From IMG/VR virus record IMGVR_UViG_3300045988_092923, positions 1-34,818 of that record: DNA of 34,818 nucleotides; one strand, written 5' to 3'. The stretch is from a virus. Below the pieces are notes generated by a model. It was not told where the DNA came from and did not search any database. It saw only the letters and a program-made list of their open reading frames with translations. The position numbers and the translations under genes are program-made. Positions 1 through 34,818 of the stretch are shown in pieces. Within the stretch, counting starts at the first letter, position 1, and each line of letters starts with the position of its first letter.

Positions 1-89
1 CGACCCAGGAGCGCAGGCGCTCGGCGAGAATGCATGGGCGGCGCAGGTCACTTGGAAGACGCGCTGTCAACTCGTCACCCTGACGCACG
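1..89. repeat. Terminal direct repeat, copy A (identical to 34730..34818); circular-assembly overlap
   Basis: Read directly. cgacccaggagcgcaggcgctcggcgagaatgcatgggcggcgcaggtcacttggaagacgcgctgtcaactcgtcaccctgacgcacg occurs at both window ends. Confidence 0.95.
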
Positions 90-325
90 GTGATGCGGCA
101 CTTCCCGTCATCGTCATACCTGAGTCCGAACACCTCGCCATGCCCTCCGTACTTGGTCACGCACCTGTCCCCCACGTGCCACGGCTCGCCCTTCGCGTCG
201 GTCGGCAACTCGACGTAGCGGTCTTCTAGCTCCTTGGCCCACTTACGGGCGAAAGTGGCTGCGGTTTTTGCGTAAATCGTTCCGCTGTCGTAGCACTCCT
301 CCCACTCAACCGCCATGTCGCGCAT
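1..325 (-). CDS. Hypothetical protein, 5' part of a 134-aa gene that spans the contig junction
   Basis: Hand translation from ATG at 325 (alternative ATG at 316): MRDMAVEWEECYDSGTIYAKTAATFARKWAKELEDRYVELPTDAKGEPWHVGDRCVTKYGG... The frame stays open to base 1 and continues at 34729..34650 in the unit genome. It is absent from the ORF track because it runs off the window edge. Confidence 0.6.
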   Translation of the reverse strand, partial: MRDMAVEWEECYDSGTIYAKTAATFARKWAKELEDRYVELPTDAKGEPWHVGDRCVTKYGGHGEVFGLRYDDDGKCRITVRQGDELTARLPSDLRRPCILAERLRSWV

Positions 326-332
326 CTCGTCG

Positions 333-599
333 CTAATATTTGCCATCTTCTACCGCCTTCCTAACCATCATCCTCTTGGCCATGTGCCAGCATTTCTTGG
401 CCTTTCTGAGGTCTTTCACCTCGTCATCCTTAAGCCCAGCCCTGTCGAGGTACTTGAGCGCGGAGCCTACCGAGAAGTACACGGCCATCTTGGGCGATAC
501 GCGGTACATCGCATCTATGCACTCAACGCCGTCGCTCTGGTAGTGGCTTGGGTGCTCTACCTCGTCCATCGAATCGTCGCTATATGACATCTCACTCAC
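333..599 (-). CDS. DUF3310-like phage protein
   Basis: The 88-aa ORF carries HPSHYQSDGVECIDAM...ALKYLDRAGLK...DLRKAKKCWHM, the pattern typical of DUF3310 (SaV-like) proteins. The GTG at 599 overlaps the upstream stop (GTGA). An alternative ATG lies at 590. Confidence 0.7.
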   Translation of the reverse strand: MSEMSYSDDSMDEVEHPSHYQSDGVECIDAMYRVSPKMAVYFSVGSALKYLDRAGLKDDEVKDLRKAKKCWHMAKRMMVRKAVEDGKY

Positions 600-709
600 C
601 GTCCGTTCATCATCAAGGCCAGAAGTGCGGCGCAGAACGCGAGGAACGCGATTACGTCACCGAAGTTAACCGCTGGGTTGAATGGGTCTGGCAGAAGCCA
701 ATAAAGCAT
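596..709 (-). CDS. Small hydrophobic protein (37 aa)
   Basis: Hand translation gives MLYWLLPDPFNPAVNFGDVIAFLAFCAALLALMMNGR. It has a strong RBS (gagagaaaggaacgaacATG), its stop overlaps the next start, and it contains one predicted TM helix. It is below the ORF-track size cut-off. Confidence 0.5.
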   Translation of the reverse strand: MLYWLLPDPFNPAVNFGDVIAFLAFCAALLALMMNGR

Positions 710-735
710 GTTCGTTCCTTTCTCTCATTGCCGCG

Positions 736-882
736 CTACTCGTAAGTGTTGTACTTTGCGCCGTTGCCCATTGCCTTGCGGTAGCGGTTTATTGTGGCCT
801 TCAGGAATGCGCGGCGCTTGCCGTTGCTTTCATTCTTAAGTTCGTTCTCAAGCTTCTTGATATCGTTCTCGGTGACTTTCAT
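736..882 (-). CDS. Hypothetical protein (48 aa)
   Basis: The internal start MKVTENDIKKLENELK... is preceded by gggaagggaaaggaaaacaaATG. It lies directly downstream of promoter cassette P1. The track ORF start at 924 lies inside the promoter. Confidence 0.6.
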   Translation of the reverse strand: MKVTENDIKKLENELKNESNGKRRAFLKATINRYRKAMGNGAKYNTYE

Positions 883-904
883 TTGTTTTCCTTTCCCTTC
901 CCAA

Positions 905-966
905 CTTGCAACTATAGTATACACCTATATACCGTAGTTGCAAGCCAGATTCGGGAAAAACTTTGC
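905..966 (-). promoter_or_regulatory. Promoter cassette P1 (SigA-type): -35 TTGCAA (938-943), 16 nt, -10 TATACT (916-921)
   Basis: Minus strand reads gcaaagtttttcccgaatctggcTTGCAActacggtatataggtgTATACTatagttgcaag. It shares ATAGGTGTATACTA and the upstream GCAAAGTTTT element with the other cassettes. A perfect 10-bp inverted repeat, CTTGCAACTA (905-914) / TAGTTGCAAG (935-944), brackets the core. Confidence 0.7.
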
Positions 967-1454
967 TAGTACCAACCTCTTTCGTCCGCCATGCGAAGGA
1001 AGTCACCGCGAGCGTCGTGGTATGCGGCCTTCGTCACTGGCGAAAGCCCCATCGCGTCCATGTACTCGTCGGCGTCCTTGCCGTCCTCGAACTCGCACAC
1101 GTCATCGTCTAGTCCAAAGCAGCTGAGCACGTCCCAGTCTCCTTGGTAGCAGTTGATGTGATACTCATGGTTGCCCATCTCGTAGAAGAAGGCATCGTAT
1201 GCCTGCTCGTAGTCCTTGATGAAGTCGCGCTTCATGTCATTGACGGCATCAAGCTCGCTCATGACGTAATCTAGGTCGCTCTTTAGGCAGAAGGCCCCGA
1301 AGCCCATACGAATTAGCTTGTCCCCCTTCATGTCCTTCATGCTCAGCCCCATATCATCAAGGGCGTTGTCAAGCTGCTCCGAGCTGAATGCAAAAATCAT
1401 GGGAAGGTCGTTGACCCTCTTCGTAGTCTTCTCAATAAGTTCGCTGTATTTCAT
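966..1454 (-). CDS. Acidic hypothetical protein (162 aa)
   Basis: The start MKYSELIEKTTKRVNDLPMIFAFSSEQLDNAL... follows the RBS ggagagaggaagacaaccATG. The upstream extension in the track ORF (to 1562) has no RBS. The protein is very D/E-rich. Confidence 0.7.
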   Translation of the reverse strand: MKYSELIEKTTKRVNDLPMIFAFSSEQLDNALDDMGLSMKDMKGDKLIRMGFGAFCLKSDLDYVMSELDAVNDMKRDFIKDYEQAYDAFFYEMGNHEYHINCYQGDWDVLSCFGLDDDVCEFEDGKDADEYMDAMGLSPVTKAAYHDARGDFLRMADERGWY

Positions 1455-1576
1455 GGTTGTCTTCCTCTCTCCGTGTATTCCAGAACCTACGCACGCGGCG
1501 TGTACTTGAACTTGACTACCCTGCGATAGTTGCGCGTTGGTGGGATGGTGACAATCTTGCATCCATACGAGCCGTT

Positions 1577-1744
1577 TTAGTACCTGCGCTCGCTTCCACC
1601 TAAGCCATTGAAGAATCGCGTCTGCGCTGGGTCTGTGTAGTTCTCGAAGAACCTATCAGTCACGACCTCTTCCGTCACCTCGTAGGGCTTGCGGCTGAAG
1701 CCGCGATTCGTGGGCGCGTAGAATTCTGTTGTCATCTTGTACAT
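1577..1744 (-). CDS. Hypothetical protein (55 aa)
   Basis: Hand translation gives MYKMTTEFYAPTNRGFSRKPYEVTEEVVTDRFFENYTDPAQTRFFNGLGGSERRY. The RBS is gagagaaaggaaagcaaATG. It is the first ORF downstream of promoter cassette P4. Confidence 0.5.
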   Translation of the reverse strand: MYKMTTEFYAPTNRGFSRKPYEVTEEVVTDRFFENYTDPAQTRFFNGLGGSERRY

Positions 1745-1824
1745 TTGCTTTCCTTTCTCTCGGGGATTCGCAGTGACGGCCTGTCTCTCGATGGTATGTG
1801 CCGTTTGCCATTTCCCTTCCTGAC

Positions 1825-1880
1825 ATAATAAGTATACACTATTGTTTCAGAAAATGAAAGCGTTTTCGCAAACTTTTTAA
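1825..1880 (-). promoter_or_regulatory. Promoter cassette P4: -35 TTCATT (1853-1858), 16 nt, -10 TATACT (1831-1836)
   Basis: Minus strand reads aaaaagtttgcgaaaacgcttTCATTttctgaaacaatagtgTATACTtatt. It is related to P1-P3 through GTGTATACT and the upstream AAGTTTGCGAAAAC element. Confidence 0.55.
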
Positions 1881-1893
1881 AGGTAGTTTCTGG

Positions 1894-1922
1894 CATAAAA
1901 AGGACCCACCGAAGTGGGGCCT
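1894..1922 (-). terminator. Rho-independent terminator
   Basis: Minus strand reads GGCCCCACttcgGTGGGTCC followed by TTTTTAT. It lies immediately after the stop of the 60-aa gene. Confidence 0.8.
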
Positions 1923-1935
1923 AGTTGCCTTCTAG

Positions 1936-2118
1936 CTAGTCGTGGTTCTTGAGGATTTCGGTGAACTCGTCTGGGTCAACTTGGTCGATGCAGTCGATGT
2001 CGGGGAACTTCTCGCGCATCTCCCATGCCGCACCAGCGACGTCCCAGTTGTGGTAGTCCTCTCCGCTGTCGGTCAGGTAGTCGGCGATTGCATTCTCGTA
2101 GTCTGACAGGTACATCAT
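1936..2118 (-). CDS. Small highly acidic protein (60 aa)
   Basis: MMYLSDYENAIADYLTDSGEDYHNWDVAGAAWEMREKFPDIDCIDQVDPDEFTEILKNHD, with RBS gagagaaaggaacccagaaATG. The gene is flanked by its own promoter (P2) and terminator. Confidence 0.7.
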   Translation of the reverse strand: MMYLSDYENAIADYLTDSGEDYHNWDVAGAAWEMREKFPDIDCIDQVDPDEFTEILKNHD

Positions 2119-2149
2119 TTCTGGGTTCCTTTCTCTCTCTCCCTCACTT

Positions 2150-2210
2150 GCTGATACTAGTATACACCTATAACGTCTTGTTGCAAGGGAAAATCTGGAA
2201 AACTTTGCCG
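2150..2210 (-). promoter_or_regulatory. Promoter cassette P2: -35 TTGCAA (2181-2186), 16 nt, -10 TATACT (2159-2164)
   Basis: Minus strand reads ggcaaagttttccagattttcccTTGCAAcaagacgttataggtgTATACTagtatcagcaag. A 25-nt stretch, ATAGGTGTATACTAGTATCAGCAAG, is identical to P3. Confidence 0.7.
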
Positions 2211-2245
2211 ACATATGGGAGTGGCCCCCAGCATGCCGAGGGCCA

Positions 2246-2283
2246 CAAAGAGAGAAAGGTGCAGCGCTTGACGTGCCGCACCT
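2246..2283 (-). terminator. Probable intrinsic terminator after the sigma-like regulator gene
   Basis: Minus strand reads GGTGCGGCacgtcaagcGCTGCACC (one mismatch) followed by TTTCTCTCTTTG. A second hairpin, GTGGCCC/GGGCCAC, lies at 2221-2246. Confidence 0.5.
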
Positions 2284-2587
2284 ACATTCTACCACGCAGA
2301 AACCTCCTGAGCTGCTTGGCGGGTGATGTGCGCTCGTAATGCATTCTTCTCGCTATCGTCTCCCAGCTCTTGCCCTCAAGGAACCTCATGACGGCGATTG
2401 CCCTGATTCGCGCGTCTGGTATCGTCGCGATGAAGGCCATGACCTCAAGCCTCGCCGACTCAACGGCCCTCGCCTGCCTGTCTATCGCCCTCAACACGTC
2501 CACGCTTTGCTCGCGGCTCGCAACCCTGCGGAGCGCGTCCAACTCCGCCTGTAGGCTGCGGGCCTGCGAAAGCTCGCGCTCGGTCAC
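2282..2587 (-). CDS. Sigma-70 region-4-like HTH regulator (DUF1492 / ArpU-RinA-type small phage regulator)
   Basis: The 101-aa protein has an N-terminal coiled segment. It then carries IRAIAVMRFLEGKSWETIARRMHYERTSPAKQLRRFL, which resembles a region-4 HTH. The GTG start overlaps the DnaC-like stop (GTGA). Confidence 0.5.
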   Translation of the reverse strand: MTERELSQARSLQAELDALRRVASREQSVDVLRAIDRQARAVESARLEVMAFIATIPDARIRAIAVMRFLEGKSWETIARRMHYERTSPAKQLRRFLRGRM

Positions 2588-3423
2588 AGTCCCAGAATCT
2601 CCTTGGCTGCTGCCGTCCTCGCGGCGTAGTCAGAACGTCGGCGGTCTTGCCCGTTGAATGGCACTGGAACGCACATGTCCATGATGCGGCTGTAGATTCG
2701 CTGCTCGCCTATCCCGTCCGCCACCATGAGGTCGCGTGGGTTGATGTTCGTCGTGACTATAAGTGGCAGCTTGGAGCGATAACGGGCGTCTATCACGGCA
2801 GTGACCTGCTCCGTCATGTACTCGGTCTTCCTCTCGGTCGCGAAGTCATCGATAATCAGCAGGTCGAACCTCTGTAGGCTGTCGATGTACTCCTGCTTTC
2901 CAGAGAACCCGTTCGAGAGCTTGTTCACGATGCGCTGGAAGTTGGTCATGAGGCACGGCGTCCCGCTCTCTATCAGGGCGTTTGCTATGCATGCGGCGGC
3001 GAAGCTCTTCCCGCTGCCGACGTTGCCATAGAGCATCAGCCCCGTGCCGTTCTCCAGCATCTCTGGGAACTTCTCGACGTACCTCTTCATGGCCGCCATC
3101 GTCTTGGCGTCCTTGCCATCATCGTTGGCGAACGTCCACTCCCTCATCTCGGAGTCTGGGAAGCCAGTGCGGCGCATCCTGTCTACGCGCTGCATCCTCT
3201 CTCGTGCGCGCTCTTCCTCCTTCTGCCGCTCTTCGGCCTCCACCTCGCACTTGCACATGCAGTAGGGTTTGATTATCCTCCCGTTGAACTCGACCTCGCA
3301 CTGCTTTGGCGTGTGGCACTTACCACAGTAGAGAAGGCCGTCCTTGATGTAATCGTCCCCCTGCGGCTTGTGGTTCTTCTCCGCAGCCTTTGCCAGTCCC
3401 TCTATTATTCCGTCAATCTTCAT
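2584..3423 (-). CDS. DnaC/IstB-like AAA+ helicase loader
   Basis: Walker A is GNVGSGKSFAAACIANAL and Walker B is LLIIDDFATE. An N-terminal CxxC...C cluster is present. The RBS is agagaggaaggaaaacgATG. Confidence 0.85.
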   Translation of the reverse strand: MKIDGIIEGLAKAAEKNHKPQGDDYIKDGLLYCGKCHTPKQCEVEFNGRIIKPYCMCKCEVEAEERQKEEERARERMQRVDRMRRTGFPDSEMREWTFANDDGKDAKTMAAMKRYVEKFPEMLENGTGLMLYGNVGSGKSFAAACIANALIESGTPCLMTNFQRIVNKLSNGFSGKQEYIDSLQRFDLLIIDDFATERKTEYMTEQVTAVIDARYRSKLPLIVTTNINPRDLMVADGIGEQRIYSRIMDMCVPVPFNGQDRRRSDYAARTAAAKEILGL

Positions 3424-3438
3424 CGTTTTCCTTCCTCT

Positions 3439-4200
3439 CTATCGCGTCTTTGGCGCGTACTTTCCAAGTCCCAGAACCTTGTCAACCTCTTCGTCTCCAG
3501 TGCTCTGGTAGTAATAATCGGCGTCTATCTTCTTGTCGAATCCGCTCGTTGTTTCACGTGAAACCTTCTTGATGCTTCTATCGCGTCTCGCCCAGTTCCG
3601 AATCGTCGCCAGATGGTTCTTGTAGCTCTTTCCAGTAGAAGCCATGTAGGCGCTGAGCCTTTCAATTCTCTCTTCCCAGTCCGTGGGGAACTCGGCTTTG
3701 AGCTTCTCCAAATCGGTATCGCTGAGAAGGACGTTGGAGTATTCGCCGTACTTGTGGCGCGTCTCCTTCTTCGGTGCCTCCATATCTGGTTTATTAGGTG
3801 TGGTTACATCTGTGTTTATATCTGGTATAGGTTCGCCCTCGTGGGCATTTTCATTTTCCCTGTAGGCAAAATTCATTTGCCCTTTTGTACAAATGGAAAG
3901 TCCCTTTTCGGCAAGTGCATACCACCTCGTGCGGTCATAGGCCGACTTGTTGTAGTTGCCGACCAGAATCATCCCGCCATCTTCCAGCTTCTTCAACGCT
4001 CCGCGAATCTGTTTGTCAGTGAGGTATGGAAACAGCTCAGCAAATGCCCTGACCGAGTTGTATGTCCAGTACCTGCCGTCGTGGAAGTTTGTCTCGTTGG
4101 CGCGGTTGTGCTCAATCCAGTACGCGAGGTTCTGGAAGATGATTGCCGCATTGACCCCGTACTCTTTGGCGATTTGCGGGTCGAACATGTGTAGTGCCAT
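3439..4200 (-). CDS. DnaD-like / phage replisome organizer replication protein
   Basis: The N-terminal winged-helix-like segment is GVNAAIIFQNLAYWIEHNRANETNFHDGRYWTYNSVRAFAELFPYLTDKQIRGALKKLEDGGMI. The C-terminal segment YKNHLATIRNWARRD is typical of DnaD-domain proteins. The gene sits adjacent to the DnaC-like loader. Confidence 0.75.
   Translation of the reverse strand: MALHMFDPQIAKEYGVNAAIIFQNLAYWIEHNRANETNFHDGRYWTYNSVRAFAELFPYLTDKQIRGALKKLEDGGMILVGNYNKSAYDRTRWYALAEKGLSICTKGQMNFAYRENENAHEGEPIPDINTDVTTPNKPDMEAPKKETRHKYGEYSNVLLSDTDLEKLKAEFPTDWEERIERLSAYMASTGKSYKNHLATIRNWARRDRSIKKVSRETTSGFDKKIDADYYYQSTGDEEVDKVLGLGKYAPKTR
3550..3565. promoter_or_regulatory. parS-like site 1 (TGTTTCACGTGAAACc, 15/16 to the consensus parS)
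   Basis: The 14-bp perfect palindrome GTTTCACGTGAAAC lies at 3551-3564. It is inside the DnaD-like CDS, where it encodes VSRET in a linker. Confidence 0.7.
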
Positions 4201-4225
4201 AGCCGAAAACTCCCTCGGTAAGTGA

Positions 4226-4261
4226 AAGCCCCGTCACAGGTAGCGGCTGCGACGGGGCTTT
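4226..4261. other. Stable GC-rich hairpin in the leader of the replication genes (terminator/attenuator-like)
   Basis: AAAGCCCCGTC (4226-4236) pairs with GACGGGGCTTT (4251-4261). There is a T-run on the plus side (tctattttt) but only TTT on the minus side. The loop segment GGTAGCGGC (4239-4247) is complementary to GCCGCTACC at 4307-4315. Confidence 0.5.
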
Positions 4262-4328
4262 CTATTTTTCATGCCGTGAAGGCTTGAAAACTATTTTAGC
4301 TGCAAGGCCGCTACCCTCGCATATCCAT

Positions 4329-4357
4329 ATTATAGCATCACGATTCCTCGATGTTGA
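4329..4357 (-). promoter_or_regulatory. Putative promoter with extended -10: TCAACA (4352-4357), 17 nt, TGcTATAAT (4329-4337)
   Basis: Minus strand reads aTCAACAtcgaggaatcgtgaTGcTATAATatgg. It overlaps the 3' end of the DUF1064 gene, upstream of the hairpin and the DnaD-like gene. Confidence 0.5.
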
Positions 4358-4682
4358 TGTGGTTGAGGTACGCCATCAATTTTTTCTTGAGGCGGTACTC
4401 TTGAGTTTTAATGCCCTTAACGTCCTCGACTACCTGCTTTCCGTCTCGGTAATAAACGAAGTCGGCGATGTACCTCATGCCCCTGTACTTCACCCCGTCG
4501 CACTCGAAGCTCGGCAGAATCTCGAAGGGCACCTGAAGGCGAAGCCCCTGAATCCTTCCAGCATCCTGCATGTCGCGGAGCTTGACGTATCGCTTCGCTT
4601 CCTTGGCACTGTCGAACTCGATTCCGTCAACGACCGTCTTCTTCGCGTGATATTTACTTGCCCGTCGAGCCAAAGCCGTCAT
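4338..4682 (-). CDS. DUF1064-domain protein (YqaN-like, putative nuclease/resolvase fold)
   Basis: KYHAKKTVVDGIEFDSAKEAKRYVKLRDMQDAGRIQGLRLQVPFEI...YIADFVYY matches the DUF1064 pattern. The start MTALARR follows the RBS ggagaggggagATG. Confidence 0.7.
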   Translation of the reverse strand: MTALARRASKYHAKKTVVDGIEFDSAKEAKRYVKLRDMQDAGRIQGLRLQVPFEILPSFECDGVKYRGMRYIADFVYYRDGKQVVEDVKGIKTQEYRLKKKLMAYLNHINIEES

Positions 4683-5064
4683 CTCCCCTCTCCGAGTCCT
4701 CAAGCTCGTCAACGCGCTCGAAACCCACGTAGGCGCATGGCATGATTACCAGCTGCGTTACCTTGTCACCGCGCAGAACGTGATATGGCGCGTCGCTGTG
4801 GTTGTAGAGCTTTACCTTGATTGGCCCCGTGTATCCCTCGTCTATGACTCCCTCGGACGTGATTCCATGTCTCGTGTTGAGTCCAGACTTGCTCTTGAGC
4901 ATCCCAACATAGCCGTGCGGCAGCTGGATATGGACTCCCGTGTCGATGACGCGAGAACCCCTCGCTGGAACCATCGCGTCAATCGGCGAGCGCAGGTCCG
5001 CCCCAGCGTCCGTCTCGTGTGCCCTCACTGGCATGAATGACCCTGCGTCTAGCTTAATCTTCAC
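4654..5064 (-). CDS. dut: dUTP diphosphatase (trimeric dUTPase)
   Basis: Motifs seen are AGADL, GVIDEGYTG, RGDKVTQLV and the C-terminal RGDDGFGSTG. The GTG start (VKIKLDAGS...) follows gggagggaagagc. The track ORF N-terminal extension to 5256 overlaps the upstream gene and is rejected. Confidence 0.9.
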   Translation of the reverse strand: MKIKLDAGSFMPVRAHETDAGADLRSPIDAMVPARGSRVIDTGVHIQLPHGYVGMLKSKSGLNTRHGITSEGVIDEGYTGPIKVKLYNHSDAPYHVLRGDKVTQLVIMPCAYVGFERVDELEDSERGDDGFGSTGK

Positions 5065-5281
5065 GCTCTTCCCTCCCGAAGCTGTATCGTGCGTACCTGA
5101 CCTTCTGGCCGTACCGATTGAATGCGTGCTCTCGCTCCTTGTGTATGTCGTGACCATCGTCCCTGAGCGCGAACACGACAGCCGCGAGCCTTGTGACTCC
5201 CAAGTCCTTGAACGCATCGACTGGCGTGATGCTACCGAACTCTCGTATGTAGTCAAGGACCATCTGTTTCTGACTTGCCAT
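5054..5281 (-). CDS. Winged-helix DNA-binding protein (HTH_39-like)
   Basis: The 75-aa protein reads ...GSITPVDAFKDLGVTRLAAVVFALRDDGHDIHKEREHAFNRYGQKVRYARY, resembling the PF14090-type pattern. The RBS is gagaggggggaagcgATG. Confidence 0.5.
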   Translation of the reverse strand: MASQKQMVLDYIREFGSITPVDAFKDLGVTRLAAVVFALRDDGHDIHKEREHAFNRYGQKVRYARYSFGREERED

Positions 5282-5295
5282 CGCTTCCCCCCTCT

Positions 5296-5610
5296 CTAAA
5301 CGTAGCTCCTTCCGATTATCTTCATCCAGTCATCGAGCGACCATCCGTAGTGCTCCATTGCTCGCCGCTGCGACACCTCCTGCAGGTACGTCTCGAACGG
5401 GCGATTGAAGTGAACACCGTAGCTCGCCATGTTGTGCGCATCTGGAGGCAGGAACACGTACAAGCCGTACTCGATTGACTTCTGTCGGTTCGGCCCGTGA
5501 AAGACCTCGTGCCGCACCAACCACGGCTCGCGCTCGTCGAACCACTGAATCATGATGCCGTGGCGCTCGTCGTACCACTCGCCGCACCCCAGAACGCTGT
5601 GCTCCTTCAT
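5296..5610 (-). CDS. Hypothetical protein (104 aa)
   Basis: The start MKEHSVLGCGEWYDERHG... follows the RBS ggagggcgaggaATG, with an ATGA overlap on the upstream stop. Confidence 0.65.
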   Translation of the reverse strand: MKEHSVLGCGEWYDERHGIMIQWFDEREPWLVRHEVFHGPNRQKSIEYGLYVFLPPDAHNMASYGVHFNRPFETYLQEVSQRRAMEHYGWSLDDWMKIIGRSYV

Positions 5611-6077
5611 TCCTCGCCCTCCACGTACTTCAGATTTGCTATTTCCTCGCGCGTGAGCACGGATATGCACTGCGCTTCGCATTCCTCACGCGCCCCGTCG
5701 ATAAGGCGCGAGAACTCCGACGAGTCCATATGCGAGGAACCCTTGTAGACGCGGTAATGAGTGAACTCATGCCCTCCAGCGAATCCAGTGCCGATTTCCT
5801 CGAAGTATCGGAAGTATCCAGAAACGTCTATGTCGGAACGCACGCTCACAACCTCGTATGGGGCGTGCTCCCTCAGCATCCGAAAATGAAGCTCCGAGGT
5901 CGGTATCCTCAAGACCTTCCCGAGCTGGTTGAGCATCGACCAATAGTAGGCGTTCTGGGTGAGCGTGCGCTTGCGCTTGCGCTCCTTGATTTCGTACAGA
6001 CGTTCCTTGCTGTCGTGCGGCTGCTCGAAAAGCCAATGGATGATTTCCTCGGCTGTGCCAATCATGCCGCCAATCAT
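5607..6077 (-). CDS. NinB/Orf-like recombination mediator
   Basis: RTLTQNAYYWSMLNQLGKVL and GSSHMDSSEFSRLIDGAREE parallel lambda NinB RSLDQNRKLWACLGDVSRQV and GQSTSRMRVGEFAELLELI, recalled from memory. The gene sits in the recombination module next to SSB. Confidence 0.5.
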   Translation of the reverse strand: MIGGMIGTAEEIIHWLFEQPHDSKERLYEIKERKRKRTLTQNAYYWSMLNQLGKVLRIPTSELHFRMLREHAPYEVVSVRSDIDVSGYFRYFEEIGTGFAGGHEFTHYRVYKGSSHMDSSEFSRLIDGAREECEAQCISVLTREEIANLKYVEGEE

Positions 6078-6137
6078 CCCGCGTCACCCCCTTTCAAGTG
6101 AGTGGGCGGGACGCCCTGAAGCGCCCCGCCGATTGTC

Positions 6138-6569
6138 TCAGAATGGAATATCGTCGCTGTATATGTCCATCGTGGGCGGCTGCTGGGCGAACGCCTGCGT
6201 CTGCTGCGGCTGGTACTGCTGCGACTGCTGCTCCTGCTGCGGCCTGCGGTTCTGCATCAGCTCGACCTCGTTTGCGATGATGTCTACCTTGGAGTGCTTC
6301 TGGCCGTCCTTCTCCCAGCTGGAATAATGGAGCTTGCCAGCGATTGCGACCTTCATCCCCTTGGTGAGGATGTCGCTCAGAGCCGTGGCGCGGTTCCCGA
6401 AGGTGACGCACTCGAAGAAGTTCGGGGCATCCTCCCACTGGCCCGAAGCGTTCTTTCTGCGGTCGTTCACCGCGATTCCGAAGCTCAGGACTGCCGTCCC
6501 GCCCTGCGTCGCACGAAGCTCGGGTGACCTCGTGAGATTTCCAGTGACCGCAACCTGATTAACGCTCAT
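6138..6569 (-). CDS. ssb: Single-stranded DNA-binding protein
   Basis: The OB-fold N-terminus is MSVNQVAVTGNLTRSPELR.... It has a Q/P-rich linker and the acidic tail DIYSDDIPF. The RBS is aaggagggcgcggacgATG. Confidence 0.92.
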   Translation of the reverse strand: MSVNQVAVTGNLTRSPELRATQGGTAVLSFGIAVNDRRKNASGQWEDAPNFFECVTFGNRATALSDILTKGMKVAIAGKLHYSSWEKDGQKHSKVDIIANEVELMQNRRPQQEQQSQQYQPQQTQAFAQQPPTMDIYSDDIPF

Positions 6570-6879
6570 CGTCCGCGCCCTCCTTGCCGTCATCGGCCTT
6601 CTTCTTGTCCATAAGCTCGCGAAGCTTGCTCTCGTAGTCCTTTGGGAAAGCGTACTTTAAGATTGTCGCGACCTCAGCTTGGCTGCCAAAGTAAATGTCA
6701 TTCCCGTAGAAGTCGGTCGCGGCGTTAAACATCGCCTCCTTCAGCATCGCCGCCTTGTATGCAAGCTCCAGAATCGACTTGTACTCGCTTCTGGCGATTG
6801 TGACGGTTCCATCTGACATTCCGTTGCCCCCCTTGTTCACGTTGATTTCGATGTTGCTGTTGTCGTCGTTACCAAGCAT
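6559..6879 (-). CDS. Hypothetical protein (106 aa)
   Basis: The RBS is gagaggagaatcagacATG. The gene fills the gap between the annealase and SSB genes and has no recognised motif. Confidence 0.65.
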   Translation of the reverse strand: MLGNDDNSNIEINVNKGGNGMSDGTVTIARSEYKSILELAYKAAMLKEAMFNAATDFYGNDIYFGSQAEVATILKYAFPKDYESKLRELMDKKKADDGKEGADDER

Positions 6880-6896
6880 GTCTGATTCTCCTCTCT

Positions 6897-7400
6897 CTAG
6901 TCCTTTGTGTATACGTAGGCCCTGAGGCCCTTTGTGTCGTTGTAGATGCTCAGTCCCGTTATCTGGCCGCCCTCAATACGCACCTTCTCGCAACGGAACT
7001 TGTCGTAGCAGGCTGGGCGTCCGTTCTTGCCCTGCTTGATGTTGCACTTCTCGGCGGGAACCCAGATGAACGGAGCCGTGTAAAGCTCGCGCCCGATTCC
7101 CAACATGAAGCCAGCCCGCTTGAATGCATCCGAGGCCCTTCCCTTCTCGGCTTCCATATTGGAAGGCGTCCCGTTTGACTGCTTGGCAATCCACTGGGAC
7201 TTTTTTGCGTCCCAGACCTCGATTGTGCAGAACAACTCGCCGTTGATGCTCTGGTAAGAGTCGCGCCAGCCCATGACGCCGAAGGTCTCGTCCAGGATGC
7301 GCATGTCGCAACGGCTGTCCTTGTAAAGCAGGAGCGACACGCCCCTCTGGCCGCACTGGGCTACGCGCACCTCGATTTCGTCTGCCCTCAACTCGCGCAT
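6897..7400 (-). CDS. Rad52/Sak-type single-strand annealing protein
   Basis: LLLYKDSRCDMRILDETFG..W...Y, EKGRASDAFKRAGFMLGIGRELY is characteristic of Rad52/22 (DUF1071/Sak) phage recombinases. Confidence 0.8.
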   Translation of the reverse strand: MRELRADEIEVRVAQCGQRGVSLLLYKDSRCDMRILDETFGVMGWRDSYQSINGELFCTIEVWDAKKSQWIAKQSNGTPSNMEAEKGRASDAFKRAGFMLGIGRELYTAPFIWVPAEKCNIKQGKNGRPACYDKFRCEKVRIEGGQITGLSIYNDTKGLRAYVYTKD

Positions 7401-7401
7401 G

Positions 7402-7884
7402 TCACTTCACCTGAAGGCTCTCGTTGGTGACGATTTCGGCGTGCTCTACATCGCGCCCGTCAGCCAGAGCGGCCTTGATTGCTGTGCGGTTCGGCACAGG
7501 CTCCTTGTAGGTCAGCAAATCGTCGGCGTGTTCCTCAGCCCATGCCACGAAGCCATCATAGACATGAACGCTCTTCGCCTTGCGGTAGCTGCAACGCACC
7601 TTGGCCGACTCGAACTTCTCGCCCTTCAGCGCGTAGGCGAGAAGGGACTTGATGCGCTCGGCCTTGTTCTCCACGGCCTTTCGGCGCTGGGCGAGGTTCG
7701 ATTCCTCTTCCCTCATGGCCTTGGCTTCGGCAACGAGGTTCTTGTAGAAGCAGCCGATGTTCTCGACCTTCTGCGTGCGCTCCATCTGAAGCTCGTCGTA
7801 GCGCTTCTCGTCCTCGATTTCGCCCGTCTCCATATCAACCAGAGACGTGATTGCATCGTCGATTTCGTAAATGCTCATACCCAT
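7402..7884 (-). CDS. Siphovirus Gp157-like protein
   Basis: MSIYEIDDAITSLVD...ETGEI... followed by coiled-coil segments is the typical Gp157-family N-terminus. The gene sits immediately upstream of the annealase, as is usual. Confidence 0.7.
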   Translation of the reverse strand: MGMSIYEIDDAITSLVDMETGEIEDEKRYDELQMERTQKVENIGCFYKNLVAEAKAMREEESNLAQRRKAVENKAERIKSLLAYALKGEKFESAKVRCSYRKAKSVHVYDGFVAWAEEHADDLLTYKEPVPNRTAIKAALADGRDVEHAEIVTNESLQVK

Positions 7885-7985
7885 GTTGTCGTTCCTTTCT
7901 CTTTGAGTTCTTCAAGCTCTTCCTCGGTATAGAAAACGTCTTGTCCCGCAAATAGCTTGTTAATCAGGTCGTACAGAGCCGTCAT
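7875..7985 (-). CDS. Possible small protein (36 aa)
   Basis: MTALYDLINKLFAGQDVFYTEEELEELKEKGTTTWV follows gaaggagcacATG. It bridges the gap between the Cro-like and Gp157-like genes. Confidence 0.35.
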   Translation of the reverse strand: MTALYDLINKLFAGQDVFYTEEELEELKEKGTTTWV

Positions 7986-8229
7986 GTGCTCCTTCGTCGG
8001 ATTGCCCCTCTCCATTCTCGTCACCGTCCCCGAAAAGATAGTCGAGCGTGTAGGTAGCATCGTTGCGTCCCTCAAGCTCAGACTGGATTGCCATCATCTC
8101 GCCAAGTCGGAACTGTCGCTTTCCAGACAGCAGCCGCCACAACGTACCGTACTTGACTCCGATTGCATCCGCCATCTCCGAGTTTGTCAGCCCAGCTCGT
8201 GCGATTTCGGCCTTCAGATTCTTGTACAT
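7960..8229 (-). CDS. XRE-family HTH protein, Cro-like (first early gene)
   Basis: LKAEIARAGLTNSEMADAIGVKYGTLWRLLSGKRQFRLGEMMAI is an XRE-type HTH. The gene is divergent from the repressor gene. The RBS is aagggggtgatgatATG. Confidence 0.8.
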   Translation of the reverse strand: MYKNLKAEIARAGLTNSEMADAIGVKYGTLWRLLSGKRQFRLGEMMAIQSELEGRNDATYTLDYLFGDGDENGEGQSDEGAHDGSVRPD

Positions 8230-8240
8230 ATCATCACCCC

Positions 8241-8272
8241 CTTATGTGCTCAATGTGCGCACTTATGTGCTC
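8241..8272. promoter_or_regulatory. Putative operators: direct repeat CTTATGTGCTC x2 (8241-8251, 8262-8272) flanking the palindrome GTGCGCAC (8255-8262)
   Basis: Read directly. The repeat period is 21 bp, and the site lies between the early -10 and the Cro-like RBS. Confidence 0.55.
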
Positions 8273-8283
8273 CAACAATTTCC

Positions 8284-8311
8284 ATTATAGGTAAGAAGTT
8301 TCAAAATGCAA
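8284..8311 (-). promoter_or_regulatory. Putative early (lytic) promoter: -35 TTGCAT (8306-8311), 16 nt, -10 TATAAT (8284-8289)
   Basis: Minus strand reads ctaTTGCATtttgaaacttcttaccTATAATgg, upstream of the Cro-like gene. Confidence 0.6.
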
Positions 8312-8350
8312 TAGGTTTTTCTAAAAATGTCAAAACTTGCTTTCAGTTTT

Positions 8351-8377
8351 GAACACTTTAGTGTTTACAGTGAACAC
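8351..8377. promoter_or_regulatory. Putative operators: overlapping inverted repeats AACAC-TTTA-GTGTT (8352-8365) and GTGTT-N7-AACAC (8361-8377)
   Basis: Read directly. The repeats overlap the -35 of the plus-strand promoter. Another AACAC lies at 8412-8416. Confidence 0.5.
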
Positions 8378-8393
8378 CTATAAATTATATAAT
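8364..8393 (+). promoter_or_regulatory. Putative lysogeny promoter: -35 TTTACA (8364-8369), 18 nt, -10 TATAAT (8388-8393)
   Basis: Plus strand reads gtgTTTACAgtgaacacctataaattaTATAATtg, upstream of the repressor gene and its RBS gaaaggag. Confidence 0.55.
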
Positions 8394-8449
8394 TGTCTAG
8401 GCAAACGTGGTAACACCAACGTTTAGCGGGGAAAGGAGTCGAATTTTGG

Positions 8450-8758
8450 ATGGCATTTACTGACAATTTGCAGGCGCTTATGAGCGCAAAAGGGATATCC
8501 CGTCGAAGATTGGCGAAAGAGTGCGGGATAAGCCCCAGCGCGGTGAACAGCTGGTTCAACCGCAGCGCCGAGAACATCAGCTTGCAGACGCTGAAGAAGC
8601 TGTCTGATTACTTCGGGATAAGCATCGAAGAGCTTGTCCACGGTACGAAGACGCGGCACGAGCTGGTATTCACGAGCGATACATACACGGAAGATGAACT
8701 CGCGCAGATTAAGCAATTCGCGCACTTTTTAATAGGACAACGAGAAAGGAATGAATGA
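8450..8758 (+). CDS. XRE-family HTH repressor (CI-like, no peptidase domain)
   Basis: LQALMSAKGISRRRLAKECGISPSAVNSWFNR...LQTLKKLSDYFGISIEELV is an XRE-type HTH. It is one of only two plus-strand genes and is co-oriented with the integrase. Confidence 0.8.
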   Translation: MAFTDNLQALMSAKGISRRRLAKECGISPSAVNSWFNRSAENISLQTLKKLSDYFGISIEELVHGTKTRHELVFTSDTYTEDELAQIKQFAHFLIGQRERNE

Positions 8759-8761
8759 TGG

Positions 8762-10264
8762 ATGGCATACGCAATGTACCTGCGCAAGTCACGCGCAGAC
8801 GAGGAATTGGGATACGAAAACACGCTTGAACGACACGAGGAAATGCTGCGCAACCTCGCGGCTCAGACTGGAATACACGTCGATGAATCGCACATATACC
8901 GCGAGATTGTCTCGGGTGAGAGCATCGAAGCCCGCCCACAGATGCAAAGGCTGCTGAAGGCAGTCGAGATGGGACTTTACACGGGCGTTCTGTGCATCGA
9001 GCTTGAACGTCTCAGCCGTGGGGACGGAGCCGACCAGCAGCGCATACTGAAGGCGTTTCAGTTTTCCGACACGAAGATAATCACGCTCACGAAAACATAT
9101 GACCTTGCTGGCGATGATTCTTTCGACGAGGAATTCTTTGAGTTCGGGCTCTTCATGAGCCGACGCGAGTACAAGATGATAAAAAAGCGCCTGTATCGCG
9201 GAAGGATACAAGCGCAGAAGGAAGGATATTTCATAGGGTCGCGCCCACCATACGGGTACGACAAGAAGCGAATCGGGAAAGGCTACGTGCTGGTGCCGAA
9301 CGAGAACGCGGAAGTCGTTCGATACATCTTCAGGAGGTACGCGCAATACGACACTGCGGCGAACATCCTGCATGACCTGAACAACATGGCAATACCTACA
9401 GTGACTGGGGCGAAATGGACGGCATACGCCATCCGCGAGGTCATTAAGAACCAGACGTACATCGGAAAGATAAACACGAAGACAGTCCGTTGCGAGAAGT
9501 CGATACGGGATGGGAAGGTCGTGCAAAAATGGCTCAACAACTACGAGCCAGTGACAGTCGAAGGAAGGCACGAGCCGATAGTTGATGAAGAGTTGTTCTG
9601 GAAGTGTCAGGAAGTCCGCGACAGCAAGAAGACGAGAACGAGGTCAGACCAGACGCTGAAAAACCCATTCGCGTCGATAATGTTCTGCAGCGTGTGCGGC
9701 AAGACGATGCGCAGAACCCACTACGATTACAAGGGCGAAAGAACGTTTTACTACGGATGCCAAACGTCACGATGCGAGACGAAGAACACCTTCACGCACG
9801 TCGTATATGACATGGTGATTGACGAACTCAAGAAGGAACTGGAACGACAGCAGGTAGTGCTCGCCGATTACGACACATCCCCAGAGCATGACGCGAGAAG
9901 GGACGAACTCGAAATGCTCAAGGCCGAACTCGGAAAGAAGTCGATGATGCTTGAAAGGGCGTGCGAAGCATACGAGACTGGAGTCTACGACCGACAGACA
10001 TACTTGGAGCGAGTCCAGAAGGTAAACGCAGCAAGGGCTGAGCTTCAGGCAAGGGTCGAGGACTTGGAGAAGAGCATCGATGAAAGCGAGGAAAGGCACG
10101 AGAAGGCGGTGCCGATTCTCACAAGGGTTGTCGAGGAAATGCACACCTTGGAGCCGAAGGAGCAGAACGACCTACTCAAGATGATTGTCGATAGAATCGA
10201 ATACGAAAAGACTGAGTCGGGCGCGGCGATAGAACCTACGCTCCGAATCAGTCTCAAAATATAG
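8762..10264 (+). CDS. Large serine recombinase (integrase)
   Basis: The N-terminal resolvase-type catalytic region is YLRKSRAD...RLSRGD. A recombinase domain follows. The zinc ribbon is CSVCGKTMRR...YYGCQTSRC, and a long C-terminal coiled coil completes the 500-aa protein. Confidence 0.9.
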   Translation: MAYAMYLRKSRADEELGYENTLERHEEMLRNLAAQTGIHVDESHIYREIVSGESIEARPQMQRLLKAVEMGLYTGVLCIELERLSRGDGADQQRILKAFQFSDTKIITLTKTYDLAGDDSFDEEFFEFGLFMSRREYKMIKKRLYRGRIQAQKEGYFIGSRPPYGYDKKRIGKGYVLVPNENAEVVRYIFRRYAQYDTAANILHDLNNMAIPTVTGAKWTAYAIREVIKNQTYIGKINTKTVRCEKSIRDGKVVQKWLNNYEPVTVEGRHEPIVDEELFWKCQEVRDSKKTRTRSDQTLKNPFASIMFCSVCGKTMRRTHYDYKGERTFYYGCQTSRCETKNTFTHVVYDMVIDELKKELERQQVVLADYDTSPEHDARRDELEMLKAELGKKSMMLERACEAYETGVYDRQTYLERVQKVNAARAELQARVEDLEKSIDESEERHEKAVPILTRVVEEMHTLEPKEQNDLLKMIVDRIEYEKTESGAAIEPTLRISLKI

Positions 10265-10274
10265 CCTTTCAACC

Positions 10275-10310
10275 ATCATGAGGGGACGCATTTATATACC
10301 CCTCCATGAT
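10275..10310. other. Imperfect inverted repeat, candidate attP core
   Basis: ATCATGAGGGG (10275-10285) and CCCCTCCATGAT (10299-10310) flank the AT-rich centre acgcatttatata. The site is 11 bp downstream of the recombinase stop. Confidence 0.35.
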
Positions 10311-10360
10311 TCCAGAAACACAAGATGTCGGGGCGCTTTGGCAGACATATACAACATATA

Positions 10361-10391
10361 GGGGGAAGCCGCTTGGTTTCCCCCTTTTTTC
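10361..10391 (+). terminator. Rho-independent terminator of the lysogeny operon (possibly bidirectional)
   Basis: GGGGGAAgccgcttggtTTCCCCC is followed by TTTTTT. It lies between the convergent integrase and tail-fibre genes. Confidence 0.8.
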
Positions 10392-10476
10392 GCTTGAAAT
10401 ACCCCTACACCCACTAGGGCCTGCCATTTCTAACGCCTTAAAACGCCTCTCAGCAAGCCGTTTACCTGCGGAAACG

Positions 10477-12231
10477 TCAAGCCGTCCTCTTCCACATGTA
10501 GACGGCAAGATAAGGCGGCATGTTGTTGTGCGCCTTGTTTCCACCAGTGTACAGCGTGTTTACGTTGCCGCTGTAGCCCCTCTTGTCGTTCGCCTGAACC
10601 GTCATTGACGAGGTTGCCCCGCCCGTGGTGTTGTAGTTGTCGAGCGTGTGGTTGTGCGACGGCATTTCGGACGTCGTGAGCTGGTGGGCAGCTTCTCCGC
10701 CCATGCTCCCAGCCGCGTAGGTGTCATCGGCACCAAGCAGGAACCTGCCCCAGATGCGCTCCCACGTCCCGCCGAACAATGCAGCTGGATTGGCATCGGT
10801 CACGCTCAGATAGATTGAGCCGACTGGGTAAGCCCCCTGAGCCGTGATCCATGCCGAATCTCCGAGCTGCAAAACGTCAGATTGGCTGGGCAGGCAGTTC
10901 ACACCGACGCTCGACTTCTTGGTGTCGATAAAAAACGCAGGGATGCCCTTTCCCAAAGTCAGGTTGTATTCTGTCGTTTCCAGCTTGTCAGAGATGGTCA
11001 CAACGAAGTCGTAGGCCGAATCCCTGTCGCACGTCAGCGTTGATTGGATTGAATCTTCCAGCTCGATTGGCGTTCCATAGCTAGAATCCGAAACCTTCTT
11101 GAACTTCGCGGAGATTGTCACGGCATTCTTGCCGTTCAGATACGAGTAGCGTGCGTGAGCCGTGATGTACGTCGTAGGCTCGAAGTTGTTCAGGCGATGA
11201 AGGTCAATGACGGCAGTCGGTGCGCTGTAATCATCGACGGTTACCTGAACCGATTTGATAGCAGTGAACCCACGGCTGTCGGTTGCCGTGACGGTCAGCT
11301 CCTGCGAATACGAGACGTCCACGGCTCCCAGCGAGACGGCCCCAGAACTCGTAACCGTCTTTGATACTCCACCGAACGCGATGGTGTAGCTCGCGATGGT
11401 CGCGCCCTTCTTTGCGGTCGCGGTCGGAACGTTCACGGTCAGCGTGGAATGGTTCTGGATGATGCGCGACTTGTCCCCAGTCACCGCCACGGTCGCAGCG
11501 TTGGTGTCCTCATACGAGACGGCACCGAGTTCGGGCGCTGCGTCAACGACGTTCATCTTCCTGTCAGCGCGAGAATAGTAGGCCGTGCCGTCGATGGTCG
11601 TTTTCAGCGCGTATGTTACCTTCAGTGTCGGCGAATCGTTGCTCGCGTTTCTCAGGGTCGTGCGCTCAGAATCTGTGAGCTGCATCGTGTACGGACCGCC
11701 CGACCCGCTTATTGCGCCAGCCCTAGTAATGCTCCCGCCAGCGAACTCGATTGACAAATCGCACGCGAAAGACGATGGGTTGCTGTACGTCATCGTCGGG
11801 TTCGTCTCGTCGGTGAAGTCGTTGGCCGTGACGATGGTCGCGTTCCTAGCTATCCTGTCGAGCGAGATGGAGCCTGACGCGACGATGCTCCCGACCTTAG
11901 TGCCGTCGATTGTCGCGTTTAGGTTGAACGTGTCGGTTAGCTGCGCTGTCTTGGTCCCGTCCGCGTCATGCGAAACCCTGTGGACGGTCGTACCGAGAAG
12001 CACTGAGCCGCCCTTCTGGTTGATTGCCCCAGACGTATAGCCCTGTGAAACCACTCCAACAGAACACGTGTTTGCACGCGAAGCGATGTTCAGCGAGTAC
12101 GCCGAGCCGATGACGAGCGTGTGCTTGACCGTCACATCCGAGTAGTTCCCCGCTGCGTTCTGGACCGCGCTCCAATCAGCGCGAAGAGTGTAGCCCCGAT
12201 ACGAGCCTGTGATGCTTCCGCTTGATGCCAT
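10477..12231 (-). CDS. Tail fibre / receptor-binding protein with C-terminal phage tail-collar-like domain
   Basis: It is the last gene of the tail module. The C-terminus PVGSIYLS...LFGGTWERIWGRFLLG...GGEAAHQLTTSEMPSHNH...GGNKAHNNMPPYLAVYMWKRT matches the collar/MdpB-type pattern. The N-terminal SLxxDW..Q region resembles DUF859-type siphovirus proteins. Confidence 0.75.
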   Translation of the reverse strand: MASSGSITGSYRGYTLRADWSAVQNAAGNYSDVTVKHTLVIGSAYSLNIASRANTCSVGVVSQGYTSGAINQKGGSVLLGTTVHRVSHDADGTKTAQLTDTFNLNATIDGTKVGSIVASGSISLDRIARNATIVTANDFTDETNPTMTYSNPSSFACDLSIEFAGGSITRAGAISGSGGPYTMQLTDSERTTLRNASNDSPTLKVTYALKTTIDGTAYYSRADRKMNVVDAAPELGAVSYEDTNAATVAVTGDKSRIIQNHSTLTVNVPTATAKKGATIASYTIAFGGVSKTVTSSGAVSLGAVDVSYSQELTVTATDSRGFTAIKSVQVTVDDYSAPTAVIDLHRLNNFEPTTYITAHARYSYLNGKNAVTISAKFKKVSDSSYGTPIELEDSIQSTLTCDRDSAYDFVVTISDKLETTEYNLTLGKGIPAFFIDTKKSSVGVNCLPSQSDVLQLGDSAWITAQGAYPVGSIYLSVTDANPAALFGGTWERIWGRFLLGADDTYAAGSMGGEAAHQLTTSEMPSHNHTLDNYNTTGGATSSMTVQANDKRGYSGNVNTLYTGGNKAHNNMPPYLAVYMWKRTA

Positions 12232-12247
12232 TCGATTTCCCCCCTTC

Positions 12248-13894
12248 CTATGCCAGCGCTACGAACGCGATTCCCGTGCTCGCGTCTGTCTGAATCGGTA
12301 CCATCTTCAGCAAGCCGCCCACTGCGAGCGAGCTGTTGACGTATCCGTTCGCCATGTAGAACACGCCATCGGTCACCCCGTAGGTCGCGTTTCCCTGTGC
12401 GTCGTACCCTACTAGGCCCTGCGAAGCGTTGATTTCGATGCGCGAGCCGTCGTTGGCCCACATGCGCAGTCCTTCCTTGTCAAGCCTTCCGATAACCGAG
12501 CCACCAGCCGAGCGAACCTCCATCACGCCGTTCCCGTTGTCAGTCCCTCCCAGCTTCAGGGTTCCTCCCTTGATGAGGTCTGCCACGAAGTTGATGACGT
12601 TGATGTTCTGCATGTTCATCGTGCCGTCGATGCCCCACGCGCTCTCGAAAGGACCAGCAACGCCGTTGCGCGAGAACGCAATGCCGTTGTCGTTTATCAG
12701 GATGACGTTGTGAGCTTCCTCCTTCGGCAGCGAGTCCAGCACCATGATTTTCGAGCCGTCGTAGATGACGTAAGATGCGCCCATCGACTGCGTGATTGTC
12801 TGGGTGACCGTATCCGTGACGCCCTGAATCGCGCTGTTGACCGTGCTCTGAGCCGCGCTTTGCGCGGACGATTGGAGCGTTCCAGCAAGTCCGCTGAGCG
12901 TCTTGGTGAAGTTCCCGAACTCAATCTCGGTGTACTTTCCGAGAATGCAGTCGTACGTGAACCCTATCACGCTCGTCAGGATGTGAACCCCAAGGCGCTC
13001 GTCGATAACCTCCACCGTGTCACCGACGTCGGTCACGCGCTCCATGTCTGCCTTGAGCGTGTAGTTCACCTTGGGCACGCAGTTTGCGTTGACGTAATCC
13101 TGCGCCTGCCTTCTCAGGTCATCGACAAGGGCCTTGTGGTAGGCAGCCTCGTCGTTGCCATAAGCGTCCTTGTCGATGTCGGACTGCGAGAACGAGACAG
13201 TCTTTGTGTATGGGATGTCCCACTTTTGCTCGCTCTCGACGTAGATTGACGCGCTCGCGTCTTGGTCGTTGAGAAGGATGCCGTCCGCGCCTACTGGTAG
13301 CAGCTTCGTAACGACGTCGCTCCAATCTTCCTCGCACGTCAGCTCCTTGAGGTTCTTGCGGTACCTCACCGTAACGCCGTTGTCAGTGCCGATTGACTGG
13401 CGAAGCTCGATACGGAAATTGTCACGCACAAGATGCCCGCCCCATCGCTCGATGACCGTCTGTATCGCTTCGTAAAGCGACTTTCGCACGCATCTGAAGG
13501 AATCGACCGTCTGAACGTCGGACGTGGTTACGAACTCGCTCCTTGGCTCGGTTGCTTCGTTCAGGTGATCCAGCGCCGCGTTTGCCGTCATGTCAACGAC
13601 ATACGAGTCGGCGATGAGGTAATTCTTTGAGTCATAGAACACGTGCCACGCCTTGAGGGAAACCTTCGTGCTCTTCTTCGTCACGTCCGAGATGCGGAAC
13701 GCCTGAGCGCCCTGCGGCGTGTCGGCGACGATTATCCTCCCGCTCGTCAGGTAGTCGGCGTACTTGGTGCTCGCTTCCAAATCTAGGTAGTAGTCCCCGT
13801 TGTCCTTCTTTGTCACCTTGGCCTTCGTCGGCAGAAGGACGATATCGCCGTTGCTCGTGAAGTCCTTGTCTGTGCTTTGGAATACCCGAATCAT
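12248..13894 (-). CDS. Tail-associated lysin-like protein (Tal; phage minor structural protein N-terminal region)
   Basis: MIRVFQSTDKDFTSNGDIVLLPTKAKVTKKDNGDYYLDLE... is the typical Tal / prophage tail endopeptidase N-terminus. The RBS is agggagggattgaATG. Confidence 0.75.
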   Translation of the reverse strand: MIRVFQSTDKDFTSNGDIVLLPTKAKVTKKDNGDYYLDLEASTKYADYLTSGRIIVADTPQGAQAFRISDVTKKSTKVSLKAWHVFYDSKNYLIADSYVVDMTANAALDHLNEATEPRSEFVTTSDVQTVDSFRCVRKSLYEAIQTVIERWGGHLVRDNFRIELRQSIGTDNGVTVRYRKNLKELTCEEDWSDVVTKLLPVGADGILLNDQDASASIYVESEQKWDIPYTKTVSFSQSDIDKDAYGNDEAAYHKALVDDLRRQAQDYVNANCVPKVNYTLKADMERVTDVGDTVEVIDERLGVHILTSVIGFTYDCILGKYTEIEFGNFTKTLSGLAGTLQSSAQSAAQSTVNSAIQGVTDTVTQTITQSMGASYVIYDGSKIMVLDSLPKEEAHNVILINDNGIAFSRNGVAGPFESAWGIDGTMNMQNINVINFVADLIKGGTLKLGGTDNGNGVMEVRSAGGSVIGRLDKEGLRMWANDGSRIEINASQGLVGYDAQGNATYGVTDGVFYMANGYVNSSLAVGGLLKMVPIQTDASTGIAFVALA

Positions 13895-13913
13895 TCAATC
13901 CCTCCCTATGTAT

Positions 13914-13943
13914 CAAAAAGGGGTGGCGCATGTGCACCACCCC
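13914..13943 (-). terminator. Strong rho-independent terminator inside the tail gene block
   Basis: Minus strand reads GGGGTGGTGCacatGCGCCACCCC (10-bp stem with one G-U pair) followed by TTTTTG. It lies between the XkdX-like ORF and the Tal gene. Confidence 0.8.
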
Positions 13944-13966
13944 AAAGAATAGCCGCTTTCGGCCTG

Positions 13967-14086
13967 TCACAGCTCGATGCCGTAGATGTCCTTGTACGCG
14001 GCCCTCGTGGCTTCCTTGTACTTCTCGGGCACGCTGTCAAAAGTTCGCAGCCCCTTGTAAATCAGACGCGCGTAGATGTAGCCCAT
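13967..14086 (-). CDS. XkdX / CD1375-like small phage protein (39 aa)
   Basis: Hand translation gives MGYIYARLIYKGLRTFDSVPEKYKEATRAAYKDIYGIEL. The RBS is gagggggcttaaaaATG. It has the usual position at the end of a fibre cassette. Confidence 0.55.
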   Translation of the reverse strand: MGYIYARLIYKGLRTFDSVPEKYKEATRAAYKDIYGIEL

Positions 14087-14088
14087 TT

Positions 14089-14409
14089 TTAAGCCCCCTC
14101 AGTGATGCTCGCAAGCGCTTCCTGTAGCTCGCTTATTTGCTCGGCGTTGATTTCGTCCTGTCCCTTCACGCGGCTGGTGAAATGGGCAACGACGTTCTCG
14201 CCGTCCGTCTCGGCCTTCACGGAGACGGGCACAAGATGCTGCACCGCAGCGCCGTCGAAAGTCACGCCCTTCAGGTTGTCCTCGGTGAACTTCGCGCGGA
14301 TTGCGTCAAGCTCCGCGAAGGTCTTGACTACCGCCACGCAGTCGAGCACCGTGCTCGAATCAGTGAAGTCGTAGGTCGTGCCGTTCGTAAATTTCAGTGT
14401 CTTTGCCAT
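14089..14409 (-). CDS. Hypothetical protein (106 aa), fibre-cassette member
   Basis: The RBS is aaaggaggaaaaATG. No motif was recognised. Confidence 0.7.
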   Translation of the reverse strand: MAKTLKFTNGTTYDFTDSSTVLDCVAVVKTFAELDAIRAKFTEDNLKGVTFDGAAVQHLVPVSVKAETDGENVVAHFTSRVKGQDEINAEQISELQEALASITEGA

Positions 14410-14430
14410 TTTTCCTCCTTTTGATGTTCC

Positions 14431-15084
14431 CTACCCCAGATGCGCAAGGCTCCCAGCAACTCCCGCCTTGACGTATAGGACGGTTATCGTAACGGTGAGT
14501 TCGGGCCAGTTCGACCCGCCGACGTTGTTTGCACGCATTGTGACACGCGCGTGCTGATTGCTTGTAATATCAATCCATGTAGGGCTGAACGTCCCCGCAT
14601 GGTTAGATGTGAAGCCAGAGACACAAACTGGCGTCCAGCCACTCAAAGCCGCGTCAACATCGACGTCAACGGTGGCCCCAGGGGCTATATTCGTGAAAGA
14701 CTGGTCGAACTTCTTGGTCATGATGACGCCGCTAGTAATGCCGCTAATCTCGCCCGTTACCGTCGTTGCCGTGGAGTTGGAATCGCTGATTGTGGAACCC
14801 TTTGCGATTGATGCCGTCACCTTGCGCAAAACGCCACCGACAACGACGTAATCCCCAGCAGAGTACGCCTGAGATGCCGTGGTCGAGGACTCTACCGCAG
14901 CGCTCGGGACGATTTGGCGCTGAATCGCCACGTTGTCTGCGTTCCTCACCTCGTACGTGAACGTTGCCCCATCAGTGTACGTGATTGTGTACGTGTCAAC
15001 GACGCCAGTCGTTGCGGTCTTCTCGATTTTCGAGATTCCTCGACCGTCTTTTCCCTTGACGTTGCCGATTAAAGTCTTTGCCAT
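14431..15084 (-). CDS. Tail fibre-like protein (217 aa)
   Basis: The N-terminal module KGKDGRGISKIEKTATTGVVDTYTITYTDG is shared with the upstream 114-aa protein. The RBS is gaggggtgatggctaATG. Confidence 0.7.
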   Translation of the reverse strand: MAKTLIGNVKGKDGRGISKIEKTATTGVVDTYTITYTDGATFTYEVRNADNVAIQRQIVPSAAVESSTTASQAYSAGDYVVVGGVLRKVTASIAKGSTISDSNSTATTVTGEISGITSGVIMTKKFDQSFTNIAPGATVDVDVDAALSGWTPVCVSGFTSNHAGTFSPTWIDITSNQHARVTMRANNVGGSNWPELTVTITVLYVKAGVAGSLAHLG

Positions 15085-15090
15085 TAGCCA

Positions 15091-15435
15091 TCACCCCTCT
15101 GTAACGTAGTACAAGTTGCCGCTTGCCGAGTCGTACTCGAAGTCTGGCACCTCGTCCGAATCCGAATGGTAGACCCAGAGATTTCCGTCAGCATCGACGC
15201 CCATATTGAAAAGTCCAGACACTGGGACCGAGACTACGTTCCCCGTGTCTCCCTTCTCGCCCTTCTCGCCGTCGCGGCCATTCTGCACATAGAACTTCTG
15301 TTCCACCCCGTTCGTGAGCCTTACCGTGTACGTGTCGATTAGGCCCTCAGTCGCGGTCTTTTCGATTGACTCGATGCTGGCACCAGTCTCGCCCTTGAGC
15401 ATCAGAACCTTGACCGTTTCGTCAATGTTTGCCAT
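15091..15435 (-). CDS. Short collagen-like-repeat fibre protein (114 aa)
   Basis: The start MANIDETVKVL... follows gggggtgaggacATG. The protein carries KGETGASIESIEKTATEGLIDTYTVRLTNG and G-X-Y triplets (GRDGEKGEKGDTG). Confidence 0.7.
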   Translation of the reverse strand: MANIDETVKVLMLKGETGASIESIEKTATEGLIDTYTVRLTNGVEQKFYVQNGRDGEKGEKGDTGNVVSVPVSGLFNMGVDADGNLWVYHSDSDEVPDFEYDSASGNLYYVTEG

Positions 15436-15446
15436 GTCCTCACCCC

Positions 15447-15806
15447 CTAGAAAGTCACGTCCTGCATGATTTCGAGTACCCCGCGCATGACGGTGAACAC
15501 GTCCCCGTTGCACCCGATTTCGAGGTCGTAGAAGTACTTCCCAGGCTTCGCGTCGGCGGTGTCGCTCGGGGCCACCCTCACGACGTAGGAGCCTCGCCCG
15601 GCCTTCGACACTCCGTCCGAAAGAGACTTCTTGAAAAGGAATCGCTTGTCGCTCCGGTTAGATTTGCAGGTGAAATGGGCACGCTCCAGATCCTGGCCGA
15701 AAGGCGTGCCAGTCTCGTCGTAGACCTGAATCCCGAAGGAAAGCGTGTCACCGCGAACCATGCGGATGTACTTGTCCTCCATCGTGAAATTCGTCCGCAC
15801 CATCAT
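15447..15806 (-). CDS. Hypothetical virion-associated protein (119 aa)
   Basis: The start MMVRTNFTMEDKY... has an ATGA overlap with the Dit stop. The sequence looks beta-rich. Confidence 0.65.
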   Translation of the reverse strand: MMVRTNFTMEDKYIRMVRGDTLSFGIQVYDETGTPFGQDLERAHFTCKSNRSDKRFLFKKSLSDGVSKAGRGSYVVRVAPSDTADAKPGKYFYDLEIGCNGDVFTVMRGVLEIMQDVTF

Positions 15807-16873
15807 AACCACCTCGAAAAATCTTCGACCTTGATTCCCGTGACGTCTCCGCGCCACGACATGACGTTCTCCCCTGCCTTCAGAGCCAAGTCGGCGTAAT
15901 CTCCAGTGACACGCCGATTCATCAAGGCATCACCATGGTATGCGTTCATCTCGTCAGCGTCTATCGTGATGTAATCATCATCGATTGAGAACGACAGCAC
16001 CGTGACGGCATTGATTGCAAGCTCGACGTTGCCGCTGCCGTAGACGGTTACGGTCGGCCTTGAGATGATGTTCCCTCGATTGGTGAGCGTGATTGAGCGG
16101 AAATTGTTGCTCGACATCGTGGCCGTCAACGTGAAGCCAAGCGTGGTGCCAGCCTGTACGTACAGCCATAGAGCGTCGTACTCTGTGTCGGCGTCTGCCG
16201 TGATGCTCGACGTGCCGTTGCTCTTCAGCTCGGTGTACGTTCCGCCGAAAGAGTCTCCATCAGGCTGTGCGCGTGACACGAGCTTGAGCGCACAGCCTGC
16301 GGCGTCCCCGCTCGTCGCAGCCGTGAGCGTGTAGCTGCCAGAAAGCGTGATGCGGTCTATAGGAACCATAATCTCGGCGGTGTTCGTCGCCTTCCCAGCA
16401 ACGCGCACGCTTCCGCCACTTGAGACTGCCGTGATTCCGAACCTGCTCGCCGTTGAGTCCTTGACGTTTATGAGTTGGTTAACGACCTCAAAAGTCCTGT
16501 CAACGGCGTCGTACTTGAATGGCTGTACGTGCAACTTCACCTTCGCCGTGCGGAACCGCACCAAGCGCTCGAAGTCGATTTGGTCGAGAATCTGATAGCG
16601 GTAGTACTTGTCTGGCTCGTTGCTGAAAACGACCTCTCCCTCTGAGTCGAGGAATGCTATCGCGTCATCGACGTCGAAGTCACCATGAAGGCCGATGCTG
16701 ACCTCCTTGTCGTAGGCAGCGTATCCCAGCTTGGTGATTATGTCTCCGTCGCGCCCGTCGATGTCCTCGGACGAATAGCGCATCTTCGGCTTCGTGATAG
16801 GCGGAAGCGACTGGATCATCAATCCCTTGACGTCCGTGCTCTTCTCGCCGTTCAACTCTATGTATCCAATCAT
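15803..16873 (-). CDS. Distal tail protein (Dit)
   Basis: It lies immediately downstream of the tape measure gene. The N-terminus MIGYIELNGEKSTDVKGLMIQSLPPITKPKMRYSSEDIDGRDGD is typical of siphovirus tail-family (Dit) proteins. At 356 aa, its size suggests an inserted domain. Confidence 0.75.
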   Translation of the reverse strand: MIGYIELNGEKSTDVKGLMIQSLPPITKPKMRYSSEDIDGRDGDIITKLGYAAYDKEVSIGLHGDFDVDDAIAFLDSEGEVVFSNEPDKYYRYQILDQIDFERLVRFRTAKVKLHVQPFKYDAVDRTFEVVNQLINVKDSTASRFGITAVSSGGSVRVAGKATNTAEIMVPIDRITLSGSYTLTAATSGDAAGCALKLVSRAQPDGDSFGGTYTELKSNGTSSITADADTEYDALWLYVQAGTTLGFTLTATMSSNNFRSITLTNRGNIISRPTVTVYGSGNVELAINAVTVLSFSIDDDYITIDADEMNAYHGDALMNRRVTGDYADLALKAGENVMSWRGDVTGIKVEDFSRWL

Positions 16874-16884
16874 GCAAACACCTC

Positions 16885-19785
16885 CTATGCGTAAATCGCG
16901 TTCGTGACCGTACGCTCCACGAACCTTCCTGCCACCTCGTCATCGAGGACGATGTGGACCCTTCCAAGCGCTTCGACAACGGCGTCAACGATTCCGTCTC
17001 CGCCATAGGCCCCAGCTCCTGCCGATTGATACGCGACCGATTCCATCGTGCCACCAATCGAGAACACCGAAGCATCGGGCATGGCGTCCTGCATCTGCCG
17101 CGTGACGTTGCCCATCTCGCTTTCGAAGCCGACACCGATGCCCTGCGCAATGTACTTGCCGACTTGGTCACGGAACACGCGCGAAGGCGAGTGGATGCCG
17201 AGCGCGTTCTTCATTCCGTCGAGGATTCCACTTGCAAATGACTTTACCTTATCAGCAAGCCACCCAGCAGCTCCGCTGATTCCGTTCCAGATTCCGTGAA
17301 CGATGTCACCGCCGATGCTTGCAACCCTGCTCGGAAGGCTCTTGATTCCATTGACAACAGCGTTGAACATCCTGTGTGCGCCGTCAGCTCCCTTTGCCGC
17401 CATCTGTCCAGCCCACGACGCGAGCCTTGAGATGACCTGCGAAAGGAAGCTCCCAATCCTGCTCGGAAGCTGTTGGATGAAACGCACGACGTTTGCATTG
17501 AACTGCGTTCCAGCTCTGGTCGCGTTCGACGCCATGTTAGACACCCAAGAGCCTACCCTCGAAATGACGTTCGAGAGGAATGAGCCAATCCTGCTGGGAA
17601 GCTGCTGGATAAAGTTCACGACATTGCTAACGAATTGTGAGCCTGCCTGCCGCGCGTTCTGCACGAAGCTCGAAACCCACGAGATGACGGTCCCGATGAC
17701 CGTACCAAGCAGGTAGCCAATGTTGTACGGAAGGTTCTGCACGAAGCTCACGACGTTAGAAACGAACTGCGAACCAGCGCTCGCCGCCTGCTGCGCGAGG
17801 TTCGACGCCCACCCAGTGACCGTGGATATGACGTTGTTCAGCCAGTCGGCGAACATCTGCGGCAGCTGGCTAATGGTCGTGCCGAGGTTCGTGAAGAAGT
17901 CACCGATTGCCTGAATCGCATTGCCGATGAAGTCCTTGATGCCGTTCCAGATGTTCGTCACCGCGTCGCGGAAGTCCTTGTTCGTGTTCCAAAGAACAAC
18001 GATAGCCGCGACAACGCCAGCGATAAGTCCGATTACAAGACCAATCGGAGAGGAAAGTTGCACGGCGTTCAGAATCCTCTGTGCCACGGTAAGCCCCTCG
18101 GTCGCTGCCTTCCACTCATTGAAGGCCGTGACCATCGCCTCTACCTTTTGCGCGACCATTATGCCGCCAAGTGCCGTCGCTATGCCGGCGATTAGCGGGC
18201 CGATGGTTGGAAGGTTGTCCTTGAACCACTGAATCGCCTTCTTGATTGGCGGGATGACCTTGGAAACGGCGTCTGAGATTCCGTTGATGAAGTTTGTCAC
18301 GTTCTCGGAGCCGATGGCATCGTAAATCTGCATCAAGCCGTCGGTGACGGCGGCCTGCATGTTGCCCATCGCACCCTCGAACGTGTCCGTCGAGGTCGCC
18401 GCCTGCTTCGCCGCGTCCGTAAAGCCCAAGTCCATAATCGCCTTGTTGAACTCGTCGGCGGTAATCTGGCCCTTCTCCATCGCGTCGCGGAAGTTCCCAG
18501 TGTACGCGCCGTTCTTCTTGAGCGCCTCCTGAAGCTTTCCGCTCGCGCCCGGAATCGCGTCCGACAGCTGATTCCAGTTCTCGGTCGTGAGCTTGCCTGC
18601 TCCAGCAGTCTGCGTGAGCACCATCGCGACCGAACTGAACGTGTCCTGATTTCCGCCAGCGACGGCGTTGAGGTTTCCAGCCGCTTCGGTAAGCTGCTCG
18701 AAGTTCGGGACGCCGTTGGCAGCGAGCTGCGCCGTCGTGTTCGAGACCGTCTCGAGGTCGTAAACTGTCTTGTCGGCGTAGTCCTTCATCTGAGTCTTTG
18801 CAGTCTCGATTTGGGAATTATCATAGCCAGCGAAGCTCATTGTCGATTCGAACTTCTTCAATGAGTCCGAACTTTGAATTGCTTCGCCCGCAAGGTCTTG
18901 TATGCCGCTGATTGCGGTTTGAATGACGTTGCCAGCCAGATTTGCAAGCGCGCCCTTGAGCACGGTGAAGCCACCGTTGCCCGCACTACTTGCGCTGTTA
19001 CCAAGCTTGTCAAGACCACCAGCGAGGTTGTCTGCTCCAGTCTTGGCCGCGTTCATCCTTGACTCGTTCTGCTGGACCTCGCTCGAAAGACTCTTAATCT
19101 CGGTACCGAGCTTCTTCGCTTCCGAGCTGTTCTTTCCGTACGTCAGCACGGCGTTTGCGTACTCACTCTTAAGGCTCGAAAGCTTGCTCTTCTGCTGCTC
19201 GATTGTGGAGCTAAGGCGCTCCATCTCGCTTGCCGCCTTGCCCTGAGCGCCGCTCATATCCCCAAGCTGCCTGTCAAGTTCGCCTATCTCGGACGTGGTC
19301 TTGTTGATGTCGGTCTTTGCGTTGTTAATCTGCGTGCGCATTCTGGACATTGCGTTTGCGTTCGAGTCCTGCGCCGCCGTGCTCTTGTCGACCTCCCTCG
19401 CAAGCTGCTCGACGTGCTGCTTCTGCTCCTTGTACTCGGGCGAAGTCTCTCCCAGCTCCTGCCCTATCTTCTCGAGCTTGGCCTTCTCTTCCTCGTAAGA
19501 CTGCACCAGCTTCTCGTGCTTTTGCGCGTTGGTCGCGTACTCGTCGCTCATCTTCGAGTACTGGGCCTGAAGAGTCGAAAGCCGCTGCTTCTGCTGTTCC
19601 AGCTTCTCGTTGAGCACGTTCTGCTTGGCAGTGAGCGCCTGCGTGCTCGTGTCGCTCTTGTCATACTGCGACGCGACGAGCTTCATCTCGGACGATACCT
19701 CCTTCAGCCGCTGCGTGATGTTACGCAGCGCTGCGCGGTACTCGCTCTCTCCTGTCAGCTTTACGGCTCCGCCAAAACTCGTCAT
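16885..19785 (-). CDS. Tape measure protein
   Basis: The 966-aa protein has a coiled-coil N-terminal third and hydrophobic segments (LIAGIATALGGIMV, IGLVIGLIAGVVAAIVVL). It also has internal tandem repeats and follows the G/G-T chaperone genes. Confidence 0.92.
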   Translation of the reverse strand: MTSFGGAVKLTGESEYRAALRNITQRLKEVSSEMKLVASQYDKSDTSTQALTAKQNVLNEKLEQQKQRLSTLQAQYSKMSDEYATNAQKHEKLVQSYEEEKAKLEKIGQELGETSPEYKEQKQHVEQLAREVDKSTAAQDSNANAMSRMRTQINNAKTDINKTTSEIGELDRQLGDMSGAQGKAASEMERLSSTIEQQKSKLSSLKSEYANAVLTYGKNSSEAKKLGTEIKSLSSEVQQNESRMNAAKTGADNLAGGLDKLGNSASSAGNGGFTVLKGALANLAGNVIQTAISGIQDLAGEAIQSSDSLKKFESTMSFAGYDNSQIETAKTQMKDYADKTVYDLETVSNTTAQLAANGVPNFEQLTEAAGNLNAVAGGNQDTFSSVAMVLTQTAGAGKLTTENWNQLSDAIPGASGKLQEALKKNGAYTGNFRDAMEKGQITADEFNKAIMDLGFTDAAKQAATSTDTFEGAMGNMQAAVTDGLMQIYDAIGSENVTNFINGISDAVSKVIPPIKKAIQWFKDNLPTIGPLIAGIATALGGIMVAQKVEAMVTAFNEWKAATEGLTVAQRILNAVQLSSPIGLVIGLIAGVVAAIVVLWNTNKDFRDAVTNIWNGIKDFIGNAIQAIGDFFTNLGTTISQLPQMFADWLNNVISTVTGWASNLAQQAASAGSQFVSNVVSFVQNLPYNIGYLLGTVIGTVISWVSSFVQNARQAGSQFVSNVVNFIQQLPSRIGSFLSNVISRVGSWVSNMASNATRAGTQFNANVVRFIQQLPSRIGSFLSQVISRLASWAGQMAAKGADGAHRMFNAVVNGIKSLPSRVASIGGDIVHGIWNGISGAAGWLADKVKSFASGILDGMKNALGIHSPSRVFRDQVGKYIAQGIGVGFESEMGNVTRQMQDAMPDASVFSIGGTMESVAYQSAGAGAYGGDGIVDAVVEALGRVHIVLDDEVAGRFVERTVTNAIYA
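17245..17769 (-). repeat. About four tandem 44-aa repeats within the tape measure protein
   Basis: F(V/N)(S/A)NVV.F(V/I)QQLPSRIGSFLS.VISR..SW........AG.Q recurs over residues about 673-847. Confidence 0.75.
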
Positions 19786-19800
19786 TCAAAATCACCTCCA

Positions 19801-19816
19801 TGTTTCACGTGAAACA
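19801..19816. promoter_or_regulatory. parS-like site 2 (TGTTTCACGTGAAACA, perfect 16/16)
   Basis: The site is intergenic. It lies exactly between the G-T stop (TAG at 19817-19819) and the tape-measure RBS (ggaggtga). Confidence 0.75.
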
Positions 19817-20412
19817 CTAGAACCATTCCTCATCACTCTCGGCCTTCGCATCGATGCTTGCATACGTCGAACCGCTTGCCCTCAGCCTTGTCTCTGTGTC
19901 GAACGTGTCCTTGTATGCCTGATACAGCCCACGAAAGCGCCTGAGCGTGAGTCTCCCGACCTCCTTGTCGGACGAAAGCCCCAGCCTCGTCCGGCCCATG
20001 AAGTAGTACCACGAGAAGTTGATGGTCGGGTCGTAGTCAAAGATTACGTCTTCGTCGTGGACTATGCGTTTTTTGAGTCATCCTCGGTGGAGTCGATGAC
20101 GCTCTTCTGCACCTTGTCGGTCACGGATTCCAGACCGACCTCGGTCAGGATGCGTGCGACCTTTCTATGCGTGAGCGGCTTCTCGTCTGTGCCGTCCTCG
20201 TCGTTGGAAATGTCGATTCCCTCGTTAATCATCTCCATGACACCAAAGACGAGCGCCTTGATGTTTGGCTCCCCGCCATCGTCAGGCTCGGTGAGCTTGC
20301 CCCATGCCTCGATGCTGCCATACTCGTCCTGAATCGCCTCCATGACGTTGAGGTCGAACACGAGCCTGTAGGTCTTTCCGCGATACTCGATTTCCTGCAT
20401 CGTACTCTTCAT
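19817..20412 (-). CDS. Tail assembly chaperone G-T fusion via -1 programmed frameshift
   Basis: The -1 frame is open from the slippery site to the stop at 19817 (...KKRIVHDEDVIFDYDPTINFSWYYFMGRTRLGL...EEWF). It lacks its own RBS or start near the slip site. Confidence 0.7.
20062..20412 (-). CDS. Tail assembly chaperone (gpG-like)
   Basis: The start MKSTMQEIEYRGKTYRLVFDLNVMEAIQDEYG... follows gaaaggtggaattttATG. It lies between the major tail and tape measure genes and has an acidic C-terminus. Confidence 0.8.
   Translation of the reverse strand: MKSTMQEIEYRGKTYRLVFDLNVMEAIQDEYGSIEAWGKLTEPDDGGEPNIKALVFGVMEMINEGIDISNDEDGTDEKPLTHRKVARILTEVGLESVTDKVQKSVIDSTEDDSKNA
20068..20074 (-). other. Slippery heptamer A_AAA_AAC for -1 frameshifting
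   Basis: The zero frame reads GAC TCA AAA AAC GCA TAG. The heptamer sits 2 codons before the gpG stop. Confidence 0.7.
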
Positions 20413-20496
20413 AAAATTCCACCTTTCATATCGAATGGGCCATGGGCCGACTTGACCCATGACCCATTATCCCGCATCTTTAGTCAAACGGCAGCG

Positions 20497-21069
20497 CTAG
20501 GAAGAAGACACCTTGAGCTTGTCCTTGACCCACGTCACCGCTGCGTCCTTGGTGTCGAACGTCTGCGCCGCGCTCCAATCGCCGTTCGCGAGCGAGGATG
20601 CAGTCCCCTCGATTTCGGGCGTCTTGAACTCGACGCTCTCGCCCTTGGTCTGGTCATCCTGAGACGGCTCGGAGAACTTCACCTTGTACAGGAACTCGCC
20701 CTTGTACGCCATCTTGCCATTGACCATCTTTGTGATGACTCGGCCGAGTCCGATGTAGGGCGCCGTGTCGTTGGCGTTGCGTACCATCTCTCCCTTGCCG
20801 CTCGTTCCGTCCTTGACGGTGTGGCCGAGGATGGGCGCGAAGATTGTATCGTCATCGTCCGCGACCCCGAGAGTCACCTTGGCGGAGTTGAAGGTCTTGT
20901 CAGACTCCGCGAGCGCGTCCTCGGCGTACAGGGTCGCGTCATTGTTGGTGACGTCAACCTTCGTAGAGACGGCCTTGCCGAAGCTCTTCGCGCCGTCATA
21001 GGTCGGAGTGCCGTCCTCCGCTTCGGTGAGCTTGCCCCACCAGAGATTTGTAAGTCCAATCTTTGCCAT
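20497..21069 (-). CDS. Major tail protein (phi13/TP901-1-like)
   Basis: The N-terminus MAKIGLTNLWWGKLTEAEDGTPTYDGAKSFGKAVSTKVDVTNNDATLYAEDALAE is typical of this family. Its position before the chaperones also fits. Confidence 0.8.
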   Translation of the reverse strand: MAKIGLTNLWWGKLTEAEDGTPTYDGAKSFGKAVSTKVDVTNNDATLYAEDALAESDKTFNSAKVTLGVADDDDTIFAPILGHTVKDGTSGKGEMVRNANDTAPYIGLGRVITKMVNGKMAYKGEFLYKVKFSEPSQDDQTKGESVEFKTPEIEGTASSLANGDWSAAQTFDTKDAAVTWVKDKLKVSSS

Positions 21070-21071
21070 GG

Positions 21072-21419
21072 TTAAACCCCTCTTTCCTTTGCAAAACTAA
21101 GCGTCACATGGAAGTATCCAGTGTCGCTCTCGTACATGTCTGCCGACGAGCGCGTTGGCTGCCACGTCCATCCAGCGCCCGCCAGCCTTGATTTGACCGC
21201 TTCCACCAGTTGAGTGAAGTTGCCCTTGCTGTACACGTCGAAGTCGTAGTACGTGACATACCCCAGCAACGAATCGTCTCCGCTGTACGAGCTGTCATCA
21301 GACTCGCGCATGAAAATCACGTAAGGCTCGCCGTGTCCCTCGTAGTCCATGAAGCGGACTGGAACCTCTTTGCCACCGACAGTGAAGCCGTCGAAGATGT
21401 CTACGATTTCGGCGTTCAT
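21072..21419 (-). CDS. Tail completion/terminator-like protein (115 aa)
   Basis: The call rests on synteny, as the gene lies between the gp10-like and major tail genes. No strong motif was seen. Confidence 0.5.
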   Translation of the reverse strand: MNAEIVDIFDGFTVGGKEVPVRFMDYEGHGEPYVIFMRESDDSSYSGDDSLLGYVTYYDFDVYSKGNFTQLVEAVKSRLAGAGWTWQPTRSSADMYESDTGYFHVTLSFAKERGV

Positions 21420-21848
21420 CTAATCACCCTTGATGTAGCGGTCTTGGACTTTCATCATCGCCGCTTCGATTTGGCCCTTCTTGAAGCTCTTCCGCATGAA
21501 CGGGTGCCTTGGGTATGGCGAATTGCTGCGTCCGTACTCTAAGAGGTTACAGACCAGCGGCGCTGGCACCTTGTACGACTTCTTGCCATTGTGGTTCATG
21601 AAATACCCGTAGAACGCGACTTTCGTGTTACGCCCGCCGTCTGACGGAGTGTAGTACGGTCGCGTCATCTTAAGGCACTGCATGATGTTGGAGCCGTGGA
21701 AGCTCGCAGGGACGTTTGCCTTGACGTTCGCAAGAACCGTCTTTGCGCCCTCCTGAGTCATCTCTTCGAGCATCTTCTGTGTGTCCTCGCCAAGCTCTTC
21801 GAAAACCTTCATCAGCTCGGTCGGTAATTCGACCTCCATCCTTGCCAC
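21420..21848 (-). CDS. HK97 gp10-family head-tail joining protein
   Basis: LEYGRSNSPYPRHPFMRKSF is gp10-like. The GTG start lies 8-9 nt after gaaggaggtga and overlaps the upstream stop (TAGTG). Confidence 0.7.
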   Translation of the reverse strand: MARMEVELPTELMKVFEELGEDTQKMLEEMTQEGAKTVLANVKANVPASFHGSNIMQCLKMTRPYYTPSDGGRNTKVAFYGYFMNHNGKKSYKVPAPLVCNLLEYGRSNSPYPRHPFMRKSFKKGQIEAAMMKVQDRYIKGD

Positions 21849-22177
21849 TAGTGCGTCACCTCCTTCGCCTGAATCTCAAGCTCCGTATTGGCATAGTCGA
21901 TGTTGTTGAGATACTGAATCTCGTAGCGCCTTCCGTCGAACAGAACGACCATGTCTCGGTCGATTTTTGTTGTCGGCGGGTAGCGGATAGTGAAGTTCGT
22001 CGTTGCCGCTTCGAAGCTCGTGCCGCTCTTGATGAGCGTGTACCCGCTCGTGGTTCTCACGCTCGCGTAGGCTTCAAGAACAGGCTCGTCAACCGTTGTC
22101 GGGAACCCCTCCGCGTCGTGCCCAACCTTCGGTCTGACGATTTCAATCCTGTGGTCGTACTTTCCTGCGTTAATCAT
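21848..22177 (-). CDS. Head closure / head-tail adaptor (SPP1 gp16-like)
   Basis: MINAGKYDHRIEI...A.VRTTSG.......FTIRY......DMVVLFDGRRYEIQYLNN is the typical pattern. Confidence 0.75.
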   Translation of the reverse strand: MINAGKYDHRIEIVRPKVGHDAEGFPTTVDEPVLEAYASVRTTSGYTLIKSGTSFEAATTNFTIRYPPTTKIDRDMVVLFDGRRYEIQYLNNIDYANTELEIQAKEVTH

Positions 22178-22493
22178 CTTTTGCCACCGATGGAAGCAGG
22201 TTCACCGAGTGCATGTCGAGCGTGCTCTGTACCATACGATTTACGTTCGCGGAGTCAACGTACAGCGCGCGGTTGTCGTACATGTCTTGGCACAGGACCA
22301 ACAGCGCTGGAACAAGGTCCTGAGACTCGTCAAGCTGCGCGGTCGTAAGCCCCGTGTACTTGCACATGTAGGCAGTCGCTGCGCCAATCAGAGTGCTGAG
22401 GTACCCATCCTCGTATGGAGTCACCTCGCCGACCCTGAGAAATGCCGCAAGGTCGGCGGAGGTGACATCGGATACTTTCAAAATCTGGTTCAT
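22170..22493 (-). CDS. Head-tail connector (gp6-like)
   Basis: ADLAAFLRVGE...EDGYLSTLIGAATAYMCKYTGL is the typical gp6-like pattern. The gene lies downstream of the capsid gene. Confidence 0.7.
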   Translation of the reverse strand: MNQILKVSDVTSADLAAFLRVGEVTPYEDGYLSTLIGAATAYMCKYTGLTTAQLDESQDLVPALLVLCQDMYDNRALYVDSANVNRMVQSTLDMHSVNLLPSVAKDD

Positions 22494-22503
22494 CTAATCC
22501 CCC

Positions 22504-22641
22504 CTACTCTTGGGGATTCGCGTCCCCAGACTTCTTGGTGCTCCTTCCGCGCTTTGGCTTGACCTCTTCGATGTATCCAGCCTTGAGCAGGTCGGCAACG
22601 ATTTCGGCGTCCTTAATCTCCCGCGTCTCGCCCTCGCACAT
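22504..22641 (-). CDS. Small basic-tailed protein (45 aa; 58 aa if the GTG at 22680 is used)
   Basis: Hand translation gives MCEGETREIKDAEIVADLLKAGYIEEVKPKRGRSTKKSGDANPQE. It fills the capsid-connector gap. The overlapping track ORF 22494..22742 is an Arg-rich shadow frame. Confidence 0.45.
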   Translation of the reverse strand: MCEGETREIKDAEIVADLLKAGYIEEVKPKRGRSTKKSGDANPQE

Positions 22642-22672
22642 CGAGATTGCTCCGCTGAAGGACTTGAGCGCC

Positions 22673-23854
22673 TTATGCACCTGCCATCACCAGCTTGGCG
22701 AGCTTCTGGGCGTCCTGCACCTTGGAGTCGAACTCGAACCACGAGATTACGCCCGTGGCGTGCTCGTCGGCGTACTTCTCTCGAAGAACCTGAGTCGTAA
22801 TGTTCTCAGAGAACTTCGTCGCAAGGCCCGTCATATCGCCGTAGTAGATGGTCGTTGCTCCAGCCTTGATGTCGGGCATGTTGTCGGACACGTATACGGG
22901 CTTGCCGAGAAGGACGGTACCGAAAGGCGAAGAGATGTCATCGTTGAGCAGGTAGTGCCCGTCGGTGCCCTTCAGAAGTCGGAGCGCCGTGCGGGTCGCG
23001 GGGGACATAATCCAGAAGGCGTTGTTCTGGTAGACGTCCTTGATGGAATCCTTCAGCTTGACAACATCGTCGGAGGTGATTGCGGTACCTGCGGCGGTGG
23101 TCACGGAGTTGGTGAGCTTGGAAAGGCCCTCGACCTTGTTGCTGGTGCCGATAAGCAGCTCGTGCTCGATGAAGCGCGCGATGTCCTCGCCCATCTGGTT
23201 GACGACGAAGGAAACGATGTCGAACTGAGAGTTGTTAATCAGGCTGTTGCTAATCTTGGAAAGGGCGCCAGCGAGGAAGCCGTCAAGCTCGATGTTGGTG
23301 AACTTGCCGTTGCTGGAGGTCAGCGGGGTGAACTCCTCGGCGTAAGCAACGTTGATGCCACCGCTGGTGGTGTCGTAGTACGGAATCTGGAGCTTGCCCT
23401 TGACGTTGTACTTCTGCGACTTCTCCAGAATCGGCGAAACGTCATAGACCTTCTTGATAATCTGCTGCGCGATGGTGGTCGGGATGACCGCGCCGTTGTC
23501 GGTCTTCTTCAGCTCGCCCGCACGCTCGTGCATCACGCGGCCACGAATGAAGTTCTCGAATGCTCGGGTGTCCTGCTGCTCCTGAGTCGGCTTCGGCTCA
23601 CCGCCAGCGGGCATAGGCTCCTTCTTAGGCTGCTTGTCCTTCGAATCGTCCAGCTCGTCGCCAATCTTGAGCGCGTCCTTGATGCGCTTCACATCGTCGC
23701 GAATCTCGGCAAGCTCGGCGGCTTCGTCGGGCGTCAGCTCGCGCTTGTTTACCTCGGCGTCGGCCAGAATCTTCTCGGCCTTGTCAATCTTGTCGTTCTT
23801 CAGCTCCACGAGGTTCTTGTAGCTCATGGCGCGGGTGTGGAAAATCTTCGGCAT
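22673..23854 (-). CDS. Major capsid protein, HK97 family
   Basis: The N-terminal coiled delta-like region is ELKNDKIDKAEKILADAE...IRDDVKRIKDAL, followed by a capsid-like body. The gene follows the prohead protease and has RBS ggagggctaacATG. Confidence 0.88.
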   Translation of the reverse strand: MPKIFHTRAMSYKNLVELKNDKIDKAEKILADAEVNKRELTPDEAAELAEIRDDVKRIKDALKIGDELDDSKDKQPKKEPMPAGGEPKPTQEQQDTRAFENFIRGRVMHERAGELKKTDNGAVIPTTIAQQIIKKVYDVSPILEKSQKYNVKGKLQIPYYDTTSGGINVAYAEEFTPLTSSNGKFTNIELDGFLAGALSKISNSLINNSQFDIVSFVVNQMGEDIARFIEHELLIGTSNKVEGLSKLTNSVTTAAGTAITSDDVVKLKDSIKDVYQNNAFWIMSPATRTALRLLKGTDGHYLLNDDISSPFGTVLLGKPVYVSDNMPDIKAGATTIYYGDMTGLATKFSENITTQVLREKYADEHATGVISWFEFDSKVQDAQKLAKLVMAGA

Positions 23855-23855
23855 G

Positions 23856-24500
23856 TTAGCCCTCCTTCATTTCGGCAATCATTGCCTTGTACTTGCTGTA
23901 ATCAATCTCTTGCTTGGTTTCACGTGAAACATCGTCGGACTTGTCCTCTCGAGTCTCTGGCGTTTCACGTGAAACATCGTGCTCGGCAACGTTGGCGTCG
24001 AACGCGTCAGATACGAAAATCCTGTCCTCGGAATCGTCGCTCCTAGCCATGATGAGCGTGCCGTCGTAGGCTGGCACCTTGGAACGGTCGAGAATGGACA
24101 CCTCTTCGAGGTCGAGGTCGTTCACCTCGCGCGTCAGCATGCCGTTCTCGACGCCGTTCTTGACGTCTCGGTCATAGAACCCGAAAGACCAGCCAACCAA
24201 ATCGCCGCGCTTTGCCTTCTCCATGACGTCCTTGTCAGTGATGGTGCACTTCGCGCGAAGTCCGATGTTGTCCTCGGTGAGTTCGAGGTTGCCCTGCTTG
24301 GTGCTTCCCAGGTCGCGCTGCCAGTCGTGGTTGAGCAGCACGTGAACATCGTCGTTGCGCTTCAGGGCACGCGCGAACGCCCCCTTCTTGATTCGCTCGA
24401 TGAACTTCCCCATACGCGACATGAGCGGCTTACTGTTGCGCTCGACGGCATTGACGTAGCCCTCGATTTCGACGCTATCCTCACGAATGTTAATCTGCAT
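23856..24500 (-). CDS. Prohead protease, HK97 family (S78)
   Basis: MQINIREDSVEIEGYVNAVERNSKPL...LLNHD...LGS..GNLEL.ED..GL is the typical pattern. The start follows agggggtgaaatcaATG. The acidic C-terminal tail contains two parS-like sites. Confidence 0.85.
   Translation of the reverse strand: MQINIREDSVEIEGYVNAVERNSKPLMSRMGKFIERIKKGAFARALKRNDDVHVLLNHDWQRDLGSTKQGNLELTEDNIGLRAKCTITDKDVMEKAKRGDLVGWSFGFYDRDVKNGVENGMLTREVNDLDLEEVSILDRSKVPAYDGTLIMARSDDSEDRIFVSDAFDANVAEHDVSRETPETREDKSDDVSRETKQEIDYSKYKAMIAEMKEG
23916..23931. promoter_or_regulatory. parS-like site 3 (gGTTTCACGTGAAACA, 15/16)
   Basis: The site lies inside the protease CDS tail, where it encodes VSRET. The 19 nt GTTTCACGTGAAACATCGT are identical to site 4. 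Confidence 0.7.
23961..23976. promoter_or_regulatory. parS-like site 4 (cGTTTCACGTGAAACA, 15/16)
   Basis: The site lies inside the protease CDS tail, 45 bp centre-to-centre from site 3, and encodes VSRET. Confidence 0.7.
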
Positions 24501-25986
24501 TGATTTCACCCCCTTTGCCGCCAGTCTCATCGTTGACCTGCTGCTCTGTCTGCTCCTGCAAATCTAGCACGCGGTCAGCGTCCGCATCAGACAAGCCGCA
24601 GCCAACGATGAGCATGCTCTTTGCCTGCGAAGCCGTATAATTGCCTGCCGTGTACCCTGCAATGATGCTTTCCATGCTCTGCATCTGCCCAACGAGAAGC
24701 GGCTTGCGCACAACGTCATCAACCTTGTCCATCGTCTGGTCAACGACCTGCTTGTCATCGGCGTCCGCTTCGCCCCCTTGCGCCTGAGCTGCGCTGCCAG
24801 AATCCGAAATGCCAGCCGCCTTGGTCGAGTCCGTGTTCGGGGTGTACGTCTCTCCAGTGGTGGTGTCAAAGAGGACCGAGCCGAGTCCGAGGTCGATGAG
24901 GTCAAGCCCCGTGATTTCGTTCATGTTCTCGTTGCGGCGCATCTCGTTAATCGACATTATGCCACAATCCTTGGCCAGCTTGTACGTCTCATAGCGCTCC
25001 TTCAGGCTCGCCTTGATAATCTCTCGGCTGTCGAAAGCGAAGAAGCAATTTCGCTTCTCGCGCTCAAGAAGAAGGTCGCGGTTGAGCGCCGTCTCGAAAG
25101 CGCGCACGATGGGGTAGATTGCGAACTTCCACGTTTCCTCGAAGTTATCCTTGATGTGGAAGATGTTGTTTATTTCGTCCGCCATCGTCCGCTTGTTCTC
25201 ATCAAGCTGCATCTCGGTGGAAGTGCTCGACGCCTCCTGAAACTCCAAGCCGTTGTTGAGCACAACAACGTTCTCTTCGGAGTTGCCGTAAAGCTTCGCC
25301 CATGCGTTTTTGAGCGCGTCGATTTCCTCTTGGCCGAGCTTGCGTTGGCTCTTGAGAAAACCGCGCTTGTTGCCGCCAGTCTTCACCAGCCCCAGCTGGT
25401 ACATGAGCGTATGGTACGCAGTCTCCAGAGCCTTCGCGACCTCGACGGTAAGCCCAACGCCCGATGCGCCGTCCTTGGTGTTCCTCAGAATCTTGACGAA
25501 CTCGAACGGCTTGTAGGTGTCCGCTCCGACGATGATGTCATACGACTTGTGAATCGGGTCGCTGTTGATGTTGATGCTGACATCATCGCACTTGACGTAG
25601 TAGAGGCCCGTCACGTCGTTCCTGCTGCGCTCGATGTAGCAGTATCCTCCCTTGCCCATGAGGTAGTCCTCGACCATGGCCTTCTTGAGTTGGAAGCCGT
25701 CCAGCGTGTCGCCGGTGTCTCCGTTGAGCATCTTGGTTCGAGGGTCGTTGTCAACCTCCTCGACCACACCTTTCTTGGTGCGGTACAGGCGCACTGGCAT
25801 GCACGCGACCGCGCTCGTGATGAAGTCAACCGCGCCTGAGACCGCTGGAAGCATCATCGCCTTGTCGCGGTCGATAGGCTCATCGTTGAGCAGCGCACGC
25901 AAGAGCACGTCGTTCACCGTGCCATCGTTGCCGATGATGTTCTCGGTGGAACGCCTGCGCTCCTTCCTGTCTCTGAACCATCCCAT
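24490..25986 (-). CDS. Portal protein (HK97 family)
   Basis: The 498-aa gene lies between terL and the protease, with RBS gaggtgattaaATG. The portal-like core is followed by an acidic/Q-rich C-terminal extension. Confidence 0.85.
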   Translation of the reverse strand: MGWFRDRKERRRSTENIIGNDGTVNDVLLRALLNDEPIDRDKAMMLPAVSGAVDFITSAVACMPVRLYRTKKGVVEEVDNDPRTKMLNGDTGDTLDGFQLKKAMVEDYLMGKGGYCYIERSRNDVTGLYYVKCDDVSININSDPIHKSYDIIVGADTYKPFEFVKILRNTKDGASGVGLTVEVAKALETAYHTLMYQLGLVKTGGNKRGFLKSQRKLGQEEIDALKNAWAKLYGNSEENVVVLNNGLEFQEASSTSTEMQLDENKRTMADEINNIFHIKDNFEETWKFAIYPIVRAFETALNRDLLLEREKRNCFFAFDSREIIKASLKERYETYKLAKDCGIMSINEMRRNENMNEITGLDLIDLGLGSVLFDTTTGETYTPNTDSTKAAGISDSGSAAQAQGGEADADDKQVVDQTMDKVDDVVRKPLLVGQMQSMESIIAGYTAGNYTASQAKSMLIVGCGLSDADADRVLDLQEQTEQQVNDETGGKGGEINAD

Positions 25987-25997
25987 TTAATCACCTC

Positions 25998-27689
25998 TTA
26001 GATAACCTGAATCGTGAATCCGCCCTGTCCGAAAATCACGTCCTGCTGTAGCAAGTATACGGCGTTTATCAGGGCAACGACCATATCGACCTTGCCCTTG
26101 CTCTTCTTCTTGTGGACATACATGTTTTTGTTGGTGTCGTATGAGCAGCGGGCATTCTGGAAGTTGATTTCGAGCAGCTTGTTGTCTGTGTACTCGAACT
26201 CGCCGCAAAGAATCTTCTCCTTCAGAAGCTTCGTCGGCGGATGGAGCACGGAGCTGTGCTGCCTGATTTCGACCGTATTGTAGCCAGCGCCTTCCAGCTT
26301 CTGCGCCGTGCTGAGAGCGTTCCATCGGTCGTAGCCGATTGCCTGCACCTGCACGCCGAACCTCTTCTCGATGCCGAGAATGAAGTCCTCGACAACCTTG
26401 TAGTCGATAACCCTGTCCCCGCATGCTATGCACTTCCCAGCGCGGATGAACTCGTTGTAGTCGATTTTCTCGTATGCGTTCTTCTCGGGAATGCGGCCCT
26501 CTGGCACGAAAGCGAAAACATCGGCGAGGATGTTGCCGTCATCGTCTGCGGCAACCATCGCCACGGCAGTGTTGTCGTTCGTCTCCGAAAGGTCTAGCCC
26601 CAGATACACGACGCGGCCGCGCCAGTCGATGTTCGCAACCTTGCAAGCCTGCACGTCAGCAACGTCGATGAACGTCTCCGTGCCCTGTCCCTGATAGATG
26701 ATATTGCAGTGCTTGGTGAGAAAGTTCTCGCGTGCCGATTCGACCGCGATAGCGTAGGCGCGTTTCTTCTTCAGGTCTTCCCATATTTCGGGTATCTCCA
26801 AGCTGACTGGGTTCGCCTGACGCATGACCAAATCGTCCGTCATCCAGTCCTTGGTTTCGTCTGGCTCGTAGAGCAATGCGAACAACGTATCGTCATCGGC
26901 AATTCCGTCGAGAACCTTCTTGGCGTACGCAACCTCGTCCTCGAACGGGTTGTCGATGGTCGGATACTTGGTCGAGATGATGAAGCCAAGTTTGTTCAGG
27001 ATGTTGAGCTGGCCCGACTTCATGGCTTCGATGGCATAGCTGGTCGGCAGCGCCCCAACCTCGTCCGCGCAGAACGCGCTTGGAAGTCTGCCGTCCATCC
27101 TCGAAGTCGAATAGCTCAGGGGGACGTATGTCGAACTCTTCGGCTTGAAGGTGATGTAGTCGCGCAGAATCTTGAAACGTTTGTTTCCCTTGTACTCGTA
27201 CACCAGAGGTGACGAGCGCAGCGTCTGCGATATGGCTTCGCGAATCTGCCTTGACAGTGCGCCGTCTGGTGCGACCGAGAAGAACTCAGCGAATCGCGGC
27301 TCGGTCAGCATGAGGATGATGAAGATGGTCGCGACGGTATAAGTCTTGAAGTTCTTGCGTGCGATTTCCAGCAGCCCGATTTCGTAGCGCCGCTTCTCGG
27401 GATTGTCGCGGTAGACGGTGCACAGGACTGCCGTGTACAGCAACCATTGGTACCCAGTCGTGCACTCGTAAAGCGTCTGCCCAGCCTTCAGGCCCTTGGG
27501 CATGACGAGCAGCTTGAGAATCGACTCCATCTGGCGAATCTTTGCGTCGCTCACGAGGTACTTGTCGCTCTTGCCGTCGCATACGTCCATCCAAAGGCGC
27601 ATCTGCTTCTTGACGTACTTCGGGGTGGTGTCCGCGTCTATCGTGCGCTCGCAGTACTCGTAGCCCCTATTCCTCGCCATCGCTGTCAC
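25998..27689 (-). CDS. terL: Terminase large subunit (Terminase_1 type)
   Basis: The 563-aa protein starts ...YEYCERTIDADTTPKYVKKQMRLWMDVCDGK, typical of this family. It has ATPase and nuclease halves (LGLDLSETNDNTAVAMV). An alternative ATG lies at 27680. Confidence 0.9.
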   Translation of the reverse strand: MTAMARNRGYEYCERTIDADTTPKYVKKQMRLWMDVCDGKSDKYLVSDAKIRQMESILKLLVMPKGLKAGQTLYECTTGYQWLLYTAVLCTVYRDNPEKRRYEIGLLEIARKNFKTYTVATIFIILMLTEPRFAEFFSVAPDGALSRQIREAISQTLRSSPLVYEYKGNKRFKILRDYITFKPKSSTYVPLSYSTSRMDGRLPSAFCADEVGALPTSYAIEAMKSGQLNILNKLGFIISTKYPTIDNPFEDEVAYAKKVLDGIADDDTLFALLYEPDETKDWMTDDLVMRQANPVSLEIPEIWEDLKKKRAYAIAVESARENFLTKHCNIIYQGQGTETFIDVADVQACKVANIDWRGRVVYLGLDLSETNDNTAVAMVAADDDGNILADVFAFVPEGRIPEKNAYEKIDYNEFIRAGKCIACGDRVIDYKVVEDFILGIEKRFGVQVQAIGYDRWNALSTAQKLEGAGYNTVEIRQHSSVLHPPTKLLKEKILCGEFEYTDNKLLEINFQNARCSYDTNKNMYVHKKKSKGKVDMVVALINAVYLLQQDVIFGQGGFTIQVI

Positions 27690-28038
27690 CGTTGATTATC
27701 GCCATGAGCGGGTCGTAGTCTGAGTCGCGTTCCTCGTCCTCCTTGGCGAATCCCTTGATGATTTTCATGAGAGTGGTGACCGTGCGGTTGGCCGAGTCCG
27801 TAGTCTTGTTGTACTCGGTCACGGCTGGGTTCACGTAGATGTTGGCGCGACCCTTGACGTACTCCTTCGTAACGAGCGTTCCAGTCTCGCGGATTGCCGC
27901 TTCAAGCTCGGTGAGATTGTTGAGCTGCACCTGGTAGCGTTTGAACGTGGTCATGAAGAAGAAGTTTGTCTGTACGCCCGTCTCTTCTGCTATCTTCAGG
28001 ATTTCCTGCGCCTGCTCGTTAAGGCTTTTCTTTGCCAT
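27667..28038 (-). CDS. terS: Terminase small subunit, P27 family
   Basis: ...LVTKEYVKGRANIYVNPAVTEYNKTTDSANRTVTTLMKII is P27-like. The gene lies immediately upstream of terL with RBS cggaggtaggacATG. Confidence 0.8.
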   Translation of the reverse strand: MAKKSLNEQAQEILKIAEETGVQTNFFFMTTFKRYQVQLNNLTELEAAIRETGTLVTKEYVKGRANIYVNPAVTEYNKTTDSANRTVTTLMKIIKGFAKEDEERDSDYDPLMAIINGDSDGEE

Positions 28039-28041
28039 GTC

Positions 28042-28890
28042 CTACCTCCGTTTTCTGTATCTGTCGCTGATGATTTTCGGGACGCATTTGTTCCAATCTA
28101 CCCGATGGTGCATCCTTCGGTGGTGCGCACCCATCTCCGCAACCCTCACGGCCTGCGGCGCGACGATGACGCTGTAGAACGACTTGACGTATGTGCCGTA
28201 GTCGAGGTAAAGGGTTGTCATGCCTTCAGCATTCTTTTGGGTCTGCGCCTGCGTAATCTGCGTGTTGGTGATGGTGAAGAACAGCTTGCCTTGGTTCCCC
28301 AGCATGACGTAAGTGTTAGTATCCTCGTTCACCCTGCCGACGAATCGGAACGGTCTGTCGGTCTTCAGGAACCATACGTTCATTGCCTTGCGCGAAAGCC
28401 CTTGGTGGAAGAAACGATTTGCACCGCCTATCAGGTGACCGCCCTGCGCAAGAGCAACGGCAAGCGCACCGCTCGTGTCAAGGAACCCGAAGCAGTCCTC
28501 GAAGAGCCTGTCCAAATCGTCGCAGTACTTGCTCTTGAGCTGCGCACCACTCAGGAACCTGAACATGAAGTAGCCGTAATCGTCATCGAGGACAACGAAG
28601 TGGGCAAGGCCCAGCCGCTTCGCTATGTTGAAGCACTCGTTGCGGGCGTACACCACTCCGCGATGGTCTTCAACTGCGTCCGCCGTGTCCGTCCACTTTG
28701 CGACCTCGGACTTGTCGAACTGAATCACCATATCGCCGTAGCGGCTCTTGTACTCTTCCGCGCTATCGTCCTCGTTGTCGATGATGATGTACGTGTCACC
28801 GCTGTAGTTGCCCTTCTTCAGGGCATTGATGGTTGCGATGTTGTCTGGCCTTCCATGCGAGACGATGAACACCGCGTAATCACTCGCCAT
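28042..28890 (-). CDS. GT-A-like glycosyltransferase-fold protein, paralogue 2 (282 aa)
   Basis: The start MASDYAVFIVSHGRPD follows gggaggtggcgcaagaATG. YIIIDNEDDSAEEY and a DxD motif in HFVVLDDDYGYF resemble a GT-A Rossmann core. The protein is clearly paralogous to the upstream gene and has the basic tail RYRKRR. Confidence 0.5.
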   Translation of the reverse strand: MASDYAVFIVSHGRPDNIATINALKKGNYSGDTYIIIDNEDDSAEEYKSRYGDMVIQFDKSEVAKWTDTADAVEDHRGVVYARNECFNIAKRLGLAHFVVLDDDYGYFMFRFLSGAQLKSKYCDDLDRLFEDCFGFLDTSGALAVALAQGGHLIGGANRFFHQGLSRKAMNVWFLKTDRPFRFVGRVNEDTNTYVMLGNQGKLFFTITNTQITQAQTQKNAEGMTTLYLDYGTYVKSFYSVIVAPQAVRVAEMGAHHRRMHHRVDWNKCVPKIISDRYRKRR

Positions 28891-29722
28891 TCTTGCGCCA
28901 CCTCCCGCTGACAATCTTCGGATAGAGAAGCGCCTTGCTCTTTCGCAGGCTCGTGCCGTCCCTCTTGACGATGACCTTCAGTCCGCTCGGGTCGATTATC
29001 ACTGAGTAGAAGTCGCGCACGTACTGCTTGTTGTCATCGTACAGGCTGTGAAGACCGCCGTCGTTGGTTCCGCGCTGCGGTGAATTCTTCGTTATTGCAT
29101 ATGCTTCGAGCATGACCTTCCCAGCATCCTTGCCAAGCAGCAGCGCGTTCATGTCCTCGTTGAGGATGCCGACGAACTTCAGCCTGTCACTGGCTCGAAC
29201 CACCAGCGCCTGGTTGATGTTCCAGCACATACCGTTCCCGTACACTCCCGCAAGCCCGCCTATGAGCGCACCGCTCGATGCGATGTTGAGCGACGTTACG
29301 CCCGTCGTTTCAAGGAACCCGACCATGGACTCGAACAGCCCATCGAAGTCGGTGACTGGTGCCGACACGAGCCTGCCGCCCTTGACGTACCTGAACGTGA
29401 ACTGGCTCAGGTCATCATCGAACATAGCGAAGTAGCTCAGCCCCAAATCGTCCGCGATGTCGTATGCTGCGTTCCTTGCGAACACGACGGAGCGAAGCTC
29501 GTCTTCGGTTGTCATGGTATCTACGCGCTTGGAGTACTCGCGCTTGTCGAACACGATGACGCTGTCACCGTAAAGCCGTTCGTACTCTGCCCTCTGCTCG
29601 TCAAGGTCATCGATGATGAGATACGCCTTGCCAGAATATCCGTGCTTCTCCAACTCATGGAACGTCACTTGGTCGTGCGCCCTTCCATTCGTGAGAATCA
29701 GCACCGCGAAGTCGCTACGCAT
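28880..29722 (-). CDS. GT-A-like glycosyltransferase-fold protein, paralogue 1 (280 aa)
   Basis: The start MRSDFAVLILTNGRAHD follows ggtgaggacgATG and overlaps the ParB-like stop. The protein carries YLIIDDLDEQRAEY and a DxD in YFAMFDDDLSQF. By eye it is roughly 35-40% identical to paralogue 2 over the N-terminal 110 aa. Confidence 0.5.
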   Translation of the reverse strand: MRSDFAVLILTNGRAHDQVTFHELEKHGYSGKAYLIIDDLDEQRAEYERLYGDSVIVFDKREYSKRVDTMTTEDELRSVVFARNAAYDIADDLGLSYFAMFDDDLSQFTFRYVKGGRLVSAPVTDFDGLFESMVGFLETTGVTSLNIASSGALIGGLAGVYGNGMCWNINQALVVRASDRLKFVGILNEDMNALLLGKDAGKVMLEAYAITKNSPQRGTNDGGLHSLYDDNKQYVRDFYSVIIDPSGLKVIVKRDGTSLRKSKALLYPKIVSGRWRKNGE

Positions 29723-30461
29723 CGTCCTCACCGCTCATGAAGTCGATGTCCTCGGCAAGCTTCGCGTATCCCTTGGCGATTGCGTCATCGACGTCGATTA
29801 TGACGAGCGCCGAGTCCTCCATAAGCTCCTGCATCTCTGGCGTCGCGTTGGCGTAGTACTCAGCGACGTTCCTGTAGTTGAAGGCATAGTGTCGTGTGGC
29901 TGCCTTGATTAGGAACTCGCGTTCCTCGGGCGTGACGTTCGAGTCCTGAATCCTCATGACCAGCTCATTGGCCTTCGAATCGTCAACCAGCTCGTCGATG
30001 GATGGGCACTCGCCAGTCGGCTCGTACTGCGGTATGTTCACCTTCTTGGTGTAGGTATCGTCAGCCTGCGGCTCGTCCTCTTCCAGCTCTTCGAAGTCGA
30101 ACCCGAAGTCAGACATGTCGATGTCCTCGATGCCATCAAGCTCGATGCCCAGCTTCGCCATGTCCCACTGTGCAAGCTCGCCAGTCTTGTTGTCGGCCAG
30201 ACGGAACGCCTTCACCTGCTCGGGCGTCAAATCGTCCGCCACGATGACGGGAACCTGCTTCAACCCCAGCTTGTGCGCAGCCTTCAGGCGTGTATGCCCG
30301 TTGATGATGACGTTCTCGCCGTCAACGACGATTGGAACCTTGAAGCCGAACTCCTTGATGCTAGCAGCCACCGCATCGACCGCGTTGTCGTTCAATCGCG
30401 GGTTGTTCGCGTACGGAATCAGTGAATCGACGTCCATATACGTCACTTTGGTCTTGTTCAT
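29715..30461 (-). CDS. ParB N-terminal-domain (ParB/Srx) protein
   Basis: VDSLIPYANNPRLNDNAVDAVAASIKEFGFKVPIVVDGENVIINGHTRLKAAHKLG is a ParBc-type N-terminal domain. An acidic linker follows, then a helical C-terminal region (EEREFLIKAATRHYAFNYRNVAEYY). No canonical GERRxR box or obvious ParB HTH was recognised. The RBS is gagaaaggagcaatcagggcATG. Confidence 0.75.
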   Translation of the reverse strand: MNKTKVTYMDVDSLIPYANNPRLNDNAVDAVAASIKEFGFKVPIVVDGENVIINGHTRLKAAHKLGLKQVPVIVADDLTPEQVKAFRLADNKTGELAQWDMAKLGIELDGIEDIDMSDFGFDFEELEEDEPQADDTYTKKVNIPQYEPTGECPSIDELVDDSKANELVMRIQDSNVTPEEREFLIKAATRHYAFNYRNVAEYYANATPEMQELMEDSALVIIDVDDAIAKGYAKLAEDIDFMSGEDDA

Positions 30462-30487
30462 GCCCTGATTGCTCCTTTCTCATACAT

Positions 30488-30510
30488 GGGGCGCCCGTTC
30501 TGAGCGCCCC
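30488..30510. other. GC hairpin in the 5' leader of the ParB-like gene
   Basis: GGGGCGC (30488-30494) pairs with GCGCCCC (30504-30510) around a 9-nt loop. There is no T-tract on either strand. Confidence 0.5.
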
Positions 30511-30731
30511 TGTAGAAAACTTGCCGATAATTGGCTTATTTGAATGATAATTGTAGAAAAGTTTCCAACATTGTAGAAAATCCAAGTTTCCAACATTGTA
30601 GAAAATCCAAAAAACCCCAGCAGATGAAAAACTTTTTTTCTTCTCTAGGCAGGTTAGATAGCCCGCAGGCTCAGTTTTCGACACTTTCGACAGGGGGGGG
30701 ATTGTAGAAAAGTTTTCGACATTGTAGAAAA
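30510..30731. repeat. Iteron-like array: ATTGTAGAAAA x5 plus CTGTAGAAAA x1
   Basis: Copies lie at 30510-19 (degenerate), 30550-60, 30570-80, 30595-605, 30701-11 and 30721-31. The associated sub-repeats are GTTTCCAAC x2 and TTTTCGAC / TTTCGAC x3. A central segment of about 95 bp is A/T-tract-rich. Confidence 0.9.
30693..30700. repeat. G8 homopolymer tract abutting iteron R4
   Basis: Read directly as cagggggggg attgtagaaaa. Confidence 0.9.
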
Positions 30732-30767
30732 GTCCCGTAGACCACGTGGTAGCCAAGGTCTGTCCGT

Positions 30768-31151
30768 CTACCGCGTAGCTCCCCGAATCCTCTTCGCCGC
30801 AAGCCCTCTCAGGTATCCCTTGGACAGCTCCCCATCGTCCGCCATCCTGTGATGCTTCCTGCACAGGCATATGAGGTTGTCATCCTCGAGCAGTCCGTCT
30901 GGGTCTTCGCGTAGCTTGTCTATGTGGTGGACCTCAAGCCCCTGCGTGGTGACCTTCCCTTGGTCCCTGCACACCTCGCACATCCAGTGCGCATCGTCTC
31001 GCACCTGTAGGCTCTTCCTCTTCCACCTTGAGGTGAAGCGCAGCCTGTCCGCACCAGTCCTCTCGTACCTGTATGTAGGCTTCTTCCTCGGGCATGGCTG
31101 GTCGTATGGGTGAATCCGCCCACATCGTGGGCAGGCCCTGTATGCCCCCAT
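30768..31151 (-). CDS. HNH endonuclease (packaging-associated type)
   Basis: CPRCGRIH...C, then EVHHIDKLREDPDGLLEDDNLICLCRKHH, is an HNH motif. The RBS is gagggggaggtgattcgATG. HK97-like cos phages commonly encode such an HNH near the terminase genes. Confidence 0.85.
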   Translation of the reverse strand: MGAYRACPRCGRIHPYDQPCPRKKPTYRYERTGADRLRFTSRWKRKSLQVRDDAHWMCEVCRDQGKVTTQGLEVHHIDKLREDPDGLLEDDNLICLCRKHHRMADDGELSKGYLRGLAAKRIRGATR

Positions 31152-31289
31152 CGAATCACCTCCCCCTCGTACTACGTAGCCCCCACCCCGAAGGGTGAGG
31201 GCCTTCCGCCGCCTAACCTATAGGATTTGCACACCCAATAACTTTGCGTTGACACACAATGACGTGGCGGCGGCACATCATATTTTAGC

Positions 31290-32117
31290 CTAGAATCGGC
31301 CTGCGTTGAGCGCTTCCTGCATCTTCCTCACCGTGTTACTGGGCGCTCCAAGGTAGCCGTCCGCATTGAATCCGTAGTGACGTTCCAGTGCGTTGATTGT
31401 CTGCCGTCCAAGGATGCCGTCCGCATAGACCCCAAGCGCCCTCTGCATCTTGGTAACGAGCTGCGACCCCTGCGGATTCCTCACCCACTCGAAGCCGCCA
31501 GTGCAGGCATTGAGAATCGAGCGGTTGCCCGCGTACTGCGAGGAAACCACGCCATCAATCGGAGTCCCGAAGTGCCTTTGCAGCGCCCTTGTGGTGGCAG
31601 GTCCCCAGTAGCCATCGACGTCAATCTTTCCGCTAGGCTGTGCGGGCCTTGGCTCCGTCTGCGCTCCCGTGTATCGAAGTATGCAGTCCCAGCCATGACG
31701 ATATACGTAGACCCTTCGCTCGTTGGTCTCCCCGCCAGTCTGGTCACCTGCTCGGCCACCACTGGCCTTGCCGCGCTCGTCAATGGATGCCTGAGCGATG
31801 ATGGCGTTCCTTCCATGACCTCGCACAACCATGCACACGTGATGCGTGTCGTTGAGCAGGATGTCGCCAGGCTGAAGCGTGCTCAGGTCAGGCGGAAGTC
31901 GCTTCCAGCCGTGCTTTGTGAGGTTCGCCGAAAGGTTGCCAGTGTAGGTCGCTCCGCCAGTCGCGAACCCAGCCTGACGCAGGGCGTAGATTACGAGCGA
32001 GCTGCAATCGCACTCGCCGCCGTTGCGAATGTCCCAGCGGTTGCTCTGGTCGTATCCGAGCGACCACACGCGAGCTGCCTTGTCCATCACCGCGATTGCC
32101 TTACTGATGCTTGGCAT
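31290..32117 (-). CDS. Endolysin: NlpC/P60- or CHAP-like cysteine peptidase plus C-terminal peptidoglycan-binding repeats
   Basis: The catalytic-like residues are ECDCSSLVIYALRQAG and DTHHVCMVV. The C-terminus has two DG..G..T..ALQR/ALER repeats (PG_binding_1-like). The gene lies downstream of the holin. An alternative start lies at 32153. Confidence 0.8.
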   Translation of the reverse strand: MPSISKAIAVMDKAARVWSLGYDQSNRWDIRNGGECDCSSLVIYALRQAGFATGGATYTGNLSANLTKHGWKRLPPDLSTLQPGDILLNDTHHVCMVVRGHGRNAIIAQASIDERGKASGGRAGDQTGGETNERRVYVYRHGWDCILRYTGAQTEPRPAQPSGKIDVDGYWGPATTRALQRHFGTPIDGVVSSQYAGNRSILNACTGGFEWVRNPQGSQLVTKMQRALGVYADGILGRQTINALERHYGFNADGYLGAPSNTVRKMQEALNAGRF

Positions 32118-32271
32118 GCCGAACCTCGCTTTCGTAAACGTCGTGCTCCACATGAAGGCAGCGAGGGCACTGCCAGTCCTGACGCCTTTTGCCCTCGCCT
32201 GCCGACCTTCTGACCTCTACCATCGGAGCGCCGCACATGATGCACGTCCTCTTCTCTGGCAGACTACGCAT
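32101..32271 (-). CDS. Possible zinc-ribbon protein (56 aa) between holin and endolysin
   Basis: MRSLPEKRTCIMCGAPMVEVRRSAGEGKRRQDWQCPRCLHVEHDVYESEVRHAKHQ contains a CxxC...CxxC pair. Its start overlaps the holin stop, and its stop overlaps the endolysin start. Confidence 0.4.
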   Translation of the reverse strand: MRSLPEKRTCIMCGAPMVEVRRSAGEGKRRQDWQCPRCLHVEHDVYESEVRHAKHQ

Positions 32272-32680
32272 TCGAGTCGCCCTTTCCATCATGAACCTCG
32301 TTAATCCAGTCGAGGACGTGCCAGTCAGCTAGCTCTGGATTGAGCTTCACGAGATTCTCGGCGCAGCTCACGAGTTCGTTGATGCACAGGAGGACGATGA
32401 CGGACGTTAGAATCGGAGCGCTGTAGCCGAGGTTGACTCCGCCCAGCAGCATGCCATCAGAGATGTCGGCGATTATGACCACTCCCACCTCGCTCGCCTT
32501 GTGCCAGATGCCCTCGCGCATCACAGATGACTTTACTCGCCCCTTCTTGGCCGCTGCGGAGAATCCGAAGACCATGTCGAGAAGCATAAGGGCGAAGAGC
32601 GCGACAAGAACGACCTGCGCCGTCTGGTTGTCCCTTATCGGGCTGATGAAAACGTCTATGGCATGCGGTGGATTGGGCAT
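32264..32680 (-). CDS. Holin (Phage_holin_4_1 / TcdE-like family)
   Basis: TM segments are present, with GIWHKASEVGVVIIADISD and INELVSCAENL motifs typical of that family. The RBS is aggagacgattaaaATG. Confidence 0.8.
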   Translation of the reverse strand: MPNPPHAIDVFISPIRDNQTAQVVLVALFALMLLDMVFGFSAAAKKGRVKSSVMREGIWHKASEVGVVIIADISDGMLLGGVNLGYSAPILTSVIVLLCINELVSCAENLVKLNPELADWHVLDWINEVHDGKGDSNA

Positions 32681-32692
32681 TTTAATCGTCTC

Positions 32693-32983
32693 CTAGTGGC
32701 CTTTCTCAAGGCCGTAAACGTCTGCATTACGGAGAAAATTATACCGCACCACCTGCGGGAATTGTGGGAACGAGAAAGAAACACTCGAATTTGAATCGAG
32801 GACGTGGAACTGACCGCAGAGCTTGACCCATATCGAACCATCTTCTGCAACATAGGCGTTACGGGTGTACCAACGGGAACCATCGAGAAACTCTACCTTG
32901 CCTTCCTTGCGGATGTTCTTCGTTCCTGCAAGCTGATACCTGCTAAAAGCGTTCTCTGCCTTGTAAACGTTGATGGTCTTCAT
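32693..32983 (-). CDS. Hypothetical protein (96 aa), first gene after promoter cassette P3
   Basis: The RBS is agaaagggacttgcaATG. GC content is visibly lower than in neighbouring genes. No motif was recognised. Confidence 0.65.
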   Translation of the reverse strand: MKTINVYKAENAFSRYQLAGTKNIRKEGKVEFLDGSRWYTRNAYVAEDGSIWVKLCGQFHVLDSNSSVSFSFPQFPQVVRYNFLRNADVYGLEKGH

Positions 32984-33009
32984 TGCAAGTCCCTTTCTCT
33001 CTTTCCCTT

Positions 33010-33075
33010 CTTGCTGATACTAGTATACACCTATACAATGCGAAGTGAAGCGAGAAATTGGGATTTTTTTCAACC
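33010..33075 (-). promoter_or_regulatory. Promoter cassette P3: -35 TTCACT (33044-33049), 16 nt, -10 TATACT (33022-33027), with an upstream A-tract
   Basis: Minus strand reads gaaaaaaatcccaatttctcgcTTCACTtcgcattgtataggtgTATACTagtatcagcaag. The stretch ATAGGTGTATACTAGTATCAGCAAG is identical to P2. Confidence 0.65.
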
Positions 33076-33237
33076 TCGCGACCTCCTGAGCGCCGCCCTT
33101 ATCGAGTCCTTGCTGCGGCAAAGGAACTCGGCAAGCTCGGCAACCGTCGCCCCCATGTCGAACGCCTCTCGTATCTGCTGGTCGGTCGCTCGCGGCGGTC
33201 CGTCGAACTCACGCTTCATGTCCTCTTCGTCCATCAT
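33070..33237 (-). CDS. Small HTH-like protein (55 aa)
   Basis: Hand translation gives MMDEEDMKREFDGPPRATDQQIREAFDMGATVAELAEFLCRSKDSIRAALRRSRG. There is an ATGA overlap with the upstream RHH gene stop. Confidence 0.5.
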   Translation of the reverse strand: MMDEEDMKREFDGPPRATDQQIREAFDMGATVAELAEFLCRSKDSIRAALRRSRG

Positions 33238-33416
33238 TGCGCGCCCCTCTCGATGTCCGCCCGAATCAGTCCCTTGATGTACCCTTGGACGTTTCCAGTT
33301 CCGAGAAGCCGCTCGATTACGTCCTCGTCAGTCCGCTTGTTGAGCTTAAGATGAATTTGCTTCGTGTGTGCCTTGTCGTACTTGTATCCAGCCTTCAGCT
33401 GCGCTTCCGTAGCCAT
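33234..33416 (-). CDS. Ribbon-helix-helix (Arc/CopG-like) protein
   Basis: KQIHLKLNKRTDEDVIERLLGTGNVQGYIKGLIRADIE fits a beta-strand / helix / helix RHH layout. The RBS is ggaggtgatttgggATG. Confidence 0.55.
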   Translation of the reverse strand: MATEAQLKAGYKYDKAHTKQIHLKLNKRTDEDVIERLLGTGNVQGYIKGLIRADIERGAQ

Positions 33417-33433
33417 CCCAAATCACCTCCAGT

Positions 33434-33517
33434 CGCTAAGACATCCAGAATAACGCGCACGCAAAAAGAAACACATGTGCGAGCACATACAGAACGTATG
33501 CAACGGTATCAAGAATC
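33434..33517 (-). CDS. Possible 27-aa hydrophobic peptide
   Basis: MILDTVAYVLYVLAHVFLFACALFWMS, with a TGATG overlap on the upstream stop. The ORF is very short. Confidence 0.25.
33475..33488. promoter_or_regulatory. Inverted repeat ATGTGC-N2-GCACAT sharing the ATGTGCTC half-site with the switch operators
   Basis: The plus strand reads ATGTGCGAGCACAT and the minus strand ATGTGCTCGCACAT. It lies upstream of the RHH gene. Confidence 0.4.
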
Positions 33518-33518
33518 A

Positions 33519-33818
33519 TCACTCGTCATCACCTTCTGCATAATCGACAACCCTCGCACCACATGCTGGGCAATAGCTTGTCTTTGCCTTCATCTCCGGG
33601 AACCACGTGAAGCACCTGTCGCATCCAAATCCTCCGTCGTGCGACGGCCACAGATGGCACGTTGGGTCGATGAGGTCTGCGAGGTAGTCTGCGCCAATGC
33701 CGGTGTTCTCACAGTTGCCATCAAGCTCGTCCTCGCCAATCGGCTCGCCAAGCAGCACGAGCCATCCGGCGTGCTTCCTCAGCCGCTCCGCCACCTCGCG
33801 GCGCTCGTTTCTACTCAT
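33519..33818 (-). CDS. Hypothetical protein with C-terminal zinc-ribbon-like CxxC pairs (99 aa)
   Basis: The start MSRNERREVAERLRKHAG... follows gggaggggagcaATG. The protein carries GCDRC...CPACGARV. The Arg/Ser/Thr-rich N-terminal extension of the track ORF (to 34058) is rejected. Confidence 0.65.
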   Translation of the reverse strand: MSRNERREVAERLRKHAGWLVLLGEPIGEDELDGNCENTGIGADYLADLIDPTCHLWPSHDGGFGCDRCFTWFPEMKAKTSYCPACGARVVDYAEGDDE

Positions 33819-34074
33819 TGCTCCCCTCCCATCCGTCACACTCGTTGTCGGTCGCAAACTCCGCGCGCGAATGGCGGCACCACGCGTGCGAGAGAATCCG
33901 CACCGCCGCGACCTCGCCGAGGTTGTAGTACACGTCGTAGACATCCGATTCGGCGACGAAGCTAGCGCACGACAGGCACTGAGCGCCCACCCTCTCGCAC
34001 AGCTCGTGCGCGCGGTCGCACAGCTCGCGCTCGAAGTCGCTCGCGTCCTCCGCCCCAACCTCGCTAGGACTCAT
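33811..34074 (-). CDS. Hypothetical Cys-rich protein (87 aa)
   Basis: The ORF is coupled at both ends: its ATG overlaps the upstream TGA, and its stop overlaps the downstream ATG. Confidence 0.6.
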   Translation of the reverse strand: MSPSEVGAEDASDFERELCDRAHELCERVGAQCLSCASFVAESDVYDVYYNLGEVAAVRILSHAWCRHSRAEFATDNECDGWEGSNE

Positions 34075-34223
34075 CGCACGTCACCGTCACTTTCACCTAT
34101 TCGTCGCAAACCAAGGCAGTTTCCGCAGAAATTCGTCGAATATGTCATCAGATTCCTCCGAAATCGCGCCAGCGGATGATGCGGGCGCTGCAGCGCGAAC
34201 AGCAGCCAGTCAAGTGCTGTCAT
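34071..34223 (-). CDS. Possible small protein (50 aa)
   Basis: Hand translation gives MTALDWLLFALQRPHHPLARFRRNLMTYSTNFCGNCLGLRRIGESDGDVR. There are ATGA overlaps at both ends. Confidence 0.4.
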   Translation of the reverse strand: MTALDWLLFALQRPHHPLARFRRNLMTYSTNFCGNCLGLRRIGESDGDVR

Positions 34224-34450
34224 CGGTCCTCGTCCTCCACGTATCGTATGTCGAGGTGCGATTGGTCTTTGACGTACAAATCTCGTATTAAATCCAGCAC
34301 CTCATGGCTTATGTGGTATCCGTGCGTGACGCATTCGAGCGTGGACATGTTGAAGCATTCGCAGCTGTCGCATGGCATCAAACCATACGCCTCAAGCGGG
34401 AAGCACCTCCAATAGCGAAAACGCCCTCCCAGGATTCCTTCAGTATTCAT
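34220..34450 (-). CDS. Hypothetical Cys-rich protein (76 aa)
   Basis: The start MNTEGILGGRFRYWRCFPLEAYGLMPCDSCECFN... follows ggacgggggcgagcgATG (ATGA overlap). The Arg-rich upstream part of track ORF 34220..34780 is rejected. Confidence 0.6.
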   Translation of the reverse strand: MNTEGILGGRFRYWRCFPLEAYGLMPCDSCECFNMSTLECVTHGYHISHEVLDLIRDLYVKDQSHLDIRYVEDEDR

Positions 34451-34650
34451 CGCTCGCCCCCGTCCATCATCAGGCCGAAGCGAAGGCTCGCGCCGTCGAG
34501 GTTCAGAATCGTCCCGTTCGCGTGCTCGCTGCACCACGCGAAGTAGCGCGCCATGTCCGCGTAGCTTCCGAAAATCATGGGTGCGACGCTCTCGTCGGCG
34601 TTGGTCATGATGATGACGGCCTTGGCGTCTGGCACGACTTTGAGCGCCAT
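34447..34650 (-). CDS. Hypothetical protein (67 aa)
   Basis: MALKVVPDAKAVIIMTNADESVAPMIFGSYADMARYFAWCSEHANGTILNLDG.... The RBS is gggggcgtggagtgATG, with a TGATG overlap on the upstream stop. Confidence 0.6.
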   Translation of the reverse strand: MALKVVPDAKAVIIMTNADESVAPMIFGSYADMARYFAWCSEHANGTILNLDGASLRFGLMMDGGER

Positions 34651-34818
34651 CACTCCACGCCCCCGTCCATCGCGTCGGCGATGCGGTCAAGCTCGCGCAG
34701 GTCCATGTGCTCGTCGTTTCGAGCACCCTCGACCCAGGAGCGCAGGCGCTCGGCGAGAATGCATGGGCGGCGCAGGTCACTTGGAAGACGCGCTGTCAAC
34801 TCGTCACCCTGACGCACG
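34650..34818 (-). CDS. 3' part of the junction-spanning 134-aa gene (same gene as 1..325)
   Basis: Hand translation gives ...LAERLRSWVEGARNDEHMDLRELDRIADAMDGGVE*, with TGA at 34650-34652. Confidence 0.6.
   Translation of the reverse strand, partial: VRQGDELTARLPSDLRRPCILAERLRSWVEGARNDEHMDLRELDRIADAMDGGVE
34730..34818. repeat. Terminal direct repeat, copy B (identical to 1..89)
   Basis: Read directly; see copy A. Confidence 0.95.

Follow-up and report, generated by a model that had tools for sequence, protein, structure and literature searches.

Host centromere sites have been found on bacteriophage genomes before. According to PMC2731898, the Bacillus phages phi29 and Nf carry parS sites that bind the host Spo0J (Meijer et al. 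2005, cited there), and the five parS sites of phi29, together with Spo0J, are implicated in the entrapment of the phage genome in the spore. Our own scan of the phi29 genome detected TGTTTCACGTGGAACA four times, within genes 10, 15 and 17 and shortly after gene 16, versus the five sites given in that source. Since host parS on a phage had already been reported for phi29, the phage described here adds an example but no new principle, and in the light of the same source host-type parS in a phage cannot be called undescribed. An earlier, sequence-only reading of this DNA had taken it as undescribed for an integrase-bearing siphovirus. The novelty lies in the setting, since the sites are carried by a human-gut cos siphovirus that has a serine integrase.

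The window (the whole stretch of phage DNA that was analysed, 34,818 nt) resembles phi29 in having several host-type parS sites dispersed in a small genome, within and between genes, and in showing neither ParA nor an HTH-bearing ParB of its own among the ORFs scanned (phi29 has no partition genes). The two phages differ in type: phi29, whose host is a known spore-former, is a protein-primed podovirus and virulent, whereas the present phage is a cos siphovirus of human-gut source with a CI/Cro-type switch and a large serine recombinase (integrase, 8762-10264) with Resolvase, Recombinase and Zn_ribbon_recom domains. The phi29 strategy also uses Spo0A boxes at promoters and origins, a feature that is not supported for the present phage. 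The Spo0A-box motif TGTCGAA is mildly enriched, with 15 copies versus 7.5 +/- 2.5 expected, and three of them are clustered at 30677-30721; this cluster was conserved in none of the relatives, and the copies outside it may reflect FD codons.

A further precedent is SGI1, an integrative mobilisable element whose parS copies imitate those of the IncC plasmid that serves as its helper (PMC10954446). Like the present phage it is an integrative element with orphan copies of the centromere of another replicon's ParABS system, and it uses the foreign ParB for its own stability while extrachromosomal. It differs in that the site mimicked is that of the IncC plasmid and not of the chromosome, and in that SGI1 encodes the auxiliary protein Sci and is not a phage. 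Plasmid-prophages possess complete partition systems, as exemplified by parABS of P1, sopAB of N15 with its dispersed sopC sites and the ParABS of mycobacteriophages. They share with the present phage the centromere-like repeats on a phage genome, which in N15 are dispersed among phage genes, but they encode their own ParA and DNA-binding ParB, use a private centromere and do not integrate. In the present phage no ParA was found, there is no HTH ParB, the site is of the host type and a serine integrase is encoded. Membership of the plasmid-prophage ParABS group was therefore rejected on the grounds that no ORF scanned matched ParA, that the ParB match covers only about 95 residues and that the integrase is present.

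An exact-match scan of the whole window detected the 14-mer GTTTCACGTGAAAC in exactly four copies, at 3551-3564, 19802-19815, 23917-23930 and 23962-23975, and rescanning at up to 2 mismatches added no further site in the window. In 100 dinucleotide-preserving shuffles the mean number of matches at up to 2 mismatches was 0.15, and the count of four was reached in 0/100. The number and positions of the copies, the letters of their 16-bp extensions and the exclusion of chance, all put forward in the sequence-only reading, were thus confirmed. All four sites match the chromosomal-type parS consensus, the 16-bp palindrome TGTTNCACGTGAAACA, in the form used in PMC10197239, from which the host's own parS may differ: one is a perfect 16-mer, three have a single mismatch at an outer position, and the 14-bp core is exact in 4/4. 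The same consensus served to locate parS in gut Firmicutes and other bacteria, at 1-10 sites per whole genome (PMC10197239), so that four sites per 35 kb give the phage an origin-like density. Judged by their sequence, all four are genuine parS sites of the chromosomal type.

The sites fall at three loci, of which two are hypervariable protein linkers and the third is an intergenic spacer; the site-bearing genes are on the minus strand. Site 1 (TGTTTCACGTGAAACc, 3550-3565; exact 14-mer) is situated in the C-terminal linker of a replisome-organiser or DnaD-like replication initiation gene (3439-4200, minus strand), which matches PHROG 11233 'replication initiation protein' with E = 6e-45 and a DnaD-like helicase loader with E = 1e-22. 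It precedes by 128 nt the start of the neighbouring IstB/DnaC-like loader gene (2584-3423). Site 2 (TGTTTCACGTGAAACA, 19801-19816), the perfect 16-mer, is intergenic: on one side of it the tail-chaperone ORF ends with its stop codon (19817-19819), and on the other is the GGAGG ribosome-binding site that serves the tape-measure gene (start at 19785, minus strand). Sites 3 (gGTTTCACGTGAAACA, 23916-23931) and 4 (cGTTTCACGTGAAACA, 23961-23976), both exact 14-mers and 45 bp apart, are found in the prohead serine protease (Peptidase_S78; 23856-24530, minus strand; PF04586, E = 1.5e-33), in its acidic C-terminal linker and beyond the catalytic domain matched at residues 11-164. Downstream of each site, within about 130 nt, a gene starts, namely the major capsid, tape-measure or DnaC-like loader gene. 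As had been noticed from the letters alone, three sites are coding and all of them (sites 1, 3 and 4; 3/3) are read as V-S-R-E-T within these two ORFs. Since TGA closes one reading frame of the palindrome, just two of the three are open to coding copies, and the common frame is therefore weak evidence when taken alone.

The sites are maintained by selection on the DNA sequence and not on the peptide, as the sequence-only reading had proposed; this follows from minority codons, low codon diversity, invariant VSRET islands and a clean intergenic indel. The VSRE codons are all minority codons in this genome (GTT 21 %, TCA 10 %, CGT 11 %, GAA 26 %), with a probability of 5.6e-4 per VSRE and 1.7e-10 for the three coding sites. 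The comparison of the 16-mers with synonymous variation in related phages, which had been suggested as a check, was performed on 14 distinct relatives per gene: S was encoded by TCA and R by CGT without exception, and codon diversity in the site columns was 0.15 versus 0.28 in the organiser and 0.06 versus 0.25 in the protease. In both alignments VSRET forms an invariant island, with the adjacent linker residues varying freely. In 30 relatives aligned against the window, site 2 appears as a clean presence/absence indel of 16-17 bp.

The number of sites in relatives varies from 0 to 4 in otherwise near-identical genomes, which makes the parS sites accessory. In many close relatives the number is 0-1, and a complete genome of 33.8 kb lacks the sites altogether, so any benefit must be conditional. 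Site 1, the most widely conserved of the sites, persists in relatives with an organiser protein of only 45-88 % identity; other organiser alleles have SRRAQE in place of this stretch. Sites 3 and 4 are present in the clade with a protease at least 86 % identical and absent from the clade whose protease linker reads EPPETRD...QQEPQQE. At least 120 contigs of IMG/VR contain the exact 16-mer, many of them 2-6 times, and phi29-like contigs make up about 25 of this number. The phage was always recovered as free contigs of 29-39 kb from bulk gut metagenomes, and no integrated prophage copy was found in the collections searched.

The ParB-N-domain gene pointed out in the sequence-only reading is present at 29715-30461 (minus strand; PF02195, E = 2e-7, residues 8-86 only), and the absence of ParA, of a canonical HTH and of the GERR box was likewise upheld: no ORF scanned matched ParA, the motif is GHTR where canonical ParB has GERR, and neither a DNA-binding domain nor an HTH was detected by Pfam, PDB sequence or fold matching. 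The PDB sequence and fold matches are confined to about the first 95 residues, and residues 101-248 form a very acidic tail with a net charge of -29. The adjoining ORF at 30361-30870 looks spurious. Next to the ParB_N gene, and outside the parS feature, lie two TET-associated-type glycosyltransferase (TAGT) genes (28042-29731, minus strand; PF20691, E = 3e-38 and 1.5e-21; PHROG 842), and in relatives the same ParB N-domain is fused to N6_N4_Mtase or Methyltransf_23. Orphans with an N-terminal ParB-CTPase fold, no DNA-binding domain and modification enzymes in the vicinity have been described (PMC12704722; the 5mYOX-associated ParB, PMC13229309). The likeness concerns the gene at 29715-30461, with its neighbouring glycosyltransferases and methyltransferase-fused sister alleles, and not the parS sites. 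The 5mYOX-associated ParB has a TET/JBP dioxygenase as its neighbour, whereas no ORF scanned in this genome matched a TET/JBP-family dioxygenase (PF12851). The ParB_N gene belongs to a variable DNA-modification cassette and is no partition gene.

The presence of parS does not track that of the ParB_N gene. In contigs 083407, 29580_22 and 060151 the cassette is missing and the stretch from HNH to TerS holds no ParB gene, yet 3 parS sites are kept. Contigs 077922 and 072552, by contrast, possess the ParB_N gene and 0 parS sites, and no parS site occurs in the distant phages with ParB_N, nor in Lactobacillus phage phiLdb, which carries the cassette. Since the phage lacks both ParA and an HTH-bearing ParB, the host ParB (Spo0J) is the most likely reader of the sites. 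Of the two readers offered in the sequence-only reading, the host ParB thus remains the most plausible one, whereas the phage protein, absent or present independently of the sites, does not. A phage-encoded reader may also be hidden among the many unannotated small ORFs. Clues to the host come from the human-gut source, from a gene content of the Firmicute type and from a single MAG bin with the label 'uncultured Clostridia bacterium'; Lactobacillus delbrueckii phages have the capsid and terminase most similar to those of this phage.

We incline, by a modest degree, to the explanation that the parS sites load host ParB (Spo0J) and that the phage DNA is thereby segregated or entrapped like the origin-proximal chromosome. 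Binding by host ParB is predicted from the match to the consensus, and a segregation or entrapment benefit to the phage is suggested by analogy. DNA-level selection would write parS into tolerant places, i.e. the two hypervariable linkers and the intergenic spacer, where host ParB would load as a CTP-dependent clamp and spread across much of the 35-kb genome. Unintegrated phage DNA would then mimic origin-proximal chromosome for the host ParABS/SMC machinery and could travel along at cell division, or into the forespore if the host sporulates. The serine integrase counts against this explanation, since it gives the phage another route of inheritance, and it would also fit sites that act in an integrated prophage, by extra ParB/SMC loading (e.g. 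at an origin-proximal attB) or by insulation or silencing of genes through ParB spreading. The position of each site shortly upstream of a gene start agrees with such a role, but with all contigs at 29-39 kb and an integrated copy in no collection searched it appears quite unlikely. The free contigs, with coverage values from 4 to 131 in their names, are in line with the proposal that the sites bind host ParB for the gain of the lytic cycle and not for phage partition. A replicating pool would offer hundreds of parS copies and titrate ParB off the origin of the host, in which chromosome segregation, SMC loading or the control by ParA/Soj-DnaA would be disturbed. The site density far above that of the chromosome and the accessory, variable number of sites fit as well. 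No precedent was found in the literature searched, however, and no sequence feature tells this proposal from hitch-hiking; we hold it to be rather unlikely.

The remaining explanations assign the sites to a phage protein. In SPP1 the initiator gene itself contains initiator sites, with others at a distant second locus, and by the same scheme the palindromes would be binding sites of the replisome organiser and thus phage replication origins. The most widely conserved site does sit inside the organiser gene; nevertheless it is kept despite very different N-terminal (DNA-binding) parts of the organiser, some site-bearing alleles matching residues 117-253 only, and its flanks in that gene contain no iterons. 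Organiser alleles without the site and genomes with zero sites exist, and an exact pan-bacterial host consensus recurring in unrelated phages would not be expected of a private origin, all of which makes this highly improbable. Phage ParB-like proteins without a DNA-binding domain activate DNA T-dioxygenases on dsDNA, and a clamp-like action has been proposed for them (PMC13229309). The presence of a ParB_N gene in the genome and this proposed action speak for recognition of the palindromes by the ParB_N protein, alone or with the glycosyltransferases, e.g. as loading sites for a DNA-modification clamp. Yet the lack of co-variation, the ParB likeness limited to the first ~95 residues and followed by an acidic remainder with no HTH, the GHTR motif and the methyltransferase fusions of the same N-domain in sister phages indicate that this protein is probably not the parS reader, and such recognition is considered very unlikely.

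For annotation, the case calls for caution, as a phage gene labelled 'ParB' here belongs to a DNA-modification cassette and not to partition, and phage DNA can mislead parS-based prediction of replication origins in metagenomic contigs. The natural variants with 0-4 sites in near-identical genomes constitute ready-made controls. It is conceivable, though as a whole doubtful, that Gram-positive gut phages, both temperate siphoviruses and many uncultured phi29-like podoviruses, carry host-type parS as a widespread uncatalogued strategy exploiting host ParB (and ParA/SMC), which would serve either to maintain and segregate, with no need of sporulation, a carrier-state genome that is not integrated, or to subvert the segregation of the host chromosome, with the number of sites tuned by gain and loss in coding linkers. 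If host ParB loads on the phage, the phi29 paradigm of a borrowed host centromere would reach another virus family and lifestyle, in the human gut, and this would suggest that unintegrated, segregating phage genomes are commoner there than models of lysogeny and lysis assume.

A scan of the whole window located the palindromic 14-mer GTTTCACGTGAAAC at exactly four positions, starting at 3551, 19802, 23917 and 23962, and no additional site appeared when two mismatches were allowed. Shuffled sequences contained a mean of 0.15 matches and none of them reached four copies. The sequence-only reading had reported the same four copies, and both its coordinates and its 16-bp versions, one of which is perfect, proved correct. 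The canonical chromosomal parS used as the comparison consensus is TGTTNCACGTGAAACA; natural one-mismatch variants of the 16-mer among the sites are TGTCTCACGTGAAACA and TGTTTCACGTGAGACA. Site 1 (3550-3565) lies in the C-terminal linker of the replisome organiser gene (3439-4200, minus strand). Site 2 (19801-19816) occupies a spacer with a stop codon on one side and the ribosome-binding site of the tape measure gene on the other. Sites 3 and 4 (23916-23931 and 23961-23976), 45 bp apart, are placed in the acidic linker past the catalytic domain of the prohead protease (23856-24530, minus strand).

The three coding sites are read as the peptide VSRET, and it had been proposed that selection acts here on the DNA and not on the peptide. 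The common reading frame was discounted as evidence because one frame of the palindrome contains TGA. The proposal is upheld by codon choice, by codon diversity at the sites, by their island-like conservation and by a clean indel. The core codons are all minority ones in this phage (GTT 21 %, TCA 10 %, CGT 11 % and GAA 26 %), the chance of VSRE being spelled with them is P = 5.6e-4, and that of this happening three times is P = 1.7e-10. For comparison, 26 related IMG/VR contigs were reassembled from overlapping loci. In the alleles keeping VSRET (14 distinct sequences per gene) serine was encoded by TCA and arginine by CGT without exception, and codon diversity in the site columns was below the comparison value in both the organiser gene (0.15 vs 0.28) and the protease gene (0.06 vs 0.25). 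In both proteins VSRET forms an unchanging island with linker residues free to vary on either side; where an allele is devoid of VSRET, the stretch reads SRRAQE (organiser) or EPPETRD...QQEPQQE (protease). Site 2 differs between relatives as a clean presence or absence of 16-17 bp, the rest of the spacer being alignable.

The rebuilt relatives carry from 0 to 4 sites in differing combinations of the three loci, and one complete relative genome of 33.8 kb has zero. Among independent gut contigs from ENA the site was present in 11 of 35 integrase-centred loci. The signs of selection together with the variable count therefore define the sites as discrete, selected, accessory DNA elements; the feature is real and under selection.

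The window represents a complete phage genome of approximately 35 kb with almost all genes on the minus strand. Along the direction of transcription, the holin, lysin and HNH endonuclease genes are followed by a non-coding repeat region of approximately 300 nt, by ParB_N (29715-30461), an orphan phage gene, and two TET-associated-type glycosyltransferase genes (28042-29731), and by the genes for the small and large terminase, portal, S78 prohead protease, HK97-type capsid, head-tail and tail proteins, tape measure and distal tail proteins. Next come a serine integrase and a CI-like gene on the opposite strand, followed by genes for a Cro-like protein, Gp157, a Rad52-like annealase, SSB, dUTPase and DUF1064, and finally the DnaD-like replisome organiser and a DnaC/IstB-like loader. 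An inverted repeat at 4224-4262 (16-nt arms, 94 % complementary, with a 7-nt loop), situated between the DUF1064 and replisome organiser genes, might serve as a terminator or form a hairpin associated with an origin. The non-coding gap between the HNH and ParB_N genes (30462-30767) contains six TTTTCTACAAT-type repeats, a C8 run and three TGTCGAA motifs, and the repeat sequence varies from relative to relative. An ORF at 30361-30870 was judged spurious. In relatives the contigs break off 161-177 nt upstream of where ParB_N starts and 76-97 nt past the HNH stop, which places the physical cos end near 30620-30690; the gap is the cos and terminase-recognition region. The layout is the same in Lactobacillus delbrueckii phage phiLdb (genus Cequinquevirus), with 74 % identity in the terminase and 67 % in the capsid protein, and phiLdb has the same ParB_N and glycosyltransferase cassette at its left end.

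The ParB_N product, encoded in the same genome as the sites, could be thought to read them. It resembles ParB, Noc or KorB, in sequence and predicted fold, at residues ~4-98 only, and the structure prediction gave a confident, ParB-like N-domain. The arginine-rich GERR box is replaced by GHTR, residues 101-248 comprise 40 acidic and 11 basic ones, and long Foldseek alignments of the model had an rmsd of 13-18 Å. No HTH was seen in the predicted structure of the C-terminal half, which is uninformative for a DNA-binding domain because of its low confidence (pLDDT 33-81). The protein thus appears to lack a canonical HTH and GERR box, in agreement with the sequence-only reading. Moreover, the gene and the sites did not co-vary across the relatives, distant ParB_N phages or phiLdb: three relatives without a ParB gene at the cos-terminase locus still hold three parS sites, two relatives with ParB_N have zero, no parS was found within 10 kb in distant ParB_N phages, and phiLdb has none despite its cassette. 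ParB_N is a poor candidate for the reader of the sites. The replisome organiser, whose gene bears site 1, is also unlikely, as the site is kept across organiser alleles just 45-88 % identical and no iterons, as a sign of an origin, were found around it. Chromosomal parS of gut Firmicutes and other phyla has been located with a consensus, present in 1-10 copies per whole genome (PMC10197239), to which the window site is identical. Reading by the host ParB would be the parsimonious solution, and the sites are best explained as host-type parS that would recruit host ParB.

ParB_N itself belongs to a variable cassette extending from cos to the small terminase gene. Sister phages have its N-domain (residues 1-120, at least 88 % identical) within fusion proteins: with an N6_N4 methyltransferase in contig 100479 (L054, 93 %), with the same DPPYN motif in 033283 (L090, 92 %), and in an unassigned 407-aa fusion in 29621_31 (L011/L143, 88 %). 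A more distant domain (45 %) is fused to Methyltransf_23 in 074531 (L057), and some of the remaining relatives are devoid of the cassette entirely. The locus is a hypervariable modification cassette. This is consistent with published accounts both of orphan phage ParB folds (PMC12704722) and of activators of thymine dioxygenases in phages, which are ParB-like proteins lacking a DNA-binding domain (PMC13229309). Despite the glycosyltransferase pair and ParB_N at 28042-30461, the genome as a whole yielded neither a TET/JBP dioxygenase nor a C5-methyltransferase.

In the search for the host, INPHARED contained no nucleotide match to the window, and a GTDB scan led to a single MAG bin labelled Clostridia, besides a Methanobrevibacter match that is unrelated. 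Protein searches diverged: head genes pointed to L. delbrueckii phages, the lysin to Bifidobacterium phage PMBT6 and tail genes to gut Lachnospiraceae phages; cluster names yielded 'Caudoviricetes sp.' only. A lysin homologue on a 202-kb contig was rejected as a pointer, the contig coming from a different host (65 % G+C). Locus L267 holds a different prophage at 10979-20717 (67 % G+C), whose lysin has a related catalytic domain. It is integrated beside typA and the rpsF-ssb-rpsR-rplI-dnaB-purA cluster in a host with 64 % G+C, and this 20-kb locus yielded no parS. Contigs with proteins of the studied phage were all 29-39 kb, and the informatively named records were human-gut metagenomes. The phage and its relatives (L041, L273-L313) occur as free contigs in many human-gut samples, with coverage in their names from 4 to 131. 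Integrases at least 55 % identical were found on phage-sized contigs only, with no integrated copy or attB in the metagenomes. Despite encoding a large serine integrase as well as a switch of the CI/Cro type, the phage was, like these relatives, never found embedded in a host contig.

The sequence-only reading regarded host-type parS in such a phage as undescribed, which has to be corrected: phi29 is reported to carry five parS sites for the host Spo0J, implicated in segregation of the phage genome into the prespore, and its relative Nf likewise has such sites (PMC2731898). In our scan the phi29 genome contained TGTTTCACGTGGAACA four times: genes 10, 15 and 17 each have a copy, and one more follows directly on gene 16. 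The anatomy is the same as that in the window. The companion signal of phi29, the Spo0A boxes, was not supported: TGTCGAA is mildly enriched in the window, but the striking cluster that it forms near cos is missing from every relative, and the signal is not conserved. A borrowed parS is also known from the integrative element SGI1, which mimics that of its helper plasmid (PMC10954446). The exact 16-mer TGTTTCACGTGAAACA was found in at least 120 viral contigs of IMG/VR (L147-L266). Among the matches listed, many have 2-6 copies (4-6 in L152, L166, L193, L207 and L252), about 25 are phi29-like podoviruses judged by polymerase, connector, capsid or ATPase proteins, and G+C ranges from 27 % to 72 %; the sites lie either between genes or within polymerase, lysin, scaffold or other genes, where their translation is VSRET or FHVK. 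Some contigs with 5 sites in less than 1 kb (L167, L207) may represent fragments of plasmids or origins instead of phages. With phi29, SGI1 and the IMG/VR contigs taken together, the strategy is a widely recurring one. Only the carrier, a temperate-type cos siphovirus of the human gut, is new in the present case, the kind of site being already known from phi29. Candidate benefits to such a phage would be that its unintegrated genomes are segregated or entrapped, that ParB is titrated, or that the sites have effects in the prophage state.

Follow-up and report, generated by a model that had tools for sequence, protein, structure and literature searches.

The genome of a temperate gut phage encodes, directly ahead of its terminase genes, a ParB-like protein that is translationally coupled to two putative glycosyltransferases. 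The chances seem to us evenly balanced that these genes constitute an 'orphan', dioxygenase-independent ParB-TAGT cassette, expressed late and glycosylating DNA just before packaging. The TAGT family ordinarily attaches sugars to hydroxymethylated bases in DNA, and the cassette would then be a branch, independent of a dioxygenase, of the ParB/5mYOX/GT systems by which phages are known to hypermodify their DNA. The window, that is, the whole stretch of 34,818 nucleotides that was analysed, derives from human-gut-type metagenomes and has a GC content of 56%; its first 89 nt are identical to its last 89 nt, as expected for a complete circular genome of ~34.7 kb. On the minus strand, the HNH gene is followed by a repeat-rich intergenic region, the ParB_N protein, TAGT-A, TAGT-B, terS and terL:

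30768 to 31151, minus strand: HNH endonuclease gene, 127 aa (PF01844, E 3.8e-6; phrog_144, E 5e-20)
30511 to 30731, minus strand: direct-repeat array between the HNH and ParB genes, made up of an 11-mer in five exact copies and one degenerate copy
29715 to 30461, minus strand: ParB-like protein, 248 aa, pI 4.2 (PF02195, phrog_620)
28880 to 29722, minus strand: TAGT-A, predicted accessory GT-A glycosyltransferase, 280 aa (PF20691, phrog_842; ATG at 29722)
28042 to 28890, minus strand: TAGT-B, predicted core GT-A glycosyltransferase, 282 aa (PF20691, phrog_842; ATG at 28890)
27667 to 28038, minus strand: terS, small terminase subunit, 123 aa (phrog_13845, E 3e-47; weak match to Terminase_4, E 1.4e-3)
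25998 to 27689, minus strand: terL, large terminase subunit (TerL_ATPase and TerL_nuclease on the called gene)

The ParB stop and TAGT-A start overlap by 8 nt in the sequence ATGCGTAG, preceded by GGTGAGGA, and the TAGT-A stop and TAGT-B start overlap by 11 nt in ATGGCGAGTGA, preceded by GGGAGGTGG. The TAG stop of TAGT-B is separated by 3 nt from the ATG of terS, with a GGAGG inside the 3' end of TAGT-B, and terS, which lies directly upstream of terL and overlaps it, is part of the same tightly packed operon as the cassette. The three cassette genes were also called independently on the source contig. Open reading frames, translations and junction sequences thus agree with the original prediction of a three-gene block between HNH and terS, with overlaps of 8 and 11 nt and terS right after the last stop. 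The same prediction regarded the block as an unusual insertion; its presence is borne out, but its oddity is not, since a syntenic ParB-TAGT cassette is widespread just upstream of terS/terL.

The HNH gene is the final one ahead of the repeat-rich region, in an HK97-type packaging context. This region contains the repeat families D1-D3, and the unit TTTTCTACAAT (GTYGRAAAC) is present in five exact copies, all within 30550-30731, versus 0.22 expected. The array is a candidate cos/terS-binding or regulatory region heading the cassette operon. In two Lactobacillus phages, phiLdb and c5, the ParB gene begins within ~50-90 nt of the left terminus of the linear sequence as deposited; for c5, this applies to the IMG/VR copy L073, which has the same length of 31,841 bp.

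By profile comparison, both paralogues are clear members of the TAGT family (TET-Associated Glycosyltransferase, PF20691/PHROG 842). Against a PF20691 cutoff of 27.5 bits, TAGT-A scores 77.8 bits (E 1.4e-21) and TAGT-B 132.2 bits (E 3e-38), with corresponding E values for phrog_842 of 2.8e-38 and 5.5e-63. The two proteins share 37% identity over 282 aa (E 3e-61), in keeping with the predicted DxD-containing GT-A paralogues of about 280 aa, and each motif named beforehand was located (AVFIVSHGR/AVLILTNGR, YIIIDNEDD/YLIIDDLDE and VVLDDDY/AMFDDDL). Across 55 sequences including both paralogues, R14, D102, D104, N188, E189 and D190 never vary and D103 hardly does; in TAGT-A and TAGT-B, ED is followed by T or M, versus Y/F in the motif of Pyle et al. 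The AF2 model of TAGT-B (pLDDT 85.4, pTM 0.87) predicts with high confidence a GT-A Rossmann-like fold, much as had been suggested. In Foldseek searches of the PDB, TarP is the best match to this model (E 1.2e-6, identity 14%), with further GT-A matches to GnT-I, K4CP, SpsA, ColGalT1 and SunS, and comparison with viral TAGT-domain models gives TM values of 0.86-0.89. Rather than placing the paralogues outside the nucleotide-sugar transferases, the profile searches with both proteins and the structure searches with TAGT-B point to TAGT/GT-A enzymes. The basic tails noted earlier are reflected in pI values of 10.7 (TAGT-A) and 11.6 (TAGT-B) over the last 40 aa; the basic character is confined to these C-terminal tails, and TAGT-A is acidic overall (pI 5.5). 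The C-terminal 82 aa of TAGT-B gave no match in Pfam or the PDB, NCBIfam and PADLOC hold no model for either TAGT, and a profile search of PDB sequences returned no solved TAGT relative.

The two glycosyltransferases differ markedly in distribution, with 4287 database relatives for TAGT-B and only 54 for TAGT-A. All 72 single-TAGT loci are of the B type, and among close relatives L092 has TAGT-A only as a pseudogene and L094 lacks it, which speaks against the duplicated pair as a functional unit. The core of the cassette is TAGT-B plus the ParB-like protein, and TAGT-A is accessory. TAGT-B is under strong purifying selection, with a dN/dS of 0.09; because no TET_JBP gene is found nearby, its function appears to be maintained without a dioxygenase.

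A survey of the gene neighbourhoods of homologues, proposed earlier as a check, revealed a widespread, syntenic ParB-TAGT cassette located routinely just upstream of terS/terL. The 72 IMG/VR loci contain 65 ParB-TAGT pairs, whose genes overlap in 62 cases, and no ParB-TAGT fusion protein occurs in the loci examined; the pairing is obligate. The cassette adjoins four different terminase families, on their upstream side, and is found in viruses of Firmicutes including Lactobacillus, in Rac-like elements of E. coli (ynaK), and in actinobacterial (Nocardia) and haloarchaeal viruses. The Rac-like version is present in 1580 of 5426 complete E. coli genomes (~29%), and a literature search for ynaK found no functional study. 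A megablast search of the locus against GenBank phages gave no match, and hence the phage has no close cultured relative there; an exact-peptide-pattern scan of GTDB genomes recovered one MAG locus.

The ParB-like protein contains, as predicted, a ParB/Srx NTPase-fold N-domain (residues ~1-110; PF02195, 31.3 bits versus a cutoff of 26.3) and matches phrog_620 with E 1.4e-64. A GHTR motif at residues 55-58 is invariant and satisfies the GxxR motif of ParB/Srx N-domains. A disordered, acidic linker (124-144) leads to a helical, conserved C-domain (~150-230) that has no Pfam or PDB match, and no HTH was detected in the protein by Pfam, TIGRFAM or Foldseek; conservation also extends over an IPQYExTG / C-domain region. 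Foldseek comparison of the AF2 model, another check suggested at the outset, matched Noc, ParB, KorB, Srx and SerK via the N-domain only; TIGR00180 scores 41.3 bits, below its cutoff of 58.45 and over residues 16-94 only, so that the architecture of a full-length partition ParB is lacking. The proposed kinship with methyltransferase-fused ParB domains is supported by matches of residues 2-136 to phrog_498 (DNA methyltransferase; E 2e-44, profile positions 31-170 of 633) and of residues 6-128 to PADLOC MTase_II (E 1.9e-27, positions 10-139 of 436). Only the N-terminal part of either profile aligns, and no methyltransferase domain is fused to ParB_N here. Among all called genes and Pfam matches of the genome, no ParA/CbiA-type gene is present. 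The phage does encode a serine integrase, without a cognate ParA ATPase gene. Four canonical host-type parS sites occur in this genome but are absent in relatives whose ParB-like protein is 94-98% identical; they are therefore probably not sites of the ParB-like protein, and a link to the cassette was set aside.

As the contig is circular, the reported absence of hydroxymethyl-base enzymes could be assessed for the entire genome, and it holds: Pfam and PHROG scans identified no TET/JBP dioxygenase (PF12851), no methyltransferase and no thymidylate-synthase-like hydroxymethylase. A dioxygenase hidden among the unassigned ORFs was considered and rejected, for these are all ≤200 aa and none shows a DSBH-type match; an ORF of 253 aa encodes a DnaD-like replication initiator. 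Among the relatives, neither the Pfam-annotated neighbourhoods nor the 38 clusters of recurring neighbours contain a TET_JBP gene; this screen took in the recurrent clusters and part of the singleton neighbour genes, such that a rare divergent oxygenase may exist in other phages. The association with TET/JBP from which the TAGT name derives is hence not seen in this genome or in the Pfam-annotated neighbourhoods of its relatives. Since no hydroxymethylpyrimidine can be made, the acceptor would be something other than phage-made 5hmC or 5hmU. The original prediction of a DNA-glycosylation module is upheld in its ParB and TAGT family assignments and in the missing hydroxymethyl-base partner, but not in the oddity of the insertion, the pair as a unit or the tail-protein target discussed below.

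Several characterised systems resemble the cassette. Clusters of C5-methyltransferase, 5mYOX and GT genes encode JGT-like GT-A enzymes with an R...DDD...ED motif and TarP as best PDB match; their tandem GTs build di- and trisaccharides, and the clusters often adjoin ParB and terminase genes (PMC8256090; bioRxiv 10.1101/2023.12.21.572611). The GT-A type, the motif, the TarP match and the ParB and terminase neighbours are common to both, and the clustering of tailoring GTs with a ParB that lacks a DNA-binding domain is retained. Unlike these clusters, the cassette has neither methyltransferase nor 5mYOX, leaving the 5hmC/5hmU handle missing, and its ParB is bound to the glycosyltransferase by an obligate pairing and by translational coupling. 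What appears to be new is a TAGT cassette without a dioxygenase, the ParB/5mYOX/GT hypermodification systems being already known. In the ParB176 system, a ParB without an obvious DNA-binding domain is needed for the adjacent thymine dioxygenase to act on dsDNA (O'Toole et al. 2026, PMC13229309). Likened by description only, that protein also combines an N-terminal NTP-binding domain with a C-terminal domain and a DNA-modifying-type neighbour; its partner is a dioxygenase rather than a glycosyltransferase. Phage ParB-N6/N4 DNA methyltransferase fusions, enriched in prophages (Kaljevic et al. 2025, PMC12704722), contain a homologous ParB N-domain, whereas the partner here is a separate, coupled glycosyltransferase and not a fused methyltransferase. 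In phage PMBT4, a gene annotated as methyltransferase lies directly upstream of TAGT, where c5 has ParB.

The beta-glucosyl-HMC-alpha-glucosyltransferase of T2/T6 belongs to the same Pfam and PHROG family and places a second sugar on an already glucosylated base (PMC13390438), and by analogy may serve as a model for the accessory TAGT-A. The relation is distant, with no tblastn match at E 1e-5 and, for the Klebsiella PKO111 homologue, a Foldseek TM of 0.66 at 12% identity. In contrast to the cassette, T-even phages lack a ParB partner, and they produce their 5hmC ahead of replication. The trypanosomatid JGT, reported to share the GT-A/TAGT lineage, glucosylates 5hmU in DNA; it is eukaryotic and requires the JBP1/2 thymine hydroxylases, of which the cassette has none.

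In the mechanism we favour, the ParB-like protein, TAGT-A and TAGT-B would be the first products of the packaging operon, translated jointly with terS/terL. The ParB-like protein would serve as loader or activator and so enable its partner enzyme to work on phage DNA in double-stranded form, as ParB176 has been shown experimentally to do for its thymine dioxygenase; against a loader counts that a stable ParB-enzyme complex could not be trapped in that system (PMC13229309). TAGT-B would add the first sugar, drawn from a host NDP-sugar, and an intact TAGT-A might extend or diversify the glycan, as do the second glycosyltransferases of T2/T6 and of the metavirome 5hmC clusters. Packaged DNA with such a sugar coat could withstand the restriction or CRISPR nucleases that it meets on entering the next host. 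A link to DNA is suggested by analogy with characterised TAGT-family or JGT-like enzymes, which act on DNA, and by the N-domain of the cassette ParB, whose sequence corresponds to the module fused to phage DNA methyltransferases. In its most specific form, the cassette might add sugars to DNA without any hydroxymethylpyrimidine, by direct N- or O-glycosylation of a canonical base or other native position with the ParB-fold protein as loader or activator on dsDNA, which we regard as rather doubtful. To our knowledge, all characterised phage DNA glycosylation pathways begin from 5hmC, 5hmU or 5-hydroxycytosine; these are supplied by a thymidylate-synthase homologue or a TET-like dioxygenase. Canonical bases offer no acceptor hydroxyl, and we know of no precedent for direct glycosylation of an unmodified base, which counts against the DNA model, as do the overall acidity of TAGT-A and the protein-directed activity of GREB1, described next.

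The glycosyltransferases could instead modify a protein, be it a virion protein, ParB, terminase, portal or host protein, a reading we judge improbable. Virion glycosylation occurs in mycobacteriophages, the genome lacks a 5hmY source, late expression alongside structural genes would fit, and the modelled fold resembles the protein- or glycan-directed GT-A enzymes GnT-I, ColGalT1 and SunS. GREB1, a large eukaryotic protein whose TAGT-like domain is an animal protein O-GlcNAc transferase (PMC7968844), offers a precedent within the family, relevant only as a caution that its members are not strictly DNA-specific. However, the cassette resides beside at least four unrelated terminase families in phages of varied capsid types, with no common structural-protein target apparent, and elsewhere the ParB N-domain goes together with enzymes that modify DNA. 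The C-terminus of the major tail protein (...KVSSS), put forward initially as a target, was rejected: this tail is unconserved, and related cassette phages end in KLKATE (L094) and MAKTGA (c5).

Equally unlikely in our estimate, the enzymes may act on 5hmC, 5hmU or attached sugars, with the acceptor coming from the hydroxymethylated DNA of competing phages, an unrecognised, non-homologous oxygenase or the host; in the first case, the cassette would provide a prophage-encoded exclusion or sensitising function. All characterised members do use 5hmC, 5hmU or Glc-5hmC, anti-phage hypermodification by prophage glycosyltransferases has been raised by Pyle et al. (bioRxiv 10.1101/2023.12.21.572611), and thousands of contigs contain divergent, unannotated 5mYOX-like genes (O'Toole et al., PMC13229309). 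In some relatives (L088/L089), the gene for a C5 DNA methylase lies a few kb upstream. Yet the cassette opens the late packaging operon and is translationally coupled to terS, which speaks against expression in the lysogen; no unassigned ORF >200 aa is left in the 34.7-kb genome for a dioxygenase, and TET_JBP was not found in the surveyed neighbourhoods. Prophage TarP glycosylates wall teichoic acid, and as TarP is the best structural match (E 1.2e-6), a cell-envelope glycopolymer might be modified in lysogenic conversion or superinfection exclusion; this is very improbable given the mere 14% identity, the presence of this cassette in viruses of haloarchaea and in E. coli, where teichoic acids are lacking, the obligate coupling to a ParB-fold protein, the late-operon location and the fact that glycosyltransferases proven on DNA likewise have TarP as their first PDB match.

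Should direct glycosylation of DNA by the cassette prove true, a new class would be added to the known DNA modifications, one found in thousands of temperate phages as well as ~29% of the complete E. coli genomes. The cassette recurs beside the terminase genes of thousands of phages, and viruses available in culture have it too, among them the Lactobacillus phages phi jlb1, JNU_P11 and c5, the E. coli Rac-like prophage vB_EcoS-673R7 and the halovirus HHTV-2, so that the question of its acceptor is directly testable. The identity of the acceptor would reveal either a new DNA modification chemistry together with a second client for ParB-fold activators, or another target for a family assumed to be directed at DNA.

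Between the HNH endonuclease gene and terS, the minus strand encodes a ParB-like protein followed by two glycosyltransferase-like proteins, TAGT-A and TAGT-B, in the order of transcription listed here.

Gene order around the ParB-TAGT cassette (window coordinates)
31290-32153, minus strand: endolysin
30768-31151, minus strand: HNH endonuclease
306 bp: intergenic region between HNH and ParB
29715-30461, minus strand: ParB_N protein, 248 aa
28880-29722, minus strand: TAGT-A, 280 aa
28042-28890, minus strand: TAGT-B, 282 aa
27667-28038, minus strand: terS
Downstream of terS, minus strand: terL, portal, prohead protease and major capsid protein, in that order

The junctions are as originally described: ParB and TAGT-A overlap by 8 nt (ATGCGTAG) and TAGT-A and TAGT-B by 11 nt (ATGGCGAGTGA), each overlap with a Shine-Dalgarno-like GGAGG-type sequence 5' of it, and 3 nt separate the TAGT-B stop from the terS ATG. 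An independent gene caller predicts the same genes on the source contig. The two TAGT proteins are indeed paralogues, sharing 37% identity from end to end (E 3e-61), and their C-terminal tails are basic. Within the HNH-ParB intergenic region (30511-30731), TTTTCTACAAT is present in five exact copies and one degenerate copy, arranged in two clusters, with no copies elsewhere in the genome (0.22 expected by chance). A GC-rich inverted repeat, GGGGCGC...GCGCCCC, follows these repeats just 5' of the ParB ribosome-binding site. The repeat region may represent a cos, terS-binding or operator/regulatory region.

By sequence and predicted fold, both paralogues belong to the TET-Associated Glycosyltransferase (TAGT) family. 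TAGT-A and TAGT-B match PF20691 in Pfam with 77.8 and 132.2 bits, respectively (cutoff 27.5), and both hit PHROG 842, whose annotation reads 'beta-glucosyl-HMC-alpha-glucosyltransferase'. For TAGT-B, an AlphaFold2 model (pLDDT 85.4, pTM 0.87) supports the GT-A-like fold of the original prediction: in the PDB it retrieves GT-A enzymes, with TarP on top (E 1.2e-6), and its entire length can be superposed on TAGT-domain proteins from a set of predicted viral structures (TM 0.86-0.89). TarP is also the reported top match of experimentally characterised phage 5hmC glycosyltransferases (Pyle et al., bioRxiv 10.1101/2023.12.21.572611). In an alignment of 55 homologues that includes both paralogues, R14, D102, D104, N188, E189 and D190 are invariant; these aligned columns correspond to the R...DDD...ED motif of the phage 5hmC glycosyltransferase class (Pyle et al.).

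The ParB-like protein opens with a ParB/Srx domain (PF02195) in which GHTR is invariant and which Foldseek matches to Noc, ParB, KorB, sulfiredoxin and SerK. An acidic, disordered linker leads to a helical, well-predicted C-terminal domain with no match in Pfam or the PDB. With TIGR00180, the model for canonical ParB, the protein stays below the cutoff. Unlike partition ParB, it has no recognisable HTH and its genome has no ParA, which sets it apart from partition systems. The anticipated link of this domain to DNA methyltransferases is borne out, as phage and type II enzymes carry the same module N-terminally (phrog_498, E 2e-44; PADLOC MTase_II, E 1.9e-27), in agreement with a survey of ParB-fold fusions (Kaljevic et al., PMC12704722).

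The genome has four parS-like sites, each within 0-1 mismatch of the canonical consensus TGTTTCACGTGAAACA of bacterial chromosomes.

parS-like sites (window coordinates)
3550-3565: parS-like site
19801-19816: parS-like site
23916-23931: parS-like site
23961-23976: parS-like site

The 14-nt palindromic core has four exact occurrences, compared with a chance expectation of 0.01. One site lies in the replication-initiator gene, one just 5' of the tape-measure ribosome-binding site and two in the 3'-terminal part of the prohead protease gene; two of the four are kept in close relatives (L007, L008 and L011). Two further related loci, L092 and L094, lack such sites although they encode a ParB-like protein of 94-98% identity, so a link between the sites and the cassette is improbable. 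Recruitment of host ParB is one possible role, and the sites probably serve host ParB/SMC rather than the HTH-less phage protein.

The original prediction treated the three-gene block as an unusual insertion; the proposed survey of homologous neighbourhoods instead identifies it as a conserved cassette. At E<=1e-5 the protein collection holds 4287 relatives of TAGT-B, and it holds at least 7969 of the ParB-like protein. Across 72 IMG/VR loci encoding TAGT-B relatives of 39-95% identity, a ParB gene lies directly upstream of a TAGT gene in 65 pairs, and the two ORFs overlap in 62 of these; the loci without ParB are those where TAGT, or a TAGT-A copy upstream, runs to the contig end. The pair, mostly with terS/terL next, is found in Lactobacillus phages phi jlb1, c5 and phiLdb. 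In phiLdb ParB is annotated first, 91 nt into the deposited linear record from its left end, and TAGT, a small ORF and terL come next; c5 shares this gene order, which in its IMG/VR copy (L073, 31,841 bp like c5 itself) begins 48 nt from the end. The pair also occurs in E. coli and Salmonella lambdoid phages, Nocardia phage NTR1, haloarchaeal virus HHTV-2 and several unrelated gut phage backbones, and the terminases downstream of the cassette represent at least four families (TerL_ATPase, Terminase_3, Terminase_6 and T7-type). Its E. coli counterpart consists of Rac-type ynaK (ParB/Srx) and an adjacent unnamed TAGT-family 'hypothetical protein', and 1580 of 5426 complete genomes carry it (889 at 80% coverage or more); a literature search retrieved no functional study of ynaK. 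In E. coli, with Escherichia phage vB_EcoS-673R7 (L005, 4217-5933) as an example, the cassette follows trkG and precedes the terminase genes.

Within the cassette, TAGT-B is the core copy and TAGT-A an accessory one. All single-TAGT loci (72/72) are of the B type, and no more than 54 relatives of TAGT-A, including about a dozen close ones, can be detected. In L092 (5435-6008), where ParB and TAGT-B are 94% and 90% identical to those of the window, TAGT-A is a pseudogene with a frameshift and loss of residues 98-187, including the DDD motif. In L094 (9262-10849), on the same phage backbone, TAGT-A is missing, and HNH is 86% identical; TAGT-B is only 70% identical compared with 98% for ParB and 99% for terS, which marks the glycosyltransferase as a local divergence hot spot. 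Purifying selection acts on TAGT-B, with a dN/dS of 0.09 versus 0.05 for terL and 0.02 for terS. Tandem ParB-TAGT-TAGT recurs on an unrelated backbone (L083), and TAGT-ParB-TAGT and two ParB-TAGT pairs are further arrangements.

Because positions 1-89 of the window are identical to 34730-34818, the sequence, taken from a metagenome contig of 34,838 bp, represents a circular assembly that is complete at about 34,729 bp. The virus is a temperate siphovirus with a serine integrase, Cro/CI-type repressor, Gp157, Rad52-like annealase, SSB, NinB-like protein, dUTPase, DnaD-like initiator and DnaC-like loader. Searches of the whole genome with Pfam and PHROGs find no TET/JBP dioxygenase, DNA methyltransferase or thymidylate-synthase-like hydroxymethylase (ThyS), so the lack of a partner enzyme noted originally holds over the complete genome; all unassigned ORFs are of at most 200 aa. 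One ORF (966-1562) carries DUF7659 (E 9e-20) and is shared with the related backbone L094, but is not associated with the cassette on other backbones. Three exact copies of the 15-mer TAGTATACACCTATA lie in the early region (915-929, 2158-2172 and 33021-33035; 0 expected by chance), possibly as early promoters or operator sites.

A Pfam scan of representatives of 38 recurrent neighbour clusters yielded terminases, proteases, capsids, recombination and replication proteins, Dam (3 loci) and a cytidylyltransferase-like protein (PF01467, 5 loci), with no TET_JBP, C5-methyltransferase or ThyS; precomputed Pfam annotation shows no TET_JBP in seven further neighbourhoods. A C5 DNA_methylase lies 5 kb upstream in one related lineage (L088/L089), and an N6_N4 methylase is present in another. 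In L069 (8396-9607 and 11004-11750), L070 and L062, the cytidylyltransferase-like gene and an unassigned 403-aa ORF, which recurs in 3 loci, flank ParB-TAGT, hinting at dedicated sugar-nucleotide donor synthesis in those phages.

Lacking the TET-like 5-methylpyrimidine dioxygenase 5mYOX, the locus departs from known post-replicative hypermodification clusters in their defining feature. About 65% of glycosyltransferase contigs have no nearby 5mYOX or ThyS, which Pyle et al. left unexplained. Four features have no description in Pyle, O'Toole, Burke or Kaljevic et al.: the obligate ParB-TAGT pair with its translational coupling, the constant position of this pair ahead of the terminase genes, its retention in complete genomes that lack a dioxygenase, and the core/accessory TAGT split.

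Characterised relatives act on DNA. T2/T6-type TAGT adds a second glucose onto glucosyl-5hmC (PMC13390438), metavirome GT-A enzymes build mono- to trisaccharides on 5hmC made by a methyltransferase and 5mYOX (Burke et al., PMC8256090; Pyle et al.), and JGT glucosylates 5hmU (Pyle et al.). Clusters for 5hm-base hypermodification are enriched in ParB genes (Pyle et al.; O'Toole et al., PMC13229309), and a neighbouring thymine dioxygenase needs a ParB without DNA-binding domain to act on double-stranded DNA (O'Toole et al.). By analogy, the ParB-like protein and TAGTs may glycosylate phage dsDNA before packaging, a model to which, as a whole, we give an even chance. That DNA would be glycosylated independently of 5hmY seems rather doubtful. 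A protein target, for which the TAGT-like domain of GREB1, a protein O-GlcNAc transferase (PMC7968844), offers a precedent, is unlikely, as the cassette accompanies many unrelated structural modules and the ...KVSSS tail of the major tail protein, once suggested as the acceptor, is replaced by KLKATE in L094 and MAKTGA in phage c5. Improbable, too, is a borrowed acceptor, whether hmC/hmU DNA of competing phages or the product of an unrecognised oxygenase: the cassette sits in the late operon and the genome has no candidate oxygenase ORF. Modification of an envelope glycopolymer, as by TarP, is very improbable, given the presence of the cassette in E. coli and haloarchaeal viruses and its linkage with a ParB-fold protein. 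Under the dsDNA glycosylation model, late in infection the ParB-like protein would load TAGT-B onto replicated phage dsDNA or activate it there; this enzyme would place the first sugar, with a host NDP-sugar as donor, and an intact TAGT-A would extend or diversify it. The modified genome would then be packaged, shielded from nucleases.

Follow-up and report, generated by a model that had tools for sequence, protein, structure and literature searches.

A predicted cos region with short repeats on both sides of the cut in a temperate gut siphophage

Among the packaging regions described so far, the closest to the one considered here belongs to the Lactobacillus delbrueckii phages c5, LL-Ku and Ld3 (genus Cequinquevirus), whose module is homologous and laid out in the same order: holin, endolysin, HNH-like ORF, cos, ParB nuclease, (glycosyltransferase), TerS-like ORF and TerL. 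The records of these Lactobacillus phages begin immediately upstream of the "putative ParB nuclease", which is followed by the TerS-like ORF and TerL, and they end with holin, endolysin and a 126-aa ORF. In the GenBank feature annotation of c5 and LL-Ku, positions 1..11 are a "cos site" (which in c5 reads AAACACCCGAA), and Ld3, which is from another group, starts at the same base as c5. In c5, ORF50 lies 94 nt from the right end and a C7 run (L155:1397-1403) precedes the annotated end by 35 nt, and the left end reads ...GGTTTTTTGGAAAAAGGTTTAT..., with a TTTTTTGGAAAA block after the end.

More generally, HNH genes beside terminase genes mark cos phages (PMC13595911). In HK97, the HNH protein (gp74) is encoded by the last gene before cos, the terminase genes are the first after it, and gp74 stimulates cos cleavage (review PMC13595911, citing Kala et al. 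2014, PMC4000778). The HK97 ends carry a 10-nt 3' overhang, and the HK97 TerS binds, via its central channel, a single 15-bp site (+15..+29), with no repeat array described there (PMC11331095). The cos of lambda (cosQ-cosN-cosB, with the gpNu1 R sites and an IHF site) is one in which the cut is flanked by short repeated protein-binding elements, with the lysis genes upstream and the terminase genes downstream (PMC13595911). There, the R sites are found only on the terminase-gene side, where a winged-helix TerS reads them, the overhangs are 12 nt long and 5', and there is no HNH partner. In the pac region of SPP1 (pacL-pacC-pacR), boxes bound by TerS flank the cleavage site on either side and presumably serve to loop the DNA.

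In this work we analyse a complete IMG/VR phage of 34,818 bp, whose terminal repeats are of the assembly type (a circular-type assembly), and the whole of which is referred to below as the window. The only indication of its host comes from Clostridia-class MAG hits, and it encodes a serine recombinase and a CI/Cro pair, which indicates a temperate phage. We concentrate on the 306-bp gap at 30462-30767, the largest one among the ORFs accepted as genes, and on the array of short repeats that it holds. For comparison, about 40 related viral contigs were found by searches with the ParB-like and HNH proteins, and 15 gaps were aligned.

Packaging genes and their neighbourhood

Nearly all genes of the window are on the minus strand where, in the order of reading, the holin (32680-32264), the endolysin (32153-31290) and the HNH endonuclease (30768..31151, 127 aa; Pfam HNH E=3.8e-6, PHROG 144) are followed by the gap, a ParB-N-domain protein, two glycosyltransferases, a TerS-like protein, TerL, portal, S78 protease and HK97-fold capsid. 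The HNH gene, the last one before the right end, terminates 306 nt ahead of the next gene, which is the ParB-N-domain gene (29715..30461, minus strand, Pfam ParB_N). This is the first gene of a 2.4-kb cargo cassette between cos and TerS, and two TAGT (TET-associated-type) glycosyltransferases (Pfam TAGT) come after it. The putative small terminase (27667..28038, minus strand, 123 aa) overlaps the start of the large terminase (25998..27689, minus strand; Pfam TerL_nuclease E=2e-41, and TerL_ATPase), and its position is that of ORF4 in c5. The matches to TerL_nuclease, TerL_ATPase, Phage_portal, Peptidase_S78 and Phage_capsid all exceed the curated cut-offs. On the circular map, the HNH gene is thus directly upstream of the packaging site and of the terminase genes, which is the arrangement of an HNH-assisted cos module.

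The assignment of the small terminase is based on its position, its size and the overlap with TerL, all of which fit a TerS; the profile link to known TerS families is weak (Terminase_4, E=1.4e-3, 19.4 bits against a curated cut-off of 24.7). No match was found for it in NCBIfam or among PDB sequences, its structural model (pLDDT 78) had no Foldseek match at E <= 0.001 (the G20c/P74-26 TerS chains appeared only at E ~1), and an hhalign comparison with gp1 of HK97 gave a probability of 0.1, that is, no detectable similarity.

The window TerL is 74% identical to those of c5, LL-Ku, Ld3, Ld17, Ld25A and phiLdb, and identities to c5 are 48% for the HNH protein (ORF50, the homologue being the 126-aa ORF of the Lactobacillus records), 58% for the TerS-like protein (ORF4) and 53% for ParB. 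The two groups differ in several respects: the c5 phages have a dairy Lactobacillus host, whereas the window phage has a gut Clostridia-type host, 56% GC and a temperate life style; the c5 gap is 183 nt long and contains GCTAC(G/A)AG-type repeats, whereas that of the window contains an 11-copy TGTNGAAAA array; and cos is annotated in GenBank for c5, but predicted by comparison for the window. The likeness to HK97 resides in the position of the HNH and terminase genes around cos and in the HK97-type portal, S78 protease and capsid, but the window TerS-like protein is dissimilar to gp1 and the cargo cassette separates cos from terS.

The content of this region varies among relatives. The interval between cos and terS (28042-30461 in the window) is a cargo hot spot, holding ParB and two TAGT glycosyltransferases in the window, the N-terminal half of ParB plus other genes in several relatives, and nothing in others; TerS comes directly after cos in the relatives L319, L177 and G011, and in relative G015 the slot (L325:11981-13053) is occupied by ATPase-like and GNAT-like genes, with no ParB homologue. 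Additionally, the lysis cassette and the small upstream genes (31290-34818 and 1-2000) have no homologues in seven close relatives, whose structural and replication genes are otherwise 85-97% identical to those of the window, and this stretch has the look of an exchanged module whose border is the HNH gene. With the exception of distant lysis genes, the genes in these intervals are not common to the window and G015. We also observed four canonical parS-like sites (GTTTCACGTGAAAC), with CACGTG cores at 3555, 19806, 23921 and 23966, two of which are 45 bp apart inside the prohead-protease gene.

The predicted cut and the genome ends

By sequence comparison, the gap is very probably the cos region, where the phage would cut replicated DNA into genome lengths. 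This reading is based on the homology with c5 and LL-Ku and on the ends of related linear contigs. The C7 run and the left-end block of c5 can be aligned with those of the window and of its gut relatives, which places the cohesive sequence at 30646-30656. The predicted cosN (11 nt, TAGGCAGGTTA on the plus strand and TAACCTGCCTA on the coding strand) lies in the core between the two repeat clusters, and a conserved GATAGCCC (30657-30664) adjoins it. On the coding strand, the order is C8, 36 nt, GGGCTATC / TAACCTGCCTA / GAGAAG...CTGCTGGGGTTTTTTGGA, with the slashes delimiting the cohesive sequence.

Five linear contigs with an estimated completeness of 96-100% have both of their ends inside the gap at the homologous position (G001, G002, G003, G011 and G012, the last being more distant). 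The end next to HNH reads ...GCTAT or ...GCCGC, and the opposite end lies 161-183 nt ahead of the first gene; two fragments (L012 and L014) begin at (C)TATCT. A random break in such a 20-nt window would be expected in about 1 of 1,600 contigs. When compared with their nearest circular relatives, the first four lack 11, 11, 16 and 17 nt, respectively, and in all four the lost nucleotides include the block aligned with the cos of c5. Since this block is lost, and not duplicated at both ends, as end-polishing does to a 3' overhang, we infer that the overhang is 3', which would be a further likeness to HK97. Fixed ends of the cos class are thus suggested, indirectly, by the contigs of the five linear relatives and by the c5/LL-Ku annotation at the aligned site. 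The preliminary description had proposed termini between 30600 and 30700 and a cos role for the gap next to the HNH gene, and both proposals agree with these comparisons.

The alignment of the 15 gaps reveals which elements are conserved around the cut: the C-run, the GCTATC at the cut (GGGCTATC), the sequence (A)TCTGCTGGGNTTTTTTGGA (CTGCTGGGNTTTTTTGGA), two (G/A)ATTATC repeats and the ribosome-binding region. In the window, the run is a G8 (30693-30700; C8 on the coding strand) ending 36 nt ahead of the predicted cut, and a C6-C9 run is present in every aligned relative. HK97 has a comparable G9 run 42 nt before its right end (L331), on the opposite strand to that of the window. The two ATTATC repeats (AATTATC in the window, 30526..30552, minus strand, 20 nt apart from start to start) are kept in every aligned relative, with a distance of about 21 nt in the alignment. 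The left-end block at 30606..30625 (ATCTGCTGGGGTTTTTTGGA on the coding strand) is nearly invariant in 15 of 15 relatives, and its T-run/GGA(AAA) part is recognisable at the left end of c5 and Ld3 (GGTTTTTTGGAAAAAGG in c5). Based on this conservation, the probable core recognition signals are the C/G run some 36 nt ahead of the cut, GGGCTATC, CTGCTGGGNTTTTTTGGA and the two ATTATC repeats; as the main element recognised by the terminase, the block at 30606..30625 is the strongest candidate.

The repeat array and its distribution among relatives

The preliminary description had listed five copies of ATTGTAGAAAA and one of CTGTAGAAAA, together with the G8 run, a GC hairpin and the palindrome ACCACGTGGT, and all of these are located where it had placed them. 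By sequence and pattern search, ATTGTAGAAAA is exact at 30550, 30570, 30595, 30701 and 30721; the 10-mer TTGTAGAAAA, correspondingly, is exact at 30551, 30571, 30596, 30702 and 30722, with an A before every copy. When up to one mismatch is allowed, the pattern search finds this 10-mer eight times in the 34.8 kb, six of them in the gap and two elsewhere, and none of 100 shuffles contained eight matches. The linkers between copies (GTTTCCAAC at 30561-69 and 30586-94, and GTTTTCGAC at 30712-20) are themselves inverted and slightly degenerate copies of the motif, and the true repeat unit is a 9-nt half-site, TGTNGAAAA. The pattern TGTNGAAA[ACG] has 11 matches genome-wide, nine of which are inside the gap, and with two TGTTGGAAA copies added the gap holds 11 half-sites, in both orientations. 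The centres of these half-sites are mostly 10 bp apart (about one helical turn), with alternating orientation, and the motif clusters nowhere else in the genome, which fits a role specific to cos rather than a regulon.

The half-sites flank the predicted cut on both sides. Those of the left flank (the ParB side, 30552..30605) are TGTAGAAAA at 30552, 30572 and 30597 on the plus strand and TGTTGGAAA at 30562 and 30587 on the minus strand, and this cluster contains an exact 25-bp tandem duplication. Those of the right flank (the HNH side, 30675..30731) are placed around the G8 run, with TGTAGAAAA at 30723 and 30703 on the plus strand, TGTCGAAAA at 30713 and 30675 on the minus strand, and TGTCGAAAG at 30684, also on the minus strand. 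An outlying half-site, CTGTAGAAAA (30510-30519), overlaps the 7-bp GC hairpin (30488-30510), in which GGGGCGC (30488-94) pairs with GCGCCCC (30504-10). The resulting block (30488..30519) is 22 nt upstream of the start codon of the ParB-like gene, and the hairpin could be an element of the 5'-UTR or one acting at the DNA level; in three relatives (L012, L014 and L319) its stem is retained via paired G-to-A and C-to-T changes (GGAGCGC...GCGCTCC). The 10-bp palindrome ACCACGTGGT (30741-30750) has a CCACGTGG core that is retained in relatives with the same type of right flank; we considered it as a parS and rejected it, given that its flanks are unlike those of the four GTTTCACGTGAAAC sites elsewhere in the genome. 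A 58-aa plus-strand ORF (30531-30707) was likewise discarded, being built of the repeats and not conserved in relatives. The gap matched no Rfam family, and its RNA folding is unremarkable (z = -1.3).

The full two-sided array is present in the window and in G015 (L158/L086), the latter being also the single relevant contig (L086) in a viral scan for the exact repeat pair. It is partial in four relatives (L157, L319, L012 and L014), three others (L013, L020 and L022) have a right-side-only version with TTTTCAACA, and another three (L037, L048 and G011) have three direct TGTYGAWAAC copies. The right-flank layout is common to the window, G015, L157, L319 and the right-side-only group. Conversely, two relatives (L003 and L049) have almost no array repeats, right flank included, which indicates that the array is dispensable for the phage family; its presence is not universal. 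In many of the array-less relatives, a G-run/C-run hairpin (GGGGGGGAACAATCCCCCCC) replaces the right-side repeats. On the left flank, G015 has a single-unit version in a 29-nt slot, where array-less relatives hold unrelated sequence. Between relatives the gap is a mosaic, in which the right flanks and the left fillers come in at least two alternative forms.

Beyond the family, a scan of metagenomes for TTTTCTACAAT-N5-14-TTTTCTACA gave 120 loci, none of them from the phage family of the window (one, L279, was set aside as an unrelated satellite-like tandem repeat). A similar motif was nevertheless found in an unrelated 41-kb phage (L314; IMGVR_UViG_3300045988_105254, 4339-5400), where four copies of TTTTCAAC and then ACAATCCCCCCC (with a C7 run) lie between HNH and TerS. 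The HNH protein of this phage is 37% identical to that of the window, and its TerS has no BLASTP similarity to the window TerS. The order of its genes is HNH, TTTTCAAC x4, C7, TerS, DUF6883, protease and capsid, with no TerL or portal between TerS and protease.

In order to relate the array to the proteins, every accepted window protein was compared with eight full relatives. Across these eight, we found no protein of the window, TerS, HNH and ParB included, that varied together with the array. In particular, the array-less relatives G006 and G008 have a TerS with 99% and 98% identity, respectively, to that of the window, and a ParB with 97-98% identity; in G015, where the array is present, the identity of TerS is 89%; and the HNH protein, with 83-92% identity across relatives (91% in array-less ones), does not sort by array type. 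Because a relative with a 99% identical TerS (G006) lacks the array, the array cannot be the specificity determinant of TerS, and the earlier suggestion that the repeats are R-sites for TerS gains no support, even though the cos role to which it was attached is retained. The single TerS site of HK97 agrees with a repeat array not being required. If TerS has a specific target, the conserved left-end block is the more likely one.

Alternative roles and the proposed mechanism

We consider it rather probable that the gap serves as cos in an HNH-assisted (HK97-type) module of a temperate gut siphophage, with the array as accessory or architectural packaging sites; for the array taken by itself, a function in packaging has slightly less than even odds. 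In the proposed mechanism, late transcription and packaging would both proceed on the minus strand, through holin, endolysin, HNH, cos, cargo cassette, TerS, TerL and portal. The terminase, aided by the HNH protein, would make staggered cuts at about 30646-30656, leaving an 11-nt cohesive end; the left end, packaged first, would be the ParB side and the right end the HNH side. The TGTAGAAAA array would be a lineage-specific expansion, with its 11 TGTNGAAAA half-sites on both sides of the cut, and these sites may help to assemble or position the packaging complex, for which TerS, TerL, HNH or a bending protein are candidates. A function for the array is supported by its presence on both sides of the cut, by the spacing of about a helical turn, by the fixed positions in genomes with 20-50% difference in most proteins and by its occurrence only at cos. 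The array would be loosely comparable to cosB/cosQ of lambda or to pacL/pacR of SPP1. However, the analogy has clear limits in both cases. A lambda-type cosB would have repeats between cosN and terS that go with TerS, whereas the half-sites of the window occupy both flanks of the cut, face either way and vary independently of TerS. SPP1, in which the boxes also flank the cleavage site, uses headful packaging and has no sequence relationship with the window, where the binding is hypothetical.

The first alternative is that the array has no specific function, having arisen incidentally as sequence was duplicated and recombined locally in a cos spacer that tolerates such changes. The exact 25-bp tandem duplication in the left cluster, the patchwork of alternative right flanks and left fillers among relatives, and the existence of relatives that, with near-identical TerS, ParB and HNH, manage without the array all point in this direction. 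Moreover, between the window and G015 the motif positions are 80% identical and the other positions of the gap 82%, meaning that the motif is no better conserved than its flanks and that no extra selection on it can be claimed. On the other hand, a single duplication could not yield half-sites that are spaced by about 10 bp, flank the cut on either side and face either way; the motif recurs at the same positions in G015, most of whose proteins are only 52-84% identical to those of the window; and a similar motif is present in the unrelated phage L314. On balance, we regard an origin of the array as a mere by-product as unlikely.

The array could also be a set of promoter or activator sites for the structural operon, recognised by the host sigma-A or with the help of the 101-aa HTH protein of the phage, since on the minus strand TTTTCTACAAT contains a -10-like TACAAT. 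The gap is indeed directly upstream of the ParB-TerS-TerL operon, and TCTACA-16-TACAAT, to which the preliminary description had drawn attention in proposing a late promoter, does occur twice on the minus strand (30728-30701 and 30577-30550). Nevertheless, these are only 9/12 matches, of which three were found in the region for 1.6 expected, and they follow from the spacing of the repeats. The gap of the array-less relative L161 has no promoter-like site, although the same operon must be expressed there, and the gene order mirrors that of lambda and c5, in both of which late transcripts begin ahead of the lysis genes and continue across cos. Only sub-threshold HTH/sigma matches were obtained for the 101-aa protein, which is equally present in array-less relatives. 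We regard a promoter role as quite improbable.

A third alternative is that the half-sites are bound by a host protein, either a nucleoid or bending factor, acting as IHF does at the cosB of lambda, or a regulator such as Spo0A (box TGTCGAA). This reading would account for an array that co-varies with no phage protein; its A4/T4 tracts and 10-bp spacing are typical of bent DNA, and IHF is required at the cos of lambda (PMC13595911). Three exact TGTCGAA boxes lie in 47 bp of the gap, but six of the 11 half-sites read TGTAGAA, and TGTCGAA occurs 15 times genome-wide. The Spo0A consensus is TGNCGAA, and the variable position of the motif is precisely the C retained in it. Furthermore, the window shares about 90% identity with array-less relatives in its tail and receptor-binding genes, suggesting the same host with a different array, and we judge host-protein sites to be very unlikely. 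A more specific variant, highly improbable in our estimate, is drawn by analogy with phi29: a host regulator would dock on the array at the ends of the genome, and the array would not be a terminase site. Phage phi29 reportedly uses Spo0A boxes and parS sites for its shutdown and for carriage into host spores, and in the window three exact TGTCGAA boxes and eight near-copies flank cosN, beside the four parS-like sites and the ParB-like gene found in the genome. If this were true, a phage of gut Clostridia would have its packaging or its late expression coupled to sporulation.

Centromere-like sites for the adjacent ParB-like protein, another suggestion of the preliminary description, can hardly be maintained. 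The ParB-N-domain gene is indeed adjacent, but the full array is present in G015, which has ATPase and GNAT genes instead of a ParB homologue, L319 has TerS directly after cos, and the 97-98% identical ParB proteins of G006 and G008 come without an array. The sites thus do not go together with ParB, and the four canonical GTTTCACGTGAAAC sites elsewhere in the genome are better candidates for binding by ParB or by the host Spo0J. Finally, the "iteron-like" label given to the array describes its appearance well (short repeated motifs around an A/T-rich core), but a replication origin has next to no probability, as nothing ties the gap to replication: there is no adjacent initiator gene, some 7 kb and the record junction separate the gap from the replication-type genes (a DnaC/IstB-like ATPase at 2584-3423 and its neighbours), most of the repeats form inverted pairs, and the core is where the genomes of relatives end.

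Taken as a packaging element, the region is ordinary in kind, with an unusually large set of short repeats for a cos gap. Its analysis, from sequence, locates the genome ends of an uncultured family of gut phages with a precision of a few bases and gives their orientation, and it identifies the ParB/glycosyltransferase cassette as a cargo insert at the cos-terS hot spot, outside the packaging signal. The repeat content of the cos flanks is swapped independently of the identity of TerS, HNH and ParB, which means that the repeats are not the primary specificity determinant. The gut phage family, c5 and HK97 have in common a G:C homopolymer run of 6-9 bp, located 35-42 nt before the right end, and this run may be a general signal of HNH-type cos sites.
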